Part shown: positions 1 to 64,000 of the stretch, piece after piece
Numbering within the stretch: the stretch's first letter is position 1
How the letters are laid out: each line of letters begins with the position of its first letter
Virus record (IMG/VR): IMGVR_UViG_3300035204_001773
Span: 45,212-109,211 of that record
Direction: 5' to 3' (one strand)
Length of the DNA stretch: 64,000 nt
Origin: a virus
Translations under genes and position numbers: made by a program
Notes under the pieces: generated by a model
Told to the model about the DNA's origin: nothing
The model's input: only the letters and a program-made list of their open reading frames with translations
Databases searched by the model: none

Positions 1-1665
1 TCTGCATTTGATATGAATTGGGTTTCCCTGTTTAATGTCAAGCTTGATATCCTTGGTTTAAGAAGCGTTTCTGTTGTGCATGATGCGTGTGAATCAGTTG
101 GTATTGATATTAAAGATATTAATTTAAACGATGAAATCATTTATCAAAATTTATACGATTTAAAAACTCCCCACGGATTATTCCAAATAGAAGCTGACAC
201 TAACTTTAGTGTTTGCAAGAAGGTTAAACCAAAGAACCTAGAAGAATTAAGTGGGGTACTAGCTCTAGCTAGACCGGGGGCCTTAGCTTTTGCGGATCAA
301 TACGCCAACTTCACAAACACTGGAACAATTGAAACCATTCACCCGTTCTTCGATGACATCTTATCTTCTACTGGAGGAGTGGCCCTGTATCAAGAACAAT
401 TAATGCAAATGGCGCACAAAGTTGGCTTCACATTAGATGAGGCGGAAATTCTTCGCCGCATCGTGGGGAAAAAGAAAATCACAGAAGTTCGCAAATGGAA
501 GAAGAAAATTAGAGACAAAATCAAAGAGAATAATTTAGATAAAAAGATAGGGGATGTACTGTGGAGTGTGCTAGAAGATTCGGCCAATTATTCTTTTAAC
601 AAGTCTCACTCTATAGCGTATGCCGCTCTAGCAGCTATCACCACATACTTAAAATTTAAATATCCCCAACAATTCTTCTTAAGTCTTTTAAAAATGACAA
701 GACATGAGCCAGACCCTATCGCAGAAATCTCTAAGATTCATCAAGAGTTAGACTTGTTTGGTATAAAATTATTGCCTCCCCATATAACGAAATCAGCATT
801 AGACTTTTCAACAGAGGGGGAAGACATTAGGTTTGGTTTGCTATCCATTAAAGGTATTAGCGATAAGAGCATAGAAAAATTAAATAATTTTAGAAATAAA
901 TACTCAAATAAATTTGAAATTTTTCAAGCAGCCAACGAAGCTAATCTCAATATAGGTACTTTATCCGCCTTAATTCAAGCTGGCGCATTAGAAGGCTTCA
1001 AACAGAGTAGGAGCAAGGTTGTCTTGGAGGCTCAACTTTGGAATATCCTTACTCAAAGAGAAAAGAAATACTGCATGTTATTAGCTGAAGAAAATGACTA
1101 CGATTTAATAAAGGTCATGAAAAAGTTAGCTACCTTCAAAGATGACAAAAGTAAGGTGGTAATCAAAGAGTCTAGGATGGCGACAATAAAGAAGAAATAT
1201 ACTCCTTATGTTAAAATTTACGAACAGAATAGTAGCTCAGAAAGTTTCGCTAATTGGTTTTACGAAAAGAGTCTATTGGGGTACACATATAATAAGACAT
1301 TAAAAAATATTTTTGAAGATAAAAGACCCAATCTTCTCTACATAAGAGATATTCTAAACATAGAAGGAGATAGCAACGTAGCGTTTATAGGGCAAGTGGA
1401 GGATGCGTGGTCAGGAGTTTCCCGCACAGCCAAAAAAACCCCGTATCATAAAATGATAATCTCCGATGAAACAGGGACCACGAAAAGTATGATATTCTCA
1501 TTCAAGAAAGATGAATGCGAGAAAGCAAATGGCTGTCTACCCAAAAAGAAAAGCATCGTAATCGTTACAGGAAAGAAAATGGAAGACGACATGGTATTTG
1601 CTAATAAAGTTGGAGTGCAAGAAAACAAAATTTATACCAAACTCTCAGAAATTAAAAATCTATGA
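1..1665 (+). CDS. dnaE: DNA polymerase III alpha subunit, C-terminal part (5'-truncated by window edge)
   Basis: Frame is open from base 1 (SAFDMNW...). DnaE motifs VKLDILGL, GLFQIE, LALARPG, LYQEQLM, AEILRRIVGKKK, YSFNKSHSIAYA, LLPPHI, IRFGLLSIKGI, LIQAGAL and EKSLLG, plus a C-terminal OB-like region. Confidence 0.95.
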   Translation, partial: SAFDMNWVSLFNVKLDILGLRSVSVVHDACESVGIDIKDINLNDEIIYQNLYDLKTPHGLFQIEADTNFSVCKKVKPKNLEELSGVLALARPGALAFADQYANFTNTGTIETIHPFFDDILSSTGGVALYQEQLMQMAHKVGFTLDEAEILRRIVGKKKITEVRKWKKKIRDKIKENNLDKKIGDVLWSVLEDSANYSFNKSHSIAYAALAAITTYLKFKYPQQFFLSLLKMTRHEPDPIAEISKIHQELDLFGIKLLPPHITKSALDFSTEGEDIRFGLLSIKGISDKSIEKLNNFRNKYSNKFEIFQAANEANLNIGTLSALIQAGALEGFKQSRSKVVLEAQLWNILTQREKKYCMLLAEENDYDLIKVMKKLATFKDDKSKVVIKESRMATIKKKYTPYVKIYEQNSSSESFANWFYEKSLLGYTYNKTLKNIFEDKRPNLLYIRDILNIEGDSNVAFIGQVEDAWSGVSRTAKKTPYHKMIISDETGTTKSMIFSFKKDECEKANGCLPKKKSIVIVTGKKMEDDMVFANKVGVQENKIYTKLSEIKNL

Positions 1666-2594
1666 AAGCTATAGTTACAGGCGGCTCCGGATTTATCGGG
1701 GGGCACATAGTAGACGAATTAATTAGTAAAAATTACGAAGTGATCGTTATAGATAATGAGTCTTCTCCGTTTCACGATAAATTTTACCATAATGATGCTG
1801 CGCGATATTACAAGCTAAATATCCTCGACGAAAAAATTGAAGAATTATTTCGTGGCGTAGATCACGTCTTTCATTTAGCTGCAGAATCCCGCATCCAACC
1901 CACTATAGAAAACCCATGTCTTGCGGCGGCGACGAACTACTTAGGAACTTGTAAAATATTAAAATTAAGTTATGAAAACGGAATCGAAAGAGTATTATAT
2001 TCATCAACGAGCTCCGCCTATGGGCTCCAGCCTGCTCCCCATACAGAGGATTTAAAAGTGGATTGTTTAAATCCATATTCTTATACCAAAGTTGCTGGGG
2101 AGCAGCTTTGTAAAATGTACCATAAGATGTTTGGCCTAAATACCGTTATCTTTAGGTACTTTAATGTTTATGGCCCTAGAGAACCCGTTAAAGGTCAGTA
2201 CGCCCCCGTTGTAGGCAGATTCCTTAAGCAATATAGGTCACATAACAAAATGACAGTAGTAAAACCCGGCACCCAAAGTAGAGATTACATACATGTCAGC
2301 GATATAGTAAAAGCAAATATATTAGCAGCAGAATGTACGAATAAAGGAGCCTTTGGGCAAGTCTTTAATATAGGCACCGGAAAAACTTGGAGCGTCCTAG
2401 GGTTGGCTGGGATGATAGCGGATCAATCTTTGTTGGACTACGAGTCCATAGAAGAGCATATAGAATGGCTACCCGAAAGACAGGGAGAAGCCGAAGAGAC
2501 TCTTGCTCATACTTATAAAGCGGAAACATATTTAAATTTTAGAGCGGAAAAAAAATTAGAAGATTACATAAAAGAAGAGTTGACAAAACTATAA
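1662..2594 (+). CDS. NAD-dependent nucleotide-sugar epimerase/dehydratase (extended SDR, GalE/WbpP-like)
   Basis: TGGSGFIG Rossmann motif, HLAA, YSSTSSAYG, catalytic YSYTK, RYFNVYGPR, RDYIHVSD, FNIGTG. ATGA overlap with dnaE stop. Confidence 0.92.
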   Translation: MKAIVTGGSGFIGGHIVDELISKNYEVIVIDNESSPFHDKFYHNDAARYYKLNILDEKIEELFRGVDHVFHLAAESRIQPTIENPCLAAATNYLGTCKILKLSYENGIERVLYSSTSSAYGLQPAPHTEDLKVDCLNPYSYTKVAGEQLCKMYHKMFGLNTVIFRYFNVYGPREPVKGQYAPVVGRFLKQYRSHNKMTVVKPGTQSRDYIHVSDIVKANILAAECTNKGAFGQVFNIGTGKTWSVLGLAGMIADQSLLDYESIEEHIEWLPERQGEAEETLAHTYKAETYLNFRAEKKLEDYIKEELTKL

Positions 2595-2609
2595 AAACTA
2601 TATTATAAT
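2580..2609 (+). promoter_or_regulatory. sigma70-type promoter for the 2619 gene
   Basis: TTGACA (2580-2585), 18 nt, TATAAT (2604-2609). ATG at 2619. Confidence 0.7.
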
Positions 2610-2618
2610 AATTATATC

Positions 2619-3197
2619 ATGTTACAATTTTACAAACCAAACGCTAAATGCTCAGGATCGTCTTGCACATTCTCCTTTAAGCATGAAGATAAAGCTATGT
2701 TCGCCTCCTTAATGAAGCAGCACTCTTGGGACGCTGCGAAGCGCAGGGGGTCTTTCGCGGGTAATAAAAATAATCCTAAAGCCCAAGTATCTATTAAATT
2801 CAGCCTCACTGAGGCAGCTGGCATCTTAGATAGCATCGACACCAATAGGAGTTTATCAGCTTATCACTCTAACGCAAAGCAGGTAACCAAAATCAACTTT
2901 ACTCCTTACGTCCCGAAAGGAAAAGATCAACAACTAGGATTTACCTTATCAGTAAACAAGGAAGCTAAGGAAGACTCAACAGACAAGTCTGTATTTTTGA
3001 TTGGATTTAATTTTCACGAAGCACGCCTCTTAAAAGAATATATTATTCATCACCTTGGGCAATGTTTTCAATTAGATTTTGATAATTATTCTAATCATAA
3101 CACTCGCCAAACTGATCAGATAAAAATTAAAGAACACAATTTAGAAAGCAATAGTTTTGCGCCTCTGAACGAGGAGGAGGAAGACGATATTTGGTAA
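2619..3197 (+). CDS. putative single-stranded DNA-binding protein (Whirly/PC4-like duplicated beta-sheet/helix, acidic tail)
   Basis: Two similar strand-strand-helix endings (IKFSLTEAAGIL and IGFNFHEARLL). SSB-like acidic tail EEEEDDIW. Lies in the replication block. Confidence 0.5.
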   Translation: MLQFYKPNAKCSGSSCTFSFKHEDKAMFASLMKQHSWDAAKRRGSFAGNKNNPKAQVSIKFSLTEAAGILDSIDTNRSLSAYHSNAKQVTKINFTPYVPKGKDQQLGFTLSVNKEAKEDSTDKSVFLIGFNFHEARLLKEYIIHHLGQCFQLDFDNYSNHNTRQTDQIKIKEHNLESNSFAPLNEEEEDDIW

Positions 3198-5123
3198 ATG
3201 AGAAAGAAGAGAGTTTTATTTCAAACTGACGCAGCATTAGCGAAAACGGGCTTTGGCAGAACCGCCAAGGCTTTGATTACGTACCTGCATAGCACGGGCA
3301 AATATGATATAACTCATTACTGCTTAGGTATTAATTATAGTCATCCTTCGAGGTATCGCACCCCTTGGAAAACTATAGGGTGCTTGCCCGATAACCCCGC
3401 CATTCAGAAGCAGATAGAACAAGACCCGGGGTACGCTAGGCAGGTTAATTATGGAGCCTATCACTTGGACAAGGTAATGAATGATGTAAAACCTGACGTA
3501 TATTTTGCCATTCAAGATATATGGGGCGTTGATTATGCGGTAGACAAATCTTGGTTTAAAGAAACGACGTCCGTGATTTGGACCACGTTAGATTCTTTAC
3601 CTATTTTACCCACAGCAATTAACAAAGCCCCCAAGATAGACAACTATTGGATATGGAGCGATTTTGCTACAAAAGCTCTTCACAAGTTGGGGCACAAACA
3701 TGTAAAGACAGTGCACGGACCGGTCGAAAGTAAATATTTTAAGAAACTTCCTGACGAAGATAAGGCGCAGCTTCGCATGAGGTGGGAAGCCTACCTCCCA
3801 ATGGATGCTTTCGTTGTCGGTTTCGTTTTTAGAAATCAACTTAGGAAATCTGTTCCAAATCTTTTAGAGGGATATTCTCTTTTTAAAAAGAAGTTGAAAA
3901 AAGACAAGCCGACCAGACTACTTCTGCACACATCTTGGAGCGAGGGCTGGGATATAGCCTCTTTAGCTAAAGAATATGATATCCCTCAAGAGGAAATCCT
4001 AACTACATATGTTTGTGAAAATTGCAGACAATACGCAATAGTCCCCTTTCATGGAGAAGGCAAACAGTGCCCTTGGTGTCACTCAGAGAAGTCTCTTCGG
4101 ACAACGAATACGGCAGGTGGAGTTTCAGAGCCCCAACTGAACGAGGTGTACAACTTAATGGACGTGTACTGTCACCCATTTACCTCTGGGGGACAAGAGA
4201 TTCCCATCCAAGAAGCTAAGCTCGCAGAGCTAATAACTCTAGTAACAAACTACAGCTGCGGAGAGGAAATGTGCGACCCCAAAGCGGCTTCGCTACCATT
4301 AGAATGGTCAGAATACAGAGAACACAATACTCAATTTATCAAAGCATCAACGTGTCCGAAATCAATAGCGAAACAATTGTACAAAGTTTTCAAAATGAGC
4401 CCGGAGAAAAGAGACAAGATGGGGAGTCAAGCTCGCCAGTTTGCGTTAGATGGGTATTCCGCAGAAAAGATAGGCGCTTTCATTGGTAATTTTATAGATG
4501 AAGCTCCCTATTGTGATTTTGATTTCAGCAAAAAGGAGGAGAAAGAACCATTTGCTACTATTCCAGATGAACCTGATAACGCTAAATGGGTTTTGTCTTT
4601 GTATAATAACATACTTAAGATGAGGCACGTAGACCAAAATGACGAAGGGTTTAAGTATTGGATGTCAGAACTGTCGAAAGGCAAGCCGAGAGACGGAATA
4701 CTCCAGTACTTTAGAAAAACTGCGCATCTTGAATCTGCCAAAGGTGTGGAAGATATCTTTAATGATTTTCTATCTGAAGAAGATGAAGGAAAAAGAATCT
4801 TATATGTTATGCCTGAGGCAATTGGCGACATATTTATGTCTACAAGCCTGTTTCGATCCATTAAAGATACTTATCCCGAGCATAATCTATACGTAGCCAC
4901 GAAAGAAGAACACTTGGAGATACTAGATGGAAACGAATATGTTCACAACACGCTACCTTACATGAAAGAAATGGATAATATATTTTTCTTAGAAGGAAAC
5001 GGCAAGCACAAAGGTTGGTTCGATATAGCGTTCTTACCATTTGTAAACACTCAAAGACATATAACATATACCCACAACGGTAATGACGTTGTAACATATG
5101 ATAATTTAAAATATGAAAACTAA
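3198..5123 (+). CDS. multidomain glycosyltransferase: GT4 (GT-B) with Zn-ribbon insert, DUF4214-like helical domain and N-terminal half of a GT9-like domain
   Basis: TGFGR; VGFVFRNQLRKS; YNLMDVYCHPFTSGGQEIPIQEA (GT4-like); CENC...CPWC; WVLSLYNNIL..DEGFKYWMSELSKG; ILYVMPEAIGDIFMSTSLFRSIKDTYPEHNLYVAT. Confidence 0.85.
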   Translation: MRKKRVLFQTDAALAKTGFGRTAKALITYLHSTGKYDITHYCLGINYSHPSRYRTPWKTIGCLPDNPAIQKQIEQDPGYARQVNYGAYHLDKVMNDVKPDVYFAIQDIWGVDYAVDKSWFKETTSVIWTTLDSLPILPTAINKAPKIDNYWIWSDFATKALHKLGHKHVKTVHGPVESKYFKKLPDEDKAQLRMRWEAYLPMDAFVVGFVFRNQLRKSVPNLLEGYSLFKKKLKKDKPTRLLLHTSWSEGWDIASLAKEYDIPQEEILTTYVCENCRQYAIVPFHGEGKQCPWCHSEKSLRTTNTAGGVSEPQLNEVYNLMDVYCHPFTSGGQEIPIQEAKLAELITLVTNYSCGEEMCDPKAASLPLEWSEYREHNTQFIKASTCPKSIAKQLYKVFKMSPEKRDKMGSQARQFALDGYSAEKIGAFIGNFIDEAPYCDFDFSKKEEKEPFATIPDEPDNAKWVLSLYNNILKMRHVDQNDEGFKYWMSELSKGKPRDGILQYFRKTAHLESAKGVEDIFNDFLSEEDEGKRILYVMPEAIGDIFMSTSLFRSIKDTYPEHNLYVATKEEHLEILDGNEYVHNTLPYMKEMDNIFFLEGNGKHKGWFDIAFLPFVNTQRHITYTHNGNDVVTYDNLKYEN

Positions 5124-6141
5124 AGTATTAATTACAGGCGGCGCGGGATTCATTGGTTCTCACCTAATCGAACACACGCTCCTCACGACAGACTGGGACA
5201 TAGTAGTTCTTGATGGACTTACTTATGCGGGTGACGTAGCAAGAATGACCGACTCAATTTATTACGAACCAGATAGAGTCAACGTCCATTGGCATGACTT
5301 AAGATCACCAATAGGCAAAGCTTTAAGAGACCGAATTGGTCACATAGATTATATCATCAACATGGCTTCTAATTCTCACGTGGAAAATTCCTTAGTTGAT
5401 CCAGTGCCATTCATTCATAGTAATGTAATGCTCGTTTCTCATATGCTTGAATACGCAAGAGATATTAAAGTTAAAAAATTCATACAAGTTTCAACCGATG
5501 AAGTTTATGGCTGTGCACCAGAGGGGTACTCTCATAAAGAATGGGATGTAATTGCCCCGTCTAACCCTTACGCTGGCTCAAAAGCCGCACAGGAAGCGAT
5601 TGCGTACTCTTACTGGCGTTCCTATGGAGTACCCGTAGCAATCACAAACACCATGAACAACTTCGGGGAGCGGCAAGATTGTGAGAAATTTGTACCAATG
5701 GTTGTAAAAAAATTACTAGCCGGAGAAACGGTTCAAGTTCACGCGGAACCTATCCGTGACAATCTCGGAGCAATTGAAAGCTGGAAATCGGGAAGTAGAG
5801 TGTGGCTCCACGCCCGAAATCATGCAGACGCATTAATATGGATGCTTAAAAATGTAAACTTCAACGATCACCCATATAACGAAAGACTTACTAGATTTAA
5901 CGTGGCTGGAGAAAAGGAAATCGGAAATGATGAAATAGTTAGGATGGTAGCTGAGATATTAGATGTCAAACCTAGATTTGAATATTTAGATTTTCATTCC
6001 TCTAGACCCGGTCACGACTTAAGGTACAGCCTTGACGGAACGAAACTCAAAGAGGCGGGGTGGAGTGCCCCAATCTCAATAGCAGAAAGTTTTGAGAAAG
6101 CCGTTCTATGGACAGTAGAAAATCAACATTGGCTAGAATAA
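5113..6141 (+). CDS. rfbB: dTDP-glucose 4,6-dehydratase (RmlB/RfbB-like)
   Basis: TGGAGFIG, DGLTYAG, SHV, VSTDEVYG, PSNPYAGSKA, RPGHDLRYSLD. Confidence 0.88.
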   Translation: MKTKVLITGGAGFIGSHLIEHTLLTTDWDIVVLDGLTYAGDVARMTDSIYYEPDRVNVHWHDLRSPIGKALRDRIGHIDYIINMASNSHVENSLVDPVPFIHSNVMLVSHMLEYARDIKVKKFIQVSTDEVYGCAPEGYSHKEWDVIAPSNPYAGSKAAQEAIAYSYWRSYGVPVAITNTMNNFGERQDCEKFVPMVVKKLLAGETVQVHAEPIRDNLGAIESWKSGSRVWLHARNHADALIWMLKNVNFNDHPYNERLTRFNVAGEKEIGNDEIVRMVAEILDVKPRFEYLDFHSSRPGHDLRYSLDGTKLKEAGWSAPISIAESFEKAVLWTVENQHWLE

Positions 6142-6142
6142 T

Positions 6143-7324
6143 ATGAACTTAGTAGAAACATACGCAACACACACTGGGCTAAGGATAGATAAGCCTTTTA
6201 TCTTGGAAAAGTATTATCCATTAGATATAGAAAAATATGTGACTCTTCACGTACAAACCAAATCTTATAAATCTTATGACCATTGGCAGGCGGTAGTCGA
6301 TCTCATCCTCCCTCTTCTAGAGGAACAAAATATCCACATTGTACAGATAGGTGGGGTTAATGAAAAGAAAATCAAAGGCTGCACGTATCATTTACTAGGG
6401 TCCACAACCATTAATCAATCTGCATATTTAATTAATAACGCGATGATGCACATTGGGTGCGATAGCTACCCAGCGCATATGGCTGGAGCATTTAACAAAA
6501 AATCTGTCATTGCCTACCCCAACTGTAACATAGAAAATGTAAGACCCTACTGGGGAAGCGATATGGATTTAGTGCTGCCGCCCAATAAGGACGGAGTCAA
6601 ACCCCTTTACGCCTTTGAAGAGTTTCCGAAAACAATAAACACTATACCACCAGAAAGGATAGCTAGATCAATTTGTGATAAATTAAATCTTGTTTTCGAT
6701 TTCCCTTATGAGACATTAAAGATCGGGGAGAATTTCCACCTAAAGACCATTGAAGTGGTAACCGACAGGCTTGTTGACCCAGCAGATTTCGATCTGGATA
6801 ATTTAATTGTGAGAAACGATATCTGGCCATATGAACAAGGGTTAGCTAATCAATTAAGTGTTTGTAAATGCTCTATTGTAACAGCAACGCCCATAAGTCC
6901 GTCCATAATTCAACGATACGCGGATAGGATTTTAACAATCGTTTACTATATAGACGAGGATGATGATCCGAAGTTTGCCGAATTCCTAGAGAAGAGCGGC
7001 CTAAATTATTCGCTAAGCTCTAGACTTCCCGAAGAAGAATTAAATAAGAAAAAATTAGATTACATTAATTTAGAAAAGGCTGCAATAATACCTTCCCCCA
7101 TTGTAGATAAAAATGATATAGAAGAAATAAAAGATGTAGATATTGATAAATTATATTATATGTCTGGAAATACCATTCTTTCTAGGTCAAAAGCTTACGC
7201 TAGCAAAGCGGACGTTATTCTTGATGATGAAGTAGAAAATTTCGGTGACGTTAAAAAAGTTAAAGATCATCCAGCGTTTTGGGAGTACGTAGATAATTAT
7301 TTACTACTCAAAATGCTTGACTAG
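6143..7324 (+). CDS. GT9 (heptosyltransferase-like) C-terminal-half protein with extra C-terminal domain
   Basis: YVTLH...KSYDHWQAVV...IVQIGG...LLGSTTINQSAYLINNAMMHIGCDSYPAHMAGAFNKKSV matches the GT9 donor-binding half. Confidence 0.75.
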   Translation: MNLVETYATHTGLRIDKPFILEKYYPLDIEKYVTLHVQTKSYKSYDHWQAVVDLILPLLEEQNIHIVQIGGVNEKKIKGCTYHLLGSTTINQSAYLINNAMMHIGCDSYPAHMAGAFNKKSVIAYPNCNIENVRPYWGSDMDLVLPPNKDGVKPLYAFEEFPKTINTIPPERIARSICDKLNLVFDFPYETLKIGENFHLKTIEVVTDRLVDPADFDLDNLIVRNDIWPYEQGLANQLSVCKCSIVTATPISPSIIQRYADRILTIVYYIDEDDDPKFAEFLEKSGLNYSLSSRLPEEELNKKKLDYINLEKAAIIPSPIVDKNDIEEIKDVDIDKLYYMSGNTILSRSKAYASKADVILDDEVENFGDVKKVKDHPAFWEYVDNYLLLKMLD

Positions 7325-7345
7325 TTTTTAAATCTGTGTTATCAT
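7317..7345 (+). promoter_or_regulatory. sigma70-type extended -10 promoter, probably giving a leaderless transcript
   Basis: TTGACT (7317-7322), 17 nt, TATCAT (7340-7345) with TG at 7337-7338. ATG follows at 7351. Confidence 0.65.
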
Positions 7346-7350
7346 TAGGT

Positions 7351-8088
7351 ATGAGCTTGAAAAGAATCTCCAGAGATGAAGATGGGTTAATCACTGACCT
7401 CGATAATTATATATATACCGACGAAGGTCTTATTGATTGGCGCAAAATGATTGACGCAAAGCACCTCGTCCCGAACAAGCAGAGAACAAAAGAAAAAGAT
7501 GTTACCAAGCTAAAAGATTACGAATTAATAATCCTTCTGGGGGGCATAAAAGAATTAGCTCAAATTCGGGGTTACACAGATGTAAAATACGAGGTTGTTT
7601 CTCCTTCTCCAGATTATGTCGTGGCTACATGCAGCATTACTTGGATTCCCAATTACGAAACAGAAGGGAGAGAGGTAACTTTCTCCGCCATAGGAGACGC
7701 CACACCGCAAAACACACAAAGCTTCGCTAGATTTTTCTTAGGACCCATTGCGGAGAATAGATCTTTTGTGCGATGCGTTAGAAATTTTCTCAAAATCAAC
7801 ATTGTCGCTCAAGACGAAATGGGGGACGTGAAACTTGTTACGGATACCCCTTCGGATCAACAAGAAGAATCCTCAGATAACTTAACAGACCCCAGATTCG
7901 TTTTAGAGAAACTTATGAAAACCAAAGGGATTACCTTTGAGGTTTTAAAAAAGAGATTACAAAAAGAAGTAGAGGACGGAAAGTGGGAATATAAAAAAAT
8001 AGACTCCTTAGACGAGATAACGGATATACCAAAAATCAAAACCTTCGAACTAATAGAACGACTTCAAAAATACAAGGGCAAAAAATAA
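7351..8088 (+). CDS. Rad52/Sak-like single-strand annealing protein (recombinase)
   Basis: VVATCSITW...FSAIGDA...PIAENRSFVRCVRNFLKINIVAQDEM resembles the Rad52-superfamily core (A-E-x-R-A-x-x-R-A). Start moved from GTG 7336 to ATG 7351 to fit the promoter. Confidence 0.6.
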   Translation: MSLKRISRDEDGLITDLDNYIYTDEGLIDWRKMIDAKHLVPNKQRTKEKDVTKLKDYELIILLGGIKELAQIRGYTDVKYEVVSPSPDYVVATCSITWIPNYETEGREVTFSAIGDATPQNTQSFARFFLGPIAENRSFVRCVRNFLKINIVAQDEMGDVKLVTDTPSDQQEESSDNLTDPRFVLEKLMKTKGITFEVLKKRLQKEVEDGKWEYKKIDSLDEITDIPKIKTFELIERLQKYKGKK

Positions 8089-8094
8089 ACCGAA

Positions 8095-11000
8095 TCACTT
8101 TCTTTGGACGTGAGAAGTCGCGTGTTCAATATACTGTTGACCAGCGCTAGCTATTCTACAAATTTGAGGTATCACAAAATAAGTAACCACTGGATAAGAA
8201 CCGGTATTTCTTCCCGCCCCTAGCGTTGTATCTTGTATAATTTCTGTTGGGTCCATGCCAGAAGGTTCTTGAAAATACAACCATATATAATCGCTAGTAC
8301 AAGGAGACGGGCCAACACCTCCTTGGGAATCTATTGATACTTTGGTAGACGTAAAGGGAACTCTCAAATATATCTTCTGTGGATCATTTGTTCTACTGCC
8401 CATGTCTTTGCCAACTATAGTAAAAGCAGATTGCCCGTTTCTTCCCCAAGTCGCTCCTATACAGTTTTGGAGGAACGAACCCTCAAAAGCGGGGTGATCT
8501 AACCCCCCCTTTACGCTGTATCCTTTGTGCCACGCGGAAATATCCGCCTTTGCATGTTGTTCCAGCATGCTGGTATCAATAACTTCTCCTAAGGAGATTC
8601 CCCAAGCTTGGTAAGTCGGTTTTGGATTCTTCTCGTCAATTTGATTTAGTTTGTCGAAAGGTCCAGCCGCCCCCCACCGTAAAATTTTTTGATTTTCCTT
8701 GCCCACGTGATTTGACACGCTCGAAAAAGATGTGTTTGTTCTAGTACTGGAGCACATTAATAAACCAGCTACGCCTATAACAGATGAAGCTGGGTGAACC
8801 TTATCTTTGCCAACGAGGCCTAGCGGTAAATCCGCCGACAACCGCCCACCTCTTCCTTGTGGGGTTGGTTTCATACTGCGTTCAGTCAGATGTTTCATGG
8901 TCCACATTCCCTGTCTAGACTTAATATATGACCCATTATTAAATTCTGCATTACCATCTACTATTCTGTTTTCATTTGCCACTGAATTTCCGTAATCTTT
9001 ATATTTTCTTACCAAGCAGGATTGCTTTGGAACAGTTGTGCTAGTTGTAGTGGGATACATTCTTAGTTCTATTATGTCACCGGGAGAAAATTGATAATGC
9101 TCAGGGTCTACAAGCACGGTCCTCTGGTTAGCCATCGTGAAGTTCTCAACTTTGCCTACAATAGTTATTTGGTCGATTCTTTCTGTTATAATTAGCCTCC
9201 CGTTATTGCGCATCTTATTTATTTTATTGAGGTTACCATAATATATATCCATTGCGCTAACATCGTTCTTCGCGAAAGTGGGGATGACTCCTGCGTCCCA
9301 ATATTCATACCCATGCCCCTTAATATCATAACCATCGCCGGGGGCTTCTATCCCCTCGGTTGGGTAAACTTCACTCTTACAATTTCCTCCGGGCTGCCTT
9401 TCGTAAGCGCCTGCCGAAAGCATAATATTTTCTGGAATACCCCCATAATGAGAACCAGCTGTCGCTTTACTTTGGTCATGCCTGTCTACATCTCTTTGTT
9501 TGAAATATCCCCTCAATTCTTCTAGTTGCTTTTCGTTATTCTTATCATAAGGGGTAAAAGACGAAACCCTATTAGGAAAAGCTGTGAAAGCCGTAGTGCT
9601 AGAATGTAAATTTTTACCACCCAACCAAAAACTCGGGTCAGATTTCAACCCTAAAGTCCACCCACCGTATCCCAAGGGGTTATCATTGGACATACAATAT
9701 CTGGCATCTCTCCCCCATGCTGTAGCGCTACAGGACAAACATTTCATATCCTCAGAGTAAATCCTAGAAGAGACGGTTGTTAACTGACCCTTACCTATTG
9801 CAGTTGCCCACCACCACGGCCAAAATAATGTACCCCCGCAACCAAGACCCTCTGATCTAAATAAATCGAAATTAGAATGATCCTTCCACCCCGGCCTTTG
9901 CCTGTATCCACCAGCAACTATTGAGGTAGATTCGTAAGCTATACACCTGAATGGCGGCGGCGACATTAAAGGGGTCATTCCGCCCACGAATCTTTTTTTA
10001 GCCTCTGTATCATTCGGATTGTCGGGATCGGGTCTCTGATGAGGTAGAACCCAATTATTCCCATTGTCGGTAAATGTGTATCTGTTCTTTGGGGTAGAGC
10101 CATCCGCGCATTTCCATTTATCATTACCATCGGCATCCCAACCATCATGAGTTGGATGCTTGTCGTCATCACATATGTTAACAGCCTTTTTATGAACAGC
10201 GGGAGTGCTTGGCATATTATGTTGCCAGTATCCGTCGTAATCAGCCTGTCTACATTCTTGATTCCCTTCTCCCGGCTCGCAAGGCCAACTCGGATGCGTT
10301 TGATTACAAACCATCATAGTCTTCCATTTATCTCCATCCCTATCAACCACGGTAATTTCTTTTCCGCAATTCAATATGTCCGAAGACACATTCATTGCGA
10401 TAGACTCATGGAGTTTATTATGACAGCCAAATCTCATACGGGACCAATCCAAAATCATAGAAGCACTTACTGCTGACCCACGATTTTTAGAGGAGACTAC
10501 CATGTTATGAGTAATGTTTGTTATGGTATCTGCTTGTGTTATGTCCTCGGCACCATCCCCTCTATAATTGCTGCCTCCGATACTAATCCACGTGCTTTCT
10601 CTCCGATGAATTCTAATTACCGAAGAGCCCCCTGAGGCTTTTCCAAGTTCATGCAAAATCATCCCTCCTACGACGCTTAGAGTCCCAACAGCTATGGGGC
10701 CCAAGGTTAATCCTAGGGCGGGGGTCATAGATGACATTTGTAACATGTACTGTATCATCGTTAATGTACTGTTATAATTTGCTGCGTTGGCGAGCATACT
10801 CACCCTAAATCTCATCTCCTTTACAAACGCACACATGTGATGAACGCCTGCTGGCGTAAAACCCATGGGATAATAACTACCCGCTCTCATATATTGACCA
10901 TCCCGGTAGGTCGGTCCGTAATTAAGGCACGAAGCTCCTATTAAAGAGCTATCCCCCTTTTGGGTTAAAGCTGCGTGTGGATTAATCATTGATTCTAGAT

Positions 11001-11826
11001 TACCCTGAACCGGATCGTTATCTGGATTCGATAATCCAAATTGAAAAGCCTCTACACAAACAGGGGAAACGTCTCCGGCCACCATTATAGGAATAGCTAG
11101 GTCCTCCTCTACCCTTTCGTGACCCCCGAAAGTAGGGTTAAGCTTGCCCGTTCTTCTCCCCGCCATTGTGAGCGTCCCCTTCCTCGTTAGTACGGAGAAA
11201 AAGCCAGTTTTAGCACCATATGGCACACGTATGTAAGTTGTATTTATCTCACCGTCATCCATTTTTACAATTACATTATTCAACAGAAATGAATTCCCAC
11301 ATCTATAAGAACCGAATTTTATACAAGTTAACATATGACCAGAACTTGAACCAGTACCTATCCACATACCATATCCAGCGTGAGACTTTTTAGTTTTTAA
11401 TTCTAGCCAATCGCCACGACGCACGGTCATAATTTTACTAGGAGTAAAGACGCCATTACGCATTACGTCAGTCTCGTATTTATAATTGTAATTAAGATTA
11501 TCCCCTACCGAATCCTTATCATCACCAAAAAACGTATTAGGATTTTTTTCTTCTGGCCTAGCCCATATATCCCACTCATAACCGTTGCAAGAATCTAATG
11601 TTCCCGTCCCGCTCACAGAACCACCAGATGAGCTACCGCTCCATATCTCATGCGACGTAGAATCCTCGTCTATACCTTCTACGTTATAATTAGCAAACCA
11701 TGCACCCCCCGCGCCTCTCCTGACTTGGTTTAATGGCGTATTATTAGAGAAGAACCTGTCTGCTCCCGAAAGCTTATCGGAAGCATTTTTTAGACTTACA
11801 AGTTCTATTTGGTTTCTAATCCCCAT
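8095..11826 (-). CDS. large Cys/Gly/Trp-rich tail-tip or receptor-binding protein with IPT/TIG-like segments
   Basis: Last gene of the tail module. INTTYIRVPYGAKTGFFSVLTRKG is IPT-like. Many Cys; one hydrophobic segment. Confidence 0.5.
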   Translation of the reverse strand: MGIRNQIELVSLKNASDKLSGADRFFSNNTPLNQVRRGAGGAWFANYNVEGIDEDSTSHEIWSGSSSGGSVSGTGTLDSCNGYEWDIWARPEEKNPNTFFGDDKDSVGDNLNYNYKYETDVMRNGVFTPSKIMTVRRGDWLELKTKKSHAGYGMWIGTGSSSGHMLTCIKFGSYRCGNSFLLNNVIVKMDDGEINTTYIRVPYGAKTGFFSVLTRKGTLTMAGRRTGKLNPTFGGHERVEEDLAIPIMVAGDVSPVCVEAFQFGLSNPDNDPVQGNLESMINPHAALTQKGDSSLIGASCLNYGPTYRDGQYMRAGSYYPMGFTPAGVHHMCAFVKEMRFRVSMLANAANYNSTLTMIQYMLQMSSMTPALGLTLGPIAVGTLSVVGGMILHELGKASGGSSVIRIHRRESTWISIGGSNYRGDGAEDITQADTITNITHNMVVSSKNRGSAVSASMILDWSRMRFGCHNKLHESIAMNVSSDILNCGKEITVVDRDGDKWKTMMVCNQTHPSWPCEPGEGNQECRQADYDGYWQHNMPSTPAVHKKAVNICDDDKHPTHDGWDADGNDKWKCADGSTPKNRYTFTDNGNNWVLPHQRPDPDNPNDTEAKKRFVGGMTPLMSPPPFRCIAYESTSIVAGGYRQRPGWKDHSNFDLFRSEGLGCGGTLFWPWWWATAIGKGQLTTVSSRIYSEDMKCLSCSATAWGRDARYCMSNDNPLGYGGWTLGLKSDPSFWLGGKNLHSSTTAFTAFPNRVSSFTPYDKNNEKQLEELRGYFKQRDVDRHDQSKATAGSHYGGIPENIMLSAGAYERQPGGNCKSEVYPTEGIEAPGDGYDIKGHGYEYWDAGVIPTFAKNDVSAMDIYYGNLNKINKMRNNGRLIITERIDQITIVGKVENFTMANQRTVLVDPEHYQFSPGDIIELRMYPTTTSTTVPKQSCLVRKYKDYGNSVANENRIVDGNAEFNNGSYIKSRQGMWTMKHLTERSMKPTPQGRGGRLSADLPLGLVGKDKVHPASSVIGVAGLLMCSSTRTNTSFSSVSNHVGKENQKILRWGAAGPFDKLNQIDEKNPKPTYQAWGISLGEVIDTSMLEQHAKADISAWHKGYSVKGGLDHPAFEGSFLQNCIGATWGRNGQSAFTIVGKDMGSRTNDPQKIYLRVPFTSTKVSIDSQGGVGPSPCTSDYIWLYFQEPSGMDPTEIIQDTTLGAGRNTGSYPVVTYFVIPQICRIASAGQQYIEHATSHVQRK

Positions 11827-11847
11827 CTTCTTGGTTGTCGGTTGTGT

Positions 11848-13161
11848 TTAAGATAATGGTATTTCTTTTCCGCCTGTTGTTACATAATAAAACTTTTTAG
11901 TATTAGTACCAGACCCGTCATCTTTGTAATTTATTTTAATCATTGGGCTATCTAACATTCCCTCTGCGGTTGCCCAAAAATTAGCCGAACTAAATTCGCT
12001 GAAAGCAACATCCAAGTAAGCGTGCGTGTCTGAGTGTTTTGGCCTAACCTCTGTGCCAGTAAAGTTTCTTGGCCCCCCGTAAAGTTGATAAGCGATTCTG
12101 GCCTTGGAAGAACCAATGGGCCCAGCGGCCTGCTTAGTGACTTGAGCATTTTCCCCGGGTAAAGGAACCCTGACTTTAACATTTGCAGTGCTAAGCCAAG
12201 GTTTATTAACTCCGTGAGACACCTCCTGCCCTTCGTAATCAGCATGATTAACTACAGCCGCAGGCAAGGTTCCCTCTACACCATTAGAGGGTTTAACACT
12301 GATACCCCATTGCTTGCCATCAGCCCCTACATCTACAAAAACTTGTGGGTGTGGGCACGCCTCCATGTATGGAGGAAAAGATGGAACTAATTGAACCGAT
12401 CTGACGCCCGCAGCATTAGCCTCTTGAAGCATAAGATGATCAGTGCACGCTTGCCTATAATACCAACTGATAGTTTTGCCTCCGATTTCCCTGCTTAAGG
12501 GTACGTTGGGATATGGATATTGCGCGTCGGGGGCAACCGAAGTGCAATACCCCAAAAGAGTGTAACTCGCCCATTGCTTAACTTGTATAGGGTCTCCAAC
12601 AAAGTAAGTTAACTCAGAAGCCATAGCCTTCTTAAACACATCCATGGCGTTATTGGCTACTTGACCCCTTGGGTCGTATAAAAAACCCTTTGGAGATAAC
12701 CATTCAACCTCTTTTTCTATTTCGTAATCTAAATATTCTATCTCTGGTCCTCTTATATCGGGTAAAACATACCCCTTTGCGTCAGGAACCCCCACATCTG
12801 TTCCTATATGATCTCTTCTAACGGTTTTGATTGATCTTGGGAACCCACCAATGCTAACCCCACCATACTCATACCACCTTGAAAACTTGGAGCCCTTTTG
12901 TATGCCTGCATGTATAGGTCTAAGGTTAGTATCGAAATATACAGCCAACCATACAAAATCTAATTCATTTAATTCGAATGGAATACCTAATCCACACACT
13001 GGAAATCTAGCCGTAAGATCAAGCCCCGCCATAACGCAAGAAGACGGGGTTATATACAATTGATTTTGCTTAGTGCCCTCTACTACCTTTATACCTCGCC
13101 AAGGCATGTCTTGTTTCGGAGACTCGCTCCCTGTGTCTAATGATGCTTTAATAAATCCCAT
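11848..13161 (-). CDS. putative tail-tip protein, paralog of 13170-14420
   Basis: Shared motifs F..ASLD.G, GLG.PF..NE, L.V..D...RP.HA.I and QAC..HL. Position in tail module. Confidence 0.5.
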   Translation of the reverse strand: MGFIKASLDTGSESPKQDMPWRGIKVVEGTKQNQLYITPSSCVMAGLDLTARFPVCGLGIPFELNELDFVWLAVYFDTNLRPIHAGIQKGSKFSRWYEYGGVSIGGFPRSIKTVRRDHIGTDVGVPDAKGYVLPDIRGPEIEYLDYEIEKEVEWLSPKGFLYDPRGQVANNAMDVFKKAMASELTYFVGDPIQVKQWASYTLLGYCTSVAPDAQYPYPNVPLSREIGGKTISWYYRQACTDHLMLQEANAAGVRSVQLVPSFPPYMEACPHPQVFVDVGADGKQWGISVKPSNGVEGTLPAAVVNHADYEGQEVSHGVNKPWLSTANVKVRVPLPGENAQVTKQAAGPIGSSKARIAYQLYGGPRNFTGTEVRPKHSDTHAYLDVAFSEFSSANFWATAEGMLDSPMIKINYKDDGSGTNTKKFYYVTTGGKEIPLS

Positions 13162-13169
13162 TTTTTTCC

Positions 13170-14420
13170 TTATAAATCTATTGCGTCAGCTGGTCTTTTG
13201 TTGTATACTGATTGCATATACAGCGGCGGGTAAGGCCACGCAGCAGTATTATACAAATCTGTTCTATCGTACCATGGGTATACTTGACCCCAGTCTAAAA
13301 CATCCAAGGTCCCCCTTCCATCTGATTTTGTCCGCACCACGTTGTCAAAACCTTGGTATGGCAAAAGCATTTTCAATTTTAAATCCCCCTCCAGAACAGT
13401 AACCATTTGTAAATGAGTCTTGCACGCCTGCATTAATTGATATGCCGGTCTTTTTTGAGAGTCATCAGCTGGAATTTTTATCCCTGTAACATGACCCTCT
13501 ACAGGTCTACTATCTCCAGTCGCATAAGCAATAGGGTAGTAACAAGCTACTTGATCATACCGAACTCTCTTAAGTTTAACGGTCTCTTTTAACCAAGATT
13601 GAGTAAGGTATTTATGAAGCTCTGAAAACTCTTTCGATTGATGAATTACTCCCGCTCCTCCATGAGCAACGGGATACCTGCTTCCCCCTACTTCGTAATA
13701 TCCCCTATCTGGATAACCACCAGCAGCAGAGATATACCCCTTTCTTTGTCTTCTTGTATTGTATGGAGGGTTTTGTCTTAAAGTTCTACTAGCATAAGTC
13801 CCGACGTCTTTCTGAGTACAAATGCTTTTTCTCAATTCCCTGTCTATGCCTCTGTATCTATTACCAACCTTATGACTTTTGGTAAATACATTCCAGCTAT
13901 TAGCGGGATCAGCGAAACCGTTATCTCCCCCTCCGCCAAAACTACCCGGCTCCCATACTTGCCCGTCGACTTGTCTCCAATTTACGCCTCGATGCGCAGG
14001 ATTCCAGCTTTGTTTATGATGCATAACTCCTCTAGAATTCTGCTCGTTAGTATTTTCTATTCCATAATACGGGAGAGACTCCATTGGGTCTGATACAGAA
14101 AACATCTTTGGCCATCCTAGCCACCTTTCTCCATGAGCCAACCACGGTAAATGATTTCCTGTGTGACAAATTTCAGCGTGCATGGGTCTGCCCGACATAT
14201 CCAAGAAGACCTGTAAATAAATGTGACTTTTTTCATTGATTTTAAAAGGCAAACCCAGCCCATGAATATCTAAAATCTCTCCGCTTATCTTGGGGTCATA
14301 AAACGCCTCGCCTTTTAAAACCCGAAACCACTCGTCTTGAACTTGTTCTACACGAAAAGGGTGATAAACGGCTGACACATCTGACGTTCCCGGGTCTAAG
14401 CTGGCTCTTCTAAAAGGCAT
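13170..14420 (-). CDS. putative tail-tip protein, paralog of 11848-13161
   Basis: Same shared motifs; tightly packed in the tail operon. Confidence 0.5.
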   Translation of the reverse strand: MPFRRASLDPGTSDVSAVYHPFRVEQVQDEWFRVLKGEAFYDPKISGEILDIHGLGLPFKINEKSHIYLQVFLDMSGRPMHAEICHTGNHLPWLAHGERWLGWPKMFSVSDPMESLPYYGIENTNEQNSRGVMHHKQSWNPAHRGVNWRQVDGQVWEPGSFGGGGDNGFADPANSWNVFTKSHKVGNRYRGIDRELRKSICTQKDVGTYASRTLRQNPPYNTRRQRKGYISAAGGYPDRGYYEVGGSRYPVAHGGAGVIHQSKEFSELHKYLTQSWLKETVKLKRVRYDQVACYYPIAYATGDSRPVEGHVTGIKIPADDSQKRPAYQLMQACKTHLQMVTVLEGDLKLKMLLPYQGFDNVVRTKSDGRGTLDVLDWGQVYPWYDRTDLYNTAAWPYPPLYMQSVYNKRPADAIDL

Positions 14421-14421
14421 A

Positions 14422-15087
14422 TTAATCTGTAAGTTTAACTACAAAGTCAGTTTTTATATCTCCGACGGAAGTTTTAAAAGTTAATTCGTCAGAATAATCT
14501 CCCGTAGTAATATTTTCTCTACCCGAGACAATTATGTTCGCGTTGTTCTCTATTTTAATGGGCAGATTTGTGGTTGAAAAATTATCCCCGCCCGAAAAGA
14601 CCCCACTAAAAACGACGAAGGGCAAATTTGCATTATTATTAGCTACATTTATATTAAGCGTACCTGTTTTGGAAAAGGAATCGCCCTTCAATATTGTGTA
14701 GCTTGGCTTGTCCGAAGCAACATAGAAACTAGTAGTAGCTGTACATCCGCTAGTATTTATATAAAAATTGTCAATAACATTCTTTTCTTTTACTCCCACG
14801 TAGCATATAGGTACGCCGTCAATAAAATATTGATAATTTGAATCGTAAATATCTCCAGAAAGAGAAAAAGATTGACTAGGTAAATAAGAATATATATATC
14901 TATTTTCTGGATCTATAATTTTCCCCTTATCAAATGAAAATTCTAACGATCTTCCCGTGCCCTCCCATTCACCAGAAAACCCCAGAGCCCCAGTACCCTC
15001 TATATTGTCAAAAGTAAGGCCTGACGCATAAAAAGATAACCGCTTTGCGCTACCAATTTTTCTATTGTTATTTCCAGAGAATTCCAT
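14422..15087 (-). CDS. beta-rich virion structural protein (hypothetical)
   Basis: 221-aa ORF, Ser/Gly/aromatic-rich, coupled to neighbouring tail genes. Confidence 0.5.
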   Translation of the reverse strand: MEFSGNNNRKIGSAKRLSFYASGLTFDNIEGTGALGFSGEWEGTGRSLEFSFDKGKIIDPENRYIYSYLPSQSFSLSGDIYDSNYQYFIDGVPICYVGVKEKNVIDNFYINTSGCTATTSFYVASDKPSYTILKGDSFSKTGTLNINVANNNANLPFVVFSGVFSGGDNFSTTNLPIKIENNANIIVSGRENITTGDYSDELTFKTSVGDIKTDFVVKLTD

Positions 15088-15088
15088 A

Positions 15089-18000
15089 TTATCTTATAAC
15101 GTTCATATTCATTGATGGCCCCACCTTTCTCGACCATACATCCGGCTTAGGAAGCTCAGATGGCCTAGTAGAAAAAGACCAATCTATATAAGCTCCATCT
15201 TGATCTAAAACTATATTAAAACCATCTAGTCCTGCAGCGGGATTTAAATATGCACTTAGGGCCGGATCTGCGCCGATTTGCCTAAAAGATAATGTCTCTC
15301 TGGGTAATTGTATCGTAATACTATCAACTGCGTTTCGCATGGAATTATAATAATCATCTATCCCCACTTGAGAAAACCCAAAAGCAGAACTAGAAGCGGA
15401 GCCATTTGGAATTGGCACTTGCACGATAGTATCGCCCTCTGGATTAGATAGAGATTCTAAATCACTTGTTATATCCATGGAGTTTACATCGATAGCTTGA
15501 GAATATCCAGCGTTCATAATTCGTCCTCTTACTTGCTTTTGTCCCCTTTCTGTTTTTGTGTAGCTTGCTTGGGTATGCTTTACTCCTTCGTACCAGTTTT
15601 GGCTTGGATAAATAATATCTACAGTCACTTGCGGCCCCATAAATCCAGACCCAGTTGGATCATAAAAAGATTGGGTTGTATTAGCTCCGACGGGAGCAGT
15701 TGAAAATGGATTAGAATTATTAGGATTTGCGTAAGTGGGCCCACTAAGGCTACGTGTCACCGCCGAATAGCCCGGTGCATAAGATTTTATTCTAAACCCT
15801 GCGGATAAATGTAATTGGTATCTAGATTCCACTGAAGGAGGCTGATAAACACCATTTACCCATCGAGCAGCATCAGACAACGGCCAATCAATGGTTCCGT
15901 ATTGAGATTTTAACTCTTCTTGTCTTTCATTTCTAAGAAATGGCTTCATTAAGTCTGCTTGTGCGTTCGACCAAGCAGTAGTGCCCGCAATACTCCAATT
16001 TCTTGCGCCCCAATCTGCCCAAGGATAAATATGAGGGTTACCCATATACCATCCTCTCGCATTACCCGCTGCTTCGCTTGTGGCCATATGCACCCCCGGT
16101 CTAGGAGCCAATCCTTGACCAAGGGTTACTTCTTCGTCTTGAGTAACTATTGGAACAACTCCATACGGATTACTCGGGGAAACATCTGCGCCTGAAACCG
16201 CCCAACCATATAAAGTGGGACACTTACATCCGTCTTTCTTAATGTCTTTCTCGTAATAAGTTTCCGAACAGGGGGCGAGTTTAGCTCTATCATCTTTATC
16301 TTTATATTCATTAGGATTAACCCACCCCCCATATGTTGATATGGCGGGAGGCACATTTGACGCTGTGGAAATGGTGTCATACAAATGAGGGGGTTTCGAC
16401 CAATTTGAAATAATAAAATTATTACCCAAAAAATTTGCAGGAGGAGCAAGCATCAGCACTACCTGAGCATCTCTTCCAGCAGAACTTACTTTCCCTTCTA
16501 TCCGCGCTGCTTGAACCTGACTAGCTAGAGTGTCTTTTATTCTATCAAAAAAGCGTAATTTACTTTTACCATTTAAAGGTATATATGTAGGCACCAGCTT
16601 TTCTAAAAAGTCTACCCCGCTATGCACAAAAGCGCTTTCAAATTCGCTAGCATCAGTTCCCCATGGAGCATTCCTTTGAAAAACTGTAAACATTCTATCT
16701 GCCTGATTAGTCACATTGAAATAATTATTAGAGAAACTACCGTAAGCTTTACTCAAAATAGATCTTCCCTTAGGGTGACTCCTTATCAAGCTGTTAAAAG
16801 GTAAATCTCCGAAATCATTTCCCTTTATTTTTATTCCTTGTGGTTCATGCTGTGTTTCTAGCTCCCACTTTTCAGTCACCCCACAAAAATTCATGTAATC
16901 ATTTTGTTCCTCGTGAATGTAATATTTTCCATACATATCCGCCACCCGAGCTTCCCACGACTCCCATTTAGATTCTTCTTGTCGACTATATACGGCTACA
17001 TAGCCCTTACACGCAGCAAGAGATACCGCGTCCGTGGCGTATCTATCAAAAATTTGCTCCCATTGTTGACAGCTAAAGTCTTCATTTAACATTTCCTGCA
17101 TCTCTGGCCCACTAATTTCCTCCAAAATCCTTATGCCCAAATGATTTGTGTCTTTATTAGCAACGGCGTTTGTAAAATAAAAATTATATATAGTTCTCGC
17201 GTTTTTATTAAATTTAGCTAAGGCGCAAGATATATCGAACTGTGTTCTGTTTCTTCCGCCGTTAATGCTTGCGGGAAAAATTTCGTACGGATCCATCACT
17301 TGGTAAACTTGCCTATATTGAATCCTTCTTTGAAAGGATTTAGGTCTGGCTGGTTTTTTATAATAAACTTGAAAATTCGTAGTCTTTGTGGCGGACATAT
17401 CTAAAGACTCGTTTACATTATCAAAACCTAACCCATCAACAGGATTAAAGACGATTGCTTTAACAGAGTTCATTGCCACCGTCGCAGAACTAGTAGCTGA
17501 AGTTAAGTATATACATTTTAAGGCAGCGATATCAGAACTAGATTTTAAGAAATCCCAAAAATGCATAAAACCAAAATCAGCAGCCCAAGCATCAAGAACC
17601 TCCCTTAGCGTGCCCGTGTAATCTTTTCTATAGGCTGGATTGATATCCACAAACCCAGCCCAATCTATACCCGCTTCTTTAATCGCCAAAAGAAGTTCTG
17701 AAAAATTATAGTCTACATTAGCTAAATCCCCGTTTGACTCTGTAAATTGTTCTTGTCCTAAGATTATCTTTCCGCCATATCGATGATCTACATCTACAAT
17801 TCTTCCGTAATCAACTACCCGTAATGCGCCATACACCGCTGTCCTGAAAGATGGAAATCTTCCAGCGCCCGCTAACCCATTCAGAGAATTTACAACTTGG
17901 TCGTAACAAGGTTCACAATTTAAAGCTATATCGAAATTAACCAACCTCGAACGAATAGGTATCCCTCTTGATGGGAGAGGATCTGTCGGTCCAGCTGGTG

Positions 18001-18511
18001 CTGCCGCTGTCCACCCTCCAACAGAAAAGTTCGACGAATTTTGCCTTAGCGAAGAATACACAGAAGATAGAAGAGCGTAATTTGTTGGTGTTGTATCAAA
18101 TATCTCTGCATCATTATTGCTGGCGTGTTGATTAATCAATCCGACATAAATTTTATCTAATAATATAGAGGCGTCAACGAAGGTTAATGTAAGGGTTTTC
18201 TGAGATACTGCGGTATTTTTTTCTATTTTCTGCAAGAATAACTGCGGCAATATAGTGCCAGCGATAGAAACTTCATAGTATCTATCAGATACATTCACAG
18301 CCAAGCTGTTTATAGCGGCCGGAAAAGTGGTTTTTGGAATAGTTCCATCCTCCACGCAGCGGACCACTACCTTGGTAATTTCCCCCGGAGTATGATTAAG
18401 GCTAACCCCATATATTTTCATACCAGCGAAGGTATTTTTTGGGTAACTTACCGATCCTCCACTAAATACTATATCATCAAATGAATAAAAATTGTCTCCG
18501 TCGTGTGGCAT
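15089..18511 (-). CDS. putative baseplate hub / tail-tip assembly protein
   Basis: 1140 aa. TLTLTFVDAS and YTGTLREVLDAWAADFGFMHFWD resemble hub-protein segments. Downstream of TMP; AGGA-rich RBS. Confidence 0.5.
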   Translation of the reverse strand: MPHDGDNFYSFDDIVFSGGSVSYPKNTFAGMKIYGVSLNHTPGEITKVVVRCVEDGTIPKTTFPAAINSLAVNVSDRYYEVSIAGTILPQLFLQKIEKNTAVSQKTLTLTFVDASILLDKIYVGLINQHASNNDAEIFDTTPTNYALLSSVYSSLRQNSSNFSVGGWTAAAPAGPTDPLPSRGIPIRSRLVNFDIALNCEPCYDQVVNSLNGLAGAGRFPSFRTAVYGALRVVDYGRIVDVDHRYGGKIILGQEQFTESNGDLANVDYNFSELLLAIKEAGIDWAGFVDINPAYRKDYTGTLREVLDAWAADFGFMHFWDFLKSSSDIAALKCIYLTSATSSATVAMNSVKAIVFNPVDGLGFDNVNESLDMSATKTTNFQVYYKKPARPKSFQRRIQYRQVYQVMDPYEIFPASINGGRNRTQFDISCALAKFNKNARTIYNFYFTNAVANKDTNHLGIRILEEISGPEMQEMLNEDFSCQQWEQIFDRYATDAVSLAACKGYVAVYSRQEESKWESWEARVADMYGKYYIHEEQNDYMNFCGVTEKWELETQHEPQGIKIKGNDFGDLPFNSLIRSHPKGRSILSKAYGSFSNNYFNVTNQADRMFTVFQRNAPWGTDASEFESAFVHSGVDFLEKLVPTYIPLNGKSKLRFFDRIKDTLASQVQAARIEGKVSSAGRDAQVVLMLAPPANFLGNNFIISNWSKPPHLYDTISTASNVPPAISTYGGWVNPNEYKDKDDRAKLAPCSETYYEKDIKKDGCKCPTLYGWAVSGADVSPSNPYGVVPIVTQDEEVTLGQGLAPRPGVHMATSEAAGNARGWYMGNPHIYPWADWGARNWSIAGTTAWSNAQADLMKPFLRNERQEELKSQYGTIDWPLSDAARWVNGVYQPPSVESRYQLHLSAGFRIKSYAPGYSAVTRSLSGPTYANPNNSNPFSTAPVGANTTQSFYDPTGSGFMGPQVTVDIIYPSQNWYEGVKHTQASYTKTERGQKQVRGRIMNAGYSQAIDVNSMDITSDLESLSNPEGDTIVQVPIPNGSASSSAFGFSQVGIDDYYNSMRNAVDSITIQLPRETLSFRQIGADPALSAYLNPAAGLDGFNIVLDQDGAYIDWSFSTRPSELPKPDVWSRKVGPSMNMNVIR

Positions 18512-18533
18512 TATTCCTTTTTCCTAGAGCTCT

Positions 18534-20312
18534 TTAAATCGTTATATTAAAGTAGTTCTCATCATTATTATACATTATATGGCTTTTCTTCTCTAATCTT
18601 AAGTCACTGTTTAATAAGCTTTGCTGGCTTGTTTTTATATAATCTGTATTTTCTATTTGACGCCAACCATTCAGCCATACTTTTTCATTTCTTAAATTAA
18701 AATTCAATCTATCATAAGCATCCACAGAACCGCTATATAAGGTTTCGAATTTACTACTCCTCGACACAAACGAATAAATTCCAGATATACCCTTGTCATC
18801 CCCAGTATTCAAAGGCGTTATTTGGACCCCGGTGGGAGAAGATATTTCTTGATAGTTTTGGTCCACTCCTGAAATTAGTTTTTGGCCGTGGAAATATATA
18901 TCCTTATTAATATATTTTTCCCCAGTTATTTCAAGAACCGGATAATCTTCCCCATCATAATTGTAATACTCTATGTCTGTTTCTAGCACGTCGTACAACA
19001 TAGTATCAAACTTATCGAATTGAAAATCTGTCCCCGAGTAAACGAGAAAATCTTCTGCTGGCAAATTATATCCTGTATTTTTTAATTGGTTGGAGCCGTT
19101 AATGAATACGCCTATTTTTTTTCCTATATCTGCATCTTTTATCATGAAGGCGCTGAAGCCCTCTTCGAAGTTGGCTGTTTTATTCAGATTGGCATCATAC
19201 CCACTATTAGAATGTATTTCATAATGGTCTTTGTAATCTATATCTTTTAAGAATACTACATTTTTCTCTGCATATTTAGAAGTATATAATTCGTTATATA
19301 ATTTCTCTTCAGGAACAATCTCTATTATTTCTTCTTCTATATCCACCTTTGGAAATTCTAGTACTTGCGTATAACCGCTTCCGGTAAGATCTACCTTTTT
19401 GCAAACCGTCACAGATGTATCGCACACAGTTTTAATATTATTTAAAGCCTGCATCTCAAATCCAACGATCGCCGTCGAAGAAGCTTTGCTTACTACAGTG
19501 GGCGCGCCAGAAATAGTACTAACTGTTTGAGTGGTTGTTTTTTCGTAAGAAGGATTGATTCCAGTATAATACAGAGCTTCAGAAATCGTATTTCTTTCCG
19601 TGTCCCCATAGAAAGTATCAAATACTATAAAATCATCTACCCATCCCCTGAACCCCTTGTGTCTTTCATATGTTCCTGTTTGGTAAAAGCCACCCAATGT
19701 CCATATCCAAGAATCTACAAAATCGTCAGCATAGTAGGAGGTTGTATAATTTTTTCTAGTAAATGGATCGTGGTTAGATATCGCTATCTGACTTTTGCTT
19801 TTTGATATTGATACTAAATTGTAAAGCTCTAATTCTCTAGGAAGAACTATGTTTTTAAGTTTTCCATTCGTATTAACATATTCTAAATAAGCCCTATTAG
19901 AACCATTGATTCCAAAATTAAAGCCAGAAAGCGCAGTGGGACTATTCATAGAAGACAAAATTACCTCAGCCTTAGTTCTGTCTCTTTCTACATTGTTATT
20001 GTAATTTATAAAAACTGTCCAATTGTCCGGAGGAATTTGATTACCAACTCGCACCACGGTATTAGAGTCAAAATAAGCCATACTGCAACACGTTTTAAAA
20101 GATTCGAAACCAGTATGATTAACGCAGCTAACTAAAATACCGGGGCTAACACTAGCGTTCAAACAGCCAGCCGAAGGAAAATGATCTGCGTCACTATATA
20201 TTTCATTAAATACCGCCCCTCCTTGAATTTTTTCAAAAGAATAGTTTATTCTCAAATTCCCTGTGTCCAGAGAATTATTACTTAAATAATCATATAAAAT
20301 TCCACTATCCAT
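18534..20312 (-). CDS. virion protein with LamG/concanavalin A-like domain
   Basis: INYSF near the N-terminus, NWTVFI, WTLGG...GFRGWVDDFIVFD (LamG-like end), followed by beta-repeat segments (VFINGSNQ, IYFHGQKL, VWLNGWRQ). Confidence 0.6.
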   Translation of the reverse strand: MDSGILYDYLSNNSLDTGNLRINYSFEKIQGGAVFNEIYSDADHFPSAGCLNASVSPGILVSCVNHTGFESFKTCCSMAYFDSNTVVRVGNQIPPDNWTVFINYNNNVERDRTKAEVILSSMNSPTALSGFNFGINGSNRAYLEYVNTNGKLKNIVLPRELELYNLVSISKSKSQIAISNHDPFTRKNYTTSYYADDFVDSWIWTLGGFYQTGTYERHKGFRGWVDDFIVFDTFYGDTERNTISEALYYTGINPSYEKTTTQTVSTISGAPTVVSKASSTAIVGFEMQALNNIKTVCDTSVTVCKKVDLTGSGYTQVLEFPKVDIEEEIIEIVPEEKLYNELYTSKYAEKNVVFLKDIDYKDHYEIHSNSGYDANLNKTANFEEGFSAFMIKDADIGKKIGVFINGSNQLKNTGYNLPAEDFLVYSGTDFQFDKFDTMLYDVLETDIEYYNYDGEDYPVLEITGEKYINKDIYFHGQKLISGVDQNYQEISSPTGVQITPLNTGDDKGISGIYSFVSRSSKFETLYSGSVDAYDRLNFNLRNEKVWLNGWRQIENTDYIKTSQQSLLNSDLRLEKKSHIMYNNDENYFNITI

Positions 20313-20313
20313 T

Positions 20314-22182
20314 TTACCAACTTATTCCTGCTCCCGCGCTCAAACTAGCTGTTAAGGCTGGTTCTATTTGCTGACTAATGCTCCACCCGCCAATGCTCAA
20401 ATTACCCGTTCCCCCCACAGCTTTAAAAGAAAATCCAATGCTAGAATTCCTAGCGTTGGCGACATTATAAACCTTTGTTGCTGTATCCTCAATTTTGACT
20501 ACATCCGTACCTGAGCCATTCATTGCAACACGAATTCTTTCTTCTAGAGTTTTAAAAACGCTAGCAGAAACAGGAGCGTCTTTAGTACCTTCCATGGTCA
20601 CGTTAGCTCTCCACTCCGCTCTTCTTTTACCATTGGGATTAAATACGATATAATGAGCATCTTTCATTATAGAAGGTTTTGGGGTATAAGGTACCATAGC
20701 GGGCTGTACGTTTATCGAATAATTACTCAGATGTACCCCGTTGGTAAAGTGCTTATCTGTAAAAGTCGCGTTAATAGTAGCTTCACCCTGTGTCTTATTG
20801 AGGTTTATAGACAGGGTTTCTGGTGATGGATTGATTGTGCCCCCAATAGAAAGACTACTGTAATCACTTTGAACCAACCCCTTCAAGTAAGTATGAAGCG
20901 CTGACCCTGCGTATGTTGTATTTATCCAATTTTCTAAATTAGTTATCTTATCATTTATGTCCAAGGTGGGATCCGGAAGTAGAGTTCCGCTTATGCTTAT
21001 GGTCGTTATACCCGTAACATGATCCATCGCTAAATCTACGGTGTAATCTAGTACGCAATCGTTAGTACCAGCGATAGAAACGAATCTGTAATCATTGTCC
21101 CATTGCCAAGAATACGAAAGGATTCCTGCTTCGACTTCCAAATTTGAAGACCGCAAAGGTTTGGAATAATCGTTTAGAACACGAATAGTTTGCGTCCCTG
21201 TTGACGTCTTCATGGGCGCAACCATTTGCATATCTTTAGCTAACTGAAACACGGCGTCATCCATGCTCCCTGCGCCGTCTTTGATTTGATTTTGTATATC
21301 TGTTACAAGTGTCGCACTTGAGTTTCCGACAAGGAAGGTGGGAGAAGCTATCGCTTCAACCTGTACGGCTACGGATTGCGCGTCTGCATCTACAGAATCA
21401 GTTATATCAAAACTATATTTTAGAAGAGCAGCCGGATTTGTTCCTACAAGATCTGGATCGAAACTATATTCTTCAGTGATCTCATAAGTTCCGCTCATTC
21501 TATTTATATTTTCCGTCTCTTTGGTCTTAAAAAAATCAGGAGTAGTATTTATAGTAGAGCTAATGAATTCCCATATGGGCATATTAGTTAGACCCTTACG
21601 TGCTTCAACCCAAGTTTTGGCATTTTTTAGAGCATCAGACTTATTACTACCCGATCCACCTTTTTGCCTATCATCTATCCCTTGAGCGGCTACCCTATGG
21701 GATAATGTACCAAATCCAGACTGACTTTCAGTAAAAGAAAATTCATCAACTACCGATTTTACTGTTTGAGTAGAGTACGTGCTGCTTCCAAGCTTTACTG
21801 GCGCTGGGCCGTCCAAGGTCACCGAGTATTCCAATATACTCGAATAGTTTGAGTCTTCAAACGATATATTTCTAACTCTTGCGGTATCTATGTTTCCTAA
21901 TTCAGTCTCTAACTTTTTATAATTTTGACTAAAAAATTGTATAATTTGATTTCTGCCCTCAATTATCTTCGTGCTCGCTGCGGTTCCATTTGGAACATTT
22001 CCATTAACATCAGGATCTAAATAAAGAGATCCATTAATCACATATCTATCAATATCAACTTGCCATTCGCTAGAATAATCTATCTCACGTTCTCTAGACA
22101 CATATGGAGTAAGAAATGCAATGCCCGCTATCGACGTTCCCGGGAACACCGTGCTATTATATTTTAAAACAGGATTTGCCAT
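20314..22182 (-). CDS. distal tail / tail-tip protein, paralog of 22189-23949
   Basis: Beta-rich. FSFTESQSGFGTLSHRV and TENINRMSGTYEITEEY parallel segments of the upstream gene. Confidence 0.5.
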   Translation of the reverse strand: MANPVLKYNSTVFPGTSIAGIAFLTPYVSREREIDYSSEWQVDIDRYVINGSLYLDPDVNGNVPNGTAASTKIIEGRNQIIQFFSQNYKKLETELGNIDTARVRNISFEDSNYSSILEYSVTLDGPAPVKLGSSTYSTQTVKSVVDEFSFTESQSGFGTLSHRVAAQGIDDRQKGGSGSNKSDALKNAKTWVEARKGLTNMPIWEFISSTINTTPDFFKTKETENINRMSGTYEITEEYSFDPDLVGTNPAALLKYSFDITDSVDADAQSVAVQVEAIASPTFLVGNSSATLVTDIQNQIKDGAGSMDDAVFQLAKDMQMVAPMKTSTGTQTIRVLNDYSKPLRSSNLEVEAGILSYSWQWDNDYRFVSIAGTNDCVLDYTVDLAMDHVTGITTISISGTLLPDPTLDINDKITNLENWINTTYAGSALHTYLKGLVQSDYSSLSIGGTINPSPETLSINLNKTQGEATINATFTDKHFTNGVHLSNYSINVQPAMVPYTPKPSIMKDAHYIVFNPNGKRRAEWRANVTMEGTKDAPVSASVFKTLEERIRVAMNGSGTDVVKIEDTATKVYNVANARNSSIGFSFKAVGGTGNLSIGGWSISQQIEPALTASLSAGAGISW

Positions 22183-22188
22183 TTGTTT

Positions 22189-23949
22189 CTAAGTTCGTGT
22201 TTCTAAAAGTCTAGTGAGAGATGGTTTCGTATATTGTAATTCTACGTCCAGAGATATATCGCCCCCGGAGGTTATGGAATAATTAGTATCTGTTATAAAT
22301 AATTGTTTTGGGCTCAATACGGTTCCAAAATAAGCCATGCATGTATTAGCAGCTTCATTTATTAGAGCATCCTGATTATAAATCTTTCCATTAGTAAAAG
22401 GGTTATAAGTCTTACTTCTTTTAGCTTGTCCTTGAAAAGATATATTTAATGTACCCACTTCTGATTGAGGGGATACGTGAATTATCTCTCCAAATTGAGA
22501 AATAGTATATGTCTCCGTCATTCTCACTGGCGAAGAATTATCTACATTTATTTCTTTTTTAGCGAAGAAAGAGCTACTATCATCTATATATATAGTTGTA
22601 TCATCTGTATTAATATATTTAATACTATACCTAGAACCATATTTACTTCTATTATGAGATTCTTGAACAGTTTTTAACGTTCCTCCATAATTATAAATTA
22701 TTGAATTATTTACCCCAGCCTCTATACTTGTCTTTACTAGTGCTAAGTCCGCTGAACTCGACAATTTTCCAGTTAATGGTTTGCCTACGTGCTCTGAGGT
22801 TACCGTTATTACCCCAGCGGCATCACGAGACACATCGTATTTTCTATCTATGGTCATTCCGGTTGAAGAAAGTTTTGGGTCAGATGAGAATTTAACTTCG
22901 TATCCTGCTCTGTTATCTATTTTAGACTTATACCTAGTTATCTCCATTGTTACATTAATAAGAGTAGACCCCGCGTATCCCAATTCATCAATTTTGCTCT
23001 GGCAATTAGAATAAGCGTTAGCTAATTGATTTTTTAATCCAATGTCTATAGCTCCGGTACTGTTTGCCCAATCTGCATCCGCATTAAGAACATCGCATTT
23101 TTCAACCACCTCCAAAAAACCAGTGGCTACTTTGTTTAAGGTATAAGATTTTTTAAATCTATTTTTATCCCCAGCAGCGCCTGTCCCGAGAGGGAATCTG
23201 GTGAATGTTCTCGTGAAATTGCATTTACCACTAACTTTATCATATGTTTCAGAAAATACGTCATTGCCTCTTATATCCGTATCAGTGGCATCATCTAGAT
23301 TTATAAGATTTTTTACATAAGGAAAATGCGGTCGTTGATTTTCGTATATATCTCTAGCTATACTTTTTGAAATAGCCATCGGATCTTGTCCTTGCGCTGG
23401 CCTATATTGAATTTGCAACGAATGACTACAATCTTCTGTACCGTCGGAATTTTTATTAAAGGTAAAATTTTCTACAAATTGGTCAAGTCTGTGAGCGTAA
23501 GGTTTTAAAGTGTCTTCTAAATTTTTATATGGATCCCCTACTCCGCCATCGTCTCCTTCGATGGAGAAATTAACACTACTTATCGCCTCCACGAATTCTA
23601 TATCCATTTGGTATCGACCGACATGAACCTTGGCTTCCATTCCGTCTGGGGAAGAAGTAGATGATATAGAGTTAATCCTTCCTTTGCCGTAATTTATATC
23701 ATTAATTATAATATCACCAGCCAATACTCCGGCCATGGCATTATATGATTCACCTTGAGATTCTGAAAGTCTATCTTTTGTTTTGCTTAAAATAGACGAA
23801 GATAAAGAGTCAGTTACGTTTGATAAGTCTTTTATATAACCCTCTACACGCATGCTTACAGCATCGCCCCTAGCGAACACGTCGCCATCAAAGTAATGCC
23901 TCGTTCTATCGAAGCCCAATAGAAGAGCATCTGTTATTTCTATATCCAT
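22189..23949 (-). CDS. distal tail protein immediately downstream of the TMP
   Basis: Distal-tail position. FTFNKNSDGTEDCSHSL and SETYDKVSGKCNFTRTF are similar to the 20314-22182 product. Confidence 0.5.
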   Translation of the reverse strand: MDIEITDALLLGFDRTRHYFDGDVFARGDAVSMRVEGYIKDLSNVTDSLSSSILSKTKDRLSESQGESYNAMAGVLAGDIIINDINYGKGRINSISSTSSPDGMEAKVHVGRYQMDIEFVEAISSVNFSIEGDDGGVGDPYKNLEDTLKPYAHRLDQFVENFTFNKNSDGTEDCSHSLQIQYRPAQGQDPMAISKSIARDIYENQRPHFPYVKNLINLDDATDTDIRGNDVFSETYDKVSGKCNFTRTFTRFPLGTGAAGDKNRFKKSYTLNKVATGFLEVVEKCDVLNADADWANSTGAIDIGLKNQLANAYSNCQSKIDELGYAGSTLINVTMEITRYKSKIDNRAGYEVKFSSDPKLSSTGMTIDRKYDVSRDAAGVITVTSEHVGKPLTGKLSSSADLALVKTSIEAGVNNSIIYNYGGTLKTVQESHNRSKYGSRYSIKYINTDDTTIYIDDSSSFFAKKEINVDNSSPVRMTETYTISQFGEIIHVSPQSEVGTLNISFQGQAKRSKTYNPFTNGKIYNQDALINEAANTCMAYFGTVLSPKQLFITDTNYSITSGGDISLDVELQYTKPSLTRLLETRT

Positions 23950-23955
23950 ATGTGA

Positions 23956-26900
23956 TTACGATGTCCTATTTGGCGGAAAATAACCGCCTCCCTTTAAAAT
24001 ATTACCCTTACTCCAGTCTATAACCGCTTGCGCAATTGCATTCGGAATAGCTTGTACCGTACCGTCAATGTTTACATTTATATTAGCTGTTTGATTGCTA
24101 TCTCCTCCAATGTTTCTAATCTGCTCTATCTCGTCCTTCCGACTTCTTCCTTCTAGGTTTGCGGAAAGACTCTCTGCTGCCTTGGATATTTCTTCTCCGA
24201 ATGATGTTGCGGCCATGTTTATTTGTTGTGTCGCAGCTTCAAAATTCGGAACGAAGCCTGCTGCTCTACCACTTGAGAAGTTGGGAACTCCTCCTGTTCT
24301 TGACCCATAAGTATTTACATTTGCGCCTTCTGATCTTGCTCTACTGATTCCTTGATCCGGCCCCTGTGGTTCGTCAATTCTATTAAAGACGCCTACTCCG
24401 AAGTTGGGGACATACCCCTTGGCTGCGATACCTTGGATTCTTAAATTATTACTCTTAATAGCGGGGTGCTCTGCTACGTATACTGAGCCTTCCGCGTCTG
24501 ATTTAGAATACCCTCTACCCATGAGAGCGGTAATCTCTCTATCTTTTGCTTCTTCTAATTGGCTAGAGAAATTTGGTATAAACCCTCTATGTTTTCCAGC
24601 GCTACCAGAGCCACGGGCAAAATTAGGGATAAATCCTTTAGCTAAATTTTGTCCTCCCTTTACTCCCCTTCTTCTTCTCTCTTCATCTAAAACGGTTTTG
24701 GCCATTTTTAGATTTGCCAATTGTTCTAATTCTGCATTAGACATTCTCGCTAGCGCATCATCTAGAACTTGACCCGACTTGCCCGCCGTTGGATCCATTT
24801 GAGCTATCTCACCATAAACCTGACCCTGAAATTCGCTAACTTCTGACGGGTCCACATATCTCCACTGCTTCTCTTCCTTACCCGGAATCGTCAGAAGCTT
24901 CATCCATTCGCCCGTTTCCGGATCTAGCTTCCATTCGGACGCTTGGTCTCCCTTCCCGACCTTTACTGTTCCTCCATCCCTAAAGAAGCTATTCTTTCTT
25001 GTTCCTCCCAATTCGCCTTTGCTATCTCTACCCTTCACGCCCACACCCCTAGACCCAACTCCTTCGCGAACAACGTAACCTTCAATTCTGTCCCTTGCAT
25101 TCCCCACGGCTTTATTAAAACCGCTCTGACTAAATCCCTTGGTGCCCACTCCAGTTGCCGTTTCTTGTCTCTGCCATTCTTCCGCGTAGGCTGAAGAAGT
25201 AGTATTCAACCACTTTCTAAACGCCGGTGTTTGCATATCTTCTTCGGACATACCAGTTTGCTTTGCCATATTAAAAAGGAAATCTTTAGGCGGTATATTA
25301 GCGTCCTTCATCAACTGGAACATCTTCATCGCTGCTAGGTTATCTGGATCGTCTTCGTATCCCACCGAGGTTCCCCCCGCGAGCTTCTCCATCTCCATGC
25401 CTGTTCCGACCATTAGTTGGCCAAATAATTTAGTATCATCAGCCCTCTTCTTCTGTCCAACGGTTTTACCTTGATTACCGAAGGCTTGAGTGTTTTCGTA
25501 TTGATTAAAATAGTCGCCTACCCGTTTTTGGGTAATCTGGTCCCTAATTTCTCCCGCTATTCTTTGCGCTTGAGCTATGCCTTCCGGGCCAGTGTTGAAT
25601 AATGCTCCGGCCGCTTGGGTTTTTTGCTCGGGTGTTAAATCTTTACCAAATCTTGTAACTGCATCTGCTAAAAATGCTTTATCAGGGCCCGCTCCCGGGC
25701 CAACGGTCAAGTCGCTGACCAACGTCTTTTGCCAATATTGTTTAGATGCTTCAAGAGCAGCTTTTAATTTTTGATTTTTTAGCTTAATTTTTTCAAGTTC
25801 TTTTGCGTAACGCTTTTGCATCGCAGGATCATTAGTTGATTTCATAGCTTGCTGTAATTGAGCCGCCTCTTGCCCACCAGCAAGCATTTGCAAAGCAACC
25901 CCTTTGAATCGTTGTCCGTATGGACTAGCCGCCATAAGGGGATCTATACCCGCTGCTTCAAACAAGGTTGAAGGTTTCCCGGGTTGCCCCGTTAGGGGAT
26001 CAACGCTTTGGCCGCCTCCAAGGCCGAATTCGGTCATTAATTGCGGATTTTCTAAAAGCGTGCCTCCAGCAAAACCACCTGCGCCCGCCATAGACAGATC
26101 GGCCAAACTTACATCAACCCCCGAACGATCTATAGAAGCTTTGCCCCCACGAACAGATTCTGCTTGGACCATGTCACTATGACGATTTCTTTCCGCTCGC
26201 AATGCGCTTTTAACCTTGGCCATTGACATTTTTTGGCCAGCATATTGGCTCAATCCCAAGCTTTGTAAAAGAGTATCTGGAACTGCCTGTGAGGAATCAA
26301 GCCCTTGACCTCTAATCTCTAAAGCTCTTAATTTTTGCTGCGCAACCTGTTGACGAGCGAAAGATTTAGCCATATTGTCGCTAGCTCTTTTCTTCTGATC
26401 CTCTAGCATGTCTCTGTATTTTTCTTTTTTCTCTCCTCTAGCGCTTTGATATTTACCCCGCACGTAATCTAATGCGTGACCACTCGCTTTACCATACGTA
26501 AATCCTTGTTGAGATATTCCCAGTGAATGCTCTAAAGCTTCTTCTGTATTAATCCAGTTCTCTGCGGTAATAGCATTTCTGTCTCCACCTCCCCAGTCAT
26601 CAATCATCATTTGCTTCATGTTACCAATTTTGAAGTCTATGCCGAATCTCTGAGCGAAGGCCACCTGATTACCTGCTATTTTTGCGAACCTAGCAGCGGC
26701 TGCCTGTTTTACCCATGGCGGATTATTTGGAGCTTCTTTAAATTCTTGGGCTGCGTTTTGTATGGACCACAACATTTTCTTCCTCATTGTTTTCCTCTGT
26801 GAGTCTTGCAGTTTACGCTTTAATATGGGATCTTTTGTTCTCCGTATCATCTCTGCATTACCTTGGATATCCATAGACAACATTTGCCCCATGTCTTTTG

Positions 26901-29900
26901 TTTGGCCTGCTCTAGAAATTACGCCAAGCCTTTGGTTTCCTTGGGTTCCGTATTTTTTGGCATCCATTTTGCGCTCGATTTCTACTTCTGACAGTTCTTT
27001 CCTTGTTAATCTAGAATCGCCTTTGCCCTCTTTGCCTGTAAAAATATTCTTATGGAGTTGGTCCATTAATTTTGCTCCCGAACCTCTTGCTAATATATTG
27101 CCACGATGATCTCTTACAATAGACTCTCCATCATCGCCTTCTTCTACTTTAATTGCTCCCGTGGCCGACAGGTCTTGCACAAAGCTTCCTCGGGTTATAG
27201 CCTCCACTCTTCTGCCTCCAGACATATAATATGTTTTCCCATCAGCTGCTTTGTATAATTGGGTTTTTTTAATGGTCTTACCAGTATTTTTGTCGACATA
27301 TTGCTGAGATACTAATTGTGTTTCTCTAGCCTCGATTTTCTCTTTCATAGCAGGCATCTTCTTCATCTTCTCTCGCCACGCTTTGATGGCAGCTTCATTT
27401 GCTCCACCCCTTTTAAGCATCTCTTCTGCATCAACGAGGTTACCCTCCTGCATGGCCTTGTGATATTTACCACCCATTCTACCTGCTCTAGATTGTTCTG
27501 CTATCGCTTTTAAATCTCGTTTCCTCCCCGCTACTTCATTTTGAGCATCAATATTTGATTGCATTCGGCCGGGCATCATTGTCTTATCAATACCTTCATA
27601 CCAAGATTGCCCCATTTGTTCTCTTTCTAAATGTTTGAATTGCGCTTTAGTAGCCTCTTCTCTCATGTCTAATTTGTTCATTTCTTCCCCTACTTTAAAC
27701 ATCATCTTTACTTCGTCAGGTAAACCGGGAATATCTTTCATCTCCGACAAAATTTTATTACGCTTGGCTGTAGCTTCAGGAAGCTTTCCAGAGTCAAGTT
27801 CTTCTAAAGAAGCAAACCTCCCGCTCGCTTTTCTCATTTCCGCTTGCTGCGCGAACAATGCGGCTGTTCTTTGCGCAAATCCCTCTGGGTCATCTCCCAT
27901 TCCTAGAGAGGATAGTTTGTCATACCAAGCCAAGTCGGCATTATTTTTAATGTATTCGGCTCGTTCAGATGGTTCCATCGCTGCGAGCTCTTTTCCTGAC
28001 TTGCCAGTATAATGCTCAAGCCTATCGCTCATGTTTCGCATTTCTTCGGGGGATATACGAAGCAACTCTTTCTCCATATCAATCAGTGCGCTACTATCTG
28101 CACTCGCTGTTGTCCCAGTTTGTATTAAGTTGCTCATTAATTTTTGAGTTGATGCAGCTTTCTCTGCGTCGTAAATCAAAGCGGCGTTTTCTCCTTCTCC
28201 AAAGTTTAAAGATAAACCAAATCTATTTTGAGAACCGGGTTGAGTTAGTACTTCATCCCATAGTGCGCTAGCTAATTGTTGTCTTATTCCGTGATCTTTT
28301 TCTCCCGCTCTAGCTATTGCAGCATTTATTTTAGCGCCAGCCTCATCGGCTTTCATGTCTTTTTGACGTCTGAAATGATCAGCTAAAGTGGCCGCTGTCA
28401 TTGCGACCCATATTGCCGCACCAACTGGACCACCAGCCAACAATGCTGGTCCCATAGCTAAAATATCTATACCCAATCGGGTTCCAGTAGCAACGCGATC
28501 TTTTTGTAATTGGAGTTGGTGCATTTCCACAGTAGCATCAGCCCCATCAACCCCGCCTTTTTCCATGCGCCCCTGAAGACCTTCCATTTCTTTTGCGTAA
28601 GCTTTATTTACAAAATGAGAACCAATCATTTGTCCAACTATACCAACTCCAAGACCACGTATTGCTGATGATCCTCCAAATTTCTTTGCCATCCCCTTGG
28701 TCCACTGGCCAGACTTACTTGCTTTCACTGATTTCCATATGCCGCCTTTTTTCGCTACCTTGTCTAATCCCTCTCCCGCTTTTTTGTACGCGGCACCTCT
28801 TAACCCCTTATCGCTCGCATCTGTGAAAAAGTCTGCAGCTTTCTTGACGGCGCTTTTCTTTGACCCGCTCTTTACGCTTTGTTCTATTGCGCCTTCGGCC
28901 AATTCTTTAGCCGCTCTTTGCTGAGCTTCTTTTTCCAAGCCCCGCATAATCATATACGTGCCTACCCCATAACCTCCATACGTAGCTATTCCTTCTCCTA
29001 TTTTAGCTATGGTTTTATTCTCGTTTTGCATAAGGTATTTACCAATCCAACCAGTAGCTAAACCAGCGCCAATACCCACAGCACCGCCCCTAAGATCTCT
29101 ACCTATAGTGCCTCCACCGAATTTTCCTCCTCCAAAGCCCCATTTTTGTTTACCCATCTGCCACATCTGTTTATAATTGTTGCCGAATAACGTGCGGGAC
29201 ATTAGCCCTCCTTGCTCTGGGCGATAAAGACCGATCTTATGGGAAAGTTTTCCTATGGTTTTCATGGCAGTCTTAACCTTGCCATCTCTTCGACCTTCTA
29301 TACCTTTTGCTAAATCCTTGGAAGCTGCATCTAATCGCCGGGCGAGGAGTTCCTGATCTGCTTTCACCTTCATGTTTTGCTCTGTTTTCAACGCATCAGC
29401 TTGCAACCTTCCTAGCTGCGCATTCCGCTGTTTCGTGGCGTCCGCAGACCGCCGCCCCGGATCCTTCTCTATCGCTTGTAATTGCTTTTCTAGCAACCCT
29501 GAGTCCGGCCCCGCCTTTGCCATCATCAAGCGTCCCAGTTTTTGTGCTCCGCTGCGTCCGGATTTGTCAGGCGGTAAAGCGGCCACCTTATCCAGCGGGG
29601 TATTTTTTCCGCCCTCAACGTGTTTGGTCCAAGCCGCTTTAAGCATGTTCTGCCCCTTACTATAAGACATTGAGCCATTACCGACTTTTTTCTCAATCCT
29701 CGCTCTTGTTTTTTCAAACTGTGCTACGGCCTTTCTAATGTTAACATCGTGCGGATTACCAAAACCCATTGCCCCCTTTCCAACGCCCTTAAGGCCCATT
29801 GCGCCTGCTTTATATCCTCTATTAGCTAATGCAAATTTAGCCTTCCCAGCGACCTTAGGATCACTGGATCGGGCATTGGTTTCTAATTTAGCGCGGGCCT

Positions 29901-32900
29901 TACCTCCTTCTTGCTTGAAATCCGGATCTAGTGCCTTCATTCTTTCAACGTTTTGTTGAGACAGTTCAACAACGTTCCCTCTTGCGCTGGGTCCCCCGCC
30001 CGCACGGCTCATGGAACGGTCCGTGAGTATAGCTGCTAACGAACTCACCCGACTGGAAGGCGCTCTCACACTACCAGACCACTTGCCACCAGCCCCATCA
30101 TTTGCTGATCGACCAACAGAGAAATTAGCCGCTTTATTCATTGCTGAAAGCTCTCGAATCCTCAGTCTATTCTTTCCGTGACCTTTTTTCGCACTCTTAG
30201 TTTGCTCAGCCAAACTCGCTATTACTTTGTCGAAACTCCTTGCGGACCCCAGTTTCTTCAGCAGCCCCTTTTTCTGAAGCAACTTTATTTGATCGTCAGT
30301 AAGACCTAATTGATCTTTTAAAACATTTGGATCCTGAAGAGCTCTTCTAGCAAGCCTTCTGTCTTTGGCGGCTTCTTTCCGCTCATGAGCTTTTCTTTCC
30401 TTGGGGGTCATCGCCTGCTCCCTCGCACCCTCAGTAATCCAAGAAGGTACCAAGCTTCGTTTTCCTGTCCAGAAATTTTCTCCCTTTGCAACCAATGGTA
30501 ATTGAGATGCAAATCTGCCCGTCATTCTTCCTAGCGCTCCAAACATTCCCTCTCGCTTACCTCCGGGTAATCCCGTTCTTGCATCTGGGAAAAGACGCCT
30601 CATCTCTTCTCCTCTACCACCTTGTCTGCCTATTTTAAATCCTTCCATGACAGGGCTTTTCTGAAGGTGCTTGTTCATTAATCCGCCGAATCTGGAAGGT
30701 AAATTTTTCAACCATTCCTTGGTAACTCCAGCACCTATTCTAGCGCGCCTTGCGAGCCACTCAGATCTAGACATGTTATTAGCAGCAGGGCCCTTTTTCA
30801 ATTGTTCCATTGGAATAGTGTTTCGCACCAATCGGCCACGGTATCCAGAGCCTTCTTTTGAAAATTTCATGCGCTCGGGCTTATCAAGATTTAATGCTCC
30901 AGCCTTCCACCCCTTCTTAATGTCTGCGAATGATTTACCGCCCGCTTCTTTTAATCTACCCGGAATACTACCCAATTTCTTCTTCAGGTTTTTCATGTAA
31001 TCCATCGCCAAAACACTTTTCATGCCCGCTTTTGTATATGCATCGCGGGTTTTCATTTGGGCTCTTTGATTCTGTCTCTCTTCTGGAGAGATTTTTTGCA
31101 TAAATCTCCGGCCACGTTTAAAATTATCGTATGGTTTTCTTAATCTTTCTGCTAAAGTGGGTTTCTTTTTATCTAATCCACTAGTATCAATCTTAGTGCC
31201 TGATGTAGCTGCTTGTAATTGTGCGGCTTGCTTTGGGGTACCAAATAAGTTCTTCAAGAAGTCCCCGGCCTGAATAGTTTTTATTCCTAATTTAGTAGCA
31301 AGACTTCTAGATTTAAATTCCGGCATAGCCATCAACGAATTTCTCTGGGGGCCGGATAATTTACCGAAAAATCTCCTAGCTCTGCTGAAGTCACCACGGA
31401 ATTTTTTGCCCTTAGAAACCAGTGGGGATCTATTAAAATCAAAGAAAGATGCAGCAGCTTTATGTACGCTACCCACGGCTTTACCAACTGGCGAAGATTT
31501 TACAGTCTCTCCCGCATCAACTAATCCAGTGGCGATTTGATGCTGTAATTTTTTAACTAGATCTTGTCCACCCTTTATGCCTGCTCCGAATTTCCGCATT
31601 CGGGAATGTTCTACTTTACCTTGGAATCCGCCGTGCTGCCTTCCAGTAGGTTGGCCAGCACCAAATCTATATCCCTTCACAAGCTCAGTCTGATTAAACC
31701 TAGCCTTCATAGAATTAAGTTTACTCTTCGACCATGTCTTAAAATTATCCTTACCTCTGCCAATTCCGTCTACTAAACTGGTGCTTAAATTTTTGAAAGT
31801 TGCACCAAGTTTTTGCGCCCCACTAGCTTTAACCTCTGGGGCACCGGGCATGGCAATGTTAAATTTTCTCAAATTCCCGCTCTTGAACCCATGCTTAAAG
31901 TCTCCCAACATCCCCTTAGCGCCCGCATGACCCTCTATAATTTTATTTAAGATGGGGGACTTTTGCATGTTTACTAAGTTCTTGGCAAACTGTTGTCCTT
32001 GACCTAATGCAGATTTAAGATGTTGCACTGAAGCTGCTGCACCCTTACCGAGACCCTCTGTTCTTAAAGCTGAGTCAGTTGCTACAAAGGCTCCCTTTGC
32101 TCCTCCGGTATATCCATGCTTAAAGGCTCCCACTTGATTCCAGAAGTTCGTCTTTACGGAACCGGTAGCTTTACTAACTTGAGACTTTATTGATTTAGCT
32201 AAGGACTCTGCAGATCCCACGCTCGCTCCGATTCTTGTCATTCTATTTCTAGATTTTATTTGTTCCTTTTGATTCTTTATCTCATCGAACTTCATCTTTC
32301 CAGTAAATCTTTTACCTCTTGAAAAGTCTTGCTTGTACCCCCTTAATGCTTTAAGAATTGGGGATCTGCTTAAATTAGTAAACTTTTTACTTAAGTCTGA
32401 TATCTGTCCTCCTGTAAATTTCACGCCTCTATACAATGGAGATTTCCTCAAATCAGCAAGGCCAGTTAACATTCTTCCTGCTCGAGAATTAAAAAATTTC
32501 TCGCTCATTTTTAAAGCCGGTTTGTTTGAATCAGCTTGGATTGTACCCATGTTTTTCTCGCCATGAATACTTAGCGCGGTGGTTTTCGGAACTCTACCAA
32601 ATTTCTCTCTCGCAAAATTCATAAACCTTTCTTTAAGTTGAGAAGGATGTACATTCTTTTCTCTAAGCAGGTGAGGAACGGCGACCTTCAAAAAGTCTTT
32701 CGCCATAACCCAATTACCTTTTGCGCCCATTCTTTCGGCCATTCTTTGAGTACTATATGTTTTATACTCTTCATCAATAGAACCAAGTTGAACCCTGTTT
32801 CCTATTTCTTTTATCATGCGCTGATAACCGGCCTGACCCTTAACCATTTTAAATAGCTTTTGACGACTGAAGCTTCCATCTTTATTTAAGAAGCGCTTAT

Positions 32901-35900
32901 CACCCGGTTTAATTTCTATATCATTCATCTGTTGAGACAACATTTTGGAAAATTGATCAGCCATCTCGGGCGGCAAACCACTAAACGCATTCATTGCGAG
33001 GCGACTTGGGCTAACGGTTACGCTTTTGCCCGTTGCAAGAGCCTTATTGTAAGCCTCTCCCAGACCACCCATAACCTGCCTATGTGTCCGCTTCATCCAT
33101 GCCCTTTTCGAGAATCCGCCCTTCGTTGACGTTTTTGCCTGATCCATCAAGCTTTTGTCAGGAGCAGTATCGCCCAGTCTCTGCCTCATGAATTCATCAG
33201 GAGACATAGTACCCATTCTATGCTCTGCTGCGCCACCCTTTTGGCCGACGCCTGCTTGTTGTTGAGACAACTCCACTTGCGCACCCATGCTTTTCAATAA
33301 GTATTGACTCGCTGCATTCTTTGATGCTTCACCACCCAAGTTTTGCGCTGCCTTGCCACTCTCTAATGCGTGAGTCATTTCATGAACTATTAAACCTCTT
33401 TGCACATTTCGTGCCATTTGACCAGCGCCACCTTTTTGTTTTCCTGCTTTTACAATTTCATCATCAACCACCACCTGATTCTTCGTGGCATCCCACCAGC
33501 CACCCCAGCGTGCTCCACTTGCACCACCGGGTTTGTTAGTCGTATTTTGCTTAGTTATATCCCAATTTTGTTTAACTGCATTAGCGTAATCTTTTTTGAT
33601 ACTTTCCCCAAGAACCCCAGTGGGAGATCCAGTTTTCTTGGCCATATTTTGCTCGTATAGATTACTTAATTTTATTGATTCGAACATGGCGTATCTTTTA
33701 GACATACCACCGACAAGTTTTCCTATCTTACCTTCTGCAAAATAATTAGTAAATAGCTTTCCGTGAAGTTTATTCAAAGCGCCTGCGCCCATACCTTTCA
33801 CCTTGTCTACGATAGGCCCGCCAATTTTTCTAGCACCTTCCGCCATTGACGACTTCCAACTTCTCCACGTATCTTTTATATTAAAGGGCATTTTATACCT
33901 AGAAGCCATGTTCATGGCTTCTTTAATGCTCATGCCAACGCCGCCAAGTCCCGCAGATGTTTTCTTTCCTAAATTAGTAAACCACTTAGCCGTGTTCCTG
34001 ACCCAATTATTTTTAGAATCCTTCTTTACTTGTGCGGCTTTCTTCGGTTTTTTCTGCTTCACCTTTTCTGGTGCGTCTGTTAAAGCGCTCCCCATAAAAT
34101 AAGGAGACAAGCCTGCGTAAAATGCGTTCATAGCTCTCCAACTATGCTCTTCTTCTCCTGCTAGATTAATCGCTTGTCCCCCCATGGGAGTATCCAATAC
34201 CATTTGTTTTCGCGAACCACCAGTGCCAAGGGGTCCACCGCGTGCGCCAAACCATGTACTATGATGACCACTTCTTCTATCTAGAACATTAGCTACGCCG
34301 CCTCGCACGCTTGTGCCACCGGGCAAACTATCAATGAGGCCCCTAGATCTCCCTTTTAATAGATCGTCGTAAAGATCTAGCATGTCAAGTTTTTCTTGGT
34401 TTGTGAATTTGGTACCACCCATTCCAAGCTTGTTCCATATATCCGCTTGGTATACTTGCCCGAAGCTACCCGTGCCCGGAACAAATCCACCCGCTGCGAA
34501 CGACATGGGAACCATTCCCTGCGCGTAAGTTTTTCTTCCGTGGTCTACGCGCAATTTACCTCTATCTTGTAACCATTTTCGTTGATCTTCATGAAGAAAT
34601 CTTCCTGTAGCGGGATCAAACCCAACAGGACGACCTCTTCCAGCGGGCATTAGGCTTGCTCCGCTAAGATTAGAGGGGTCTCCAAGAGTTCCATCAATTT
34701 TAGGGTCACGCCCACCGGTTTGGCCAAACGCCCATATCGCCGTCCTTTCGTCTAGCCCGCCACTGTCACCAAGAGCACCCAACTGGTAGGCAGGTATACC
34801 TGTTTCTAACGAATACAGATAACGATACGCTCTTTTCCAATCCTTGGGGCCATAATATTGTTGTATATATCTTCTAGTTAATTCTCTCTGCGCCCTTGGA
34901 TCTCTTCCTGTTTCTGGATCATTCCTTAAACTTGTAAGATATTCTCTTATTGGGGATAAATTAGCATAAGTATTCCCATCCGAACCCTTGACAGGTTTAT
35001 GAGCACCACCACGACCCATCATTTCTTGCTTTGTCCTAGCTTTAGAAGCGGCGGCTATACCCCCCAATGAGCCAGCGTTGATTCCCCATTTATTTGCTTC
35101 TTCTGACCATTTTTCTTTTGGGTTATTTTTTTGAATGAAAGAGTACATCAAGCGTGTCCACTCTCCGGAGTTTTTAGCTATTCCATTACTCTGTAGCATG
35201 CCATGAAACTCATTAATGGAAGTTCCAGAAGAAACAGATACGCTTGGCTGCGAGGGTGTTCTCAAATGGTATACCTGATTTCCCATTTTTCTAGCTCCTC
35301 GAACAAATTCGCTTCTAGTTCTTCCTCCTTGTTCGGGGATATGCAAAAAGCCGGGGAGATTTTCTTTTGGCTGCCCTAATGTAAAAAATTCGTTTTGCCC
35401 TCGAAACAAACTAAAGTTGCTAAGATTACCTTTTCTGATTTCTTCTTGTTCTGATTTAACTCTGTCAATAAAATCCTTTGTGTTATTCATGCCTACAGCG
35501 CCCATAGGCATGTTCAGAGCGATCTGAGGAGTTAAATTTATACCAGTACTACTTTTGATCCTCTGTTTAACGTTATCATATTTTTGCCAATCGAGGACAT
35601 TGTCTGATGTGAGCTCGGTGTGATTAACAATATCTGGATTTCTAGCAATAGCATCATGCCATTCAGAGTACCACTTTTCTAATTTGTCATATTTTACTTC
35701 TACTTTTCTAAGCCCATCTGTTGAAGGAAGCAAATCAGGAGATGGAGCAAAAACCTCAATTGGAGAGGGGGATCCTCCAGCAGCCAAGCTAGGAACCTTA
35801 TATGTAATTTTTTCTCCGGGGGTATACCCATCAGAAGCTACCGTGTAAGGATTAATTCCCCAAGCCGCTTTTGATCTTTGCTTGTGTGCCTTGCCAGCTT

Positions 35901-38900
35901 TACTAAATTCAGGAGGATTAATAAAAGGTTGACTTATTCCGGGAACACTAACAACGCTTTCAGCTGAGTTATAAGTAACATTCCCAACTCCAGAGATTTT
36001 CATATTTTTTATAGCGCCAGCCCTATATCCCCCCTCTAAAGCTTGCGATCTTTCTATGCTTGCGCTCAGTCCGCCACCACCGGGGACAAATCCATGAGCG
36101 GCTCGCGATTGCTTTTCTCTCAAAGCCTCTATTTCGCTTTCTGTTTGTCTTAGTCTTGCTCTTATTGGCCCCCTGTCTCGTTCATCCGCTGCTTGAAGTT
36201 CATTTTCTATTCGTCTTTTTTGTGCTTGTAATTGACCAAGCTTTTGGTGGGCTTGTAAATTTTCGTCCAATGTTTTAGCGGTTTGAGTGGCAACTCTAGG
36301 TTTTTTAACTCTTTGCCCTATTGAAAATGGAGAATCCTCTCCGTCTCTTTGTTCTCTTGCCGCTTGATCGAATACTCCTTGTAATCCACGAGCATGTGTT
36401 GAGGATATTCCAAATTTTCGCCCCGCGCCGGGTGCTTTAAGCATGTTAGCTATATCTGCTGCACTACCAGCGCCCTCGGTTTCAAAAATATTTTTTAACG
36501 TTCTCTTTCTCTGTTTAGCATCCATTCCTCCCATGGCGGCCATCATCTGTGGATCCATTGCGAGTTGACCTACTTGCATATCTGCATCTCGTTTTGCATC
36601 TTTCAGTTTCTTTTTGTTCGCCTCTCTATCGCCTTCTCTTTCGAATTGATCATACGCATCTTGCGCCCCTTGAACGCCTCTTCTTGCTGCTCCCATATCA
36701 GTAGAAGCGCTCGTTAACGCGGCTTGTGGATCGAAGTTAATTGCAGAAGCTAAATCTTTAGGTAATGACCCTAATCTTCCATCAATAGATTTTAATTGCT
36801 GCAACTGTTGCTTGTCTATAGCACCAGTCATGAATTCTTCATCGAATACATTAGCGACACTTTCTTCTGCTCTCCCAGCTTCACGTCTCATACCAGCGAC
36901 AACTCCGCGTGGAGCCCCTGCGGCTTCCGCTTGATCAGCCATCATGTTAAGCTGATTTGATCTGTCCTTACCCATTTGTTTAATGAAATCTCCTCTAAAT
37001 TTCATCAGATCCGGGAACTCTATCTGTAGTCTTCTTTGTACTTCTTCGGCGGTTTCAACTCCACCCCCTGCTTTCACCTGAGCCTCTTCTCTTCCTCCAA
37101 ACAAACTTCCACCCATCAGTCCCTTCAATCCTCTGAGCATTTCCGCAGTACCTTTTGCTTGTTGCCCTTTAAAATCAGCCCCAGCTTCTTGGGTTTTTTG
37201 CATACGTATTAATCCCTCTAGAAACCCTTCTATATCAGCGGTTTGCTTATCTGGATCTAAAAGTCCATCCATTCCTCCAAGCATCGAAACGTCACGCTTT
37301 CTTTGTCTTTCTTGTTTCTCAAATTCGAAAGCTTGTTTTGCTATATCAATCTGTGCTTGAGTATTTATACTTAATTCTTTAAGTTGTCTTAATACCTTCT
37401 GCCCCTCTTCTCTACTGCTTCTTACTAATCTATTTATTAATTTGGGCCCCAACGCGCTAGTGACGTCAGATCTTTCTGTAAATTTCTTTATAGCATCTGC
37501 GGTTTCTGTTGCGCTTAAATCTTTATTTTTTTCCATCATAGCAGTGAACTCTTGAGAAATTCTTCCTATGTCATCTGCCTGTGATCCCTTTTTCTTTTCT
37601 TGAAGTTTGGTTAGCTCACTTTGAAATTCGGAAAGCTGCTTGCCTCTTGCTCCTCTGGTTGCGTCTTGAGCCTTCGTAAACTGATCATTGCGAATTCCTG
37701 CCGTTTTAACTTGTAAACCAAAAGCGGACGCACCCATGGTGCCCCTTCTCATCATGCCCATGCCGCCCTTTAATCCTTCTATGTCGACCCTTCTTCTCGC
37801 GCCACCTTCAATATCTTTGATTTTTGTAACGAACATTAATGCGTCATTAAAATTTCGTTGAGCTTCCACGAACCCTTGTTTGGCTTGATCAAGAGCTTCT
37901 TTTAATTTTTCTGATTGTTTTCGAGCTTTCTCTCTCGCTGCATTACTTTCGTCATGTTTATCACTATTTTCTTTTTGCGCTTGAATTAATTTATCCATTT
38001 CTTTTGCGAGAATGGTTAACCCGCCCTTGCCTTCTAAATTCTGTATACCTTGCTGCGCGTTCGCATTAAGACTTAGGCCTGCATTTTCCAATATTGATAT
38101 GATTGCACTAGCATCATCGCCAGCGCTTTTAAGGCCCGGGCCTCCGGCTAATTTTGTCATGGCATCTCTATTTGAAAATGCACCTATCGAACTCAATACC
38201 TCCTTTGCATCTTCTTCAGCAGCCTTATTGTCTATCTTTGATCGTTTTGTACCAAAAGTTCCACCAGTTTCATATGGGTTGCCGAAATCCATCATGCCTA
38301 AAGTAAGACCTTCGGCAAGGGTCTTAAGGACTCCCGCATTGCCTTGCTGCTGTCTTTTGGTAAGATTGTCCCCGGCTACTTTCTGATTTCTATCTTCCTC
38401 TAGTCGCTGGCGAGCCTTTTCATAAGCTTCTTTTAATTGGTTTGCGCTTACAGCCATGCCCATGGCCATTCCTGCTTCTTCATCAATAGCGGTAATAGAA
38501 CCCATTAAGTCTAATAATTTCTTATCCAATCTTCGCATCGTTTCGAATGGGGCAGCGCCGTCTTGTTTAGCGGAGTTTAACTGGTCCCACGTAGACATAT
38601 ATTGAGACATGGCGTCATTTATTTCTGTATATTTTTCTTTAGCCGTCTCTGCGTCTTTAGCCATATCTTTCGCGTTCATCGCGATGTCTCGAATCCACGC
38701 GGTTGCTTTGTCTATACCAACGGCTAGAGCAGCCGCTCCGCCGACGACTCTTCCAAAAGTTCCCGGAAGGACAGCAACAATAGCAGAGAAAGAGTTCTGC
38801 ATCCCAACTAATGTATCTGTAACGCCCTTAGCTTCGGGCACAATTTCTCCCAAACTCATTCCTATCTGGGACATCATAAAGGATCTAGATAACTGATCCG

Positions 38901-41900
38901 AAGAAATATCAGAGTCTACCCTTTCTCTTCTAACGTCGGATAAACCCGCCGCTCCTATACCCACTTCTTCTCCAGCACTTCTCATACTTGAGGCGGTCAC
39001 CGTGGTTTTACCAGAAAGATTCGCTTTATCGCCTTCTACTTTTACTAATTCGCTTTCTACCTGCTCTAGTTGTGCCAACGTAACATTATATTCGTCAGAA
39101 CCTTTCTTCATTGTTTTCAAGGTTTTAACTAGAGCCTTCACCTCTTTTTCCATCGTTTTAACAGCTGGTTCTAAACCGCTCAACGGCGAACCGAGAACAC
39201 CTTTAGTTAGGTGTCCTCCGGCACGCACAGCTGCACCCATTTTACCCGACGTAAGAGTGGTTTCTTTTTCTTTTAACCAACGAGCGAATCCACCTTCTTC
39301 GTCATCATCAAGGAAATTTGGAATATAACCAGCCGCAGCTATTCCATAAGTGTTGGGATTTTTGCCTTCTTTTAGAGCTCGACTAACGCCTTGTCCAAGT
39401 CCTTTCTTTTCGTCAATATCGTTACCAACACCAAGGTTCAATGGGTTTGCGGTAATTCTTTTATCTTGCCCCAAGAAAATATGACTCTTCGCTTCTTGTC
39501 TGGAGATGTCTTCTCTAACTGATAAGGCATTTATTTCCCTTTCTTCTGCCTTTGCAACTTGCTCTTTTATACCCGGTGTCCATGCACTTCTTGTAAAATG
39601 TCCATCTGCAAAATTAGGAACATAACCTCGTGCGCCGTGTATTCCTCCAATTCTTTTTACTTCTTGTTCGCTTCTTGGAGAATGATGTTGCCATCCTCCC
39701 GCTGAAATTTTTTGTAATTCTTGGTCCGGACCATTCCAATGTTGTACATCGAAATAGATTGCTTTTTTCATTGCAAGATCTATAAGTCTAGCAACCGCTT
39801 CTTGTCCATTTCTGCCAGCGCCCAACTGCAAGCCAAGCCACCTCCGAGTCTTTTCTCGATTCATTAGGCGTTTCGTGCCATGTTTGGTTTCTCTTAAACC
39901 GCTCGACGCCTCACTTCTACGAGCAAGTTCACCTGCTGTGCCGGGGCTACCATCTGCAGGAGGAATCTCCGGCGCAGAACCGACCTCTTCGTCACCGGGT
40001 GTTAATTCTAACATGGCTCCGCGATGTTCTCCCCATCGTTGTGCGACACCCTCACTTCTACTTAATGAAGCAACTCCGGGTTGAGACTTTGTTCTAACGC
40101 TTTGATCAGCGAGCCACCCCTCAAAAGATCTTAGTGATTCTTCGGGAGTATTTCCTTCTCCGGCTTGTCTAGTTGTTGTTACGGTCTCTTGTTTCCAATC
40201 TGACCAACCCACGTTAGTGTAGGACATATCGGGTCTGCCATCTTCACCATATTGATATTCTCCTTCTTTGTATCCCCGAAAAAGATTTAGGAAGTTTGGT
40301 ATGAATCCTAAGCTCTTCATATTAGCTAAATTTTCTGGCTTAGCTAATTGTAAAATTCTTTCTACATCATTTATATTTGTAATTTTATCAAAGCCCTCAT
40401 CTAAAGTAGGAGCTTCAAAACGATTAAACATACCTTCAATAGCTGCATCTGGTATAGTTTTGCTACCGCCCTTGGCTTTTGTTAGTTCGGCTCTCCTCGC
40501 TGTAATCGCCTTAACAGCTGATATAACTTGCTGTTGTTTTTCGTCTGGTAATTGAGATATATCACTAAAGACTACCGCCTGTTTTTCGTACCCTTTAATA
40601 TCATTCTCATCGAACATATTTAAAGACATTGATCGTTCTCTTGCGGACATGTTTGTCATATCTACAGAAATATCTTTACCTGACTTACCAGCTTCCGCAA
40701 CCCTTTTGTCAAATTTATTTTGAATCTCGCTTCTAACTTGGCCTATTTTATCCCAAATTAATTTAGGTATCCAAGGCTGTTGTTCAGCTTTCTCTTCATC
40801 GTATTCTGGATTTATAACTGCTTTGCCATATTTAGGATGAGTTTGACCTAATCTAGTTCCCGCTGCGGGTGTCTCAAATGAGTCGTCATAAGTCAGTCCC
40901 ATGTCTTTAGTTACTTGATTGACTATGTCATCTCTACTTACGATGAAATCTTTCGGCGCGTTCTCTTTGAGCCAAGTTGATTTACCAACCCCCGGAGCAC
41001 CGACAAGTGTTCTTAATTTTCTCGCAAAGCTCGGGACATGTCCCCTACCAAATCCCATACCGCCCATGTCACCCGCTAATGCGCCCATTAATTCTCTATG
41101 AGCTTCTTGAGAAGACTCGCTTCGCCCATCATTAACGTCTCTCCCGTTAAATTTACTGCCCGGTCCCGCATTTATAAATCCACCTTCCCCAGCATGAGAT
41201 TCTCTTCTTCCTTTCAAATAAGCAGCGGCTTGAAAATGAAATCGCGTCCCGGCCCTTGGATCATAGGTTGCGGTCTTGCCTCCATCAGCACTAAAGGCAA
41301 CCGAATCATTTTTCAAATCTTGTCCTCTTGCCCACTTTTCAAAATTTGGGACAAAACCTCCTGCGCGACCCTTGCCCGTGCCCCCGGCTCGTTTGTCCAC
41401 GCCCCCCATCTGTAAATATTCCGCCTGTTCAGCCTCTGATAGATCACGCATTACTTGCTTCCGAATCGCCGCTTCTTCGTCTTGCTGGCTCATTCCATAA
41501 AGATTCACGCCTTTCCGTCTTAACGTCTGGCGTGCTTTTATCTCAAGTTGGTGAAAATGCTCCCTTCTATTCTTCCTATTTTTCTCGGTTTCTTCTCTTG
41601 TTGGCTGGATATTACCTTGTTCATCTATCGCGCCCAAACTCCTAAACTCAGGTTCATTACCCGTAAAGACAGCCTCTATAAAGCTGTGCCCCTTTGCTCC
41701 TATGCCAAAAATATTATCCCCACTAATTTTTGGACTATATTCATTAAAGAATTCTTTAAGGCTGTTAATAGAATTCTTGATCTCGTCTTCGTTCAACAAG
41801 TTGCCAAGGTTTCTTGCGCTCATCTTTTGGCTTGAGGGACGCTTGTTATCTTGTTTCGGAATAAATGATTTAATGGTTCTTTTAAGTCTTGCCCATAGAG

Positions 41901-44900
41901 TTTCTTCTTTTCTTATGAGATCTTTGTCAACCTCATTGCCCGTTGGCGTTGTGCCTTTAAATCTTTCAAAGAAATTCGGAATATTACCGGCATATTTCGC
42001 TACTAATTTTTTCTTTCCAATCCGCGCGATATGATCTTTATGCAGATTATTCGCTCGCACAAGAGCTTGATCATATGCGGGATCCCCTGATTTACCCGTT
42101 TGTAAAGCACTGATTTCAGACGAATTCAAACCCATTTCATAAAGATAATGAGGCTCTTTCGATTTAAGGTCATCTGAATCAAAATCAGTAGCTTTGATCT
42201 CTAGCCCCTGCATAGGCATCCCCGGGGTAAACATACCTCCAAATTCTTCTTGTATCCTTTCGTTAGATATATCTATTGGTTCTTCGCCAGCTGTATAAGG
42301 TTTTCCCGAGACTGTATCTTGTGGTGGCGTTCTTCCTCCTACCGTCGTCTTTTGCGCGGTAGTCATTCCATGTATCATGCCTTCCCATAATGCTCCAGCA
42401 AGATCCCGTTTTGTCCCAACTGGTAACTTCATGCCGCCTACAGCGAATTTGCTTTGCAACTTGCCAGTTACTTGTGCTAACTGATTCTTAAAGTCTGGAT
42501 CTTGAAGAGCAGCCTCTTCATCACCTCCGTATGATTGCTTAACCGTCATCCCGGGTCCAGCTTCGTCTATAAACCAAGTTCCCATATTTGGTAGGACGGT
42601 CCCAGAAACTTGTTGCTCTACTTTATCATAGAACCTATCTCTTATTCCTGAATCAAATACTTTCGGATCAAGTCCATAACGCTGAACTCTCGATGATTTG
42701 TGTCTAGAAGATATTTCCGAAGGCTCTTCTGCTGATCCACCAGACTGTCCCGGCGCTCTTGTGCCCATCGTGAGAACTGGGGTATAATGAGGCGCGCGTT
42801 CTCCTTTAGATAAATTTATTACCGTGCCATCTGCTAACGTAATTGTTTTGTCAGCAGCAAAATTAGGCACGTTCCCCCACGCGGCCATAGCTTGTTTATC
42901 TCCCATTGCGCCGAGTGCCGAGCCCTGAGCGCCACTCTTGTCAATATGATCTCTAACCCAACTAAGTTTTCTTTTTGGTCCCGTTCCCCTATTATCGCTT
43001 TCGTGAACGTAAGTTCCTAAGCTCGGCGCGTACCTCCATAAGGCGTTTGCGTCGTAATGATCTATTTGGCTTTCCTTCTTCTGCGCAGACCTTAAAGAAG
43101 TCGATAGCCCCTTAGTAGTACGCATTGAGCTAGCGAAACTTGGAACAAATCCTCCAGCAACGCGTTGACCAGTTGTTGTGTCGATCATGTCAGGATCAGT
43201 AACCACATGCCCCTTACCCATCTCTCGAGCTTTCTTTAATAATCTTACGTGCTCTTGGGATACGCTTTTCCCCTCGCGGCTACGATCTATTACTTTCTTA
43301 TCTGGCCCGAGGAGAAGATGATAGTTTCCTTCTGTTCTATCTTCGAAGTTGGGAACAAAACCTCCTGCTACTCTTAAACGAAGCCCTCTGGCGTGACTAA
43401 TAGCATCCTCGGGGCTCTTAAAAGTTTGACCTGTCGGGTTGTATTTCCATCCTCGAGTTGTTAAAGGGCTATCATAAAGAGACTGAACATCATTCATTTC
43501 AGTCATTCCCTCAAATGGCTCCTGTCCTTTAGGCCAATGAGGCTTGGGATGTCCTGCGTCCATCAAATCTCGAACCGTTAGCCTTGACAACCGAGAAACT
43601 TCCTCATCGTACTCGGGGTCGCCGGGATTCGCCGGTAACATAAGATAGCTAGGTCCACCATCGAATCCTCCATCCGGCTTATGATGTTTTTTCCATCCTG
43701 ATGGTCGTGCAAAATTTGGAATAAAACCTGAAGCCCTCTTACTCCTTTCTATTCCGCCGGGATTTGCTCCACGGTTAGCGAAAGGAGTTTCAAAAGTCTG
43801 CACTCCCCGAACCCCAGTCATATTTAATCTTTCAATTTCTTCTATATTAGCCTTGGCGTCATCATACAAAACTAACTCGGGACTTTTTCCTGCTTCTTTG
43901 GCCTTTTTGCTCATTCTAGCCATTAGCAAGGTTTTCTTTTGAGCAGCATTTAAATAACGCCATTGCCTACTTCCTTGCCCCTCTGGCCATCCATCTTCGC
44001 CTAATTTTTCAAACTGGCCATGAAATCTACCGCCTTGAATAAAATCTTTTTTTCTAACAAGGCCTACTTCAAGACCTGTCTCAGGATCAATTGTACTAAA
44101 GTCTGGATTATCCATAACCTTCATGTCGTTGAACATGGATCCGCTAGTTATAACCCTATCAACATTTACCCCTTGACTTTCGAGTTGTCTCCTGATTACC
44201 GCGTTTGTTCCCTCTCCTTGAGTAATGGCTTGACGTGACCCTGCTCCTCTAGCAGTCGCTACAGTGACTGGTGCTTGTGATGCCTTATAATCTTCTCCTC
44301 TACTTGTCAGGGTTGACTTCTTTACCGACCAAGGGAATGCAAAAGATCTACTTGGCATATCGGCGGGATATGTGCCAAGATTTTCATCATAGTCTTCGAG
44401 ATTAACTACTTCACCGTCTTCTAAATCTCTGGGCCTTACATAGTTAGGAACAACACGTCTTCCTCTATTTGAGGAAAGAAAATTAGGTACGTTACCGCGG
44501 AAAACATTATACGTTTTTCCCTTGTGTCTTTTTAAATCCGGTCTTGCTTTTTCTACTTCATCATAGAAAGCGGTATAATCTATGGGCGCATCTAACGTTC
44601 CCGCTAATTGCTCATGGCTTCTTGCGTCATCCCTGTGAGATGTTGATAGTCTAGATTCCCGTTGACCTCGCACTTCTTCTTGAGATTTGTCAAGACCAAT
44701 TAGCCTCTTGCTCATTCCAAGCACGTTACCGAAGAAATCATTATTAAGACTTTCCCCTCCATGAATTATTGCGAACTTATCCATCGCGTCGAATTGACTC
44801 TGGTTAGTTACCAGAACCCCTTTTCCTACGTTGGGTATTTTCTTATCAAGAGCTTTGTTGCCTGATTTCAAACCGGCGAAAGTAGATTTCCCTGAGCCAG

Positions 44901-47900
44901 CTGGCCCCATGACAGTACTCACGGGCTTGCCAGTTTGAAAAGCGTCATAAACCAATTCTTCCCACGAATCTCTGTCCATTTTTGATCTATCGAAATCGAG
45001 AACACCTCTAGCAAAATTTGGAATCATTCCTGAAGCTTTCAACGCCATACTGCTCGAATCAAACGCTGGAACATGCCCCATGTACTTCGGTAGAGCATTT
45101 ATGGAACTAGCTGTTGTCGCTAGTGCTTTTCTAGACTTTCGCTTTTCCTCTTCCTGTCTTCTTGTAAATAAAGCGTGAGAATGCTCCCATTGCTCTTTAA
45201 ATTGCCCCTCGTTAATAAATGAATTTATAGTATCTTTACTTATTTCGCCCCCCTCGTCTCCTGCTGTTCGAGAAAATTCGGAACCATGCAATAAAGCACC
45301 GATAGTTTTATCTACCCTTTCTTTATCCGCTGCCCCCATGTCCCCAGAGAAATACGAGTCTGGATCTAAGCCTTCTAATTCTAACCCAGCGACTTTTGCT
45401 ATTGGATTATTTTTTCTTTTAATATTCTCTTTAGATGATAAACCAAGACCTCCGTGTTTCGGGTCTCCACGCCTTATGCCAAACCAATCTTTAGACCCAG
45501 CGGTTTGAACTGTATTAACTATTCTAGAACCAAACTCGGTTGCTTCAAATAATTTATCAGCCATACTATTCATATTACCCTGACTCGTACTATTTTTGGC
45601 ATCTGCTAAAGGAGTTTTCACACCAAAGGTATCAGGGTGCCTAAGCTTGTGATATCCCCCATCTCGCCCTTCCATATAGTCCCATCTAGTAGAACTAGAT
45701 TTAGCAAAATCAGTATCATCATAAACTAAAGCATCCACAGACCCCTCGAACGCTCTACCAACTGCTTGAGCCATTTGCCCTGTTCCAACAACTTTATTTA
45801 CATATTTTTTGATATCAGCCTCGTCAGCTGGCGGTTTAAAATATTGATTTGCATATCTTGATACTTCTGCTCCAATTTGATTATTGATTGACTCTTGCGC
45901 CTCAGAACTATCCGGTGCTCTTTTCGCTGACAAAGCAGGAAAAGAAGCCTTTAAAGAAACCCCATAAGCTCCGAAGGTCTGTTGTGCTTTATCATTAAAT
46001 TTTACATTATAAACCCCCGGAGTTGGTGTGCGCTTACCCCCACCTTTATCAGGCAAGAGTATGGAAGCCATGTGATGAGCATTGACTACTCCTCCGGGTA
46101 AAATATCTGCTTGACCGCTTGCTCTTTTGAGTTGCTTTTTAATTGGGTCTAATTTTTCATTAGTTAAATCTAAATAAGTTCTTGGAATTTTTAATTTCTC
46201 TTTCTCTGCTGCCATAAAATTAGGCACACTGCCAACTGCTGTAAATTTATTAAACTCACTCTTCTTAACTTTCTCAATTGTTTTTTCTAAAACTTTTTGT
46301 ACCTGCGGTTTATACTTTGGTAAAATAGCTGAATCTCCACCCTTAAGCCCCTTGGGTTTAACGCCGTATCTCTGAAACAGTTCTTTAGCAGTAAACTCCT
46401 GCTCACTAGAATTCATTATTACGCGTTTACCATCGATCGTGCCCCTAGACATATGCGCTCTAGTTCCAGAGGCTGCCCCCATAGCTCTGGCCATCTTTGT
46501 TTCTTCTTTATATGGGTCATAAAAGAAGTTAGGAATATTGCCCGAGGCATTCCCGCCGCCGCCTTTCTTCCCGGGGACATCCCAACCACCGCCCTTCATA
46601 GGGAACATAACTCCTCCGCCAAAACTTCCAGTAGAATGCATTGTCTTAGCTAACATAGCAACAATTTTAGCTTGATTCGTCATTTCTCTATTCTCTGCTC
46701 TTATTTTTTCTAAAAGATCTCTATGAACATCTGCAAGAGATTTTGTACCTCGCATAATTTCTTTTAACATCCTCGGCTCTTCAGCAAGCAGTGAATTCAA
46801 TTGGGTTTGAATCCTCTGTTGGTCCGCCATGTGCTTACCTCCCCCGCTAATCGTTTTAAAAGCGTCTACGGCATAAATCCTAAGTTTATCAAATAATTTA
46901 AACAAAGCCATAATACCCACGGCAAGACCCGGACCTTTTAAAAATTCTCCGAGACCTTTCGACATTCCAGAAGAAAGCTTAGATCCCAGACTCTCTCCCG
47001 AAGCCCCAAGGTCGGTTGATTCTAAAACTGTATTTATGCCCGAAAGAACTCTTTTTATAGCGGGGGCAAGAGCATCTTCTCCCAGCTTAGAACCGGCTTG
47101 TTTTAAATTAGCCATGGTTCTATTAATTAAAGTGCTAAAGCTTTGGTTCAATTTTTCATTTCTCGCAATAGCTTCATCGGTAGCAGAGGTGGCAATACCT
47201 AAAGCGTTTTCATATATTGAAAATTCTTTTGTTAAATCACTCAAAGAAGCTTTTAAAATATTAATTTGGAATACGCCACCAACTAATTCAGCAATCTGAG
47301 CTTGTTGCGATTGCGCTAGGCTATCGTACTGCCTCGCTAAATTTTGCAGCACTTGCATAAGAGGCATCATTTGCCCGCTTTGCTTTTTGGTTTGCACGCC
47401 AATTTCTTCAAGTGCCTCTAAGACTCTAGGCCTTTGTATTCTTGTGAAAATAGTTTTGAACGCGTTACCAATAACATTACCACCACGAGCAGTAACTTGT
47501 TGAGTGGCCGTTATAACTGCAAGTAGTTCTTCAAATTTTACTCCCGCTCCAGCAGCCGTGCTTCCTACTCTTCGGATTGCTTCAGCAAGGTCACCAGAAC
47601 TCACGGCAAAAGCCTGATCAACCTGAGCCATCTTACTAATTATTTCTGTAGAATTTAGAGCCGCCCTTGAATAGCCGTTCATAGCAGCAGTAATCGCGTT
47701 TACAGCAGCGGCGGCATCTAATCCAGAAATTCTTGTTAGTATAAGAGCGTCTTGGGTCCTTTTAAGGGTTTCTTGCATCCCAAGACCTTGTCTTGCGAAT
47801 TCTCCAGCAGCAGTAGCCACTGTTTGGAAACTTTGCGCTGTGTTTCTGGCTACATCAAATAATGAATTTCCAAATTTAGTAAGTTGGTTTTGGCTAGTAT

Positions 47901-48189
47901 TTAAAATTGTATTAATTTCTGTTAAAGATTTTTCAACCTCCACAGCGGAACTTACCATTTGTCTAAACGCATCTTGAACACCCATAATAAGACCAGCGGA
48001 TGCGCCAAAGGCAAGTACACGAGCATTAGAAGCGGCGAGAGATTTTTCAAATTCACCCAGATCCCCCTTGATGCGACCAAGAGGAGCGCCATCGAAATTT
48101 ACAGACACAGGTACGCGACTTAGCTTCTTAAGCCTCTTTTCGAGAGGGCTTAAATCACCATGTACCTTGACTGTTACTGATCCGGGCAT
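23956..48189 (-). CDS. giant (8077 aa) tape measure protein with embedded enzyme cassettes (polyvalent TMP)
   Basis: N-terminal TP901-type TMP core (EVEKSLTEINTIL...AAGEFARQG...ALILTRISGLDA...FAVSSGDLAEAIRRVG...RGGNVIGNAFKTIFTRI). Canonical position after tube and chaperone genes. Two hydrophobic blocks, long coiled coils, 17x GxxPNF and internal enzyme motifs. Confidence 0.92.
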   Translation of the reverse strand: MPGSVTVKVHGDLSPLEKRLKKLSRVPVSVNFDGAPLGRIKGDLGEFEKSLAASNARVLAFGASAGLIMGVQDAFRQMVSSAVEVEKSLTEINTILNTSQNQLTKFGNSLFDVARNTAQSFQTVATAAGEFARQGLGMQETLKRTQDALILTRISGLDAAAAVNAITAAMNGYSRAALNSTEIISKMAQVDQAFAVSSGDLAEAIRRVGSTAAGAGVKFEELLAVITATQQVTARGGNVIGNAFKTIFTRIQRPRVLEALEEIGVQTKKQSGQMMPLMQVLQNLARQYDSLAQSQQAQIAELVGGVFQINILKASLSDLTKEFSIYENALGIATSATDEAIARNEKLNQSFSTLINRTMANLKQAGSKLGEDALAPAIKRVLSGINTVLESTDLGASGESLGSKLSSGMSKGLGEFLKGPGLAVGIMALFKLFDKLRIYAVDAFKTISGGGKHMADQQRIQTQLNSLLAEEPRMLKEIMRGTKSLADVHRDLLEKIRAENREMTNQAKIVAMLAKTMHSTGSFGGGVMFPMKGGGWDVPGKKGGGGNASGNIPNFFYDPYKEETKMARAMGAASGTRAHMSRGTIDGKRVIMNSSEQEFTAKELFQRYGVKPKGLKGGDSAILPKYKPQVQKVLEKTIEKVKKSEFNKFTAVGSVPNFMAAEKEKLKIPRTYLDLTNEKLDPIKKQLKRASGQADILPGGVVNAHHMASILLPDKGGGKRTPTPGVYNVKFNDKAQQTFGAYGVSLKASFPALSAKRAPDSSEAQESINNQIGAEVSRYANQYFKPPADEADIKKYVNKVVGTGQMAQAVGRAFEGSVDALVYDDTDFAKSSSTRWDYMEGRDGGYHKLRHPDTFGVKTPLADAKNSTSQGNMNSMADKLFEATEFGSRIVNTVQTAGSKDWFGIRRGDPKHGGLGLSSKENIKRKNNPIAKVAGLELEGLDPDSYFSGDMGAADKERVDKTIGALLHGSEFSRTAGDEGGEISKDTINSFINEGQFKEQWEHSHALFTRRQEEEKRKSRKALATTASSINALPKYMGHVPAFDSSSMALKASGMIPNFARGVLDFDRSKMDRDSWEELVYDAFQTGKPVSTVMGPAGSGKSTFAGLKSGNKALDKKIPNVGKGVLVTNQSQFDAMDKFAIIHGGESLNNDFFGNVLGMSKRLIGLDKSQEEVRGQRESRLSTSHRDDARSHEQLAGTLDAPIDYTAFYDEVEKARPDLKRHKGKTYNVFRGNVPNFLSSNRGRRVVPNYVRPRDLEDGEVVNLEDYDENLGTYPADMPSRSFAFPWSVKKSTLTSRGEDYKASQAPVTVATARGAGSRQAITQGEGTNAVIRRQLESQGVNVDRVITSGSMFNDMKVMDNPDFSTIDPETGLEVGLVRKKDFIQGGRFHGQFEKLGEDGWPEGQGSRQWRYLNAAQKKTLLMARMSKKAKEAGKSPELVLYDDAKANIEEIERLNMTGVRGVQTFETPFANRGANPGGIERSKRASGFIPNFARPSGWKKHHKPDGGFDGGPSYLMLPANPGDPEYDEEVSRLSRLTVRDLMDAGHPKPHWPKGQEPFEGMTEMNDVQSLYDSPLTTRGWKYNPTGQTFKSPEDAISHARGLRLRVAGGFVPNFEDRTEGNYHLLLGPDKKVIDRSREGKSVSQEHVRLLKKAREMGKGHVVTDPDMIDTTTGQRVAGGFVPSFASSMRTTKGLSTSLRSAQKKESQIDHYDANALWRYAPSLGTYVHESDNRGTGPKRKLSWVRDHIDKSGAQGSALGAMGDKQAMAAWGNVPNFAADKTITLADGTVINLSKGERAPHYTPVLTMGTRAPGQSGGSAEEPSEISSRHKSSRVQRYGLDPKVFDSGIRDRFYDKVEQQVSGTVLPNMGTWFIDEAGPGMTVKQSYGGDEEAALQDPDFKNQLAQVTGKLQSKFAVGGMKLPVGTKRDLAGALWEGMIHGMTTAQKTTVGGRTPPQDTVSGKPYTAGEEPIDISNERIQEEFGGMFTPGMPMQGLEIKATDFDSDDLKSKEPHYLYEMGLNSSEISALQTGKSGDPAYDQALVRANNLHKDHIARIGKKKLVAKYAGNIPNFFERFKGTTPTGNEVDKDLIRKEETLWARLKRTIKSFIPKQDNKRPSSQKMSARNLGNLLNEDEIKNSINSLKEFFNEYSPKISGDNIFGIGAKGHSFIEAVFTGNEPEFRSLGAIDEQGNIQPTREETEKNRKNRREHFHQLEIKARQTLRRKGVNLYGMSQQDEEAAIRKQVMRDLSEAEQAEYLQMGGVDKRAGGTGKGRAGGFVPNFEKWARGQDLKNDSVAFSADGGKTATYDPRAGTRFHFQAAAYLKGRRESHAGEGGFINAGPGSKFNGRDVNDGRSESSQEAHRELMGALAGDMGGMGFGRGHVPSFARKLRTLVGAPGVGKSTWLKENAPKDFIVSRDDIVNQVTKDMGLTYDDSFETPAAGTRLGQTHPKYGKAVINPEYDEEKAEQQPWIPKLIWDKIGQVRSEIQNKFDKRVAEAGKSGKDISVDMTNMSARERSMSLNMFDENDIKGYEKQAVVFSDISQLPDEKQQQVISAVKAITARRAELTKAKGGSKTIPDAAIEGMFNRFEAPTLDEGFDKITNINDVERILQLAKPENLANMKSLGFIPNFLNLFRGYKEGEYQYGEDGRPDMSYTNVGWSDWKQETVTTTRQAGEGNTPEESLRSFEGWLADQSVRTKSQPGVASLSRSEGVAQRWGEHRGAMLELTPGDEEVGSAPEIPPADGSPGTAGELARRSEASSGLRETKHGTKRLMNREKTRRWLGLQLGAGRNGQEAVARLIDLAMKKAIYFDVQHWNGPDQELQKISAGGWQHHSPRSEQEVKRIGGIHGARGYVPNFADGHFTRSAWTPGIKEQVAKAEEREINALSVREDISRQEAKSHIFLGQDKRITANPLNLGVGNDIDEKKGLGQGVSRALKEGKNPNTYGIAAAGYIPNFLDDDEEGGFARWLKEKETTLTSGKMGAAVRAGGHLTKGVLGSPLSGLEPAVKTMEKEVKALVKTLKTMKKGSDEYNVTLAQLEQVESELVKVEGDKANLSGKTTVTASSMRSAGEEVGIGAAGLSDVRRERVDSDISSDQLSRSFMMSQIGMSLGEIVPEAKGVTDTLVGMQNSFSAIVAVLPGTFGRVVGGAAALAVGIDKATAWIRDIAMNAKDMAKDAETAKEKYTEINDAMSQYMSTWDQLNSAKQDGAAPFETMRRLDKKLLDLMGSITAIDEEAGMAMGMAVSANQLKEAYEKARQRLEEDRNQKVAGDNLTKRQQQGNAGVLKTLAEGLTLGMMDFGNPYETGGTFGTKRSKIDNKAAEEDAKEVLSSIGAFSNRDAMTKLAGGPGLKSAGDDASAIISILENAGLSLNANAQQGIQNLEGKGGLTILAKEMDKLIQAQKENSDKHDESNAAREKARKQSEKLKEALDQAKQGFVEAQRNFNDALMFVTKIKDIEGGARRRVDIEGLKGGMGMMRRGTMGASAFGLQVKTAGIRNDQFTKAQDATRGARGKQLSEFQSELTKLQEKKKGSQADDIGRISQEFTAMMEKNKDLSATETADAIKKFTERSDVTSALGPKLINRLVRSSREEGQKVLRQLKELSINTQAQIDIAKQAFEFEKQERQRKRDVSMLGGMDGLLDPDKQTADIEGFLEGLIRMQKTQEAGADFKGQQAKGTAEMLRGLKGLMGGSLFGGREEAQVKAGGGVETAEEVQRRLQIEFPDLMKFRGDFIKQMGKDRSNQLNMMADQAEAAGAPRGVVAGMRREAGRAEESVANVFDEEFMTGAIDKQQLQQLKSIDGRLGSLPKDLASAINFDPQAALTSASTDMGAARRGVQGAQDAYDQFEREGDREANKKKLKDAKRDADMQVGQLAMDPQMMAAMGGMDAKQRKRTLKNIFETEGAGSAADIANMLKAPGAGRKFGISSTHARGLQGVFDQAAREQRDGEDSPFSIGQRVKKPRVATQTAKTLDENLQAHQKLGQLQAQKRRIENELQAADERDRGPIRARLRQTESEIEALREKQSRAAHGFVPGGGGLSASIERSQALEGGYRAGAIKNMKISGVGNVTYNSAESVVSVPGISQPFINPPEFSKAGKAHKQRSKAAWGINPYTVASDGYTPGEKITYKVPSLAAGGSPSPIEVFAPSPDLLPSTDGLRKVEVKYDKLEKWYSEWHDAIARNPDIVNHTELTSDNVLDWQKYDNVKQRIKSSTGINLTPQIALNMPMGAVGMNNTKDFIDRVKSEQEEIRKGNLSNFSLFRGQNEFFTLGQPKENLPGFLHIPEQGGRTRSEFVRGARKMGNQVYHLRTPSQPSVSVSSGTSINEFHGMLQSNGIAKNSGEWTRLMYSFIQKNNPKEKWSEEANKWGINAGSLGGIAAASKARTKQEMMGRGGAHKPVKGSDGNTYANLSPIREYLTSLRNDPETGRDPRAQRELTRRYIQQYYGPKDWKRAYRYLYSLETGIPAYQLGALGDSGGLDERTAIWAFGQTGGRDPKIDGTLGDPSNLSGASLMPAGRGRPVGFDPATGRFLHEDQRKWLQDRGKLRVDHGRKTYAQGMVPMSFAAGGFVPGTGSFGQVYQADIWNKLGMGGTKFTNQEKLDMLDLYDDLLKGRSRGLIDSLPGGTSVRGGVANVLDRRSGHHSTWFGARGGPLGTGGSRKQMVLDTPMGGQAINLAGEEEHSWRAMNAFYAGLSPYFMGSALTDAPEKVKQKKPKKAAQVKKDSKNNWVRNTAKWFTNLGKKTSAGLGGVGMSIKEAMNMASRYKMPFNIKDTWRSWKSSMAEGARKIGGPIVDKVKGMGAGALNKLHGKLFTNYFAEGKIGKLVGGMSKRYAMFESIKLSNLYEQNMAKKTGSPTGVLGESIKKDYANAVKQNWDITKQNTTNKPGGASGARWGGWWDATKNQVVVDDEIVKAGKQKGGAGQMARNVQRGLIVHEMTHALESGKAAQNLGGEASKNAASQYLLKSMGAQVELSQQQAGVGQKGGAAEHRMGTMSPDEFMRQRLGDTAPDKSLMDQAKTSTKGGFSKRAWMKRTHRQVMGGLGEAYNKALATGKSVTVSPSRLAMNAFSGLPPEMADQFSKMLSQQMNDIEIKPGDKRFLNKDGSFSRQKLFKMVKGQAGYQRMIKEIGNRVQLGSIDEEYKTYSTQRMAERMGAKGNWVMAKDFLKVAVPHLLREKNVHPSQLKERFMNFAREKFGRVPKTTALSIHGEKNMGTIQADSNKPALKMSEKFFNSRAGRMLTGLADLRKSPLYRGVKFTGGQISDLSKKFTNLSRSPILKALRGYKQDFSRGKRFTGKMKFDEIKNQKEQIKSRNRMTRIGASVGSAESLAKSIKSQVSKATGSVKTNFWNQVGAFKHGYTGGAKGAFVATDSALRTEGLGKGAAASVQHLKSALGQGQQFAKNLVNMQKSPILNKIIEGHAGAKGMLGDFKHGFKSGNLRKFNIAMPGAPEVKASGAQKLGATFKNLSTSLVDGIGRGKDNFKTWSKSKLNSMKARFNQTELVKGYRFGAGQPTGRQHGGFQGKVEHSRMRKFGAGIKGGQDLVKKLQHQIATGLVDAGETVKSSPVGKAVGSVHKAAASFFDFNRSPLVSKGKKFRGDFSRARRFFGKLSGPQRNSLMAMPEFKSRSLATKLGIKTIQAGDFLKNLFGTPKQAAQLQAATSGTKIDTSGLDKKKPTLAERLRKPYDNFKRGRRFMQKISPEERQNQRAQMKTRDAYTKAGMKSVLAMDYMKNLKKKLGSIPGRLKEAGGKSFADIKKGWKAGALNLDKPERMKFSKEGSGYRGRLVRNTIPMEQLKKGPAANNMSRSEWLARRARIGAGVTKEWLKNLPSRFGGLMNKHLQKSPVMEGFKIGRQGGRGEEMRRLFPDARTGLPGGKREGMFGALGRMTGRFASQLPLVAKGENFWTGKRSLVPSWITEGAREQAMTPKERKAHERKEAAKDRRLARRALQDPNVLKDQLGLTDDQIKLLQKKGLLKKLGSARSFDKVIASLAEQTKSAKKGHGKNRLRIRELSAMNKAANFSVGRSANDGAGGKWSGSVRAPSSRVSSLAAILTDRSMSRAGGGPSARGNVVELSQQNVERMKALDPDFKQEGGKARAKLETNARSSDPKVAGKAKFALANRGYKAGAMGLKGVGKGAMGFGNPHDVNIRKAVAQFEKTRARIEKKVGNGSMSYSKGQNMLKAAWTKHVEGGKNTPLDKVAALPPDKSGRSGAQKLGRLMMAKAGPDSGLLEKQLQAIEKDPGRRSADATKQRNAQLGRLQADALKTEQNMKVKADQELLARRLDAASKDLAKGIEGRRDGKVKTAMKTIGKLSHKIGLYRPEQGGLMSRTLFGNNYKQMWQMGKQKWGFGGGKFGGGTIGRDLRGGAVGIGAGLATGWIGKYLMQNENKTIAKIGEGIATYGGYGVGTYMIMRGLEKEAQQRAAKELAEGAIEQSVKSGSKKSAVKKAADFFTDASDKGLRGAAYKKAGEGLDKVAKKGGIWKSVKASKSGQWTKGMAKKFGGSSAIRGLGVGIVGQMIGSHFVNKAYAKEMEGLQGRMEKGGVDGADATVEMHQLQLQKDRVATGTRLGIDILAMGPALLAGGPVGAAIWVAMTAATLADHFRRQKDMKADEAGAKINAAIARAGEKDHGIRQQLASALWDEVLTQPGSQNRFGLSLNFGEGENAALIYDAEKAASTQKLMSNLIQTGTTASADSSALIDMEKELLRISPEEMRNMSDRLEHYTGKSGKELAAMEPSERAEYIKNNADLAWYDKLSSLGMGDDPEGFAQRTAALFAQQAEMRKASGRFASLEELDSGKLPEATAKRNKILSEMKDIPGLPDEVKMMFKVGEEMNKLDMREEATKAQFKHLEREQMGQSWYEGIDKTMMPGRMQSNIDAQNEVAGRKRDLKAIAEQSRAGRMGGKYHKAMQEGNLVDAEEMLKRGGANEAAIKAWREKMKKMPAMKEKIEARETQLVSQQYVDKNTGKTIKKTQLYKAADGKTYYMSGGRRVEAITRGSFVQDLSATGAIKVEEGDDGESIVRDHRGNILARGSGAKLMDQLHKNIFTGKEGKGDSRLTRKELSEVEIERKMDAKKYGTQGNQRLGVISRAGQTKDMGQMLSMDIQGNAEMIRRTKDPILKRKLQDSQRKTMRKKMLWSIQNAAQEFKEAPNNPPWVKQAAAARFAKIAGNQVAFAQRFGIDFKIGNMKQMMIDDWGGGDRNAITAENWINTEEALEHSLGISQQGFTYGKASGHALDYVRGKYQSARGEKKEKYRDMLEDQKKRASDNMAKSFARQQVAQQKLRALEIRGQGLDSSQAVPDTLLQSLGLSQYAGQKMSMAKVKSALRAERNRHSDMVQAESVRGGKASIDRSGVDVSLADLSMAGAGGFAGGTLLENPQLMTEFGLGGGQSVDPLTGQPGKPSTLFEAAGIDPLMAASPYGQRFKGVALQMLAGGQEAAQLQQAMKSTNDPAMQKRYAKELEKIKLKNQKLKAALEASKQYWQKTLVSDLTVGPGAGPDKAFLADAVTRFGKDLTPEQKTQAAGALFNTGPEGIAQAQRIAGEIRDQITQKRVGDYFNQYENTQAFGNQGKTVGQKKRADDTKLFGQLMVGTGMEMEKLAGGTSVGYEDDPDNLAAMKMFQLMKDANIPPKDFLFNMAKQTGMSEEDMQTPAFRKWLNTTSSAYAEEWQRQETATGVGTKGFSQSGFNKAVGNARDRIEGYVVREGVGSRGVGVKGRDSKGELGGTRKNSFFRDGGTVKVGKGDQASEWKLDPETGEWMKLLTIPGKEEKQWRYVDPSEVSEFQGQVYGEIAQMDPTAGKSGQVLDDALARMSNAELEQLANLKMAKTVLDEERRRRGVKGGQNLAKGFIPNFARGSGSAGKHRGFIPNFSSQLEEAKDREITALMGRGYSKSDAEGSVYVAEHPAIKSNNLRIQGIAAKGYVPNFGVGVFNRIDEPQGPDQGISRARSEGANVNTYGSRTGGVPNFSSGRAAGFVPNFEAATQQINMAATSFGEEISKAAESLSANLEGRSRKDEIEQIRNIGGDSNQTANINVNIDGTVQAIPNAIAQAVIDWSKGNILKGGGYFPPNRTS
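24238..24645 (-). repeat. C-terminal cluster of five G-x-[IV]-P-N-F repeats in the TMP
   Basis: KGFIPNF, RGFIPNF, KGYVPNF, TGGVPNF and AGFVPNF within about 135 aa. Confidence 0.9.
39310..46551 (-). repeat. dispersed peptide repeat G-x-[IV]-P-N-F, main cluster (12 exact copies plus PAF, PNY and 2 PSF variants)
   Basis: Copies near 46525, 46220, 45065 (PAF), 45015, 44480, 44440 (PNY), 43712, 43345, 43135 (PSF), 42860, 41972, 41342, 41027 (PSF), 40292, 39611 and 39314. Confidence 0.9.
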
Positions 48190-48227
48190 TTTTCCTAAAA
48201 ATCCTAATAAAACGTGGGTGTTCTATT

Positions 48228-48241
48228 GTATAATATTACAC
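48228..48241 (-). promoter_or_regulatory. putative phage late promoter motif upstream of the TMP
   Basis: GTGTAATATTATAC; the same motif precedes three other structural genes. Confidence 0.55.
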
Positions 48242-48250
48242 ACATTTTCT

Positions 48251-49480
48251 TTAAGAAATTGCCTTATTCTTTTCGTGATTTTCGAGAATCTCTGCTTCTT
48301 CTTCGGTAATATCGCCCGATTCTTTGAACTCTTTTAATTTCTTTAAGGATTCATGATCCCCTTCTTTTGCGGATTGTAAAGTAAATTTTCTATTATGCGC
48401 CAGTATTTCTTGGTGTTTCTTTTCTTTTTCGACTGGATCGATATTAGAACAGTCTACGTTATGAATTCTCAATAGATCATAAATGTCAAAGTCGCCCTTT
48501 TCATCTTTGACCTTCTCAAGCTCACTAGCGAGATCTACTATATCTTCTCCGCCCTCACGCCTAGATTCCATTTCTTTCTTATCTAACCCGGGCTGAGAAG
48601 TTCCCCCTACCCATTCATCATTTTCCGCTTTGTCAGCGGTGCTCTTAGCTCCTCCCGGCTGCCCCATTTTCGCTTGGGAATAGTACCAATTTACTAACTT
48701 ATCAGGATCATCGTACCAAGTAGCGGGTGGAGTTATTCCGTCTTTGCTATTCTCTAAAAGATTTTTGTACATTTTTCCTTGACTTAATAATTCTGATTGA
48801 AATATGGTTAGTTCAAGAACTGTCTTGTCGAAGAATATTCTTGGGTCGCCGGTGGACAAAAAATATTTATTTAGAAAATAAGGTTGAGTAGCTATTCTCT
48901 GAATGTTCCTACTATCGAAATTTTGAAAAACCAAATTATACTCTGCAATTAAATTATTTAGATCTACTTGGTCTATGTATTCGAAGGTTTCTTCGGTAAA
49001 GTATTGCTCTTTACATTCTGTGTCTGTATAAAAAGAATGATATATATTTAAATCACTATGTTTTCTTATTAAGTGATCCTCTAAAGTTACGCCTAATATC
49101 GATTTTCTTCTATTTTCAATTTTTGATAACTTCGCATGCGCTTCATCAATATTTTTTTCATAGACGTGTTTTTCTAGATTCCCCACTTTTTCTTTAAGGG
49201 CGCTTTGATTATCTATGAATTTTTTAGTTGATTTGAACTCGGCCTCTTCCTCCGGTGTCCAATTTTTGTTTTTTATACACTCTTGTATTTTTTCAGCTTC
49301 CACAAGGAGCCCGTTCGCTCTAGCTTTTTCTGAGTATTCATCTAGCTCATATTCGACAATAGATATGTCATTATCATTAAAATGTTTAATGTATAGATCG
49401 AACTCTTTAGAGTAAGAATACCCTCTTATTATATCAGAGTAATATACCCTTAGCTTTCTTCTGAGCTCTGCGAGGTCCAC
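48251..49480 (-). CDS. putative tail assembly chaperone (second)
   Basis: Acidic, helical protein directly upstream of the TMP. GTG start with upstream AAGGAAGAGG. Confidence 0.5.
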   Translation of the reverse strand: MDLAELRRKLRVYYSDIIRGYSYSKEFDLYIKHFNDNDISIVEYELDEYSEKARANGLLVEAEKIQECIKNKNWTPEEEAEFKSTKKFIDNQSALKEKVGNLEKHVYEKNIDEAHAKLSKIENRRKSILGVTLEDHLIRKHSDLNIYHSFYTDTECKEQYFTEETFEYIDQVDLNNLIAEYNLVFQNFDSRNIQRIATQPYFLNKYFLSTGDPRIFFDKTVLELTIFQSELLSQGKMYKNLLENSKDGITPPATWYDDPDKLVNWYYSQAKMGQPGGAKSTADKAENDEWVGGTSQPGLDKKEMESRREGGEDIVDLASELEKVKDEKGDFDIYDLLRIHNVDCSNIDPVEKEKKHQEILAHNRKFTLQSAKEGDHESLKKLKEFKESGDITEEEAEILENHEKNKAIS

Positions 49481-49483
49481 GCA

Positions 49484-50608
49484 TTAACCCTCTTCCTTGT
49501 TTTCGTTAGGCTTGTTATCCGCTTTCGGCTTGCCTTTTCTAGGCTTTCTTTTTTTTGTTGATTTTTTAAGTGGTTCTTTATCGGCAGGCTTCTCTTCAAC
49601 GACTTCTTTTTTTACCACTTCTTCCTCAACCGTTTCTTCTTCAACCGTTTCTTCTTCAACCGCGCCCTTTACAACTGTAGGGGGGTCTTTGCTTAGCTCT
49701 TCCTCAACCGCCTCTTCTAATACTGATTCTGCAGCTTTATCAGCAGCGTCTTGTTCCTCTTGTAGATCTCTAATTTCTCTTTCCTCCTCTTCAACATCTT
49801 CTAATGACTCCATGTCTTCTGTGTCCTCCCCCATAGATGAATCAGATTCTTTATAGATGTCCATGGCTCTATCGAAGTCTTCTTTATCTGTCGCTTGGCC
49901 CGAATACCAAAAACTTATAAAGTAGGCCAGCTTTTTTATAATCTCATCCCAAAAGGGTTCTTCTTTACTTTCAATTTCGTCATAAATGTCAGCCTTTTCA
50001 TCAAACGAATCACCCGGGAAAATAGCTTGTCCATTCATATACCCCAACTGAAGAACCCACCACATAAGAACTTGGTTCCTCGCTCTATTCTCTGCGGTTT
50101 GATTAAACAGAGACGCTTGAGCTTCTTCAATATCTCTTAAATTTTTTCTTAATTCCAGAATATCATACAAAGACTCTACTAGTTTAGATTCTTTTTCTTC
50201 GGGGTCTAAATTATCCAAGTTGAGTTGGACTCTTTGATATTCGTTTTCTTTATCTAAAAGGGCGTAATAAATTTGAAAATATTCCTCCTTCTCTCTTTCG
50301 CTCATTGAGCCGCCGTCATCTTCGTACCTCTTAGCGAGCAAGGCTTTCGTAAGGAGCCCAGCTTTTATACCTTCTGATAATTTTACTCCATAAAATAACT
50401 CCGCGTCATCATACTGTCTTCTGCTTGGTCTTTTAATAGCGACTTTTTCCGAAATGACTTCTGACACCGTTTTTGTAGTAACTACCTTTTCTCCGTCTTC
50501 GTTCTGTGATTCTACTTTCTGCTCTGAATCAATCGATCTCTTAACGTCGAAAGTGTACATGTATTTACTCTTTACCTGCGGCCTTTTTCCCTTACGTTTT
50601 TTGCTCAT
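49484..50608 (-). CDS. putative tail assembly chaperone (first) with acidic low-complexity tail
   Basis: Between tube gene and TMP. Coiled-coil; VEEET repeats and Lys-rich end. Confidence 0.5.
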   Translation of the reverse strand: MSKKRKGKRPQVKSKYMYTFDVKRSIDSEQKVESQNEDGEKVVTTKTVSEVISEKVAIKRPSRRQYDDAELFYGVKLSEGIKAGLLTKALLAKRYEDDGGSMSEREKEEYFQIYYALLDKENEYQRVQLNLDNLDPEEKESKLVESLYDILELRKNLRDIEEAQASLFNQTAENRARNQVLMWWVLQLGYMNGQAIFPGDSFDEKADIYDEIESKEEPFWDEIIKKLAYFISFWYSGQATDKEDFDRAMDIYKESDSSMGEDTEDMESLEDVEEEEREIRDLQEEQDAADKAAESVLEEAVEEELSKDPPTVVKGAVEEETVEEETVEEEVVKKEVVEEKPADKEPLKKSTKKRKPRKGKPKADNKPNENKEEG

Positions 50609-50949
50609 TCTTTTTCCTTGTTCTTTTGTTCTTTGAAATCTACTTCAATCAAATCCATAAATTTCTCTATGTCTCTAATGCCTTCGTTTCCAAGATCTAA
50701 AATCTTTTTCCTTATATAATTATATTTGTCAGGAGTGAAATAATCAATCTTTTCTACGAACTCTTTAGAAGTTTCTTCTTCGACTTTTTTAAGAAATGAA
50801 TTGTGTTCTCTTTGTAAATCTTCTACGAGATTAATGTACCTCTTGTATAAGTTAATTACATTACGATTGACCACGAATTGGAAAGCTCCTTTTACCTGAT
50901 CACTAACTTTTTGCCCTTTATAAATGGGGGGTATAGATCCCTTACTCAT
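50605..50949 (-). CDS. hypothetical helical protein (tail assembly region)
   Basis: 114-aa ORF with AAGGAATAAGG upstream; ATGA-coupled to the next gene. Confidence 0.7.
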   Translation of the reverse strand: MSKGSIPPIYKGQKVSDQVKGAFQFVVNRNVINLYKRYINLVEDLQREHNSFLKKVEEETSKEFVEKIDYFTPDKYNYIRKKILDLGNEGIRDIEKFMDLIEVDFKEQKNKEKE

Positions 50950-50960
50950 CCTTATTCCTT

Positions 50961-50974
50961 ATATAATTTTACAC
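50961..50974 (-). promoter_or_regulatory. putative late promoter motif
   Basis: GTGTAAAATTATAT directly after the terminator and before the 50949 start. Confidence 0.55.
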
Positions 50975-50992
50975 GAAAAAGAGCAAAAATCC

Positions 50993-51028
50993 AAAAAAAA
51001 AATCCCGCAGGATAAACCTGCAGGATTT
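50993..51028 (-). terminator. Rho-independent terminator after the tail tube gene
   Basis: Minus strand AAATCCTGCAGG-TTTAT-CCTGCGGGATTT (12-bp stem with one G.U pair) followed by a T-run. Confidence 0.85.
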
Positions 51029-51048
51029 GAAATTAGCGAACTAATTTT

Positions 51049-51942
51049 CTATTCGTGCCATGAGAAGTTGTGAATCGTATCAGCCAATGAGCCAATAGAC
51101 GCACTATACACAACACTTACGGTATGGTTATCACCGATACCGCCGTTAAAGGTAACACTATCAGCAATCGCTCCTGTAAGACCGTACTTCTTAGTATCAA
51201 TCTTAAAGACAGCGTTGATCCTGCCTGCGTTCGCCTCTGAGAACTTGGTTGCTTCTGTGAAGTCAACGGTGTTCTTAAGGTCCAGACCTTCTTGAGTCAT
51301 TGTTGCAGAACTCGGGAACTGGATCAAACGTTGGTCACTAAAGCGTTTGTGGAATTTCTCCAAAACTTCTCTAGTAACGTTGACAGTCATGTTACAGCTT
51401 TGTGCAACACCTTCAACATCCAAGAATGAGCCGCCACTGAACTGAGTTCCGATGCTTACTCTCTCTTGGGGTGACGCAGTGGCCGCAGCAGGTACACCTA
51501 CGGTGCCACCACTAGCTAAGCCCGTGCCTTCGAATCCAACAGTTTGTAGCGCAAATGCGCCAACACTAGCTTCAGCCGTAGCCGAAGAAACGAAGCAGCC
51601 CTTAGCTTCGATCTTAGTGGACGCGGTTGTAAAGTCCCTGTGATCAGGGTCAGATCCACCATTGTCTAAGCCGATAACGATTGTGGTCATATTTGCAGCC
51701 GCATTCGTCATAATTTTCTGCTTAGTAACAATACCGGTAGATTTCTCTGCCAATCTCTGGACTTCTACAGTAACTGTTGGAGTAGTTGTTAATAGGCGGT
51801 CATGTGCCGCCAGTTTTCCAAATGCCTGAACGTCGGTACGAGCTAACTCAAACCCATAAGTACAACTTTGTACACCGGGTAGGTTAGTACCATCGACATT
51901 AACGGCCTTGGACGCATATAGAATTCTTTGTCTTGATGCCAT
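51049..51942 (-). CDS. major tail tube protein (putative)
   Basis: 297 aa, beta-rich, with internal duplication (GVQSCTYGFELARTDVQAFGK and VAQSCNMTVNVTREVLEKFHK). Own promoter motif, AGGAG RBS and terminator suggest high expression. Lies between tail-completion and chaperone genes. Confidence 0.7.
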   Translation of the reverse strand: MASRQRILYASKAVNVDGTNLPGVQSCTYGFELARTDVQAFGKLAAHDRLLTTTPTVTVEVQRLAEKSTGIVTKQKIMTNAAANMTTIVIGLDNGGSDPDHRDFTTASTKIEAKGCFVSSATAEASVGAFALQTVGFEGTGLASGGTVGVPAAATASPQERVSIGTQFSGGSFLDVEGVAQSCNMTVNVTREVLEKFHKRFSDQRLIQFPSSATMTQEGLDLKNTVDFTEATKFSEANAGRINAVFKIDTKKYGLTGAIADSVTFNGGIGDNHTVSVVYSASIGSLADTIHNFSWHE

Positions 51943-52039
51943 AATTAATATACTCCTGTTTCTTTATTTATTTATTGTTATTTAAATAAATGAGAACTCT
52001 CACACAAAACAAACCAAAAGTTTAAACCAAAAAACCTTC

Positions 52040-52053
52040 ATATATATATACAC
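52040..52053 (-). promoter_or_regulatory. putative late promoter motif upstream of the tail tube gene
   Basis: GTGTATATATATAT in the intergenic region. Confidence 0.5.
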
Positions 52054-52077
52054 TAAATTTTAATTTTTGCCAAATTA

Positions 52078-55000
52078 TTATGAAGAAACATAAACATTTA
52101 CCCCAGAGCTAATCGTCTCTCCGTACCAATTTGTCATTCTTACATGATAAAATCCAGAGTCTGAGATCTGTATATTGGATAACGCTAATGATCCGCTATT
52201 TGGATGAAAATTTACGTCCAAAGACTGCCCATCTTTAAACCATTTATAAGATATTCCATAAACTACCTCGGGCCCCAACACTATATCTTCCCCCACTTGA
52301 GTTTGAATATCTATCATTTGTCCCGTAATTGTTGGAAGCATCCCATGCGGATGATCTTTACAAGTGGAATACCCACTTGGTAGATATGTGAAATCATAAG
52401 AAAAATCAAGGCATGATGGACATGCCCAAGCCCCTTCGGTGTTGTACTTGGGACCGCTATAAATTGAATCTACGAGTTCTCTAATAATGTCTATTTGATA
52501 ATGACTGTTATAATATCCATTGTCGTGACTATCAATGAACACTCTCTTACCCACGAATACTTTTACCGCGCCATAGTTCTGATCGACAGGATCTTCATTG
52601 CTATTTCTATCTTGTCTAACATTAATCATTTGCAGGTTATTAGATCCAGTTTGTATCAAGGATCCCGGTTCTCCCGATGGAGCACCCGGGTCAAAATAGT
52701 TAAATAAAATTCCTGACTTGGGTTGTCCAGCATTTACACTATTCGGCGGAGTCCCAAATAGTCCAGATATATTAGGACCCACACCCGGAGGAACGTTGTA
52801 TACTGTATTATTGTTATATCCGCCTGTCCATTCGTAATATGGCACACCAAGTTCTCCAGCGCCACCAGCGCCAGTATACGGAGGCAAATACTGCCCCGAC
52901 AAATATGGATCCCCAACCCAAACCGCTCCTCTTCTCAAAATGCCATCCCATTGACTTGTCTGGTCGCTTAAATAAATTGCGCCCCTCCTCGTATTTCCTA
53001 AATTATCAGGGTAAAGATAGTTGTCGGATATATGCTCGTTATTTAGATAGACCTTGAAGTTTTCGTCTTTATAATCATTATTGTTGTAGATCGCAATCAC
53101 AGGAAAACAATCAGGCGGAGATGCTGTAGACTCTTCGATATTAATGTTACCACTCCATCCCCCAAATTCATAATTGCTAGTTGGGATGCAAGCCCCGCCG
53201 CTTGGATTTTCTAATATAAAACCGAACTGCTCTCTTTGGTTGTATCCATATTCCTCATGGGGGTAATTCTCCCCAGAAGAAATAGACTCTTGGGTAATGT
53301 ATACTCTAATAGTTTTGCTCGCCTCCCCTTCTTCAAAAATTAAAGTACCAGAGTTGGGAACATAATCTTGATGAGCCTTAGCAGTGCCATCAATAGTTTT
53401 AAAATCTATAGCGACACGCCCATGACCCCCTAAATAGCGAGTAGAATTTATTACCCTCTCGGTTGATCCATCCTCTTGAGGAACGTAAATCTCTGGAGAC
53501 TTAATGTATCTATATACTGTTATATCAGTATATCTATTTATATTATACCTACTCTCGTTCCCTTCCAATTCCCAAGTATTCCCCTCGTATACCGTTAATA
53601 AGCTGGAATGTAACTCGAAATGACCCGTGTAATAAGGGGTAGATAGCAAGTGCAATTCACCGCTTTGATTGAAGTTCACTAACCATTTATCTTGATTACA
53701 TTGATCGAAGATAGATACGTCATTCTTGTAGCCGCCAGCAGCATTATAAATTTCGAAATGCACTATCTTATCTTCTATAACTCCATCGCAACCAGCAGCG
53801 GGAGTACCCCAGTCTATAACTTCAAGCTCAAAGTTTTTGTACGCTTCTCCATCAGCGAAGCTTAGCGTACCTGTCGTTGGGACATAATGCACATTTGGAG
53901 TTGCAGAACTCAGCGGGTCAACCACGGTTCTATAGCCCACGGTGCAAGCTCCATCTGATCCACCGACTCTTGTAACCGGGATTTTGAGCTTATTATTTAT
54001 ATCTGGTACGGGAATTTTATAATACGTTTTATAATTATCCGCTTCTCTGTCCTTAGTAGAAATAAATATTGACTTGTTATATTTTTCTGCATCCCCAACA
54101 GAAGGATTGCTATAAGAGCTTGTGGCCGCTATGCTCTCCGAAGATCCAGTCCAAAAATAATAATGACTTAATCCAACATCATGTTGATAAGGATTTGCCT
54201 CTCTTCCAGAAGACTCGAAAGACAAGAATTTTTCTCTATCTAAGCCCAAGCCCCATCCCGTATTTATGTCACACTTCGGCCATACTCGGTAAATTGGCTC
54301 TTGCGTATAGGAAGAGCCGCCATAACTATAATTTCTATAGTCTATAATTCTAGCGTTTTCAGATGTCCCATATTGACAACCATACGTATTTATAATTTTG
54401 GCTTCGCCGGGCAAGGTGCCAATTAAACTAGACGGAGCAGGTAGACCGTTATATCCTCCTTCGTAATTCGGTCTGGTCGGTGCCGTGCTGCTCGCATCAT
54501 TTTCGTCTGGTGGTTGATCAGGTAACGTATATGAAGTTGCTGGGTCTACATACTTACCTGCAGACAAAGGGGTATATGACATTTGTTGTCCGCTTGATAT
54601 CCAACCTCCTATAGCTAATGCCCCGGGATTATTATCTCTGATTTTTACTTCTGCTACTGCATTTTTTGCATATACTACTTTCGTATGCCTTGGGGGATGA
54701 CAGCCCGGCCCCATGCCGTAGATATTATAATAACTATAAGGACAACTTGCATTTGGCTCAGGCATTGGTAAACCAACCATGTACCTCAACATTCCCGTAG
54801 GTATTGAGTGAGCCGCCTTTGCTATTCTTTCTCCGGCCTCCCAAACTCTCATGCCGGGGAATATATTGCCGGGAATAAACAGCCTACCAGAAGTATCGAA
54901 CAACTCTACGCCGACAACTTTGACAGCGTATTCTGGCTTGGAGTTTCTTAGTCCCGAAATAGGAATTGTTTTTTCCAATTCTCCATCTTCAAATTTTAAA

Positions 55001-58000
55001 AATCCCGTATGATGTACGTAATTATATTCTCCCACACTTGGTTGCCTATTAGCTTCAGAGCAAGTGCTTCCGGGTATGTTACCAATACAATTACTAATGC
55101 TCGCAGTATAATTACAATGCTCTGTATATCTTAAAAAGCTGCTCGCACCTTGTGGGGTTGCGGGTTTGTAGCTCGCGCCCCAATCTTCGCTTTCAATATA
55201 GCTCCAGTGATGGCTATAAAGCGGGCAACATCCATCCCTAGAACCAAGTCTTGATGTTAGATTAAAAGCTCCCCCAAGGGTAACATCTGCATTACCCATC
55301 GCCCCCCCTTGAATTTTGCCATGAAAATTTCCATATCCTTGACTTACCCAACGCCATCCATCAATCCAACTTCCGTCAGCAGTTCCCGTGGCGACTAAAT
55401 TAGTATATTCTATCGTCGTTCTATAATAAACCCCAGCTTCTCCAGTCGGAGGGTAGTAAACTTCTTGCCAGTAAACTAATGGACAAGCAAGATTGGGTAA
55501 ATTATTGTCTCCGGGAGAAGGGTTATGACCAGCTTCAGAATAATTTTGTAGATATCCAGCCGGATCTGTATCGTATCCCGTTTTATAACAGCTACCTTTA
55601 TGCTCCGGCTCCAAAGTAACCGATTGGTAGCCTAATAATGGATTTGATGTCAAATATTCTGCCGTCGTAGTTCCGGTCCAATAATACGCCCCCGTTCTTC
55701 CTATCTTCAAGTTAGCTATCATATCATCATCGCCATCGCCTTCATCTATCTGATAAGAAATAGAATCACCGGGGTAAGGTGAGTAAGGCGGTATAACCGA
55801 AATCATATTACCCTCATGGTGAATATTTTTTCTATTAGCGTCTTCTTGGTCCCCAGTACTAATAAAATAGAAAGCTGGCCAGTAAGGTAATTCTCTTGGC
55901 GGAAGATCCGGTTCATCTACATAAGGAATTGGGGAAGGTGTTGGAGTTGGGGTGGGTGTTGGAAGGCATGCGACACATCCTACGTGGTGCGCGTCTGTAT
56001 ATAATAAGTCTAAGCTACAATTAACCGTAGTAGGAGCCCAGTCTGTTACGCAATATTGTTTCCAAACTGTCTGCCCCCATTGATTCTCGACATAACCAGT
56101 AACTTCTAAAGCTCCCTGTACGGGAGACGGAGCAATATTTTTGTTATCTAAGAAATAAACCGTGAAATCATCATCCCAATAATCAAGTTCACAATTTTGC
56201 CCACTTAGTACTTGATGCAAGCATGGCGTAGGCGTCGGAGTTGGCGTGGGCGTGATAGGTATAGTTTTATCTTGCACGATCACTGCGCATGTCAATTTAT
56301 CTCCTAGGAAACTTAAATCAGTTTCCCAATCTCCATAAGAATATGTATTTGGATCCCATGTTCTGCTCCAGCCGCTTACGATATCCATTAAAAACATTTC
56401 TGGATTTTCAAAAGTGTTATCTTCTCCAAATTCAACAGTAATATATTTAGTTGTTTCCCCTTCGTCAAAAACAAGAGTTTGGTCTACGGGGGTAAAATCT
56501 ACTCCCGGCGTAGCATGATCACTAATTAACCCAGCATATGGCCTATTTTCAATCGGCCTTGTTCTATAATAATGTGCATCCCAACCCGGAGAAGCTTCAC
56601 GAACATGATTATATATTAAAGGCATGTTCTTCTTATAGGGGTCATCTACATACGGAATCTCTGCTGGGTAAGATATAACCTTAACCATGTGCTGTCTATT
56701 ATGATGGAGATCGGAAGCGTCCTCTCTAACTATGGGTACCTGTATGGTATTGTTTACTCTTATAGCCCAATCCGGATCATATGTATAACTATAATAATTT
56801 GGATCTTTTATCCATTCAACCCCGGATACTGCTGTATATTTAAAATTAACCGGATAATCATGACTATGCGGGGTAGGAGTGGGAGTCGGCGCGGGGGGCG
56901 CGTCTGCATGTTGACAGTCCTCAACTGTTCTAATAAATTCAAATACTATATCTGCTCCGCCACCAGCCATATATTCTGTATCTAGCAACTCTTTCCATAT
57001 ATTTATTGTTTGATCATTAGCGTCCCACTTTGCGGTGAATATTTTAATCGAACCTCTATTTGAATTATAATTGTTCCTTATATTTCTCATGACCAATGAG
57101 TTACCTTCTCCCACTGGCTTTAAGATAGGATCAAAATCTATATAATTATATTCCAAAGAGTCTTTGGGACAAACTAAACTGCTAATATTTGAACCGTATA
57201 TTTCTTGTCCGTATTCATCTATAATATCTGGTTTGAAATTGATTCTTAAATCTGGATGTCCTATATATATGGCCCCCACTGGGCTGTCTACCCCCAGCAA
57301 AAGTTCTTCGTCTAATGTGTTTCCATTTAAAGATATTTTAAAATTATCATCCATCATGGAGTTGTCATTACAAATTGCTATTACATAGAAACAATCTGTA
57401 TCTAAAAGGGGCGGGGTAGCCGTGGGTGGAGGCGTAGGTGTCGGCGTAGGTGTCGGCGTAGGTGTCGGCGTAGGAGTAGGTTCTGATGGTAGTTCTGTCG
57501 GCGTAGGTGTCGGCGTAGGTGTGGCGGTGATAGAAGGCTCAACCCAATATCTAGGTTTCCTAGCTTTTTCAACAACAAAATCAACGAAAGCAGGATACAC
57601 CTCTTCGTTTAAATCTTGAAAATCTCCACGGCCAACAGGTATCCTAGAAACAAAAACTTGATCTATATACGAAGTATCTGTCGTATCAGAAATCTCACTA
57701 GCGTAATTAAATCCCCCTGTATATGCTCCCATGGAATTAAAAGGCATATTTTGCTCCGTTATTAGGGGGACGTCTTTACCTTTTAAATCTCTAAATATGC
57801 TACAAACCGCGTCTAGTTCGTAACTAGAACGAGCTAAAACCACTGCCCTAATCGTAGTTCTAGTTAAATCAACCCCGCCAAAAGCATGTGGTAAATTTTT
57901 CCCACCGATGTCTTTTAGAAAAATAGCTGGATAAGTTTTATGATCTGTTGGTATTCCCGTGGGGGTTTGCTCTGTTCTGGGATTAAGCTCGAAATGAGTT

Positions 58001-58392
58001 TCAAATAGTAAATCTTCTTCCGCTTCATTGGTTAAGTATATGTTAAAATCTTTAACGGAATAATTCCCACTAATAGAACCGGAGATTTCATTATTAAAAT
58101 ATATCTGTCCTTGGTATGGATTAATAGAAACAAAGCCGCTTTCTCCGGGAGAAATATAGTTGTTGTTTAAATAAACCCCAGATAACACATTAGGATTGAT
58201 CGATCCACTTATGGATTCATCACAAACAAATTGTTTAAACGGAGCAGAATAAGTATATATATTTTGATATTGATTACCTATGGGATAAAATCGTGATCCA
58301 TGATTAGCATAAGCTTCACCTTTTGTGGATAGATTATGATCCACAAAGAATATGAAGTTGCTCATCAATAAATTTTCGTATTGAATCCTCAT
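52078..58392 (-). CDS. tail-completion/terminator-like protein fused to Pro-Thr linkers, four Calx-beta-like domains and a C-terminal Ig domain
   Basis: First ~280 aa paralogous to 58408-59733. Calx-beta motifs DFTPVDQTLVFDEGETTKYITV, GFLKFEDGELEKTIPI, HYVPTTGTLSFADGE and DYVPNSGTLIFEEGEASKTI. Ig motif YKWFKDG...LALSNIQISDSGFYHVRMTN. Confidence 0.75.
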   Translation of the reverse strand: MRIQYENLLMSNFIFFVDHNLSTKGEAYANHGSRFYPIGNQYQNIYTYSAPFKQFVCDESISGSINPNVLSGVYLNNNYISPGESGFVSINPYQGQIYFNNEISGSISGNYSVKDFNIYLTNEAEEDLLFETHFELNPRTEQTPTGIPTDHKTYPAIFLKDIGGKNLPHAFGGVDLTRTTIRAVVLARSSYELDAVCSIFRDLKGKDVPLITEQNMPFNSMGAYTGGFNYASEISDTTDTSYIDQVFVSRIPVGRGDFQDLNEEVYPAFVDFVVEKARKPRYWVEPSITATPTPTPTPTELPSEPTPTPTPTPTPTPTPTPPPTATPPLLDTDCFYVIAICNDNSMMDDNFKISLNGNTLDEELLLGVDSPVGAIYIGHPDLRINFKPDIIDEYGQEIYGSNISSLVCPKDSLEYNYIDFDPILKPVGEGNSLVMRNIRNNYNSNRGSIKIFTAKWDANDQTINIWKELLDTEYMAGGGADIVFEFIRTVEDCQHADAPPAPTPTPTPHSHDYPVNFKYTAVSGVEWIKDPNYYSYTYDPDWAIRVNNTIQVPIVREDASDLHHNRQHMVKVISYPAEIPYVDDPYKKNMPLIYNHVREASPGWDAHYYRTRPIENRPYAGLISDHATPGVDFTPVDQTLVFDEGETTKYITVEFGEDNTFENPEMFLMDIVSGWSRTWDPNTYSYGDWETDLSFLGDKLTCAVIVQDKTIPITPTPTPTPTPCLHQVLSGQNCELDYWDDDFTVYFLDNKNIAPSPVQGALEVTGYVENQWGQTVWKQYCVTDWAPTTVNCSLDLLYTDAHHVGCVACLPTPTPTPTPSPIPYVDEPDLPPRELPYWPAFYFISTGDQEDANRKNIHHEGNMISVIPPYSPYPGDSISYQIDEGDGDDDMIANLKIGRTGAYYWTGTTTAEYLTSNPLLGYQSVTLEPEHKGSCYKTGYDTDPAGYLQNYSEAGHNPSPGDNNLPNLACPLVYWQEVYYPPTGEAGVYYRTTIEYTNLVATGTADGSWIDGWRWVSQGYGNFHGKIQGGAMGNADVTLGGAFNLTSRLGSRDGCCPLYSHHWSYIESEDWGASYKPATPQGASSFLRYTEHCNYTASISNCIGNIPGSTCSEANRQPSVGEYNYVHHTGFLKFEDGELEKTIPISGLRNSKPEYAVKVVGVELFDTSGRLFIPGNIFPGMRVWEAGERIAKAAHSIPTGMLRYMVGLPMPEPNASCPYSYYNIYGMGPGCHPPRHTKVVYAKNAVAEVKIRDNNPGALAIGGWISSGQQMSYTPLSAGKYVDPATSYTLPDQPPDENDASSTAPTRPNYEGGYNGLPAPSSLIGTLPGEAKIINTYGCQYGTSENARIIDYRNYSYGGSSYTQEPIYRVWPKCDINTGWGLGLDREKFLSFESSGREANPYQHDVGLSHYYFWTGSSESIAATSSYSNPSVGDAEKYNKSIFISTKDREADNYKTYYKIPVPDINNKLKIPVTRVGGSDGACTVGYRTVVDPLSSATPNVHYVPTTGTLSFADGEAYKNFELEVIDWGTPAAGCDGVIEDKIVHFEIYNAAGGYKNDVSIFDQCNQDKWLVNFNQSGELHLLSTPYYTGHFELHSSLLTVYEGNTWELEGNESRYNINRYTDITVYRYIKSPEIYVPQEDGSTERVINSTRYLGGHGRVAIDFKTIDGTAKAHQDYVPNSGTLIFEEGEASKTIRVYITQESISSGENYPHEEYGYNQREQFGFILENPSGGACIPTSNYEFGGWSGNINIEESTASPPDCFPVIAIYNNNDYKDENFKVYLNNEHISDNYLYPDNLGNTRRGAIYLSDQTSQWDGILRRGAVWVGDPYLSGQYLPPYTGAGGAGELGVPYYEWTGGYNNNTVYNVPPGVGPNISGLFGTPPNSVNAGQPKSGILFNYFDPGAPSGEPGSLIQTGSNNLQMINVRQDRNSNEDPVDQNYGAVKVFVGKRVFIDSHDNGYYNSHYQIDIIRELVDSIYSGPKYNTEGAWACPSCLDFSYDFTYLPSGYSTCKDHPHGMLPTITGQMIDIQTQVGEDIVLGPEVVYGISYKWFKDGQSLDVNFHPNSGSLALSNIQISDSGFYHVRMTNWYGETISSGVNVYVSS
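57415..57527 (-). repeat. 12-bp tandem repeat encoding a Pro-Thr linker
   Basis: (GTAGGTGTCGGC)n on the + strand gives TPTPTP on the - strand. Confidence 0.9.
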
Positions 58393-58407
58393 CCCTATAA
58401 TATATTA

Positions 58408-59733
58408 TTAAATATCCCTTAGATTTTTCAATGTAAAATCTACAAAACCAACGAAAACTTCTGTATTTAATTTATTAAAATCTTGCCTATTTTGACTCCT
58501 TTTAGAGACAGAGACTTCATCTATAGAAAAAGAGTTTTCTTCACTCCACCCGTTTGGCGAAATACTATTGCTAATTGCGGCTTTATAATCATACCCACTA
58601 CCTCCCGCGTCCCCCAAGGGGCCGAATGGCTGATCTTCTGAATCTATAATGGCTACCCGCCTTTTAGCGGTATCCTTAAGTAGCGCGCAGCAGGCATCTA
58701 AATTATACGCAGAATCAGAAAGAACTACTGATCTTATTTCGATTTCTGTATCGTAAGCATTTGGAAATCCTACCCCTACGTTTTTGCTCGTTAAATTTTT
58801 TATATATATGGCTGGATAAGTTCTGCACTCAGGAGGCAATCCGGTTGGAGATTGCTCCACTTTTGGATTTATCTTAAATTGTGTTTCAAATAAAAGAACG
58901 TTTTCCGGTTCATTAGTTAAGTAAACATTAAAATCTTTTACTGCATAGTCACCACTAGGCAACACCCCTAAAGCGCTAGGATAATCCTCAGTAAAATGAA
59001 CTTGCCCCATATTATAATCAATAGAGGCAAGACCACTAACTCCCGGGGTTAAATAATGTCCATCTAAATGAACTCCGCTTATTACATTAGGTTTTCTCGA
59101 TTTTTCTCCCTGAACTATACCGACAGAAGTATCATAAACAAACTGCTTGAATGGAGAACCATAGGTATAATAAGCCATTGTTGTTTCTATTGTTTCTGGA
59201 GTAGTATTATCACAACTTTCCATAGTGCCGAAGGTTGTGGGCCAAGTTGCTAAAGTAGGACATGATTCATCTCCGCTGTTGGCATAAGCACGAGGCCGCG
59301 GATCAGAACTAGAGTGTGAATTTAACTCAGCCGTGATGAGCCACCCTCCGGAGATATTGGGCCCATACCATAAGTATCCTTGGTTCACCCCATAGCCCAT
59401 GAGGCTCCAATTTTCCTCGCTTATCCAATACGGTTTCCCATTCAAAACTCCGGAATAGAAATCGGTTATTTCTGCTTTTCGCCATGTGCCTTGCATGGCG
59501 TCACCCCAACTACTTCCCCAGACGTTGTCATGTGACCCTAACCAACCGGTTGTAAGTATACAATCGGGACAGTCCGTTGGTGGAATCTCCTGTGTGACTG
59601 TTCTACTGAATCTATTTCTTACTGGGTAAAATTGACTTCCGTAATTCGTATAAGCTTTACCCTTTGAACTAAGCTCATTATCAATGAACAATAAAAGGCT
59701 GGATATAATTTTATGTTCATATTGTAATTTCAT
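58408..59733 (-). CDS. tail-completion/terminator-like protein with an inserted Trp/Cys-rich domain
   Basis: M.(I/L)QYE, KG.AY.N.GS.FYP, PFKQFV.D.S, VKDFN.YLTNE.E..LFET.F and TYPAI..K are shared with the N-terminus of the 2104-aa gene. About 140 aa inserted. Confidence 0.6.
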   Translation of the reverse strand: MKLQYEHKIISSLLLFIDNELSSKGKAYTNYGSQFYPVRNRFSRTVTQEIPPTDCPDCILTTGWLGSHDNVWGSSWGDAMQGTWRKAEITDFYSGVLNGKPYWISEENWSLMGYGVNQGYLWYGPNISGGWLITAELNSHSSSDPRPRAYANSGDESCPTLATWPTTFGTMESCDNTTPETIETTMAYYTYGSPFKQFVYDTSVGIVQGEKSRKPNVISGVHLDGHYLTPGVSGLASIDYNMGQVHFTEDYPSALGVLPSGDYAVKDFNVYLTNEPENVLLFETQFKINPKVEQSPTGLPPECRTYPAIYIKNLTSKNVGVGFPNAYDTEIEIRSVVLSDSAYNLDACCALLKDTAKRRVAIIDSEDQPFGPLGDAGGSGYDYKAAISNSISPNGWSEENSFSIDEVSVSKRSQNRQDFNKLNTEVFVGFVDFTLKNLRDI

Positions 59734-60347
59734 TATTTATTTATCCCTAGTCTTTTCAAAAATTTATGAATGATTTGAGAAAGATAAGGAGTAGGACGAA
59801 AATGTCCTTGTCTGATTTTTTTCTTTGTTTGTAATCCGAGTCCAGATCTAGATTCTTCAAATTTTCTATTCATATAATATCCAAATCCACTTATTCCATT
59901 TTCCATTCCCTCTATCCAACTCTTACCGGGTTCCCAAGGTAATTTACTAATTTTTCTTAAAAATCTCAAGTCTGGATAAAACACATTACATGACGCTTCT
60001 ATTTTATTTTTACCGGGGCTCACCCGCGTTCTTACCGCTCCTACTCGCACGCTATCTTTTAAATATGTTTTTACCGCTAGCGTAGGATTTGACCCCGCAT
60101 CGAAACCAATGTATGTAAATAAATTCCCTCCGCTACCTAACCCGCCTAAGGTATTAGATAGATTTACTGCACGTACGCCACCTTCAATCTCAACAGTAAC
60201 TGGGTGGTTGTGGAAGTCATTTAACATTAGGGCTTTTGCCTGCTGGGCGCGTTGATCTAAACTTTTTTTGCAGGCAGCTTTAAAAGCTTTAGTCTTGGCT
60301 ACTTGTGCGCCAATACCCTTCATATTAACTGTGCCTCCTCTAGCCAT
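59733..60347 (-). CDS. putative neck protein (HK97 gp10-like position and composition)
   Basis: Basic 204-aa protein ending FRPTPYLSQII, like gp10-type P.P(F/Y)L endings; between head closure and tail completion genes. Confidence 0.5.
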   Translation of the reverse strand: MARGGTVNMKGIGAQVAKTKAFKAACKKSLDQRAQQAKALMLNDFHNHPVTVEIEGGVRAVNLSNTLGGLGSGGNLFTYIGFDAGSNPTLAVKTYLKDSVRVGAVRTRVSPGKNKIEASCNVFYPDLRFLRKISKLPWEPGKSWIEGMENGISGFGYYMNRKFEESRSGLGLQTKKKIRQGHFRPTPYLSQIIHKFLKRLGINK

Positions 60348-60348
60348 A

Positions 60349-60792
60349 TTATTTTGTTACCTCTAATTGGAATAAGTAAAACTCAGTAGCATTCAAGAAG
60401 CTTTTTACTGCGTCATCACTTATAACATTGAATACTTTTCCATCAAACTCTATCTTCTCTGTTTTTCCATTCGAAATGAAATCCCTGCAGTCTTTCTTAA
60501 CTTTTATTGAAGCTGTTCCTACAGAGATTTGCGAGTTTATTTCCTCTACAAAATTTGCAGTTTGTTTATCGGTATATTTTACAATAGCAGGGAAAACGCC
60601 CGTCACAGGAACGTAAGAATAATTAACCACATCAGAATAATCTCCGTATCCAAAAATTTGTGCGGTACTTATTTGATTTATAATCTTCTTCGGTTCTTTA
60701 TGAATAACTATATCCCTTTTGAACGTATCAAAGATATCGTTAAACATCGCGCCCAACGCGGCTCGTTCCGTAGTTGATATTAAATCTGCCAT
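60349..60792 (-). CDS. putative head-closure (stopper) protein
   Basis: 147 aa, beta-rich, KIEFDGKVFNVIS...YLFQLE pattern typical of stoppers; synteny. Confidence 0.55.
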   Translation of the reverse strand: MADLISTTERAALGAMFNDIFDTFKRDIVIHKEPKKIINQISTAQIFGYGDYSDVVNYSYVPVTGVFPAIVKYTDKQTANFVEEINSQISVGTASIKVKKDCRDFISNGKTEKIEFDGKVFNVISDDAVKSFLNATEFYLFQLEVTK

Positions 60793-60796
60793 TAAA

Positions 60797-61339
60797 TTAC
60801 CTTATGTTGTTTTTATTCGTCCCTGTAAAATCAACCGCCTTATCCGGATCGAAGTATCCAGCTATCGTATCATCTCCAGCCACCTGAATAGGCTCTGCTC
60901 CCCTTCGTTGATAAGAGAAGATTAATTTTTTTAACTCATCCATTTCAGTTCTTAATAATTTCAAATAAACTTTACTTACTTCATTTTTATTAACCTTTCT
61001 TACGCTTGACCCATCATCAGAAACAGAAATGACGCTGTCAGTAGTAGAAGCGGCCAAGCTTTCTCTAAGTTTGACCTCGTAGTGATGAACCAAATACATC
61101 TTCTTGAGAACCGCCTTAGCCTCCTCGTTTATCTCTTCAGTGATTTGATTATTCTGGAGATTAATGTAGATGTTTTGTATCTCATAATCAGGCTCTGCGC
61201 CCAATGTGTAGGAGGTATTGATGTGATTGTTCAATATACCGAGGTTAGTCCTCAACCAAAAGGATATGGCCGGTATACTCAACGTGCTTGGAGAACCTAG
61301 TTCCCTATACAATTCGTCTGCTATGTCTACGGATTTCAT
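60797..61339 (-). CDS. putative head-tail adaptor/connector protein
   Basis: Helical body with VISVSDDGSSVRK hairpin; first neck gene. Confidence 0.5.
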   Translation of the reverse strand: MKSVDIADELYRELGSPSTLSIPAISFWLRTNLGILNNHINTSYTLGAEPDYEIQNIYINLQNNQITEEINEEAKAVLKKMYLVHHYEVKLRESLAASTTDSVISVSDDGSSVRKVNKNEVSKVYLKLLRTEMDELKKLIFSYQRRGAEPIQVAGDDTIAGYFDPDKAVDFTGTNKNNIR

Positions 61340-61340
61340 T

Positions 61341-61354
61341 ATTTATATTTACAC
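61341..61354 (-). promoter_or_regulatory. putative late promoter motif overlapping the upstream stop codon
   Basis: GTGTAAATATAAAT-A-ATG; its GTG TAA is the last codon and stop of the upstream gene. Confidence 0.5.
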
Positions 61355-63196
61355 TTGATCCAAATAATTAAAGTATCTTTTGTAATCTGGATCAGATTCT
61401 ATTTTTTCTTTAGTTTTTAGCGATATTTCCCCATTTTTGTAGTGGAAATCAAACCCTTTATTTGCGCTAACATTTTCCTTCTTTTGGCTTAGATACGGAT
61501 GATCATAATATTTCTCTAAAAAATCTGCAAAATTTTTATCATTGAACTCTGCCACATAATCGAGTTCGTCTATGTAATCTGGGAGTTTCCAGAATATATG
61601 TTGATTACTATCAATAACCATCCTTTCAAAAAACTCGTCTAGAGTAAGGTTGTAAACATCTACGGGCTCAAAAGAATTCGATGGAAGATGCCCGGCAAGA
61701 GCTCCCTCTGGCCCAATGGGCGTACTACCGTTTTCTTTAGCTAGTAATTTTTTACCGAAAAAATATAGCGAACATATAAGATCTTTGGGATTACGCAAAA
61801 ACATAAACGTAAACCAATTATTATCTTTAAATATTTGTATACTGCTTTTGTCCCAGCTATTGTGATGATTATGCGCGAATTGGTATTCACGAATGGGTAC
61901 TATATCTGTATGAAACTCTCCTTTAGCTATTTGATTTAATTCTGTTTTAGTCCAATCTCTCCTTAAATCTTTTCCATATATGCCTTGCCAAACAGGGTTA
62001 TTTTCTTCCCAAGTATTATAGTAAAAGGCGTCAGTCAAAACGTTGCGTCTTATGTATTTATTAACGTAAACTCCTGCGCATTTTCCAAAATGAACAAATG
62101 CAGTCTTCTTGATTCTTTTAGTTTTAGAGATGATATAATTATATAACTCATTATGTCCTTTGCTTTTTAGATGCTCCCCAACGAATCTCCGCATCTCTGA
62201 ATTTTTTTTAGCTACGACCTTATTATCTCCGAAATCTATACAGTTCAACATGTGAACATGAAAAGATTTTATTCTTTCAGGACCCCCCTTGTTTATTTTT
62301 AATTTTAACGGAGAGTCTGCAGACTCGGACAAATCTCTCCAGAACCCAACATTATGCCCTTCATGAAAAAAATCAATGTTATAAGCTTCTGCTATATAAT
62401 TCATTCCCTCTTGCTCATAGAAAGTGGAATCGTTTAGATACAAATTTTTCCAAAAATCTGGAAATGTTTTGTCAGCGCAATATATATATCCAGCATTAAA
62501 TACCCCACAAAAGGAAGTCATATGGGATCTATCAGGTATGTGGTAATGAGGAGAAAGAACTATATCTTCGGAAAAATCTTCCTGCAAAGAATCTACCACG
62601 ATTATATCTGCGTCCAGAAACAAAGTGTTCCCGTATTTATTAATGGCGACCTCTAGACACTCCATCTTTTTATATATACAATCTATCCTATGAAATGTTT
62701 TTATATCATCGAAACGGGAGCCAACTTCGGACCTAGCCTTCTCAAGATCGAGTGAGTTTGCTGAACTAACATAATCTATATTTTCAAACTTTTCTGCTTC
62801 TATATAGTTTCTTGTAATTTCGTCACATAAAATCATCACTGGTTCGTCATGAAACAGTCTTAAGCTTTTTATTAAAACCGCTGCTTCTTCCTTTATCTCT
62901 TGAGTGGCTACTAAAGAAAAACTGAGAATTGCTCTTTCCCCTGTGTTGTAATGATTTTTTGGCTGCCCAGTTCTTGGTTTGTATTTTTCTAATATCTTAT
63001 TTATTAGAATTTCTGGATAAGTTCTTTTCTTGTCTTTTTTCTTTTTCTCAGCTAATTCATCAACTTGTTTTTGAGAATAATCTTGAACAATTTGCTCTAA
63101 AAATGGTGTGTTAATCACCTCGTAAGTGTCAGGTCCCGTTTTTTTTAATCCGAGAGTGTGACCTTGAAAATGTAGTAACTTTTGCTTATCATCCAT
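61349..63196 (-). CDS. GT-A (DxD) glycosyltransferase fused to a sulfotransferase-like domain
   Basis: [24 protein letters not shown] and FYEQ (GT-A); FVHFGKCAG and [17 protein letters not shown] (PAPS-binding-like motifs). ATG 63196 overlaps the upstream stop and is preferred over 63244. Confidence 0.75.
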
Positions 63197-63998
63197 TTTT
63201 CCAACTATCCCAGAATTTAATATTTTTACTTGCCTCTTCTTCACTGTATTTTCTAAATCTCTGGTCTAGTCTACCGCTTCTTATTGCGCTTATTTTGATT
63301 GTCACAAATTCAGGAACTGCACCTTCGAAGCTAATATAAATTTGGCTATCTTCAGCATATGCTCCAACGATAACCGGACTACTTGGCACGCAACTTATGA
63401 CTTCTATAGTTTCTTCTTCCACAACATGTTTAAACGTGTCAGATATTTCAACTATAGCTTTTCTAAGGGCCATGGGATATACTTTAATTACATCTTCAAA
63501 TCTCGCTTCTGGCATTTCCGTACATACTAAACCCACGTAAACGCCCTCATCCTGACTAGGTACTATAGCGTATTTATCTCCAGAGGGACCAGCGGGACCA
63601 GCTGCACCAGTGGGACCAGCTGCGCCAGCGGGACCAGCAGGACCAGCAGGACCAGCGGGACCGGGAGGACCTGCAGTTCCACCGGAACCAGCAGCACCAT
63701 CTGCACCAGTAGGACCAGCGGGACCAGCGGGACCAGCTGCACCAGCAGGACCAGCGGGACCAGCGGGACCAGCTGCACCAGCAGGACCAGCGGGACCAGC
63801 TGCACCAGCAGGGCCAGTCGCACCAGCAGCACCAGCAGCACCAGTCGCACCAGCAGCACCATCGTCACCATCCGAACCATTCGAACCAGCAGGGCCAGTC
63901 GCGCCAGCAGGACCAGCGGGACCAGCTGCACCAGCAGGACCAGCGGGACCAGCGGGACCAGCTGCACCAGCAGGACCAGCGGGACCAGCGGGACCAGC
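63189..63998 (-). CDS. collagen-like (Gly-X-Y) virion fibre protein with C-terminal globular domain, 5'-truncated
   Basis: (GPA/GAA)n reads in frame into [34 protein letters not shown]...WDSWKNG*. The listed 63189-63536 ORF is only its C-terminus. Confidence 0.85.
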
Positions 63999-64000
63999 TG
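63586..64000 (-). repeat. 9-bp-periodic collagen repeat
   Basis: Repeated GGACCAGCG / GCACCAGCA-type units. Confidence 0.95.

Follow-up and report, generated by a model that had tools for sequence, protein, structure and literature searches.

Among phage tape measure proteins (TMPs) with embedded domains are T5 pb2, which contains a zinc peptidase, and mycobacteriophage TMPs with Rpf or peptidase motifs; such known TMPs are ~800-3000 aa long and bear one or two cell-wall-directed domains. Alt and IPI-III of phage T4, as well as the cargo of T6SS Hcp and of extracellular contractile injection systems, travel in the particle by virtue of a short targeting sequence, being delivered along with the DNA or ahead of it. 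In viral polyproteins, serial domains are split by a recurring short sequence. Polyvalent proteins are giant virion-associated polypeptides, in which enzymatic domains of unrelated kinds (ART, kinase, GNAT and nuclease-like) are combined in architectures of very high turnover, with ART-PolyVal, PcfJ and GNAT as hallmark domains (Iyer et al., 2017; PMC5512222). The protein analyzed in this work resembles the polyvalent proteins in its size, in the combination of domains and in the turnover of its family's architectures, the viral polyproteins in the serial arrangement of its domains, and the domain-bearing TMPs in its TP901-type N-terminus and long helical scaffold as well as in the presence of hydrophobic segments and further domains.

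The window under study comprises 64,000 nucleotides of the IMG/VR virus record IMGVR_UViG_3300035204_001773. Its TMP gene (Table 1) occupies 22% of the 109-kb genome, the size of the product being unusual in itself. The TP901-type N-terminus suggested by the initial annotation was borne out by the match to PF10145 (PhageMin_Tail; 3e-29, 102.8 bits against the cut-off of 33.2) and by the alignment of ten PHROG tape-measure families with aa ~40-400 (best 1e-53). The N-terminal domain shares 40-53% identity with the 150 best family representatives, and its AF2 model reaches pLDDT ~90 over aa 80-390. Judging by these similarities, the 8077-aa protein is a TP901-type tail tape measure protein. The whole polypeptide, enzyme cassettes included, contains no Cys residues, while ~96 would be expected from the composition of 11 neighboring structural ORFs; this fits passage through a narrow channel and an oxidizing compartment. 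The TMP of Bacillus phage FADO, which lies outside the family, is also devoid of Cys, i.e., the trait is not family-specific. The encoding phage is an uncultured marine tailed phage, its tail being probably long and non-contractile. A host search returned nothing but MAG contigs; these belong to mixed phyla, several being flavobacterial, and do not allow a reliable host assignment.

Table 1. Features of the TMP gene and its upstream neighbors, in window coordinates; aa numbers refer to the TMP.
Feature	Position	Strand	Description
Tape measure protein gene	23956..48189	(-)	single uninterrupted ORF, 8077 codons, cysteine-free
Conserved N-terminal TMP domain, helical	46630..48189	(-)	aa 1-520; PF10145 at aa 114-301
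Cassette array	39313..46542	(-)	aa 550-2959; 14 strict motifs, 2 variants, 13 cassettes
C1, small alpha/beta domain A, family core	46234..46524	(-)	aa 556-652; AF2 pLDDT 76-88
C2, family-core domain	45031..46215	(-)	aa 659-1053; invariant E...D...[DE]xK pattern
C3, P-loop NTPase or kinase-like	44497..45012	(-)	aa 1060-1231; Walker A GPxGxGK[ST]T
C4, HAD-phosphatase-like	43729..44478	(-)	aa 1238-1487; DxD, TAR, KK, DD..N
C5-C10, six cassettes without recognized family	41044..43710	(-)	64-290 aa each
C11, PNK-like P-loop kinase	40309..41025	(-)	aa 2389-2627; PF13671 AAA_33
C12, R-S-E ADP-ribosyltransferase-like	39628..40290	(-)	aa 2634-2854; FRGY, S-x-SRS, EQE
C13, small domain B, closes array, family core	39331..39609	(-)	aa 2861-2953
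Hydrophobic, membrane-segment-like stretch	38722..38781	(-)	aa 3137-3156; Kyte-Doolittle scan
Second copy of domain A	35710..36120	(-)	aa ~4024-4160; both flanking motifs degenerate (HGFVPGG, DGYTPGE)
Lone HEMTH (HExxH)	33370..33384	(-)	aa 4936; 0.086 expected by chance
Second hydrophobic stretch	28387..28464	(-)	aa 6576-6601; Kyte-Doolittle scan
C-terminal cluster, 5 motif copies	24241..24636	(-)	aa 7852-7983; around third small domain
Two conserved genes, 409 aa and 374 aa	48251..50608	(-)	directly upstream of TMP, tail-assembly-chaperone position

The TMP contains 19 copies of the strict motif G-x-[IV]-P-[NS]-F against 0.011 expected from its composition. Fourteen of them lie at aa 550-2954 and, together with the variants GHVPAF (aa 1038) and VVPNY (aa 1245), make up the 16 copies or variants in the array that had been counted in the initial annotation. 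The motif-split array of the 8077-aa ORF was thus confirmed, and it proved to be broader than first described: five more strict copies, not stressed earlier, occur at aa 7852-7978 of the C-terminus, spaced 17, 56, 41 and 12 aa, and the third small domain among them is a copy of domain B. Some motif copies stand only 8-17 aa apart without cargo between them. The family consensus, derived from 763 instances, is [KA][AS]xG[FY][IV]PNFA with unconserved flanks; its G, P, N and F are each 95-99% conserved in a leave-one-out count, Asn being replaced by Ser or Ala in ~4% of copies. The motif was present in 146 of the 150 best family cluster representatives and is confined to the TMP: 310 copies were counted in 180,352 aa of TMP sequence, whereas the flanking ORFs (338,826 aa) had none, and a six-frame search of the 109-kb genome gave a single strict copy out of the TMP frame, in a 33-codon antisense ORF inside the gene. 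It is absent from the TMP of phage FADO, the closest cultured TMP tested, and a literature search retrieved no description of the motif or of a TMP with PNF, polyvalent or ART features. The assertion that the motif falls at domain borders and not within domains was also supported, since motifs 1, 2 and 3 are placed by AF2 in linkers of pLDDT<50 adjoining the folded C1 and C2, and all Pfam domains recognized in the cassettes of relatives lie between motifs, none across one.

The cassettes of the 8077-aa TMP are 64-395 aa long. The most firmly assigned is C11, which matched the PF13671 AAA_33 model at 7e-09 (36.6 bits, cut-off 27) with the Walker A sequence GAPGVGKST, and which also showed a weak NCBIfam PNK-3'Pase match and similarity to PHROG families of polynucleotide kinase and RNA ligase; its identification as a PNK-like kinase is the only enzyme call confirmed by a curated model. 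The HAD, ART and PD-(D/E)xK calls are made at the motif level. In C4, HAD motifs I (DxD), II (S/T), III (K) and IV (DD) follow in order and are invariant in six divergent members; no Pfam or NCBIfam match was obtained, and a language model pointed to HAD_SAK_1 and T5 dNMPase (0.89-0.91). In C12, the three ADP-ribosyltransferase-like signatures occur in order and are invariant in a five-member cluster (three distinct sequences); the language-model leads NarE, Pertussis_S1 and Scabin (0.90-0.94) had a recognition score that did not reach the usual mark, searches of Pfam, NCBIfam and PDB sequences gave no match, and no free-standing C12 homologues were found by word-index search. The Walker A of C3 is invariant in a cluster of four members, Pfam P-loop matches being sub-threshold only. 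In the core cassette C2, 38 sequences share the invariant residues G..FE, D, [DE]xK and K, and the E/D/[DE]xK residues map onto a helix-strand-strand-helix run of the AF2 model; this model matched no nuclease or other fold (Foldseek, VIA). Weak lectin matches of the C2 profile in PDB (0.0025) are not credible. C2 also has a lineage-specific 150-aa tail, which carries the variant GHVPAF. Of the enzyme motif sets claimed initially, the kinase was thus supported by Pfam and the HAD and ART residues proved invariant, whereas the ART, HAD and PD-(D/E)xK folds were confirmed neither by Pfam or NCBIfam nor by PDB sequence or fold search.

The remaining cassettes are of two kinds. C5-C10 have no Pfam, NCBIfam or PDB match, and C6-C10 are singletons among all the family cassettes compared. 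C1 (aligned with 36 homologues) and C13 (homologous to the cassette between motifs 3 and 4 in 37 loci) belong to the family core. The domain A profile yielded a PDB match to the tetra-repeat adhesin 6xi1 (summed E 2.6e-5, single repeats insignificant), which we attributed to noise or to a beta-hairpin pattern common to both. Neither aa 540-3000 nor the C-terminal 4999 residues (aa ~3079-8077) found anything in a PDB sequence search, and Foldseek with the model of aa 1-1200 gave helical-repeat noise only. With the second copy of domain A, for which an alignment was made, tblastn hit 59 loci where domain A canonically lies; at E<1e-3, self-BLAST of the TMP revealed no duplication within it, and it took family profiles to detect that the small domains A and B are repeated.

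At least 566 loci in IMG/VR encode TMPs of this family; the scan found them with an alignment query, single-sequence queries having found nothing. A tblastn search of cultured phages with the cassette zone and the C-terminus gave no match, a word-index search for giant homologues was equally negative, and the exact sequence of P0001 is absent from the protein collection searched. By sequence, the motif defines a large phage lineage known from metagenomes only. The canonical family TMP has four motifs and three cassettes (domain A, the domain with the PD-(D/E)xK-like pattern and domain B), and this core is kept in nearly all members. The 8077-aa TMP has ten extra cassettes between the core ones, a much longer helical scaffold and the five added C-terminal motifs. 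Clustering of 572 cassettes from ~160 TMPs resulted in 103 clusters, of which 55 are singletons; the median cassette length is 117 aa, and 75% are ≤250 aa. In relatives, Pfam recognized GNAT, PcfJ, HIGH_NTase1_ass and AAA_33 cassettes, as well as ART-PolyVal at 6.7e-25. C3, C4, C11 and C12 recur in another order in a 68%-identical relative, and the block order of P0001 differs from that of P0002, where C3 takes another position. Ends of the local alignments (HSPs) fall ≤5 aa from a motif in 48% of cases vs 5% for random positions, at a median distance of 6 vs 65 aa. These sequence comparisons support the motif as the delimiter of independently evolving cassettes. The comparison of homologous TMPs proposed at the outset as a check thus revealed varied cassette content along with conserved motif and scaffold; the idea of a swappable set is, however, valid for the inner cassettes, which are reordered and turned over, and not for the first two and the last one, which are the core of nearly every member.

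The structural gene order around the TMP is kept in 80 related loci, although none of the neighbors matched a named tail family. Homologues of the 409-aa and 374-aa upstream genes are likewise placed in 73 and 74 of these loci, respectively, and PDB sequence searches with profiles of o374, o409 and o441 found no relative. The predicted complex of the 374-aa and 409-aa proteins with the motif 1-C1-motif 2 segment scored 0.23 against the mark of 0.32 and is no evidence either way. No motif-tagged free cargo was detected within 10 kb of 80 family TMPs.

Considering the metagenomic origin of the sequence, a 24-kb ORF might be an assembly or annotation artefact, namely a chimera of related phages joined at repeated motif sequences; read depth is doubled over 46866-47532, a stretch of sequence common to strains, and run X3 contains a related strain with weak joints at motif codons. 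Nevertheless, such an origin is highly improbable, as the 8077 codons run without a stop, the gene contains no DNA repeat >42 nt, and the copies share just 67-88% identity in their motif-coding DNA, from which it follows that the motif is maintained as a peptide and was not created by assembly. Furthermore, a single 49-kb Logan contig from a seawater run matches 18.7 kb of the gene (window 28190-46894) with zero mismatches, and independent contigs encode relatives of 5868, 5833, 3979 and 4978 aa. This run, like others fully covering the TMP gene, may be the source sample. If the protein is real, its cassettes and motifs could still be a structural device of an unusually long tail, the former acting as spacers or as wall- or membrane-penetrating tail parts, the latter as a periodic tube contact or a trimer staple, and the enzyme-like motifs being relics inactive in the host. 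The near-universal core of three cassettes and four motifs, the C-terminal motif cluster without cargo and the fact that most cassettes match no enzyme family agree with this explanation, which we nonetheless regard as decidedly improbable: the HAD, ART, Walker A and C2 E/D/[DE]xK residues are invariant across divergent copies, relatives possess bona fide ART-PolyVal, GNAT and PcfJ domains, and high cassette turnover is typical of conflict genes, not of structural parts.

There are precedents for TMP processing (lambda gpH, T5 pb2), and the protein could be a true polyprotein, the motif being cut by a phage or host protease or autocleaved so as to free the enzymes at tail maturation or after ejection. 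The motif is restricted to one protein and located in exposed disordered linkers exactly between domains, and its strict conservation would suit a dedicated protease as well; zincin-mediated processing was proposed for polyvalent proteins (PMC5512222). However, no family-conserved protease was found. The candidate zincin once put forward as the processing enzyme comes down to the lone HExxH at aa 4936, which has no Pfam, NCBIfam or PDB match and no homologue in 80 family loci. Moreover, cleavage at the closely spaced tandem copies would free only tiny peptides, the canonical protein would be severed from its own scaffold at aa ~545, and the replacement of Asn by Ser or Ala argues against Asn-cyclization chemistry. 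We therefore consider cleavage unlikely. Because Asn is replaceable, tandem copies lack cargo and the protease-like feature is unconserved, a putative docking site and exchange junction is the more likely role of the motif.

On balance, the observed architecture, family-wide motif, modular exchange and kinase incline us to regard the protein as a tape-measure-borne polyvalent protein, in which the motif would be both a docking signal and an in-frame exchange junction; delivery, docking and the activities of cassettes other than the kinase are what we infer beyond these observations. In this family, the conserved helical N-terminal domain precedes a row of cassettes that fold independently; the linkers between them are disordered, basic and rich in glycine, and each closes with the nine-residue consensus. 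The ten inserted cassettes include the PNK-like kinase, a second P-loop module, and HAD-phosphatase-like and R-S-E ADP-ribosyltransferase-like modules. The motif may act as a recognition peptide docking each linker to one conserved tail-assembly or tube component and, being the same in-frame junction everywhere, it would let cassettes come, go and change order with their domains left intact. The cassettes would ride on the TMP in the tail lumen and exit with it at infection just before the DNA, their transfer into the host being suggested solely by the known ejection of TMPs; after release, host nucleic acids or proteins could be their targets. Three copies of folded 25-45-kDa domains are a tight fit in a tube lumen of ~4 nm, which counts against this reading. 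A broader generalization, which appears to us possible but rather doubtful, is that the motif serves generally as a signal for loading or threading, by which a non-contractile tail would deliver an open-ended, exchangeable set of folded proteins before the DNA; the tail would then be a natural and modular system of protein injection, the 100+ cassette families being mostly undescribed host-takeover or anti-defence proteins.

If the preferred interpretation is true, TMPs are more than rulers and channel formers, being also carriers of a fast-changing enzyme set in a widespread marine lineage. The strict junction motif makes every cassette findable from sequence alone, and the cassette clusters from this small sample, most without known family, represent a catalogue of candidate early-acting phage proteins. 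A shared motif holding different modules in hundreds of phages suggests natural modular protein carriage in the tail; it raises the clear mechanistic question of what reads the motif, which might serve to attach chosen proteins to the phage tail.

The differences from the known systems can be summarized as follows. The polyvalent proteins described so far, unlike this TMP, have MuF, portal or other head-internal modules as their anchors; the description of these proteins mentions neither "tape" nor "TMP" and reports no conserved delimiting motif, and the zincin MPTase proposed there as the processing enzyme is not a conserved part of the present family (PMC5512222). Disparate activities are nevertheless predicted within one polypeptide, given the AAA_33 kinase and the invariant HAD, ART and Walker A sets, while ART-PolyVal and PcfJ are found in the family relatives and not in the 8077-aa TMP itself. 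In contrast to viral polyproteins, no cognate protease was found here, and tandem motif copies occur with nothing between them. Compared with known TMPs, the protein is distinguished by its length, the family-wide linker motif and up to 13+ putative cytoplasm-type enzyme cassettes. Finally, most family cassettes are small enough to resemble the lumen-sized cargo of T6SS Hcp and contractile injection systems; that cargo, like T4 Alt and IPI-III, consists of separate, terminally tagged proteins, whereas here it is covalently strung on the ruler.

The gene for the 8077-aa protein is one unbroken ORF occupying 22% of a 109,211-bp contig, the last 64 kb of which constitute the window, and it lies within a minus-strand block of large genes. 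A PhageMin_Tail domain was recognized at aa 114-301 (Pfam, 3e-29), ten PHROG tape-measure families matched aa ~40-400, and these matches bear out the TP901-type N-terminus proposed in the initial annotation. Considering them together with the gene order of the block, which is kept in 80 related viral contigs, the sequence-based identification of this ORF as a tape measure protein (TMP) is sound; by family membership it is a TP901-type TMP. The large minus-strand genes around it gave no match to any named structural family.

Coordinates of features in the window
Feature	Position	Strand	Remark
DNA polymerase C-terminal part	13-1665	+	PHROG 405, 4.8e-84
Glycosyltransferase-like gene	3198-5123	+	opposite strand, upstream of structural block, like polymerase part
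TMP gene	23956-48189	-	8077 codons
F-x-[RK]-G-x-[RK]-F sites	31100-31125, 32300-32330		aa 5690, aa 5289
C4-C12 in a 95-99% identical strain	39568-44161
Replaced segment in that strain	40071-40242		170 nt
Joint in that strain	43141->43352
374-aa and 409-aa genes	48251-50608	-	upstream of TMP
441-aa and 2104-aa genes	52078-59733	-	adjacent
Contig end	~63940-64000		GGACCAGC-type repeat

The 374-aa and 409-aa genes share one frame, with a stop and one codon between them; their programmed readthrough is unlikely, since the frames differ in relatives. The tblastn matches to these genes at two related IMG/VR loci (L009:8136-8906 and L078:8179-9228) contain one and four in-frame stops, respectively, for which sequencing errors, pseudogene status or recoding are conceivable. 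The 441-aa and 2104-aa genes have a ~285-aa domain in common, represented in relatives by a single ~290-aa gene; the copy in the 2104-aa gene is accompanied by extra Calx-beta and Ig-like domains, and might represent a major capsid or tail-tube paralogue with decorations. The repeat within which the contig stops would encode a collagen-like Gly-X-Y run, and the genome may thus be incomplete at this end.

The strict motif G-x-[IV]-P-[NS]-F occurs in the TMP in 19 copies (14 at aa 550-2954 and five at aa 7852-7978), against 0.011 copies expected by chance from the protein's own composition, and no other real ORF contained it when the entire genome was scanned in six frames. Together with the variants GHVPAF and VVPNY, the 14 strict copies make up the 16 counted in the array by the initial annotation. 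The DNA encoding the motif is only 67-88% identical between copies and no long DNA repeats were found in the gene; thus, the motif is selected at the peptide level, and repeat-driven misassembly is unlikely. Additionally, a 49-kb contig of a publicly available seawater run, possibly the source of the record, matched 18.7 kb of the gene with zero mismatches. Another recurring motif, the basic F-x-[RK]-G-x-[RK]-F preceded by S/K-P-hydrophobic, is located in the lysine-rich mid-scaffold, and its recurrence hints at degenerate internal repeats invisible to BLAST.

A word-index search revealed two shorter relatives with 11 and eight motif copies, while a HMMER search with aa 1-1200 yielded 1471 cluster representatives below 1e-30. 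The best 150 of these (all <1e-132) are 40-53% identical to the query over the first ~600 residues, and 146 of the 150 contain the motif; at least 566 loci were confirmed by scanning IMG/VR with the family alignment. The canonical family TMP is 1700-2900 aa long and carries four motifs, at about 545, 620, 890 and 965, the count reaching 14 in some members, and versions of 5833 and 5868 aa are encoded by independent contigs of 99-113 kb. The logo derived from 763 instances reads [KA][AS]xG[FY][IV]PNFA, with G, P, N and F each conserved at 95-99% (leave-one-out counts), Asn giving way to Ser or Ala in about 4% of copies, no conservation in the downstream flank and abundant K, R, G and P in the upstream one. 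In 80 family loci, the TMPs contain 310 copies in 180,352 aa and the flanking ORFs none in 338,826 aa. No close relative of the TMP was found in cultured phages: the nearest cultured TMPs, from Bacillus and Lactococcus phages, are 26-30% identical in the PhageMin_Tail domain only, and the one examined, that of Bacillus phage FADO, contains no motif. The sequencing runs containing the window DNA were seawater or marine metagenomes; matches in genome collections were all MAG contigs of mixed phyla, giving no basis for host assignment.

Split at the motif, ~160 family proteins gave 572 cassettes, which fall into 103 clusters including 55 singletons. The family core is made up of small domains A (C1) and B (C13) together with the initial ~240 residues of C2; the ten cassettes that separate C2 from C13 form a variable insert. 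C3, C4, C11 and C12 have homologous, motif-bounded blocks in the relative P0002 (68% identical), where their order differs and unrelated cassettes intervene; cassette content thus varies among homologs, in which motif and scaffold are kept. Of the BLAST HSP ends in 35 multi-cassette proteins, 48% fell within 5 aa of a motif vs 5% of random positions (median distance 6 vs 65 aa). All Pfam domains recognized in the cassettes of relatives (GNAT, PcfJ, HIGH_NTase1_ass, AAA_33 and a P-loop) lie between motifs, none spanning one, and AlphaFold2 with family alignments placed motifs 1, 2 and 3 in stretches with pLDDT <50, in agreement with the proposed position of the motif at domain borders. In the same models the N-domain is helical and confident, C1 is a folded small alpha/beta domain (pLDDT 76-88) and C2 is partly confident. 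Plain self-BLAST of the TMP revealed no internal duplication; a second copy of domain A is present at aa ~4024-4160 between two decayed motifs (HGFVPGG and DGYTPGE), and the C-terminal motif cluster encloses a third small domain that is a copy of B.

A 95-99% identical strain of C4-C12 is present in a marine run belonging to a separate study; this strain has one segment replaced and weak joints starting and ending in motif codons, one joint corresponding in size exactly to C6 plus one motif. With their short flanks, these joints give no more than a hint of modularity.

Among the enzyme motif sets reported in the initial annotation, the kinase was confirmed by Pfam, and the HAD, ART and PD-(D/E)xK sets stand at the motif level. 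C11 is a PNK-like P-loop kinase, matching AAA_33 (36.6 bits vs a cut-off of 27), with weak further hits to PNK-3'Pase and to the PHROG families for polynucleotide kinase and RNA ligase. C2, C4 and C12 had no match in Pfam, NCBIfam or PDB sequences and the C2 model had no structural neighbour, hence their motif-level assignment as PD-(D/E)xK-like, HAD-like and ART-like, respectively. In C2, G..FE, D, [DE]xK and K are invariant in 38 sequences and map in the AlphaFold2 model to a helix-strand-strand-helix run typical of PD-(D/E)xK enzymes. HAD motifs I-IV of C4 are invariant across six divergent copies, its language-model neighbours being HAD_SAK_1 and T5 deoxynucleotidase families; in C12, FRGY, S-x-SRS and EQE are invariant, and the neighbours are ARTs (NarE, Pertussis_S1 and Scabin), at a recognition score under the usual mark. 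Walker A of C3 is invariant within its cluster, C5-C10 obtained no family assignment, and the HExxH at aa 4936 is isolated and lacks conservation in the family. Among 17 sampled multi-cassette relatives, Pfam recognized ART-PolyVal (6.7e-25), DUF7178, PcfJ and GNAT.

The data show the TMP as a conserved head-proximal domain followed by autonomous cassettes strung along one ruler protein on disordered basic linkers, each ending in the invariant motif peptide. Since the TMP of other siphophages is known to sit in the tube lumen and to be expelled at infection, we infer that the cassettes would travel with it, entering the host envelope or cytoplasm immediately before the DNA. The TMP contains no Cys in 8077 aa, against ~96 predicted from its neighbours (100 Cys in 8439 aa of 11 structural ORFs), and among family TMPs (P0002-P0153 examined) 146 of 153 are Cys-free. 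A chain devoid of Cys, enzyme cassettes included, is consistent with threading via a narrow channel and across an oxidising compartment; Cys-free TMPs also exist outside the family, as in FADO, unrelated in motif.

The motif itself could be a docking peptide recognized by one conserved tail-assembly or tube component, or else a cleavage site, which is a serious rival. We favour docking: the peptide is built like a short linear motif and sits in disordered sequence, Ser or Ala can take the place of Asn, cargo-less tandem copies stand 8-17 aa apart, and the search of the family brought no conserved protease to light. Complex prediction for motif 1-C1-motif 2 with the conserved 374-aa and 409-aa proteins scored 0.23 vs a mark of 0.32, which is evidence for neither reading. 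The constancy of the motif also provides a universal in-frame junction, which explains the observed cassette gain, loss and reordering.

Known TMPs include some with one or two wall-directed domains, and polyvalent proteins are likewise known; no description of a TMP-borne, motif-delimited, exchangeable cassette array, or of the motif, was found in the literature. Polyvalent proteins are anchored on MuF, portal and head-internal modules, whereas here the cassettes are borne by the TMP, and the text of Iyer et al. on polyvalent proteins makes no mention of tape measure proteins (PMC5512222). The ART-PolyVal, DUF7178, PcfJ and GNAT domains of the TMP relatives include signature domains of polyvalent proteins (PMC5512222), and the cassette-bearing TMP is predicted to work like a polyvalent protein combined with a cargo-bearing injection device.

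Follow-up and report, generated by a model that had tools for sequence, protein, structure and literature searches.

A ten-residue peptide at the module borders of a giant phage tape measure protein

The stretch of viral DNA analysed here (the window, 64,000 nucleotides) carries a giant open reading frame with 20 copies of the peptide G-x-[IV]-P-[NSA]-F, where the protein's own composition would predict 0.03. The locus raises the question of whether this motif is conserved as peptide or as DNA, and of what reads it.

The N-terminal domain identifies the protein as a tape measure protein. PF10145 (PhageMin_Tail) matched aa 114-301 with 102.8 bits, the cut-off (Pfam gathering score) being 33.2, and PHROG tape measure families matched this domain with a best E value of 1e-53. 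The only other Pfam family found in the ORF was AAA_33, in a kinase-like module, and its match of 25.8 bits was below the cut-off of 27. The whole array of modules gave no match to solved structures by sequence at E up to 0.1, and in the phage collection no isolate phage matched the giant ORF beyond the N-terminal domain. By arithmetic only, 8,077 aa would extend to about 1.2 micrometres as a pure helix. The features of the ORF are as follows.

23956-48189, minus strand: tape measure ORF carrying the motif (8,077 aa, no cysteine)
47017-48021, minus strand: N-terminal TP901-type tape measure domain (aa 57-391; PF10145 and PHROG)
46867-46923, minus strand: hydrophobic segment 1 (aa 423-441; Kyte-Doolittle 1.27), about 110 aa ahead of the first motif
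39313-46542, minus strand: motif-delimited module array (aa 550-2959), 15 canonical copies plus RVVPNY, 13 modules of 64-379 aa
38725-38781, minus strand: hydrophobic segment 2 (aa 3137-3155; Kyte-Doolittle 1.61), about 180 aa past the array
35812-36093, minus strand: second A-type module (aa 4033-4126), between the degenerate motifs GFVPGG and GYTPGE
34471-34506, minus strand: SFAAGGFVPGTG (aa 4562-4573), FA-x-GG motif fused to a degenerate GFVPG
33370-33384, minus strand: HEMTH (aa 4936-4940), zincin-like signature, not common to relatives
24241-24636, minus strand: five clustered motif copies at the C-terminus (aa 7852, 7869, 7925, 7966, 7978)

The motif array is thus placed between two hydrophobic segments of the tape measure protein. 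A TM-like segment was found at the position of segment 1 in 91 of 149 relatives, and within 500 aa past the last motif in 89 of the 149. The second A-type module is 46-48% identical to the module that comes first in relatives, and the C-terminal motif cluster surrounds a second copy of the terminal module T (aa 7877-7963).

Fifteen of the 20 copies lie at aa 550-2959 (39313-46542), and the other five at aa 7852-7983 (24241-24636). The range of 39310-46551 given by an earlier, sequence-only reading corresponds to the former; the five C-terminal copies fall outside it. The three codon strings quoted there are exact and in frame in one ORF, but they are on the minus strand. The copies in the array are listed below.

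46525-46542, minus strand: GNIPNF (aa 550)
46216-46233, minus strand: GSVPNF (aa 653)
45061-45078, minus strand: GHVPAF (aa 1038), first member of a close pair
45013-45030, minus strand: GMIPNF (aa 1054)
44479-44496, minus strand: GNVPNF (aa 1232)
44440-44457, minus strand: RVVPNY (aa 1245-1250), degenerate copy
43711-43728, minus strand: GFIPNF (aa 1488)
43345-43362, minus strand: GFVPNF (aa 1610), within the quoted string 43345-43374
43135-43152, minus strand: GFVPSF (aa 1680)
42859-42876, minus strand: GNVPNF (aa 1772)
41971-41988, minus strand: GNIPNF (aa 2068)
41341-41358, minus strand: GFVPNF (aa 2278)
41026-41043, minus strand: GHVPSF (aa 2383), where the kinase-like module begins
40291-40308, minus strand: GFIPNF (aa 2628)
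39610-39627, minus strand: GYVPNF (aa 2855), where T copy 1 begins
39313-39330, minus strand: GYIPNF (aa 2954), where T copy 1 and the array end

The closely spaced pairs pointed out earlier, GHVPAF with GMIPNF (aa 1038 and 1054) and GNVPNF with RVVPNY (aa 1232 and 1245), are genuine. Their description as empty slots suits this protein, but such pairs are rare in the family, in which only 21 of 1,387 spacers are shorter than 30 aa. The spacers are irregular, from 2 aa to several hundred, with a median of 150 and a 5th-95th percentile range of 63-567.

Related loci were retrieved with an alignment of the family, whereas queries with a single protein or a four-sequence alignment of T gave none. 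The motif was found in at least 545 viral contigs, none of them from a cultured phage, and the family consensus is the ten-residue peptide A-[AS]-x-G-[FY]-[IV]-P-N-[FY]-[ASV], present in about 1,000 protein clusters. In 1,518 distinct instances the sequence information was limited to positions -3 to +6. Gly and Pro are invariant and Asn is 96% conserved (360 distinct instances, and later the set of 1,518); the conserved Asn is always followed by an aromatic residue, and aromatics stand on either side of the P-N turn. Position +6 is mostly small (Ala 0.61, Ser 0.12, Val 0.08), and the information drops sharply after it. A literature search on the peptide strings of the motif returned nothing relevant.

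At the variable positions, the copies within one protein agree with each other more than shuffled copies do (z = 12.6 at +1 and z = 7.3 at +2); for example, Leu occupies such a position in 13 of 18 copies in the relative P0094. Module duplication, or exchange among close relatives, could partly account for this agreement. Since the copies agree within a protein at +1 and +2, and yet the motif-bearing contigs are binned with many different phyla, we think that the reader of the motif is encoded by the phage.

We then compared the codons across the copies, drawing the codons of the null set from the gene's own usage. At G, P, N, and F, 261 pairs of copies had the same codon, against 283 +/- 22 expected (P = 0.86). 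That is, the codons of the invariant residues follow the gene-wide usage, which means that the peptide itself is conserved, as the sequence-only reading had stated. The mean identity across 30 nt around the copies was 54%, and the longest exact run of DNA common to two non-overlapping copies was 14 nt. It had also been suggested that residual DNA similarity could seed cassette exchange. If the repeats were leftovers or substrates of module exchange at the DNA level, the peptide would have no function of its own; module exchange indeed falls exactly at the motif. On the grounds of the randomised synonymous sites and the short common run we rejected a DNA repeat as recombination seed, and we give the whole explanation almost no weight. 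Invariant Gly and Pro and 96% conserved Asn, in spite of randomised synonymous sites, are explained only by selection on the peptide.

The possible origin of the motif from the FA-x-GG motif of tape measure proteins is only hinted at by the sequences. A hybrid, SFAAGGFVPG, is present at aa 4562-4571 of the giant ORF, and a motif-poor relative (L017) has RFAAGG where M1 was expected; A-x-G-G precedes 96 of 616 strict copies.

The segments between the motifs are very diverse. In relatives, 639 inter-motif segments fell into 179 sequence clusters, of which 133 were singletons, and identical module types were found at different ranks in different proteins. The kinase-like module, for instance, has rank 12 here and rank 4 in the relative P0002, with the motif at its start in both. 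When homologous modules were paired, their offsets from the motif differed by no more than 3 aa in 83% of the pairs on the N side and in 66% on the C side. All modules, the universal ones among them, have the motif on either side. These results indicate that the motif is in register with the module borders, the modules themselves varying in kind and in rank from relative to relative.

The predicted structures place the motif in flexible linkers of low confidence outside the folded modules. In the model of a minimal relative all four motifs had pLDDT below 50, as compared with 63-77 for modules A and T, and in the T module of the window the core had 87-94 and its two motifs 36-64. Because the flanked modules are unrelated and the motif lies outside the confident core of T, the motif is not a strand of a repeated fold, which the sequence-only reading had named as the finding that would speak against it. 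The confinement of information to -3 to +6, the conservation of the peptide in about 1,000 relatives, and its position in low-pLDDT linkers bear out the view that selection acts on a short linear peptide. Searches with the fold of T were negative, VIA giving Z values no higher than 3.3 and Foldseek giving E above 0.7 with viral models, and the model of the minimal array found no structural match at Z 5 or more.

What might read the peptide was sought both inside and outside the protein. The idea that other virion proteins carry the motif was not upheld: among the remaining real ORFs of the 109-kb contig none has a canonical copy (one near-match, GKLPNF, lies in a 287-aa frame outside the window), and the flanking frames of 106 related loci (396,000 residues) have no copy outside the tape measure gene. 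Eight upstream genes are syntenic in 75-93 of 98 loci, while conserved downstream genes are found in 16-24 loci; these upstream and downstream genes did not match named tail families. The nearest of them are as follows.

48251-50949, minus strand: three genes for acidic, helical proteins, immediately upstream of the tape measure gene and kept in 81-93 of 98 related loci

These three genes matched no Pfam or PHROG family, and in the ESM Atlas they matched only uncharacterised viral clusters. They are candidate tail-assembly chaperones and candidate readers of the motif. They persist, however, in L017 and L024, two relatives with degenerate motifs, which means that these genes are not tied to the canonical motif.

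The main competitor to docking is that the motif is a polyprotein cleavage site. The cut would fall between the invariant aromatic and the small residue that follows it (G-[FY]-[IV]-P-N-[FY] before A/S/V), either once the tail is complete or following ejection, and would free the modules in the host. The motif lies in flexible linkers at every module border, as a polyprotein site would, and the asymmetric profile, with six strong positions, a small residue, and then nothing, looks like that of a protease site. N-degron residues are also depleted at +6 (5%, as compared with 23% at +7 and 28% in the background). Moreover, the array holds enzyme-like modules that would be active in the cytoplasm (the AAA_33 kinase-like module, and a GNAT domain inside the array of the relative P0010), and wall-degrading domains of relatives lie in the C-terminal part without motifs; the polyvalent proteins supply the concept (PMC5512222). 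Against these points, no peptidase family was found in the giant ORF and three relatives, and no cognate protease in the tape measure protein, the conserved modules, or the 10-kb flanks of the relatives' loci; the conserved modules A, B, and T and the eight syntenic upstream genes have no catalytic signature. The internal zincin suggested earlier as the protease (HEMTH, aa 4936) matched no Pfam family, and almost all motif-bearing relatives lack its HExxH; we rejected it as a conserved cis-acting protease. The prohead protease is not supported as a reader either, for nothing appears to place the tape measure protein in the prohead. A host protease fits poorly with a site that is invariant across contigs binned with many phyla and has lineage-specific variants at +1, and in the window +6 is Phe or Leu in 5 of 20 copies. 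A cut before assembly would separate the head-proximal domain from the ruler part; because the ruler must stay whole during assembly, as established for lambda and TP901-1 (PMC5099701), early cutting is disfavoured. Taken together, we consider cleavage somewhat less likely than docking. A signal peptidase I site (A-x-A) was also rejected, as position -1 is Lys or Arg in about 21% of copies.

Two further explanations need no outside reader. The motifs of three (or six) chains might pack together between modules as a homotypic clamp that keeps the chains in register. Invariant Gly and Pro, nearly invariant Asn, and aromatics flanking the P-N turn would suit such packing; the motif is unstructured in monomer models, as expected if it became ordered only in the oligomer, and it would be needed on both sides of all modules, universal ones too. 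This packing has no obvious use for the tandem copies 6-11 aa apart that occur in the giant ORF, and a sequence kept so strictly over about 1,000 lineages would be more usual for a ligand with its reader, so that we regard the clamp as quite improbable. Self-cleavage by the conserved Asn, of the asparagine peptide lyase type between Asn and Phe, is less probable still, and we think little of its chances. The coat proteins of nodaviruses and tetraviruses are cut at Asn-Ala and Asn-Phe during maturation, and the constant Asn with its aromatic neighbour, the part that the protein takes in cell entry, and the fruitless protease searches are in its favour. The known lyases, however, need a folded catalytic setting, while the motif lies in linkers beside unrelated folds; Asn is replaced by Ser or Ala in 3 of 20 window copies; and the product of the cut would begin with Phe, which is an N-degron in bacteria.

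We therefore return to docking. We favour, with a probability of roughly 0.4, the reading that a tail-assembly partner encoded by the phage docks at the motif over the reading that it is a cleavage site; we infer that the partner is conserved. Its most likely identity would be one of the three upstream acidic helical proteins, or the tube protein. Such an assembly factor would dock at each junction and keep the module-bearing stretch soluble and ordered, and the tube would then assemble over the factor-bound tape measure. A module set between two copies would then travel in the tail and leave it before the DNA does. Docking would be compatible with cleavage of the same peptide at a later stage. 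A point that runs counter to docking is the sharp stop of information after +6, which resembles the P6-P1/P1' pattern of a protease whose cut yields a new N-terminus that is stable. In a wider, more tentative form, which we think has somewhat poorer odds than an even bet, the ten-residue peptide may be a self-sufficient and portable handling signal; that is, a module between two copies would be packed into the tail along with the tape measure protein, delivered to the host, and then either cut loose or retained at the pore of entry.

The layout can be compared with known systems. MARTX toxins and viral polyproteins have a mosaic effector array between pore-forming or hydrophobic regions, with short linker sites, and they carry their own protease (a cysteine protease domain, or 3C/NIa). 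The array here has a similar layout, but no protease of its own was found, and the likeness would be one of analogy and not of homology. The known repeats of tape measure proteins are periodic units of 11 or 18 aa (Trp/Phe), whereas the motif here is aperiodic. The protein shares its N-terminal PhageMin_Tail domain with the TP901-1-type tape measure protein (PF10145; PMC5099701). Both have two hydrophobic regions, in the giant ORF one after that domain and the second further on, and the C-terminal wall-degrading domains of its relatives are another likeness. The stretch between the hydrophobic segments, however, measures 129 aa in TP901-1, and in the giant ORF it holds 2,400 aa of unrelated modules, all bordered by the one peptide. 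In the Thermus phage P23-45, the N-terminal part of the tape measure protein (5,002 aa) is an active virion RNA polymerase (PMC10770324), and this giant protein with an N-proximal enzyme delivered in the virion is an experimental precedent for module delivery and for the activity of such modules in the host. It has one fixed enzyme, no reported delimiting motif, and no exchangeable array, unlike the ORF described here, and our searches found no sequence similarity between the two. Polyvalent proteins (Iyer et al. 2017, PMC5512222) are likewise very large, string together conflict-type domains (kinase, GNAT, nuclease-like, zincin), are mosaic among relatives, and are believed to accompany the invading DNA. 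Their hub domain, a zincin peptidase, is not conserved in the family of the giant ORF, and the paper contains no mention of tape measure proteins, nor does it describe a peptide common to all junctions.

The recognised roles of tape measure proteins are those of ruler and channel former, and that of P23-45 is one known to carry an enzyme. In a very large clade of uncultured aquatic phages, the stretch between the hydrophobic segments is a row of exchangeable modules with one peptide at each junction, and splitting the proteins at the motif offers a sequence handle for finding such cargo in metagenomes. A physical question is also raised, namely how 2,400 residues of cysteine-free globular modules are stored in or near the tail tube and pass into the cell. 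If the peptide is sufficient, it may open a route to loading chosen proteins in phage tails. If it is indeed a handling signal, the array would be a natural plug-in rack for pre-made phage effectors in more than a thousand uncultured aquatic phage lineages.

The tape measure gene lies in the window, which forms the final 64 kb of a linear viral contig from IMG/VR; the contig has 109 kb and is estimated to be 64% complete. On the evidence of its N-terminal domain, we assign the 8,077-aa product to the TP901-type tape measure family. Beyond this domain and a sub-threshold kinase-like AAA_33 stretch at aa 2395-2532, no Pfam family matched the remaining protein. The features considered here, in which modules are the segments between motif copies, are as follows.

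Features of the tape measure protein (window coordinates or residues, strand, description)
23956..48189, minus strand: tape measure ORF, 8,077 aa, a single frame holding every copy of the motif array
aa 57-391, minus strand: domain of the TP901-type tape measure family (PF10145 at 102.8 bits, cut-off 33.2; best E 1e-53 among PHROG tape measure families)
aa 423-441 and aa 3137-3155 (the second at 38725-38781), minus strand: two hydrophobic segments bracketing the array
aa 4033-4126, 35812-36093, minus strand: second A-type module, with the degenerate motifs GFVPGG and GYTPGE
aa 6582-6600, 28390-28446, minus strand: third, equally hydrophobic segment, within the C-terminal portion resembling the related protein P0005
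24241-24636, minus strand: C-terminal region with the second T module and five motif copies

The pattern G..P[NSA][FY] occurs 20 times in this protein, in addition to one RVVPNY, while the expectation from the protein's own composition is 0.03 copies. Fifteen copies lie at aa 550-2959 (39313-46542), the range described in the sequence-only reading, and the other five lie outside that range at aa 7852-7983. Every other real ORF of the contig was devoid of a canonical copy; a near-match, GKLPNF, occurs in one 287-aa frame outside the window. When the other genes of this contig and the frames in the 10-kb flanks of related loci were searched, only the tape measure had the motif. A logo of 1,518 distinct instances gave A-[AS]-x-G-[FY]-[IV]-P-N-[FY]-[A 0.61, S 0.12, V 0.08], and the information was confined to positions -3 to +6.

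The sequence-only reading held that conservation of the motif is at the level of the peptide, not of the DNA, and the three codon strings quoted for it match the sequence exactly, but on the minus strand. Same-codon pairs at G, P, N and F numbered 261, as compared with 283 +/- 22 drawn from the gene's usage (P = 0.86). The copies had a mean identity of 54% over 30 nt, and non-overlapping copies shared exact runs of at most 14 nt. These results indicate that the motif is kept as a peptide. The further proposal, that residual DNA similarity seeds cassette exchange, found no support in the codon test or in the 14-nt longest shared run. Closely spaced copies resembling empty slots are real in this protein but rare across the family, where only 21 of 1,387 spacers are shorter than 30 aa. 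Descent from an FA-x-GG motif is hinted at only: of 616 strict copies, 96 have A-x-G-G in front of them, RFAAGG stands at the position of the first motif in the related locus L017, and most instances of [FYH]A-x-GG itself (226 of 303) fall in the motif-free part.

The minimal member of the family has the order N-terminal domain, M1, A (~82 aa), M2, B (~260 aa), M3, T (~74 aa), M4 and ~1,100 motif-free residues, where M1 to M4 are motif copies and A, B and T are modules. The extra modules of larger members sit between M2 and M3, and protein length correlates with motif number (r = 0.78). Across the family, 639 inter-motif segments fell into 179 clusters, 133 of them singletons. T was the final module in 116 of 127 cases, and the ranks of other clusters vary. 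For example, the kinase-like module has rank 12 here and rank 4 in P0002, a 6,376-aa relative with 10 motif copies; the two share 41% identity, and both start at a motif. Modules that are homologous keep register with the motif: N-side offsets differ by no more than 3 aa in 83% of pairs, and C-side offsets do so in 66%. T was always accompanied by motifs (both in 128 proteins, T alone in 0, motifs alone in 20). At L017 and L024 the motifs are degenerate and T is absent, with the upstream genes and A/B-like segments kept. Module B, the near-universal middle module, has invariant G..FE, FD and DFK, of which E...FD...DFK forms a PD-(D/E)xK-like pattern; its AlphaFold2 model was poor (pLDDT <50). 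The counterpart in the window (cluster 4; aa 1054-1232, ~44497-45012, minus strand) also carries a P-loop-like GPAGSGKST.

In AlphaFold2 monomer models the motif is a linker element, outside any fold. The segment from M1 to M4 of a minimal relative (17-sequence alignment) gave pLDDT <50 at all four motifs and 63-77 in A and T. For the T module of the window, modelled from 57 aligned sequences, the values were 87-94 in the core and 36-64 at its two motif copies. Structure comparisons found no recognisable relative of T. The analysis shows that the junction motif is a short linear peptide, under peptide-level selection, that delimits an array of exchangeable modules in the tape measure.

The whole protein seems to consist of more than one tape-measure-like unit in tandem. 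T is present twice (aa 2878-2950 and aa 7877-7963), a second A-type module occurs, and the last 1,800 aa, from aa 6276 onwards, resemble P0005 (2,647 aa, without the PF10145 domain). Several T modules also occur in two other giants, P0099 and P0089.

With the C-terminal module as query, 70 proteins were retrieved, mostly TP901-type tape measures of 1,400-4,000 aa with a few short fragments, and 69 of them had 1-14 motif copies. Relatives are encoded on at least 545 IMG/VR contigs and on 23 contigs from MAGs that bear the labels Flavobacteriales, Proteobacteria, Marinimicrobia, Halobacteriovorax, Saccharibacteria, Nitrospinales and Verrucomicrobiales. With T and two motifs as a profile, 1,237 clusters (50% identity) were matched, 985 at E up to 1e-10, and nearly all were giant proteins. 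Isolate phages in the phage collection gave no match past the N-terminal domain.

Copies within one protein agree beyond shuffled expectation at +1 (z = 12.6) and +2 (z = 7.3), and not at +6. This agreement is consistent with a reader that has changed along with each lineage and is thus phage-encoded, although module duplication could contribute to it. We infer that a phage-encoded partner reads the motif. Eight upstream genes (48251-61339, minus strand) keep their synteny in 75-93 of 98 loci from relatives and matched no Pfam or PHROG tail family. The three nearest (48251-50949), which separate a putative tube gene from the tape measure gene, encode acidic, helical products with no catalytic signature and no known family. 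Lambda-like phages have two chaperone products in this position, and by position and composition the three products look like tail-assembly chaperones. A 2,104-aa ORF (52078-58392, minus strand) has three Calx-beta stretches, with Ig-like domains at its C-terminus, and may be a decorated tail protein; the adjoining 58408-59733 is a member of a conserved upstream cluster.

Our leading reading, to which we give a probability of roughly 0.4, is that a candidate tail-assembly factor would dock at the motif. Cleavage at the motif is a somewhat weaker possibility and on balance doubtful. It would account for the abrupt end of information after the small residue at +6 and for the scarcity of N-degron residues there (5%, as compared with 23% at +7 and 28% in the background), but +6 is F or L in 5 of the 20 copies here, and searches of this protein and three relatives yielded no peptidase family. 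The internal zincin, suggested earlier as a candidate, is not supported as the reader, since nearly all relatives lack its HExxH (aa 4936 here). We consider a homotypic clamp improbable, self-cleavage at the asparagine very improbable, and a DNA scar hardly worth entertaining; the remaining probability belongs to some other explanation. In two relatives the tape measure frame is interrupted soon after a motif copy: in L058 (9977-13012) it stops 31 aa after M4, and in L023, whose assembly was Pilon-polished (error-corrected), it is in several pieces. Such interruptions may reflect either a genuine division at the junction or faulty assembly.

Of 149 proteins, 91 have a TM-like hydrophobic segment ~100 aa ahead of M1 and 89 have one within 500 aa past the last motif; such segments are rare inside the array (14 of 149). 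The segments bracketing the array here recall the pair of hydrophobic regions in the TP901-1 tape measure, for which the 129 aa in between are predicted to lie on the cytoplasmic side (PMC5099701). Within the array are domains whose expected place of action is the cytoplasm, a kinase-like one here and GNAT in the relative P0010, and relatives carry the wall hydrolases VanY and SLT in their C part, which has no motifs. Cysteine is absent from the 8,077-aa protein and from 137 of 149 family members, its fraction being 4.6e-5 in the family as compared with 1.2% in ten neighbouring large ORFs. This absence fits a protein that is stored or that passes unfolded through an oxidising compartment.

A search of the full-text literature with the peptide strings found nothing relevant. 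A paper on polyvalent proteins never mentions tape measures (PMC5512222), and the P23-45 tape measure, fused to RNA polymerase, is an experimental precedent (PMC10770324). By analogy, the 8,077-aa protein may work like a polyvalent protein or a MARTX-like effector array. However, no universal junction peptide is known from polyvalent proteins, MARTX or the P23-45 tape measure, nor from previously described TP901-type tape measures, which have the N-terminal domain in common with the present protein.

Follow-up and report, generated by a model that had tools for sequence, protein, structure and literature searches.

To our knowledge, very few enzymes fused to phage tape measure proteins have been described, the virion RNA polymerase of phage P23-45 being a notable example. 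The tape measures of T5 (pb2) and mycobacteriophage TM4 contain embedded wall-degrading domains that are used at infection, and most known examples of injected polyvalent proteins with several enzymes come from carriers packaged in the head. In Thermus phage P23-45, the 5,002-amino-acid (aa) tape measure gp96 has a functional virion RNA polymerase at its N terminus (PMC10770324). Polyvalent proteins are giants found in phages and conjugative elements, in which unrelated enzymatic domains follow one another in a chain; they are thought to enter the recipient with the DNA, and their processing by embedded peptidases has been proposed (Iyer et al., 2017; PMC5512222). Their carriers are head-packaged (MuF, N4 vRNAP-like) or conjugative, with no conserved inter-domain peptide described, and the same paper mentions neither tape measure proteins nor polynucleotide kinase (zero occurrences of each; PMC5512222).

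Here we analyze a 64,000-nucleotide window from an uncultured marine phage, part of a 109-kb record that is 64% complete, in which a kinase related to polynucleotide kinases (PNKs) lies inside a giant tape measure protein. Like gp96, this arrangement places an enzyme in frame with a giant tape measure, and for gp96 action in the host at DNA entry has been proposed (PMC10770324). In contrast, gp96 has one N-terminal enzyme of another class and lacks both a repeated fence motif and a swappable-module array; its polymerase has been shown to be active and virion-borne, whereas for the kinase both properties are predicted. T5 pb2 and the TM4 protein likewise hold a functional domain inside a tape measure, but theirs are envelope-acting, single, fixed inserts, whereas the kinase is a cytoplasm-type nucleic-acid enzyme within an array of many slots. 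The closest homologs are of a different kind: free phage AAA_33 “predicted kinase” proteins (∼190–260 aa; PHROG 6931, 2071) are true homologs with the same insert and invariant residues, but are encoded by separate genes with their own leader and stop codon, without fence motifs and outside tail modules. We consider it likely that the locus encodes a catalytically intact PNK-like kinase from this free phage family of ∼230 aa, fused into a variable array fenced by motifs. The main features of the array, in window coordinates, are as follows.

23956–48189, minus strand: ORF of the 8,077-aa tape measure protein, a single stop-free frame that houses the kinase cassette.
39313–46542, minus strand: cassette array (aa 550–2959), with 15 strict fence motifs plus the variant VVPNY, and modules of ∼60–380 aa.
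41044–41340, minus strand: upstream neighbor cassette (aa 2284–2382), unrelated to the module that precedes the kinase in L189, a related tape measure.
41026–41043, minus strand: upstream fence motif GHVPSF (aa 2383–2388), placed by the motif map; homology to L189 starts here.
40309–41022, minus strand: PNK-like P-loop kinase cassette (aa 2390–2627, 238 aa), identified by Pfam, PHROG, AlphaFold2, Foldseek and profile comparison.
40291–40308, minus strand: downstream fence motif GFIPNF (aa 2628–2633), placed by the motif map.
39628–40290, minus strand: downstream neighbor cassette (aa 2634–2854), ADP-ribosyltransferase (ART)-like according to a language-model lead.
39331–39609, minus strand: “Domain B” (aa 2861–2953), which closes the array in nearly all relatives and has a fence motif on either side.

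The ORF encodes a TP901-1-type tape measure protein, identified by PF10145 (PhageMin_Tail) at aa 114–301 (E 3e-29, 102.8 bits against a cut-off of 33.2). The phage is a putative siphovirus, an assignment based solely on this domain. The protein contains internal partial duplications. Its N-terminal scaffold of 549 aa shares ∼50% identity with 49 related tape measure ORFs from IMG/VR; as a single-sequence query the N-terminal domain found only one weak locus, and the family was recovered with alignments. Scaffold and fence motif together delimit a large tape measure family of uncultured phages, with at least 559 IMG/VR matches. The fenced architecture is seen in 59 plus 80 IMG/VR loci; relatives have 3–20 motifs, the first at aa ∼540–650. 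The 8,077-aa protein belongs to this family by its ∼550-aa scaffold, its modules fenced by G-[FY]-[IV]-P-N-F, and its terminal Domain B. No cultured-phage relative was found among 50,697 phage records, either by blastn with the 5′ end or by tblastn with the C-terminal 234 aa, and proteins of 4,442–14,135 aa gave no match. A metagenome scan with the three-cassette stretch returned no relative, none of the public sequencing runs containing the stretch is listed as RNA data, and Pfam and PHROGs gave no usable annotation for 13 neighboring ORFs. We found no paper in the literature describing a tape measure with fenced cassettes.

The fence motif has the consensus A-[AS]-x-G-[FY]-[IV]-P-N-F-A. Its core, G.[VI]P[NS]F, is found at 19 places in the tape measure, where 2,000 shuffles lead one to expect 0.011, a 1,700-fold excess, and is absent from the other ORFs of the 109-kb record (∼27,300 aa). 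The motifs are predicted to be unstructured peptides beside a folded module: in the AlphaFold2 model of Domain B the core is confident and both flanking motifs have pLDDT <60. The Domain B cluster has 58 members and is present in 52 of 55 tape measures, with no PDB sequence match, no fold match and no PHROG. A motif-free stretch of 4,890 aa (aa 2960–7851) separates the last array motif from a C-terminal motif cluster.

This long stretch could be the mature ruler of a late polyprotein, whose cassettes would be excised at the motifs in the producing cell, where they would act or be discarded without ever entering the virion. Protease sites are usually unstructured linkers, as these motifs appear to be, and folded modules are too large for the tail lumen. 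We nevertheless regard such a scheme as quite unlikely. The N-terminal tape measure domain precedes the array, so excision would sever it from the ruler, and the C-terminal end of the ruler is unfenced in most relatives. No conserved protease was found; an HExxH stretch considered as a family-wide cis-protease was rejected because the region has no counterpart in 54 relatives. Moreover, the tape-measure-fused enzyme of P23-45 is virion-borne (PMC10770324).

The kinase cassette is the only one in the 8,077-aa protein to match a Pfam family above threshold, and just 1 of 54 cassette types from related tape measures has any Pfam match, which bears out its preliminary description as the clearest case of module acquisition. 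The enzyme content of the protein comprises one firm case (the kinase), one ART-like lead and one P-loop module, the other cassettes lacking a recognizable family. The ART-like neighbor itself (aa 2634–2854) has no Pfam match, and the upstream neighbor (aa 2284–2382) matches nothing among 54 related tape measures. Two further candidates were not upheld. Assignment of the cassette at aa 1252–1486 to the HAD family, despite a visible DxDET / LTAR / KK / DD pattern, is unsupported by Pfam, NCBIfam and PDB profiles. The first P-loop cassette (aa 1061–1230) falls outside the family of the kinase: it has no HMM match to it, and its PDB matches are at the level of the P-loop only.

The cassette had been described beforehand as exactly bracketed by motifs, and it does fit tightly between GHVPSF and GFIPNF: a single residue (A) lies between the upstream motif and the domain's first strand, and the domain end runs straight into the downstream motif. 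All strings quoted for it are present, in the order GHVPSFA, RKLRTLVGAPGVGKSTW, VSRDD, VDMTNMSARER, TIPDAAIEGMFNRFEAPTLDEGFDKI, MKSL, GFIPNF. The span first given, 40315–41025, was approximately right, with its ends off by one to two codons from those of the cassette. Scanned alone, the cassette matches AAA_33 (PF13671) with 36.6 bits (E 6.9e-9; gathering cut-off 27 bits); the score drops to 25.8 bits when it is scanned within a 4,000-aa piece. Its PHROG matches are phrog_6931, phrog_2071 and phrog_505, with relatives annotated as PNK or RNA ligase. AlphaFold2 predicts one compact domain (pLDDT 96.3; 234 of 238 residues at ≥90). The best Foldseek matches are the kinase domains of PNKP, C. thermocellum Pnk, T4 Pnk and Pnkp1, together with phage PNKs; among PDB entries, kinase domains of PNKP or C. 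thermocellum Pnk take all of the first 14 places (E from 2.5e-6 to 9e-5), with a TM score of 0.64 normalized to a 171-aa target. Lower-ranked fold matches are dephospho-CoA, adenylate, UMP/CMP and 6-phosphofructo-2-kinases. The hallmarks of stand-alone phage PNK-like kinases noted from the sequence are backed by domain, fold and profile matches.

The P-loop kinase fold is common to the cassette and to PNKP (PDB 3u7e, 1yj5), C. thermocellum Pnkp (4gp6, 4mde) and T4 Pnk (1ly1, 1ltq). These 5′-kinase domains align with it in the P-loop, the catalytic Asp after strand 2, the DxTN Walker-B block and the lid Arg, at an identity of 15%–20%. A family profile matches the PNKP kinase domain with E 1.3e-10, and the P-loop, RD, DxTN and E-P-P-T-L-x-E-G-F blocks all align. 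The catalytic elements lie as follows.

40975–41001, minus strand: P-loop GAPGVGKST (cassette residues 8–16), which aligns to the PNKP P-loop.
40927–40938, minus strand: SRDD, with D31 invariant in the family, which aligns with NRD of PNKP.
40633–40665, minus strand: VDMTNMSARER, which aligns to VIDNTN...SR of PNKP, with D121, T123, N124 and R130 conserved in the family.

Within the P-loop, G8, P10, G13 and K14 are invariant across 57 family members. D31 presumably corresponds to D35 of T4 Pnk, the catalytic Asp that serves as general base after strand 2. D121 (a Walker-B-like Asp) and R130 are invariant and R177 is near-invariant, in alignment with VIDNTN...SR...NRFR of PNKP. Residues 2390–2627 therefore form a complete PNK-like P-loop kinase domain with intact catalytic residues. 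NCBIfam TIGR01663, the equivalog for bifunctional PNK-3′Pase, reaches 19.8 bits in the kinase part only, against a cut-off of 502.8 bits. The module has no phosphatase domain and is embedded in a virion structural protein, whereas the kinase domains of PNK and PNKP are soluble.

All family-conserved positions are kept in the cassette (9 of 9 invariant and 8 of 8 near-invariant), although the nearest free protein is only 47% identical. This retention of phosphotransfer residues despite divergence is the pattern expected of selection on catalysis, and the kinase is quite probably active. Tape measure length sets tail length, so that any insert alters the tail, and most cassettes have no recognizable enzyme family; a kinase fold kept solely for bulk or length, as a passive spacer with no enzymatic role, might be imagined on those grounds. 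We consider this very unlikely, since the cassette has kept all 17 conserved positions, every phosphotransfer residue among them, at 47% identity to free relatives, and they are identical in L189.

Relatives of the cassette are overwhelmingly stand-alone phage proteins of 190–260 aa, with 35%–47% identity and 91%–96% coverage. The 52 near-length matches span ∼156–255 aa, and the closest 30 are 175–255 aa long, 35%–47% identical and cover 88%–96% of the cassette. At E ≤ 0.001 the cassette matches 979 representative clusters; among the best 150 of these representatives none exceeds 928 aa, and most are ∼160–260 aa. At IMG/VR loci with a kinase relative, 56 of 56 relatives lie in an ORF of 138–646 aa that lacks the fence motif, the opposite of a family confined to tape measures. 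A search of longer proteins (418–2,000 aa) gave only a 592-aa fusion, itself without fence motifs. Searching with the cassette alone, the check proposed in the preliminary description, thus returned near-full-length stand-alone kinases. Some are annotated as PNK (Ruegeria phage RpAliso, Rhizobium phage RHph_I1_18), and some adjoin a gene for a CCA-adding/poly(A) polymerase-type enzyme (tRNA nucleotidyltransferase) or for a metallophosphoesterase, or carry an annotated fusion to such an enzyme.

The alignment of the stand-alone proteins runs from the P-loop strand through the last helix of the cassette. It was proposed that a whole free-standing gene had been captured: the entire catalytic domain is indeed present in frame, but the variable N-terminal leader of the free proteins (15–50 aa) is missing. 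In the tree the cassette pairs with that of L189 (100% support), nested in a clade of 15 rows (SH-aLRT 96) whose other 13 members are 12 stand-alone proteins (226–263 aa) and the 592-aa fusion. Capture of a free-standing kinase into the tape measure, in frame, is well supported by these comparisons, and is older than the split of the two tape measure lineages, so it is not necessarily an event in this phage. Modules are clearly mobile, which makes excision conceivable, and the free kinases might instead descend from cassettes released by tape measures. This reverse direction is highly improbable: hundreds of free homologs occur on diverse phage contigs against two embedded sisters nested among them, and the free proteins have their own start, leader and stop, with no motif remnants. 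The tape measure gene also reaches its lowest GC content in the cassette (0.377; mean 0.438, SD 0.027), a value typical for other genes of the phage genome; as a sign of stand-alone ancestry this is weak evidence.

We screened ∼129 of the at least 559 IMG/VR matches for the kinase, and it occurs in only one other tape measure, L189, where it occupies positions 13964–14680 of the plus strand, is 68% identical and has the same residues at all 17 family-conserved positions. With presence in only ∼2 of 129 related tape measures, the kinase does not count among the core functions of the system. Homology between L189 and the 8,077-aa protein starts and stops exactly at motifs, the pairwise alignment showing no similarity before the upstream one. 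Exactly at the downstream motif of the kinase, L189 has an extra 196-aa cassette and a second motif, and the shared cassettes stand in a different order in the two proteins. Among the remaining cassettes, only the ART-like downstream neighbor is highly conserved with L189, at 75% identity. Kinase and neighbor are thus closer between the two proteins than the scaffold (47%), which fits cassette exchange. Because its nearest relatives are free-standing and a related phage has it in a different slot, the kinase is a swappable module, and module shuffling at the fence motif is well supported by these alignments. The array would then be a set of slots, with modules bounded by the unstructured A-[AS]-x-G-[FY]-[IV]-P-N-F-A peptide; a free-standing phage kinase of ∼230 aa would have been fused in frame into one of them, and modules would be gained, lost and reordered at the fence peptide.

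The record is an uncultured, incomplete contig and its protein has the internal duplications noted above, features that could suggest in-frame junctions created by chimeric metagenome assembly. We hold this to be extremely improbable. A contig from a different study (run X3) spans 40242–41204, crossing both motifs and the whole cassette, and its 963 bases show 4 differences; the stretch is intact in two further assemblies, which may be the source. The motif-kinase-motif unit is also present in L189 and in a Tara scaffold, and a stop-free frame of 24 kb is not a chance product.

T4 Pnk Arg38 contacts the acceptor nucleotide. The cassette has no equivalent of this residue, with Val three residues past D31 (SRDDIV), and it has a family-specific insert of ∼60 aa between the catalytic Asp and the Walker-B block, where PNKs bind substrate. 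The substrate could therefore be something other than a polynucleotide, although PNKP also lacks that Arg, which is thus not defining for the wider PNK family. An active kinase with a small-molecule substrate (nucleoside, nucleotide, or a compound related to NAD or signal nucleotides), perhaps acting jointly with the adjacent ART-like cassette, would accord with the breadth of the AAA_33 family, with the lower-ranked matches to small-molecule kinases, and with kinase and ART-like cassette being the two modules best conserved with L189. The 109-kb record (64% complete) has no match to the RNA ligase family PF09414, and none to PF09511, for which the control matched nowhere either, making that blank uninformative; with no RNA ligase found there, a pathway of end healing and sealing is not documented in this phage, which again suits a small-molecule substrate. 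We judge such a substrate rather unlikely, since the strongest fold and profile matches are all to polynucleotide kinases and the C-terminal E-x-P-T-L-x-E-G-F block is common specifically to PNKP. The PHROG annotation of the relatives as PNK or RNA ligase, and the tRNA nucleotidyltransferase or phosphoesterase genes near some free homologs, point the same way. The cassette may, with slightly less than even odds, phosphorylate 5′-OH ends of RNA or DNA, for example in healing tRNA or other nucleic acid cut by host defense nucleases.

By analogy with described systems, we lean slightly toward a kinase that is incorporated into the virion along with the tape measure, exits the tail into the host at infection, and acts before phage gene expression. 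The lumen of a siphophage tail is ∼4 nm wide, and three folded 27-kDa domains cannot sit side by side in it; the kinase module would have to travel unfolded or sit elsewhere. Its release by cleavage at the flanking motifs is a tentative suggestion. A broader scheme, in which the fence is both a plug-in site for any free gene and a cut site used after ejection, perhaps via its near-invariant Asn, to release a set of enzymes (kinase and ART-like) at time zero against host nucleases, we consider doubtful.

The kinase is the best-anchored module of a design different from those described before: a many-slot tail protein, fenced by one peptide, that accepts ordinary phage genes. With identifiable free ancestors, intact catalytic residues and a second phage in which it occupies another slot, it is a good experimental entry into this system, offering an assayable enzyme, defined expression boundaries and two natural contexts for testing whether the fence is cut. 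If delivery is real, these phages would import nucleic-acid repair or modification before transcription, which would change the picture of early counter-defense, and the array would offer a candidate natural scaffold by which phage tails could be loaded with proteins.

The source virus record (109 kb, 64% complete by CheckV) encodes, in a single open frame of 8,077 codons, a protein with a PhageMin_Tail domain (PF10145, E 3e-29) at its N terminus, which identifies it as the tape measure protein. Public runs containing the stretch are seawater and marine metagenomes. The two features considered here are:

23956..48189, minus strand: tape measure ORF, 8,077 codons, single open frame
40309-41022, minus strand: kinase cassette, aa 2390-2627 of the tape measure protein

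The short peptide that fences the cassette, G-x-[VI]-P-[NS]-F, occurs in 19 copies in the tape measure protein, versus 0.011 in shuffles, and is absent from the remaining ∼27,300 aa of ORFs of the genome. The span from aa 550 to aa 2960 contains fifteen strict copies and one variant; a group of five is at aa 7852-7985. Codon usage differs among the copies (mean pairwise identity 51% over 33 nt), so what is conserved is the peptide and not the DNA.

Scanned alone, the cassette exceeds the AAA_33 gathering score, at 36.6 bits, and is a member of that family; all the strings quoted in the preliminary description are present. Its PHROG matches are annotated ATPase, polynucleotide kinase and RNA ligase. 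AlphaFold2, given an alignment of 57 relatives, predicts a single compact domain (mean pLDDT 96.3; at least 90 in 234 of 238 residues), with the first strand starting at residue 2 and the last helix running to residue 233, such that virtually no linker separates either motif from the fold. In the PDB, Foldseek ranks highest the kinase domains of mammalian PNKP, Clostridium thermocellum Pnkp, T4 Pnk and Pnkp1, and in a viral library polynucleotide kinases of phages and giant viruses. The family profile matches the PNKP kinase domain (E 1.3e-10) across the P-loop, the catalytic Asp (SRDD versus NRD), VDMTN (versus VIDNTN), the arginines and the C-terminal E-P-P-T-L-x-E-G-F block. The cassette retains all nine invariant and all eight near-invariant positions of the family. 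From the model and these matches, the domain probably works like a polynucleotide kinase, and we predict an enzyme of that type. Unlike classical polynucleotide kinases, it has an ∼60-aa insert after the catalytic Asp, common to its free-standing relatives, and it lacks an equivalent of Arg38 of T4 Pnk. It falls far below the requirement of the NCBIfam bifunctional PNK-3'Pase model and is not a bifunctional Pnkp.

A whole free-standing PNK-like kinase gene had been proposed to be captured in frame between the motifs, with the prediction of full-length matches to stand-alone kinases of 200-230 aa; such matches did come back and support capture. A near-length search returned 52 proteins of ∼156-255 aa, the closest 30 having 35-47% identity, lengths of 175-255 aa and 88-96% query coverage. 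Run exhaustively on 1.84 billion cluster representatives, phmmer found 979 matches, the best 150 of which are all at most 928 aa. At all 56 IMG/VR loci with kinase relatives, these occupy ORFs of 138-646 aa, mostly 220-260 aa, and the fence motif is absent from every one of the 56 ORFs. Cultured phages also contain matches, with annotations of polynucleotide kinase, predicted kinase or poly(A) polymerase fusion. The free proteins align with the cassette from the P-loop strand through the last helix; what they have in addition is a variable N-terminal leader of 15-50 aa, missing from the cassette. In a maximum-likelihood tree the cassette pairs with one embedded sister (100% support), and the pair is nested in a 10-row clade (85%) and then a 15-row clade (96%), whose other members are 12 free proteins (226-263 aa) and one 592-aa fusion. 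Within the tape measure gene, GC content is lowest in the cassette, more than 2 sd under the gene mean, a value usual elsewhere in the genome. A separate origin is compatible with this, and amino-acid composition is an equally good explanation.

The genomic contexts of three free homologues are mixed, two of the three relating to RNA ends: one (L009:7588-9084) is near a CCA-adding/poly(A) polymerase-type gene, one (L038:8185-8886) near a calcineurin-like phosphoesterase (metallophosphoesterase), and one (L013:10632-11276) immediately upstream of a T4-type prohead core protease S77.

The kinase profile matches none of the first 54 related tape measures and one of the next 80, at aa 1486-1724 of locus L189 (IMGVR_UViG_3300030329_006605). 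A Tara Oceans scaffold, possibly not an independent one, also encodes the L189 protein (99.97% identity). Identity between the two kinase cassettes is 68%, versus 47% for the N-terminal scaffolds. Pairwise alignment shows no similarity before the upstream motif and continuous similarity from there to the downstream motif, exactly at which L189 has an additional module of 196 aa, followed by a motif of its own. Beyond this insert, similarity returns at 75% through the next cassette and ends at that cassette's downstream motif; in every case, then, the breakpoint falls at the motif. Two other cassettes common to both proteins (46% and 37%) differ in order. Taken together, these comparisons show that one slot of the array is filled by a PNK-like kinase domain, complete and conserved, that descends from free-standing proteins and moves as a unit.

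The cassette downstream of the kinase (window 39628-40290, minus strand, aa 2634-2854; L189 aa 1933-2144) has the highest identity of any part common to the two proteins, 75%, and is separated from the kinase in L189 by the 196-aa cassette, which is unrelated. It has no Pfam match; a protein-language-model search gives no more than a lead, placing it nearest NarE, Scabin-like and pertussis-S1-type ADP-ribosyltransferase clusters (score 0.93, 139 shared features).

Marine DNA from a different study (run X3) provides an independent view of the junctions. A 1,712-base contig spans window 40242-41204, with both motifs and the whole cassette, at four differences; beyond the kinase, 170 bases of the ADP-ribosyltransferase-like cassette (window 40071-40242) are replaced, in frame, by 143. 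The motif-cassette junctions are not an assembly artefact. A low-depth contig of 197 bases from X3 carries a related kinase start (window 40955-41020) with different upstream sequence, preceded by a different motif copy, FDRGFIPNF, by back-translation of the loose end; it hints at a third kinase context and is too short to count.

The array belongs to a larger family. An alignment of the motif with domain B, the near-universal last module, retrieved 59 IMG/VR loci, and one of the N-terminal scaffold had at least 559 matching stretches, 80 of them retrieved. All retrieved loci encode giant tape-measure-like ORFs with the first motif at aa ∼540-650 and 3-20 motifs each. Across 331 copies, the motif has the consensus A-[AS]-x-G-[FY]-[IV]-P-N-F-A, in which G and P never vary and 317 copies have the N. 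The 258 array modules fall into 85 sequence clusters, most of which, other than domain B (52 of 55 tape measures), are rare or unique. Only one of 54 representative modules has a Pfam match of any kind, so the kinase stands out as readily recognizable in a repertoire that is mostly dark.

Domain B (window 39331-39609, minus strand, and relatives; ∼75-90 aa; consensus ...AIxRE..AGV...NPxGLxVxNxRDEPxGxxQGIxRA...) closes the array in those 52 proteins, always between two motifs. Modelled by AlphaFold2 with both, its core is confident and the motifs are below 60 pLDDT; in these predictions the motifs behave as unstructured linear motifs, not parts of folds. Domain B, which may be the key to the motif's function, has no sequence or fold match despite its confident predicted core.

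Two other cassettes of the array recur in relatives. Relatives of one (aa 1252-1486, window 43732-44436, minus strand) are present in five or more other tape measures, among them L189:12953-13666, L104:8372-8884 and L086:7338-7775. These carry D-x-D-E-T ... L-T-A-R ... Q-K-K ... D-D, resembling the four HAD phosphatase motifs; the first is D-Y-D-E-N in the window copy. Searches of Pfam, NCBIfam and PDB profiles returned no HAD match. The first P-loop cassette (GPAGSGKST; aa 1060-1231, window 44497-45012, minus strand) belongs to a separate module family, present in 10 of the first 55 tape measures compared and in L189, with no Pfam family and undetected by the kinase profile.

The 8,077-aa gene seems to combine two tape measure units, by in-frame fusion or duplication. 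A partial second scaffold copy (window 35770-36576, minus strand; aa 3872-4140) corresponds to residues ∼375-665 of relatives, that is, the end of the N-terminal domain and the first cassette, and the C terminus carries a second domain B with five motifs (window 24295-24567, minus strand; aa 7875-7965). For the region between, aa ∼4200-7700, BLAST finds no counterpart in 54 related tape measures. This region contains an HExxH sequence (HEMTH, aa 4936-4940, window 33370-33384, minus strand), which we considered as a general motif-processing protease and rejected: as it is not conserved in those relatives, a motif common to hundreds of proteins cannot have it as general partner. None of 13 neighbouring ORFs scanned has a convincing PHROG or Pfam match. 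A 2,104-aa ORF upstream of the tail genes (window 52078-58392, minus strand) has weak matches only, including one of its C terminus to a Hoc-like head decoration family (E 8e-4).

Tape measure proteins sit in the tail and exit first at infection. This early exit is also discussed in PMC10770324, and Thermus phage P23-45 shows that an enzyme fused to a tape measure can be virion-borne and active. By this precedent and the tail location of tape measures, the kinase would probably enter the host ready-made, with the tape measure. A weak point of this reading is that the tail lumen has no room for three folded 27-kDa domains side by side; storage of the module would have to be in unfolded form or at another site. 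The closest structural and profile relatives of the cassette phosphorylate 5'-OH ends of nucleic acids; with some free homologues beside RNA-end-type genes, this makes the healing of nucleic acid cut by host nucleases our leading guess for its role. Weak points of this prediction are the family-specific substrate-binding region and that no RNA ligase was found in the virus record, which is 64% complete.

The nearest conceptual parallels are the fusion of a polymerase to the P23-45 tape measure and the polyvalent proteins described by Iyer et al. (PMC5512222), who mention neither tape measures nor polynucleotide kinase. In our literature searches, no paper described a tape measure array fenced by a motif. 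The kinase is the most testable module of this undescribed plug-in design.

Follow-up and report, generated by a model that had tools for sequence, protein, structure and literature searches.

A candidate T4 Pnkp-like HAD phosphatase carried as a cassette in a giant phage tape-measure protein

A giant tape-measure protein of a marine phage carries a cassette, B, which we interpret as an intact Mg-dependent HAD aspartyl-phosphatase of the T4 Pnkp-like, end-processing kind, probably travelling as autonomous tape-measure cargo; this model-based reading is assigned a probability of about 0.5. The original prediction of a PNKP-like pair at 43790-45005, formed by a P-loop kinase and an HAD phosphatase, stands in part: a putative HAD phosphatase is present in the tape-measure protein, whereas A is only weakly supported as a kinase and a conserved pairing is not supported.

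Results

The window analyzed is a 64,000-nucleotide stretch of a 109-kb viral record (64% complete). It contains a 24-kb open reading frame, P0001 (23956..48189, 8077 aa), encoding a tape-measure-type polyprotein that holds every cassette described here, all on the minus strand. The N-terminal domain (aa 114-301, 47287..47850) matches PF10145 PhageMin_Tail with E 2e-29, above the cut-off, and among the PHROG tape-measure families the best match of the N-terminus is phrog_4211 (E 8.9e-55). On the sequence of this domain, P0001 is a phage tail tape-measure protein, as had been predicted. A PHROG search of the genes adjoining P0001 returned no matches, so the tail context is without independent confirmation. 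G-x-[VI]-P-N-F motifs separate the cassettes; 20 motifs of the form [VI]P[NS][FY] were mapped along P0001, and the number of PNF motifs among its relatives ranges from 0 to 24.

The borders of cassettes A (aa 1056-1239, 44473..45024) and B (aa 1247-1493, 43711..44451) were set from the flanking [VI]PN[FY] motifs, giving a combined span slightly larger than 43790-45005. The linker between them (44440..44490) contains the motifs GNVPNF (aa 1234-1237) and VVPNY (aa 1247-1250). Cassette B invariably begins directly behind a G-x-[VI]-P-N-F motif and stops at the next, and all B homologues found lie inside a PNF-bounded protein or on a fragment bounded by a PNF motif.

All four HAD motifs that had been noted in B were located, including NLEDYDENL (motif I, 44377-44403), VTVATARG (44245-44268) and LVLYDDAKANIE (43840-43875). 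The predicted catalytic residues are D1266 (44392-44394), D1268 (44386-44388), T1312-A-R1314 (44248-44256), K1419 (43933-43935) and D1443-D1444 (43858-43863). In an alignment of 18 homologous cassettes, 17 of which cover each scored column, conservation in cassette numbering was 17/17 for D20 and E23 and 16/17 for D22 in motif I, 17/17 throughout T66-A67-R68 in motif II, 16/17 for K173 in motif III, and 17/17 for D197, 16/17 for D198 and 17/17 for N202 in the region of motif IV. Pairwise identity in the family is only 28-47%, and the columns that hardly vary coincide exactly with the HAD catalytic positions; the fold prediction agrees with them, and the motifs exceed what chance would give.

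The motif I consensus of the family is DFDETL, with Thr at the fifth position in 12/17 members, Asn in three, and His and Val in one each. The window copy reads D1266-Y-D1268-E-N, its fifth residue, Asn, being atypical against Thr or Val, while the relative L014 carries the canonical DLDGTI. Only P0002, the nearest relative of P0001, shares the roughly 55-aa insertion (aa 1356-1411) that lies at the C2-type cap position. Minimal members of about 150 aa (P0009, L084-L086) are essentially capless.

An AlphaFold2 (AF2) model of B, computed from 13 sequences, shows the β/α order of an HAD core (DxDxT acylphosphatase fold) with a pLDDT of 76.6 and a pTM of 0.74, and motifs II and IV follow model strands E62-66 and E192-197. 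Comparison of the model with 48,161 PDB chains using VIA-align gave as best match the T4 Pnkp phosphatase 5uj0_B (Z 11.7, rmsd 3.3, 135 of 142 residues aligned), followed by T4 Pnkp residues 154-298 in 1ltq_A (Z 11.2) and Pnkp1 from the Pnkp1/Rnl/Hen1 RNA-repair complex, 4xrp_A (Z 10.7). Nearly all rows at Z 6.3 or above are HAD enzymes, and all HADs other than these three score 8.2 or lower, about 3 Z units below them; the lower-ranked neighbours include 5'-nucleotidases, deoxyribonucleotidases, acid phosphatases and GmhB. Residues 12..221 of B align with 157..298 of T4 Pnkp, which places D20 on Asp165, and the spacing between motifs I and II is 46 residues in both proteins. The roles of Asp165, Asp167, Ser211, Lys258 and Asp278 in T4 Pnkp have been described (PMC3592404). 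A Foldseek search of BFVD was dominated by phage entries named 'polynucleotide kinase/phosphatase' and 'PNKP phosphatase domain', with probabilities of about 1.0. Against the PDB, Foldseek returned 1ltq and 5uj0 with probabilities of 0.90 and 0.84, and no match reached E 0.001 or better. The model thus supports B as a PNKP-type HAD domain, as originally proposed; among solved structures it comes closest to the polynucleotide 3'-phosphatase domains of T4 Pnkp and Pnkp1.

The expected match to HAD or PNK3P profiles did not materialize. B matched no HAD family in NCBIfam, in PHROGs or, with a limit as permissive as E 10, in Pfam; for seven members of its family a Pfam search with an E limit of 1 turned up no HAD or PNK3P profile, and PF08645 found nothing in the whole record at that same limit of 1. 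A PDB sequence profile search returned MDP-1 alone, with E 1.9, and when the B profile was compared with T4 PseT by hhalign, nothing in the phosphatase domain aligned. The assignment of B therefore rests on its motifs and the predicted model. B represents a family of Pnkp-like HAD phosphatases that is new and very divergent in sequence; current profile libraries miss it, and it has been seen so far only as tape-measure cargo of uncultured phages in environmental metagenomes.

Cassette A contains a GPAGSGKST Walker A motif, in the segment TVMGPAGSGKST (aa 1092-1103, 44881-44916), in agreement with the predicted position of about 44882-44908. D10, D12, R122 and R125 in its own numbering are invariant, the two arginines being the same in 4/4 sequences and lying within model helix 115-126 as a LID-like R-x-x-R. 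The model is a compact globular fold for which Foldseek placed NMP kinases on top (E 1.4e-3, probability 0.99). Its VIA Z values are at most 6.5, within the stated background, and the top value is shared by guanylate, uridine, adenylate and dephospho-CoA kinases, zeta toxin, sulfotransferases and GTPases; 4gp6 and 4mde, both entries for bacterial polynucleotide kinase, reach just 5.4. A Pfam search of A gave no AAA_33 match, and other families matched at the Walker A only, with E 0.05 or worse. With hhalign, the P-loop alone aligned to T4 PseT and to another cassette, K, and all ESM Atlas scores were below 0.9. These data hint that A is a P-loop NTPase with a generic kinase-like fold, recovered at background scores only. 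An assignment of A to the PNK/AAA_33 kinases is not supported: A shows neither a profile signal nor a P-loop followed by the R-D-D acceptor motif, its alignments cover the P-loop alone, and its Z is low.

The PNK signal is instead carried by cassette K (aa 2385-2634, 40288..41037), which sits 890 aa downstream of B and outside the region first singled out. K matches Pfam AAA_33 with E 8e-9 (36.3 bits against a cut-off of 27), T4 PseT residues 2-36 by BLASTP with E 2e-5, and TIGR01663 with E 1.9e-4, under the cut-off of that model. A P-loop...RDD motif is common to K and T4 Pnk, and the best matches in cultured phages are annotated as polynucleotide kinase, one of them adjoining RNA ligase A. 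By sequence, K is a real PNK-like P-loop kinase and a better candidate 5'-kinase partner than A.

In the window, A is followed directly by B. The two are also direct neighbours in fragment P0006, in reversed order, so that A adjoins B in 2/4 contexts in which the neighbours of A are visible. P0002 has the two separated by 1200 aa, A at aa 2598 and B at aa 1135, and in 10/12 long relatives, which are other giant tape-measure ORFs, B occurs without any Walker A. The upstream neighbour of B is a non-AAA_33 cassette, and B has no fusion to an N-terminal PNK 5'-kinase domain. A conserved kinase-then-HAD pair is not supported: the phosphatase B is the widespread unit and has no fixed partner in the adjoining P-loop cassette. 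P0001 and its closest relative each combine B, K and the second P-loop cassette A in one protein.

An RNA ligase elsewhere in the genome, sought as a companion of the pair, was not found in the 109-kb record (64% complete), in which PF09414, PF09511, PF01139 and PF01068 had no match and no Rnl1, Rnl2, RtcB or ATP-dependent DNA ligase was detected; the PF09511 profile also matched 0/14 control genomes. A tblastn search of the same record (64% complete) with T4 RnlA also gave no match. B alone, the situation in 10/12 long relatives, cannot ready ends for an ATP-dependent ligase.

Discussion

The closest known counterpart of B is the 3'-phosphatase domain of T4 PseT/Pnkp (1ltq, 5uj0), likewise of phage origin. 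The two share the HAD/DxDxT fold over nearly all 142 residues, and B has both the nucleophile and the acid/base Asp as well as the S/T-x-R of motif II, the Lys and the DD. The Arg two residues past the motif II Ser/Thr is essential in T4 Pnkp (R213), and S211-G-R213 corresponds to the T-A-R found in 17/17 B sequences. In contrast, there is no detectable sequence homology, motif I reads D-x-D-G-T in T4 Pnkp and D-x-D-E-[TN] in B, and the T4 domain is fused to a PNK kinase domain in a separate early gene, whereas B is an unfused, PNF-bounded cassette within a tape-measure protein. T4 also has the rnlA ligase, the like of which was not found in this record (64% complete). Pnkp1 (4xrp), the third-best neighbour, aligns over 133 residues of B onto chain residues 171-309 and shares the HAD subtype, being a polynucleotide 3'-phosphatase, but it is a cellular operon enzyme, kinase-fused and accompanied by a ligase and Hen1, a context not found around B. 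Fold likeness to T4 Pnkp leaves the substrate of B unfixed, and T4 Pnkp hydrolyses 3'-mononucleotides too.

In the proposed mechanism, B most likely strips a 3'-phosphate or 2',3'-cyclic-phosphate from RNA or DNA ends, and would serve as an autonomous cargo module in a giant marine-phage tape-measure family, usually without a kinase. Because P0001 carries B, K and A in the same protein, it would hold the parts for full end healing, with 3'-phosphate removal and 5'-OH phosphorylation, as separate shuffled modules.

A kinase–phosphatase pair formed by A and B, with A as the 5'-OH polynucleotide kinase, appears doubtful. It draws on the Walker A, the invariant R122/R125 helix and D10/D12 of A, on NMP kinases topping its Foldseek list (E about 1e-3, probability 0.99) and on direct adjacency in 2/4 visible contexts. 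Against it, the Z of 6.5 is tied among many families and exceeds the 5.4 of 4gp6/4mde, Pfam matches (E >0.05) and hhalign alignments reach the P-loop alone, ESM Atlas scores stay below 0.9, the cassettes are far apart in P0002, and ten long relatives have B without a Walker A. Somewhat more plausible, yet still unlikely, is that B hydrolyses small phosphomonoesters such as 3'- or 5'-nucleotides, a defence signal derived from a nucleotide, or a sugar or lipid phosphate encountered during envelope crossing. Small molecules are the substrates of most HAD enzymes, B mostly occurs without a kinase and without a detectable ligase, nucleotidases, acid phosphatases and GmhB figure among its lower-ranked neighbours, and the 55-aa insert at the C2-type cap position could shape a small pocket. 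The top three neighbours are, however, all polynucleotide 3'-phosphatases, about 3 Z above the small-molecule HADs; the nearly capless minimal members (about 150 aa) fit macromolecular substrates; and the T-x-R of motif II is kept as in T4 Pnkp S211-G-R213.

A purely structural role, in which the cassettes are inactive fillers that lengthen the tape measure and tail and their enzyme motifs are relics, seems very improbable. Tail length is set by tape-measure length, relatives range from 0 to 24 PNF motifs, and motif I of the window copy deviates from DxDxT; but conservation in B peaks at the catalytic columns despite 28-47% identity, A and B are both predicted to be compact and globular, and K, likewise, scores above its Pfam cut-off.

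Polyvalent proteins of phages and conjugative elements combine many effector domains in one giant polypeptide, which is believed to travel with the DNA before being cut apart (PMC5512222). In the full text of that study (Iyer et al. 2017) the terms 'tape measure', 'polynucleotide kinase' and 'P-loop kinase' do not occur, and 'HAD' appears just as the word 'had'. P0001 resembles these proteins in joining many domains in one giant polypeptide, including an HExxH zincin motif further along (aa 4936), and differs in that its carrier is a tape-measure protein with cassettes delimited by G-x-[VI]-P-N-F. Tape-measure proteins of mycobacteriophage and lactococcal phages carry muralytic motifs, and these too are enzyme modules inside the tape measure that act at infection; the known ones attack the cell wall, whereas P0001 has a predicted phosphatase of a nucleic-acid-end type and P-loop kinases.

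Tape-measure proteins exit the virion before the DNA, and the cassette activities could therefore arrive in the host ahead of phage gene expression. The data directly show the motifs and how well they are conserved, the predicted fold with its closest structural relatives, the modular arrangement and which cassettes occur together; from these we infer the substrate of B, cassette release, cytoplasmic delivery and the biological target, as well as tRNA healing by P0001 cassettes. It is conceivable, if rather speculative, that PNF-bounded B, K and A, once freed, act as a virion-delivered end-processing kit before phage gene expression, healing tRNA or mRNA cut by abortive-infection nucleases, or that B alone, the common situation among relatives, removes 3'-phosphate or cyclic-phosphate ends needed by host repair or signalling. 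The textbook phage answer to anticodon nucleases, T4 Pnkp/Rnl1, needs expression first. If the kit exists, it would represent a form of counter-defence, carried in the virion, that has yet to be described. If the virion does carry a PNKP-type phosphatase, together with a PNK-like kinase in two phages, end repair or end editing would be injectable ready-made.

Cassette organization of the giant tape-measure ORF

The cassettes examined here lie within a single unbroken ORF of 8077 aa (P0001; 23956-48189, minus strand), in a linear source record of 109,211 bp estimated by CheckV to be 64% complete. The window spans bases 45212-109211 of that record. The N-terminal 660 residues are a tape-measure N-terminus, matching PF10145 at aa 114-301 (E 2e-29) and PHROG tape-measure families with E down to 8.9e-55. 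The motif [VI]-P-[NS]-[FY] occurs 20 times, mostly as G-x-[VI]-P-N-F (PNF motif), and its copies mark out cassettes in aa 552-2960 and in the C-terminus. A locus search with the tape-measure N-terminus found related N-termini encoded on at least 499 IMG/VR contigs; in the 80 loci examined, the ORFs are mostly ~2000 aa long, with 0-10 PNF-type motifs. The giant ORF also contains a lone HExxH zincin-like motif (LIVHEMTHALE, aa 4936; 33370-33384, minus strand), around which Pfam gave no match and which, from its sequence, is a candidate processing protease.

A PHROG scan of nine other genes neighbouring the giant ORF returned no matches. A 2104-aa protein with Calx-beta and Ig-like domains is encoded upstream of the tape-measure gene (52078-58392, minus strand), and 13-7324 (plus strand) encodes a fragment of DNA polymerase III alpha (finger and HHH domains), followed by two NAD-dependent sugar epimerase/dehydratases and glycosyltransferases. 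In the record upstream of the window (G000:C1:13030-21769), ARAGORN detected a phage-encoded tmRNA (16002-16402) with a tag ending ...AALAA, and four tRNAs (Leu-taa, Val-tac, Arg-tct and Gly-gcc).

Cassette B resembles the T4 Pnkp phosphatase

Boundary motifs delimit the P-loop cassette A (aa 1056-1239; 44473-45024, minus strand) and the HAD cassette B (aa 1247-1493; 43711-44451, minus strand). The two motifs between them, GNVPNF and VVPNY (44440-44490, minus strand), are only 13 residues apart, like an empty slot. The original prediction read A and B as a PNKP-like end-healing pair, and the peptides it quoted are all present in the giant ORF. Walker A, TVMGPAGSGKST (44881-44916), lies in A, and NLEDYDENL (44377-44403), VTVATARG (44245-44268) and LVLYDDAKANIE (43840-43875) lie in B, all on the minus strand.

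Pfam returned no HAD family for B at E up to 10, PHROGs and NCBIfam returned nothing, and PDB sequence searches with B and its profile gave nothing significant. In an alignment of 18 B sequences, with each scored column covered by 17, residues D20, E23, T66-A67-R68, D197 and N202 (numbering within the cassette) were conserved in 17/17, and D22, K173 and D198 in 16/17, at an overall identity of only 28-47%. The family consensus reads FYDFDETL ... ILTAR ... NSAEKK ... LIDDAxxNI, and motif I of the window's B, DYDEN, is atypical at its fifth position. A divergent B-type cassette in an IMG/VR locus (L014:10629-11351) combines DLDGTI, the canonical form of HAD motif I, with IATAR, and at motif IV it reads D-N in place of D-D.

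An AlphaFold2 model of B built from 13 sequences (pLDDT 76.6, pTM 0.74) shows the strand and helix order of the HAD core, with a beta-rich insert at the HAD C2-type cap position that is common only to the window's B and P0002, a relative from TARA Oceans. Foldseek against the PDB found nothing that reached E 0.001; the top rows, though weak, were HAD enzymes, with T4 PNK (1ltq) at probability 0.90. VIA-align, which is independent of Foldseek, was used to compare the model with 48,161 chains. The T4 Pnkp 3'-phosphatase (5uj0_B) gave Z 11.7 with an rmsd of 3.3 Å over 135/142 aligned residues, followed by 1ltq_A (Z 11.2, residues 154-298) and Pnkp1 of the Pnkp1/Rnl/Hen1 RNA-repair complex (4xrp_A, Z 10.7), while the remaining HADs scored Z ≤8.2. 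By the aligned ranges, D20 of B falls on Asp165 of T4 Pnkp. For that enzyme, PMC3592404 assigns the role of phosphoryl acceptor to Asp165, of acid/base to Asp167, phosphate contact to Ser211 and Lys258, and Mg binding to Asp278. In both B and T4 pseT, the nucleophile Asp and the motif II Ser/Thr are spaced 46 residues apart, and the S/T-x-R and h-h-h-D-D patterns are common to the two. Matches among predicted viral structures were mostly phage proteins named polynucleotide kinase/phosphatase or PNKP phosphatase domain. The best two, BFVD A0A218MMX7 (1025 aa) and A0A218ML07_2 (1475 aa), are long uncharacterised uncultured-virus proteins that may be further cargo-bearing polyproteins.

At the sequence level, similarity between T4 Pnkp and B was not detectable, and hhalign of the B profile with T4 PseT was uninformative. 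Given this Pnkp-like fold and active site without detectable sequence similarity to T4 Pnkp, B constitutes a new sequence family. By predicted fold and active site, the reading of B as a phosphatase, of the HAD superfamily and T4 Pnkp type, is well supported. By analogy with its nearest neighbours, the substrate would be a polynucleotide.

The PNK-like kinase of the giant ORF is cassette K

For cassette A, Pfam gave Walker-A-level matches only (E 0.05 or worse), a PDB sequence search gave nothing significant, and ESM Atlas gave none above 0.9, with generic AAA_30/AAA_19 fragments. Besides the Walker A motif, six A sequences have in common four invariant residues: D10 and D12 close to the N-terminus, and R122 and R125 in a helix that resembles a kinase LID. 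The A model (pLDDT 72.4) matched NMP kinases in Foldseek at E ~1e-3. Its VIA-align scores peaked at Z 6.5, within the tool's stated background, with several kinases, zeta toxin, sulfotransferases and GTPases tied; bacterial polynucleotide kinase entries 4gp6 and 4mde scored 5.4. With hhalign, only the P-loop of A aligned with T4 PseT and with K. A, a P-loop NTPase, is probably a kinase. By profile search, neither A nor B belongs to a described family.

Cassette K (aa 2385-2634; 40288-41037, minus strand) matched AAA_33 at 36.3 bits (gathering cut-off 27), and PHROG 'polynucleotide kinase' and 'RNA ligase' families matched its P-loop region. BLASTP aligned K with T4 PseT residues 2-36, from the P-loop through R-D-D (E 2e-5), and K was the sole match to T4 PseT in tblastn of the whole record. 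TIGR01663 (bifunctional polynucleotide phosphatase/kinase) gave E 1.9e-4, under its cut-off. The best cultured-phage relatives of K are annotated polynucleotide kinase, and one adjoins RNA ligase A. On these sequence matches, the PNK-like kinase of the giant ORF is K, a genuine AAA_33/PNK-like cassette.

Searches for Rnl2, Rnl1, RtcB and ATP-dependent DNA ligase detected none in the 109,211-bp, 64% complete record (one control gave no signal), and T4 RnlA likewise found nothing there. Within the giant ORF, regex matches to the ligase K-x-D-G motif were chance-like, and a ligase would not fit in the short cassette that follows B.

Distribution and linkage of the cassettes

With A+B as query, phmmer run exhaustively over 1.84 billion representative proteins gave 11 matches. 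One extra relative, P0002 (3836 aa, with PF10145 and PF13671), was the sole find of a word-indexed search over shorter candidates; the same search among giant-length candidates found none. All A+B matches have a tape-measure N-terminus or are fragments with PNF-motif borders. IMG/VR scans added B cassettes in L014, L044 and L060, and a search with a two-sequence B alignment added L083-L087, in ORFs that measure 3656 to >4878 aa and contain as many as 24 PNF motifs. A related-locus search with the window's B alone found nothing, and one with L060's B found only L060 itself. No free-standing B homologue was found with the B profile in the word-indexed search at near length, and 50,697 phage records searched by tblastn with A+B yielded nothing. 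The IMG/VR tape-measure ORFs at L083:5933-20566 and L087:5963-20593 run to 4878 and 4877 aa without closing, with 24 PNF-type motifs each, so this phage is not alone in having the giant, cassette-rich form.

The original prediction took A to be the adjacent kinase partner of B. A adjoins B in two of the four contexts in which its neighbours are visible, which is no more than a weak hint of linkage. In P0002 the two are apart, the order being B (aa 1135), K (1472) and A (2598), and in the fragment P0006 B precedes A. Among 12 long B-carrying tape-measure ORFs, A and/or K occur only in the window and P0002, and the other 10 are without any true Walker A motif. A+B is therefore not a unit, and the adjacent kinase partner of the original prediction is not supported as a PNKP-like tandem. 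In P0002, K and the B phosphatase cassette have one cassette between them.

A paper on polyvalent proteins (PMC5512222) and a jumbo-phage survey (PMC7824862) cover injected multidomain effectors and RNA repair in phages; neither reports the combination seen here, and the literature searches brought up no earlier account of PNKP or HAD modules in tape-measure proteins. The giant ORF contains both a phosphatase and a PNK-like kinase; they are cargo modules, separate from each other and shuffled. From known tape-measure ejection, it is plausible that these would be delivered with the tape measure and act before gene expression.
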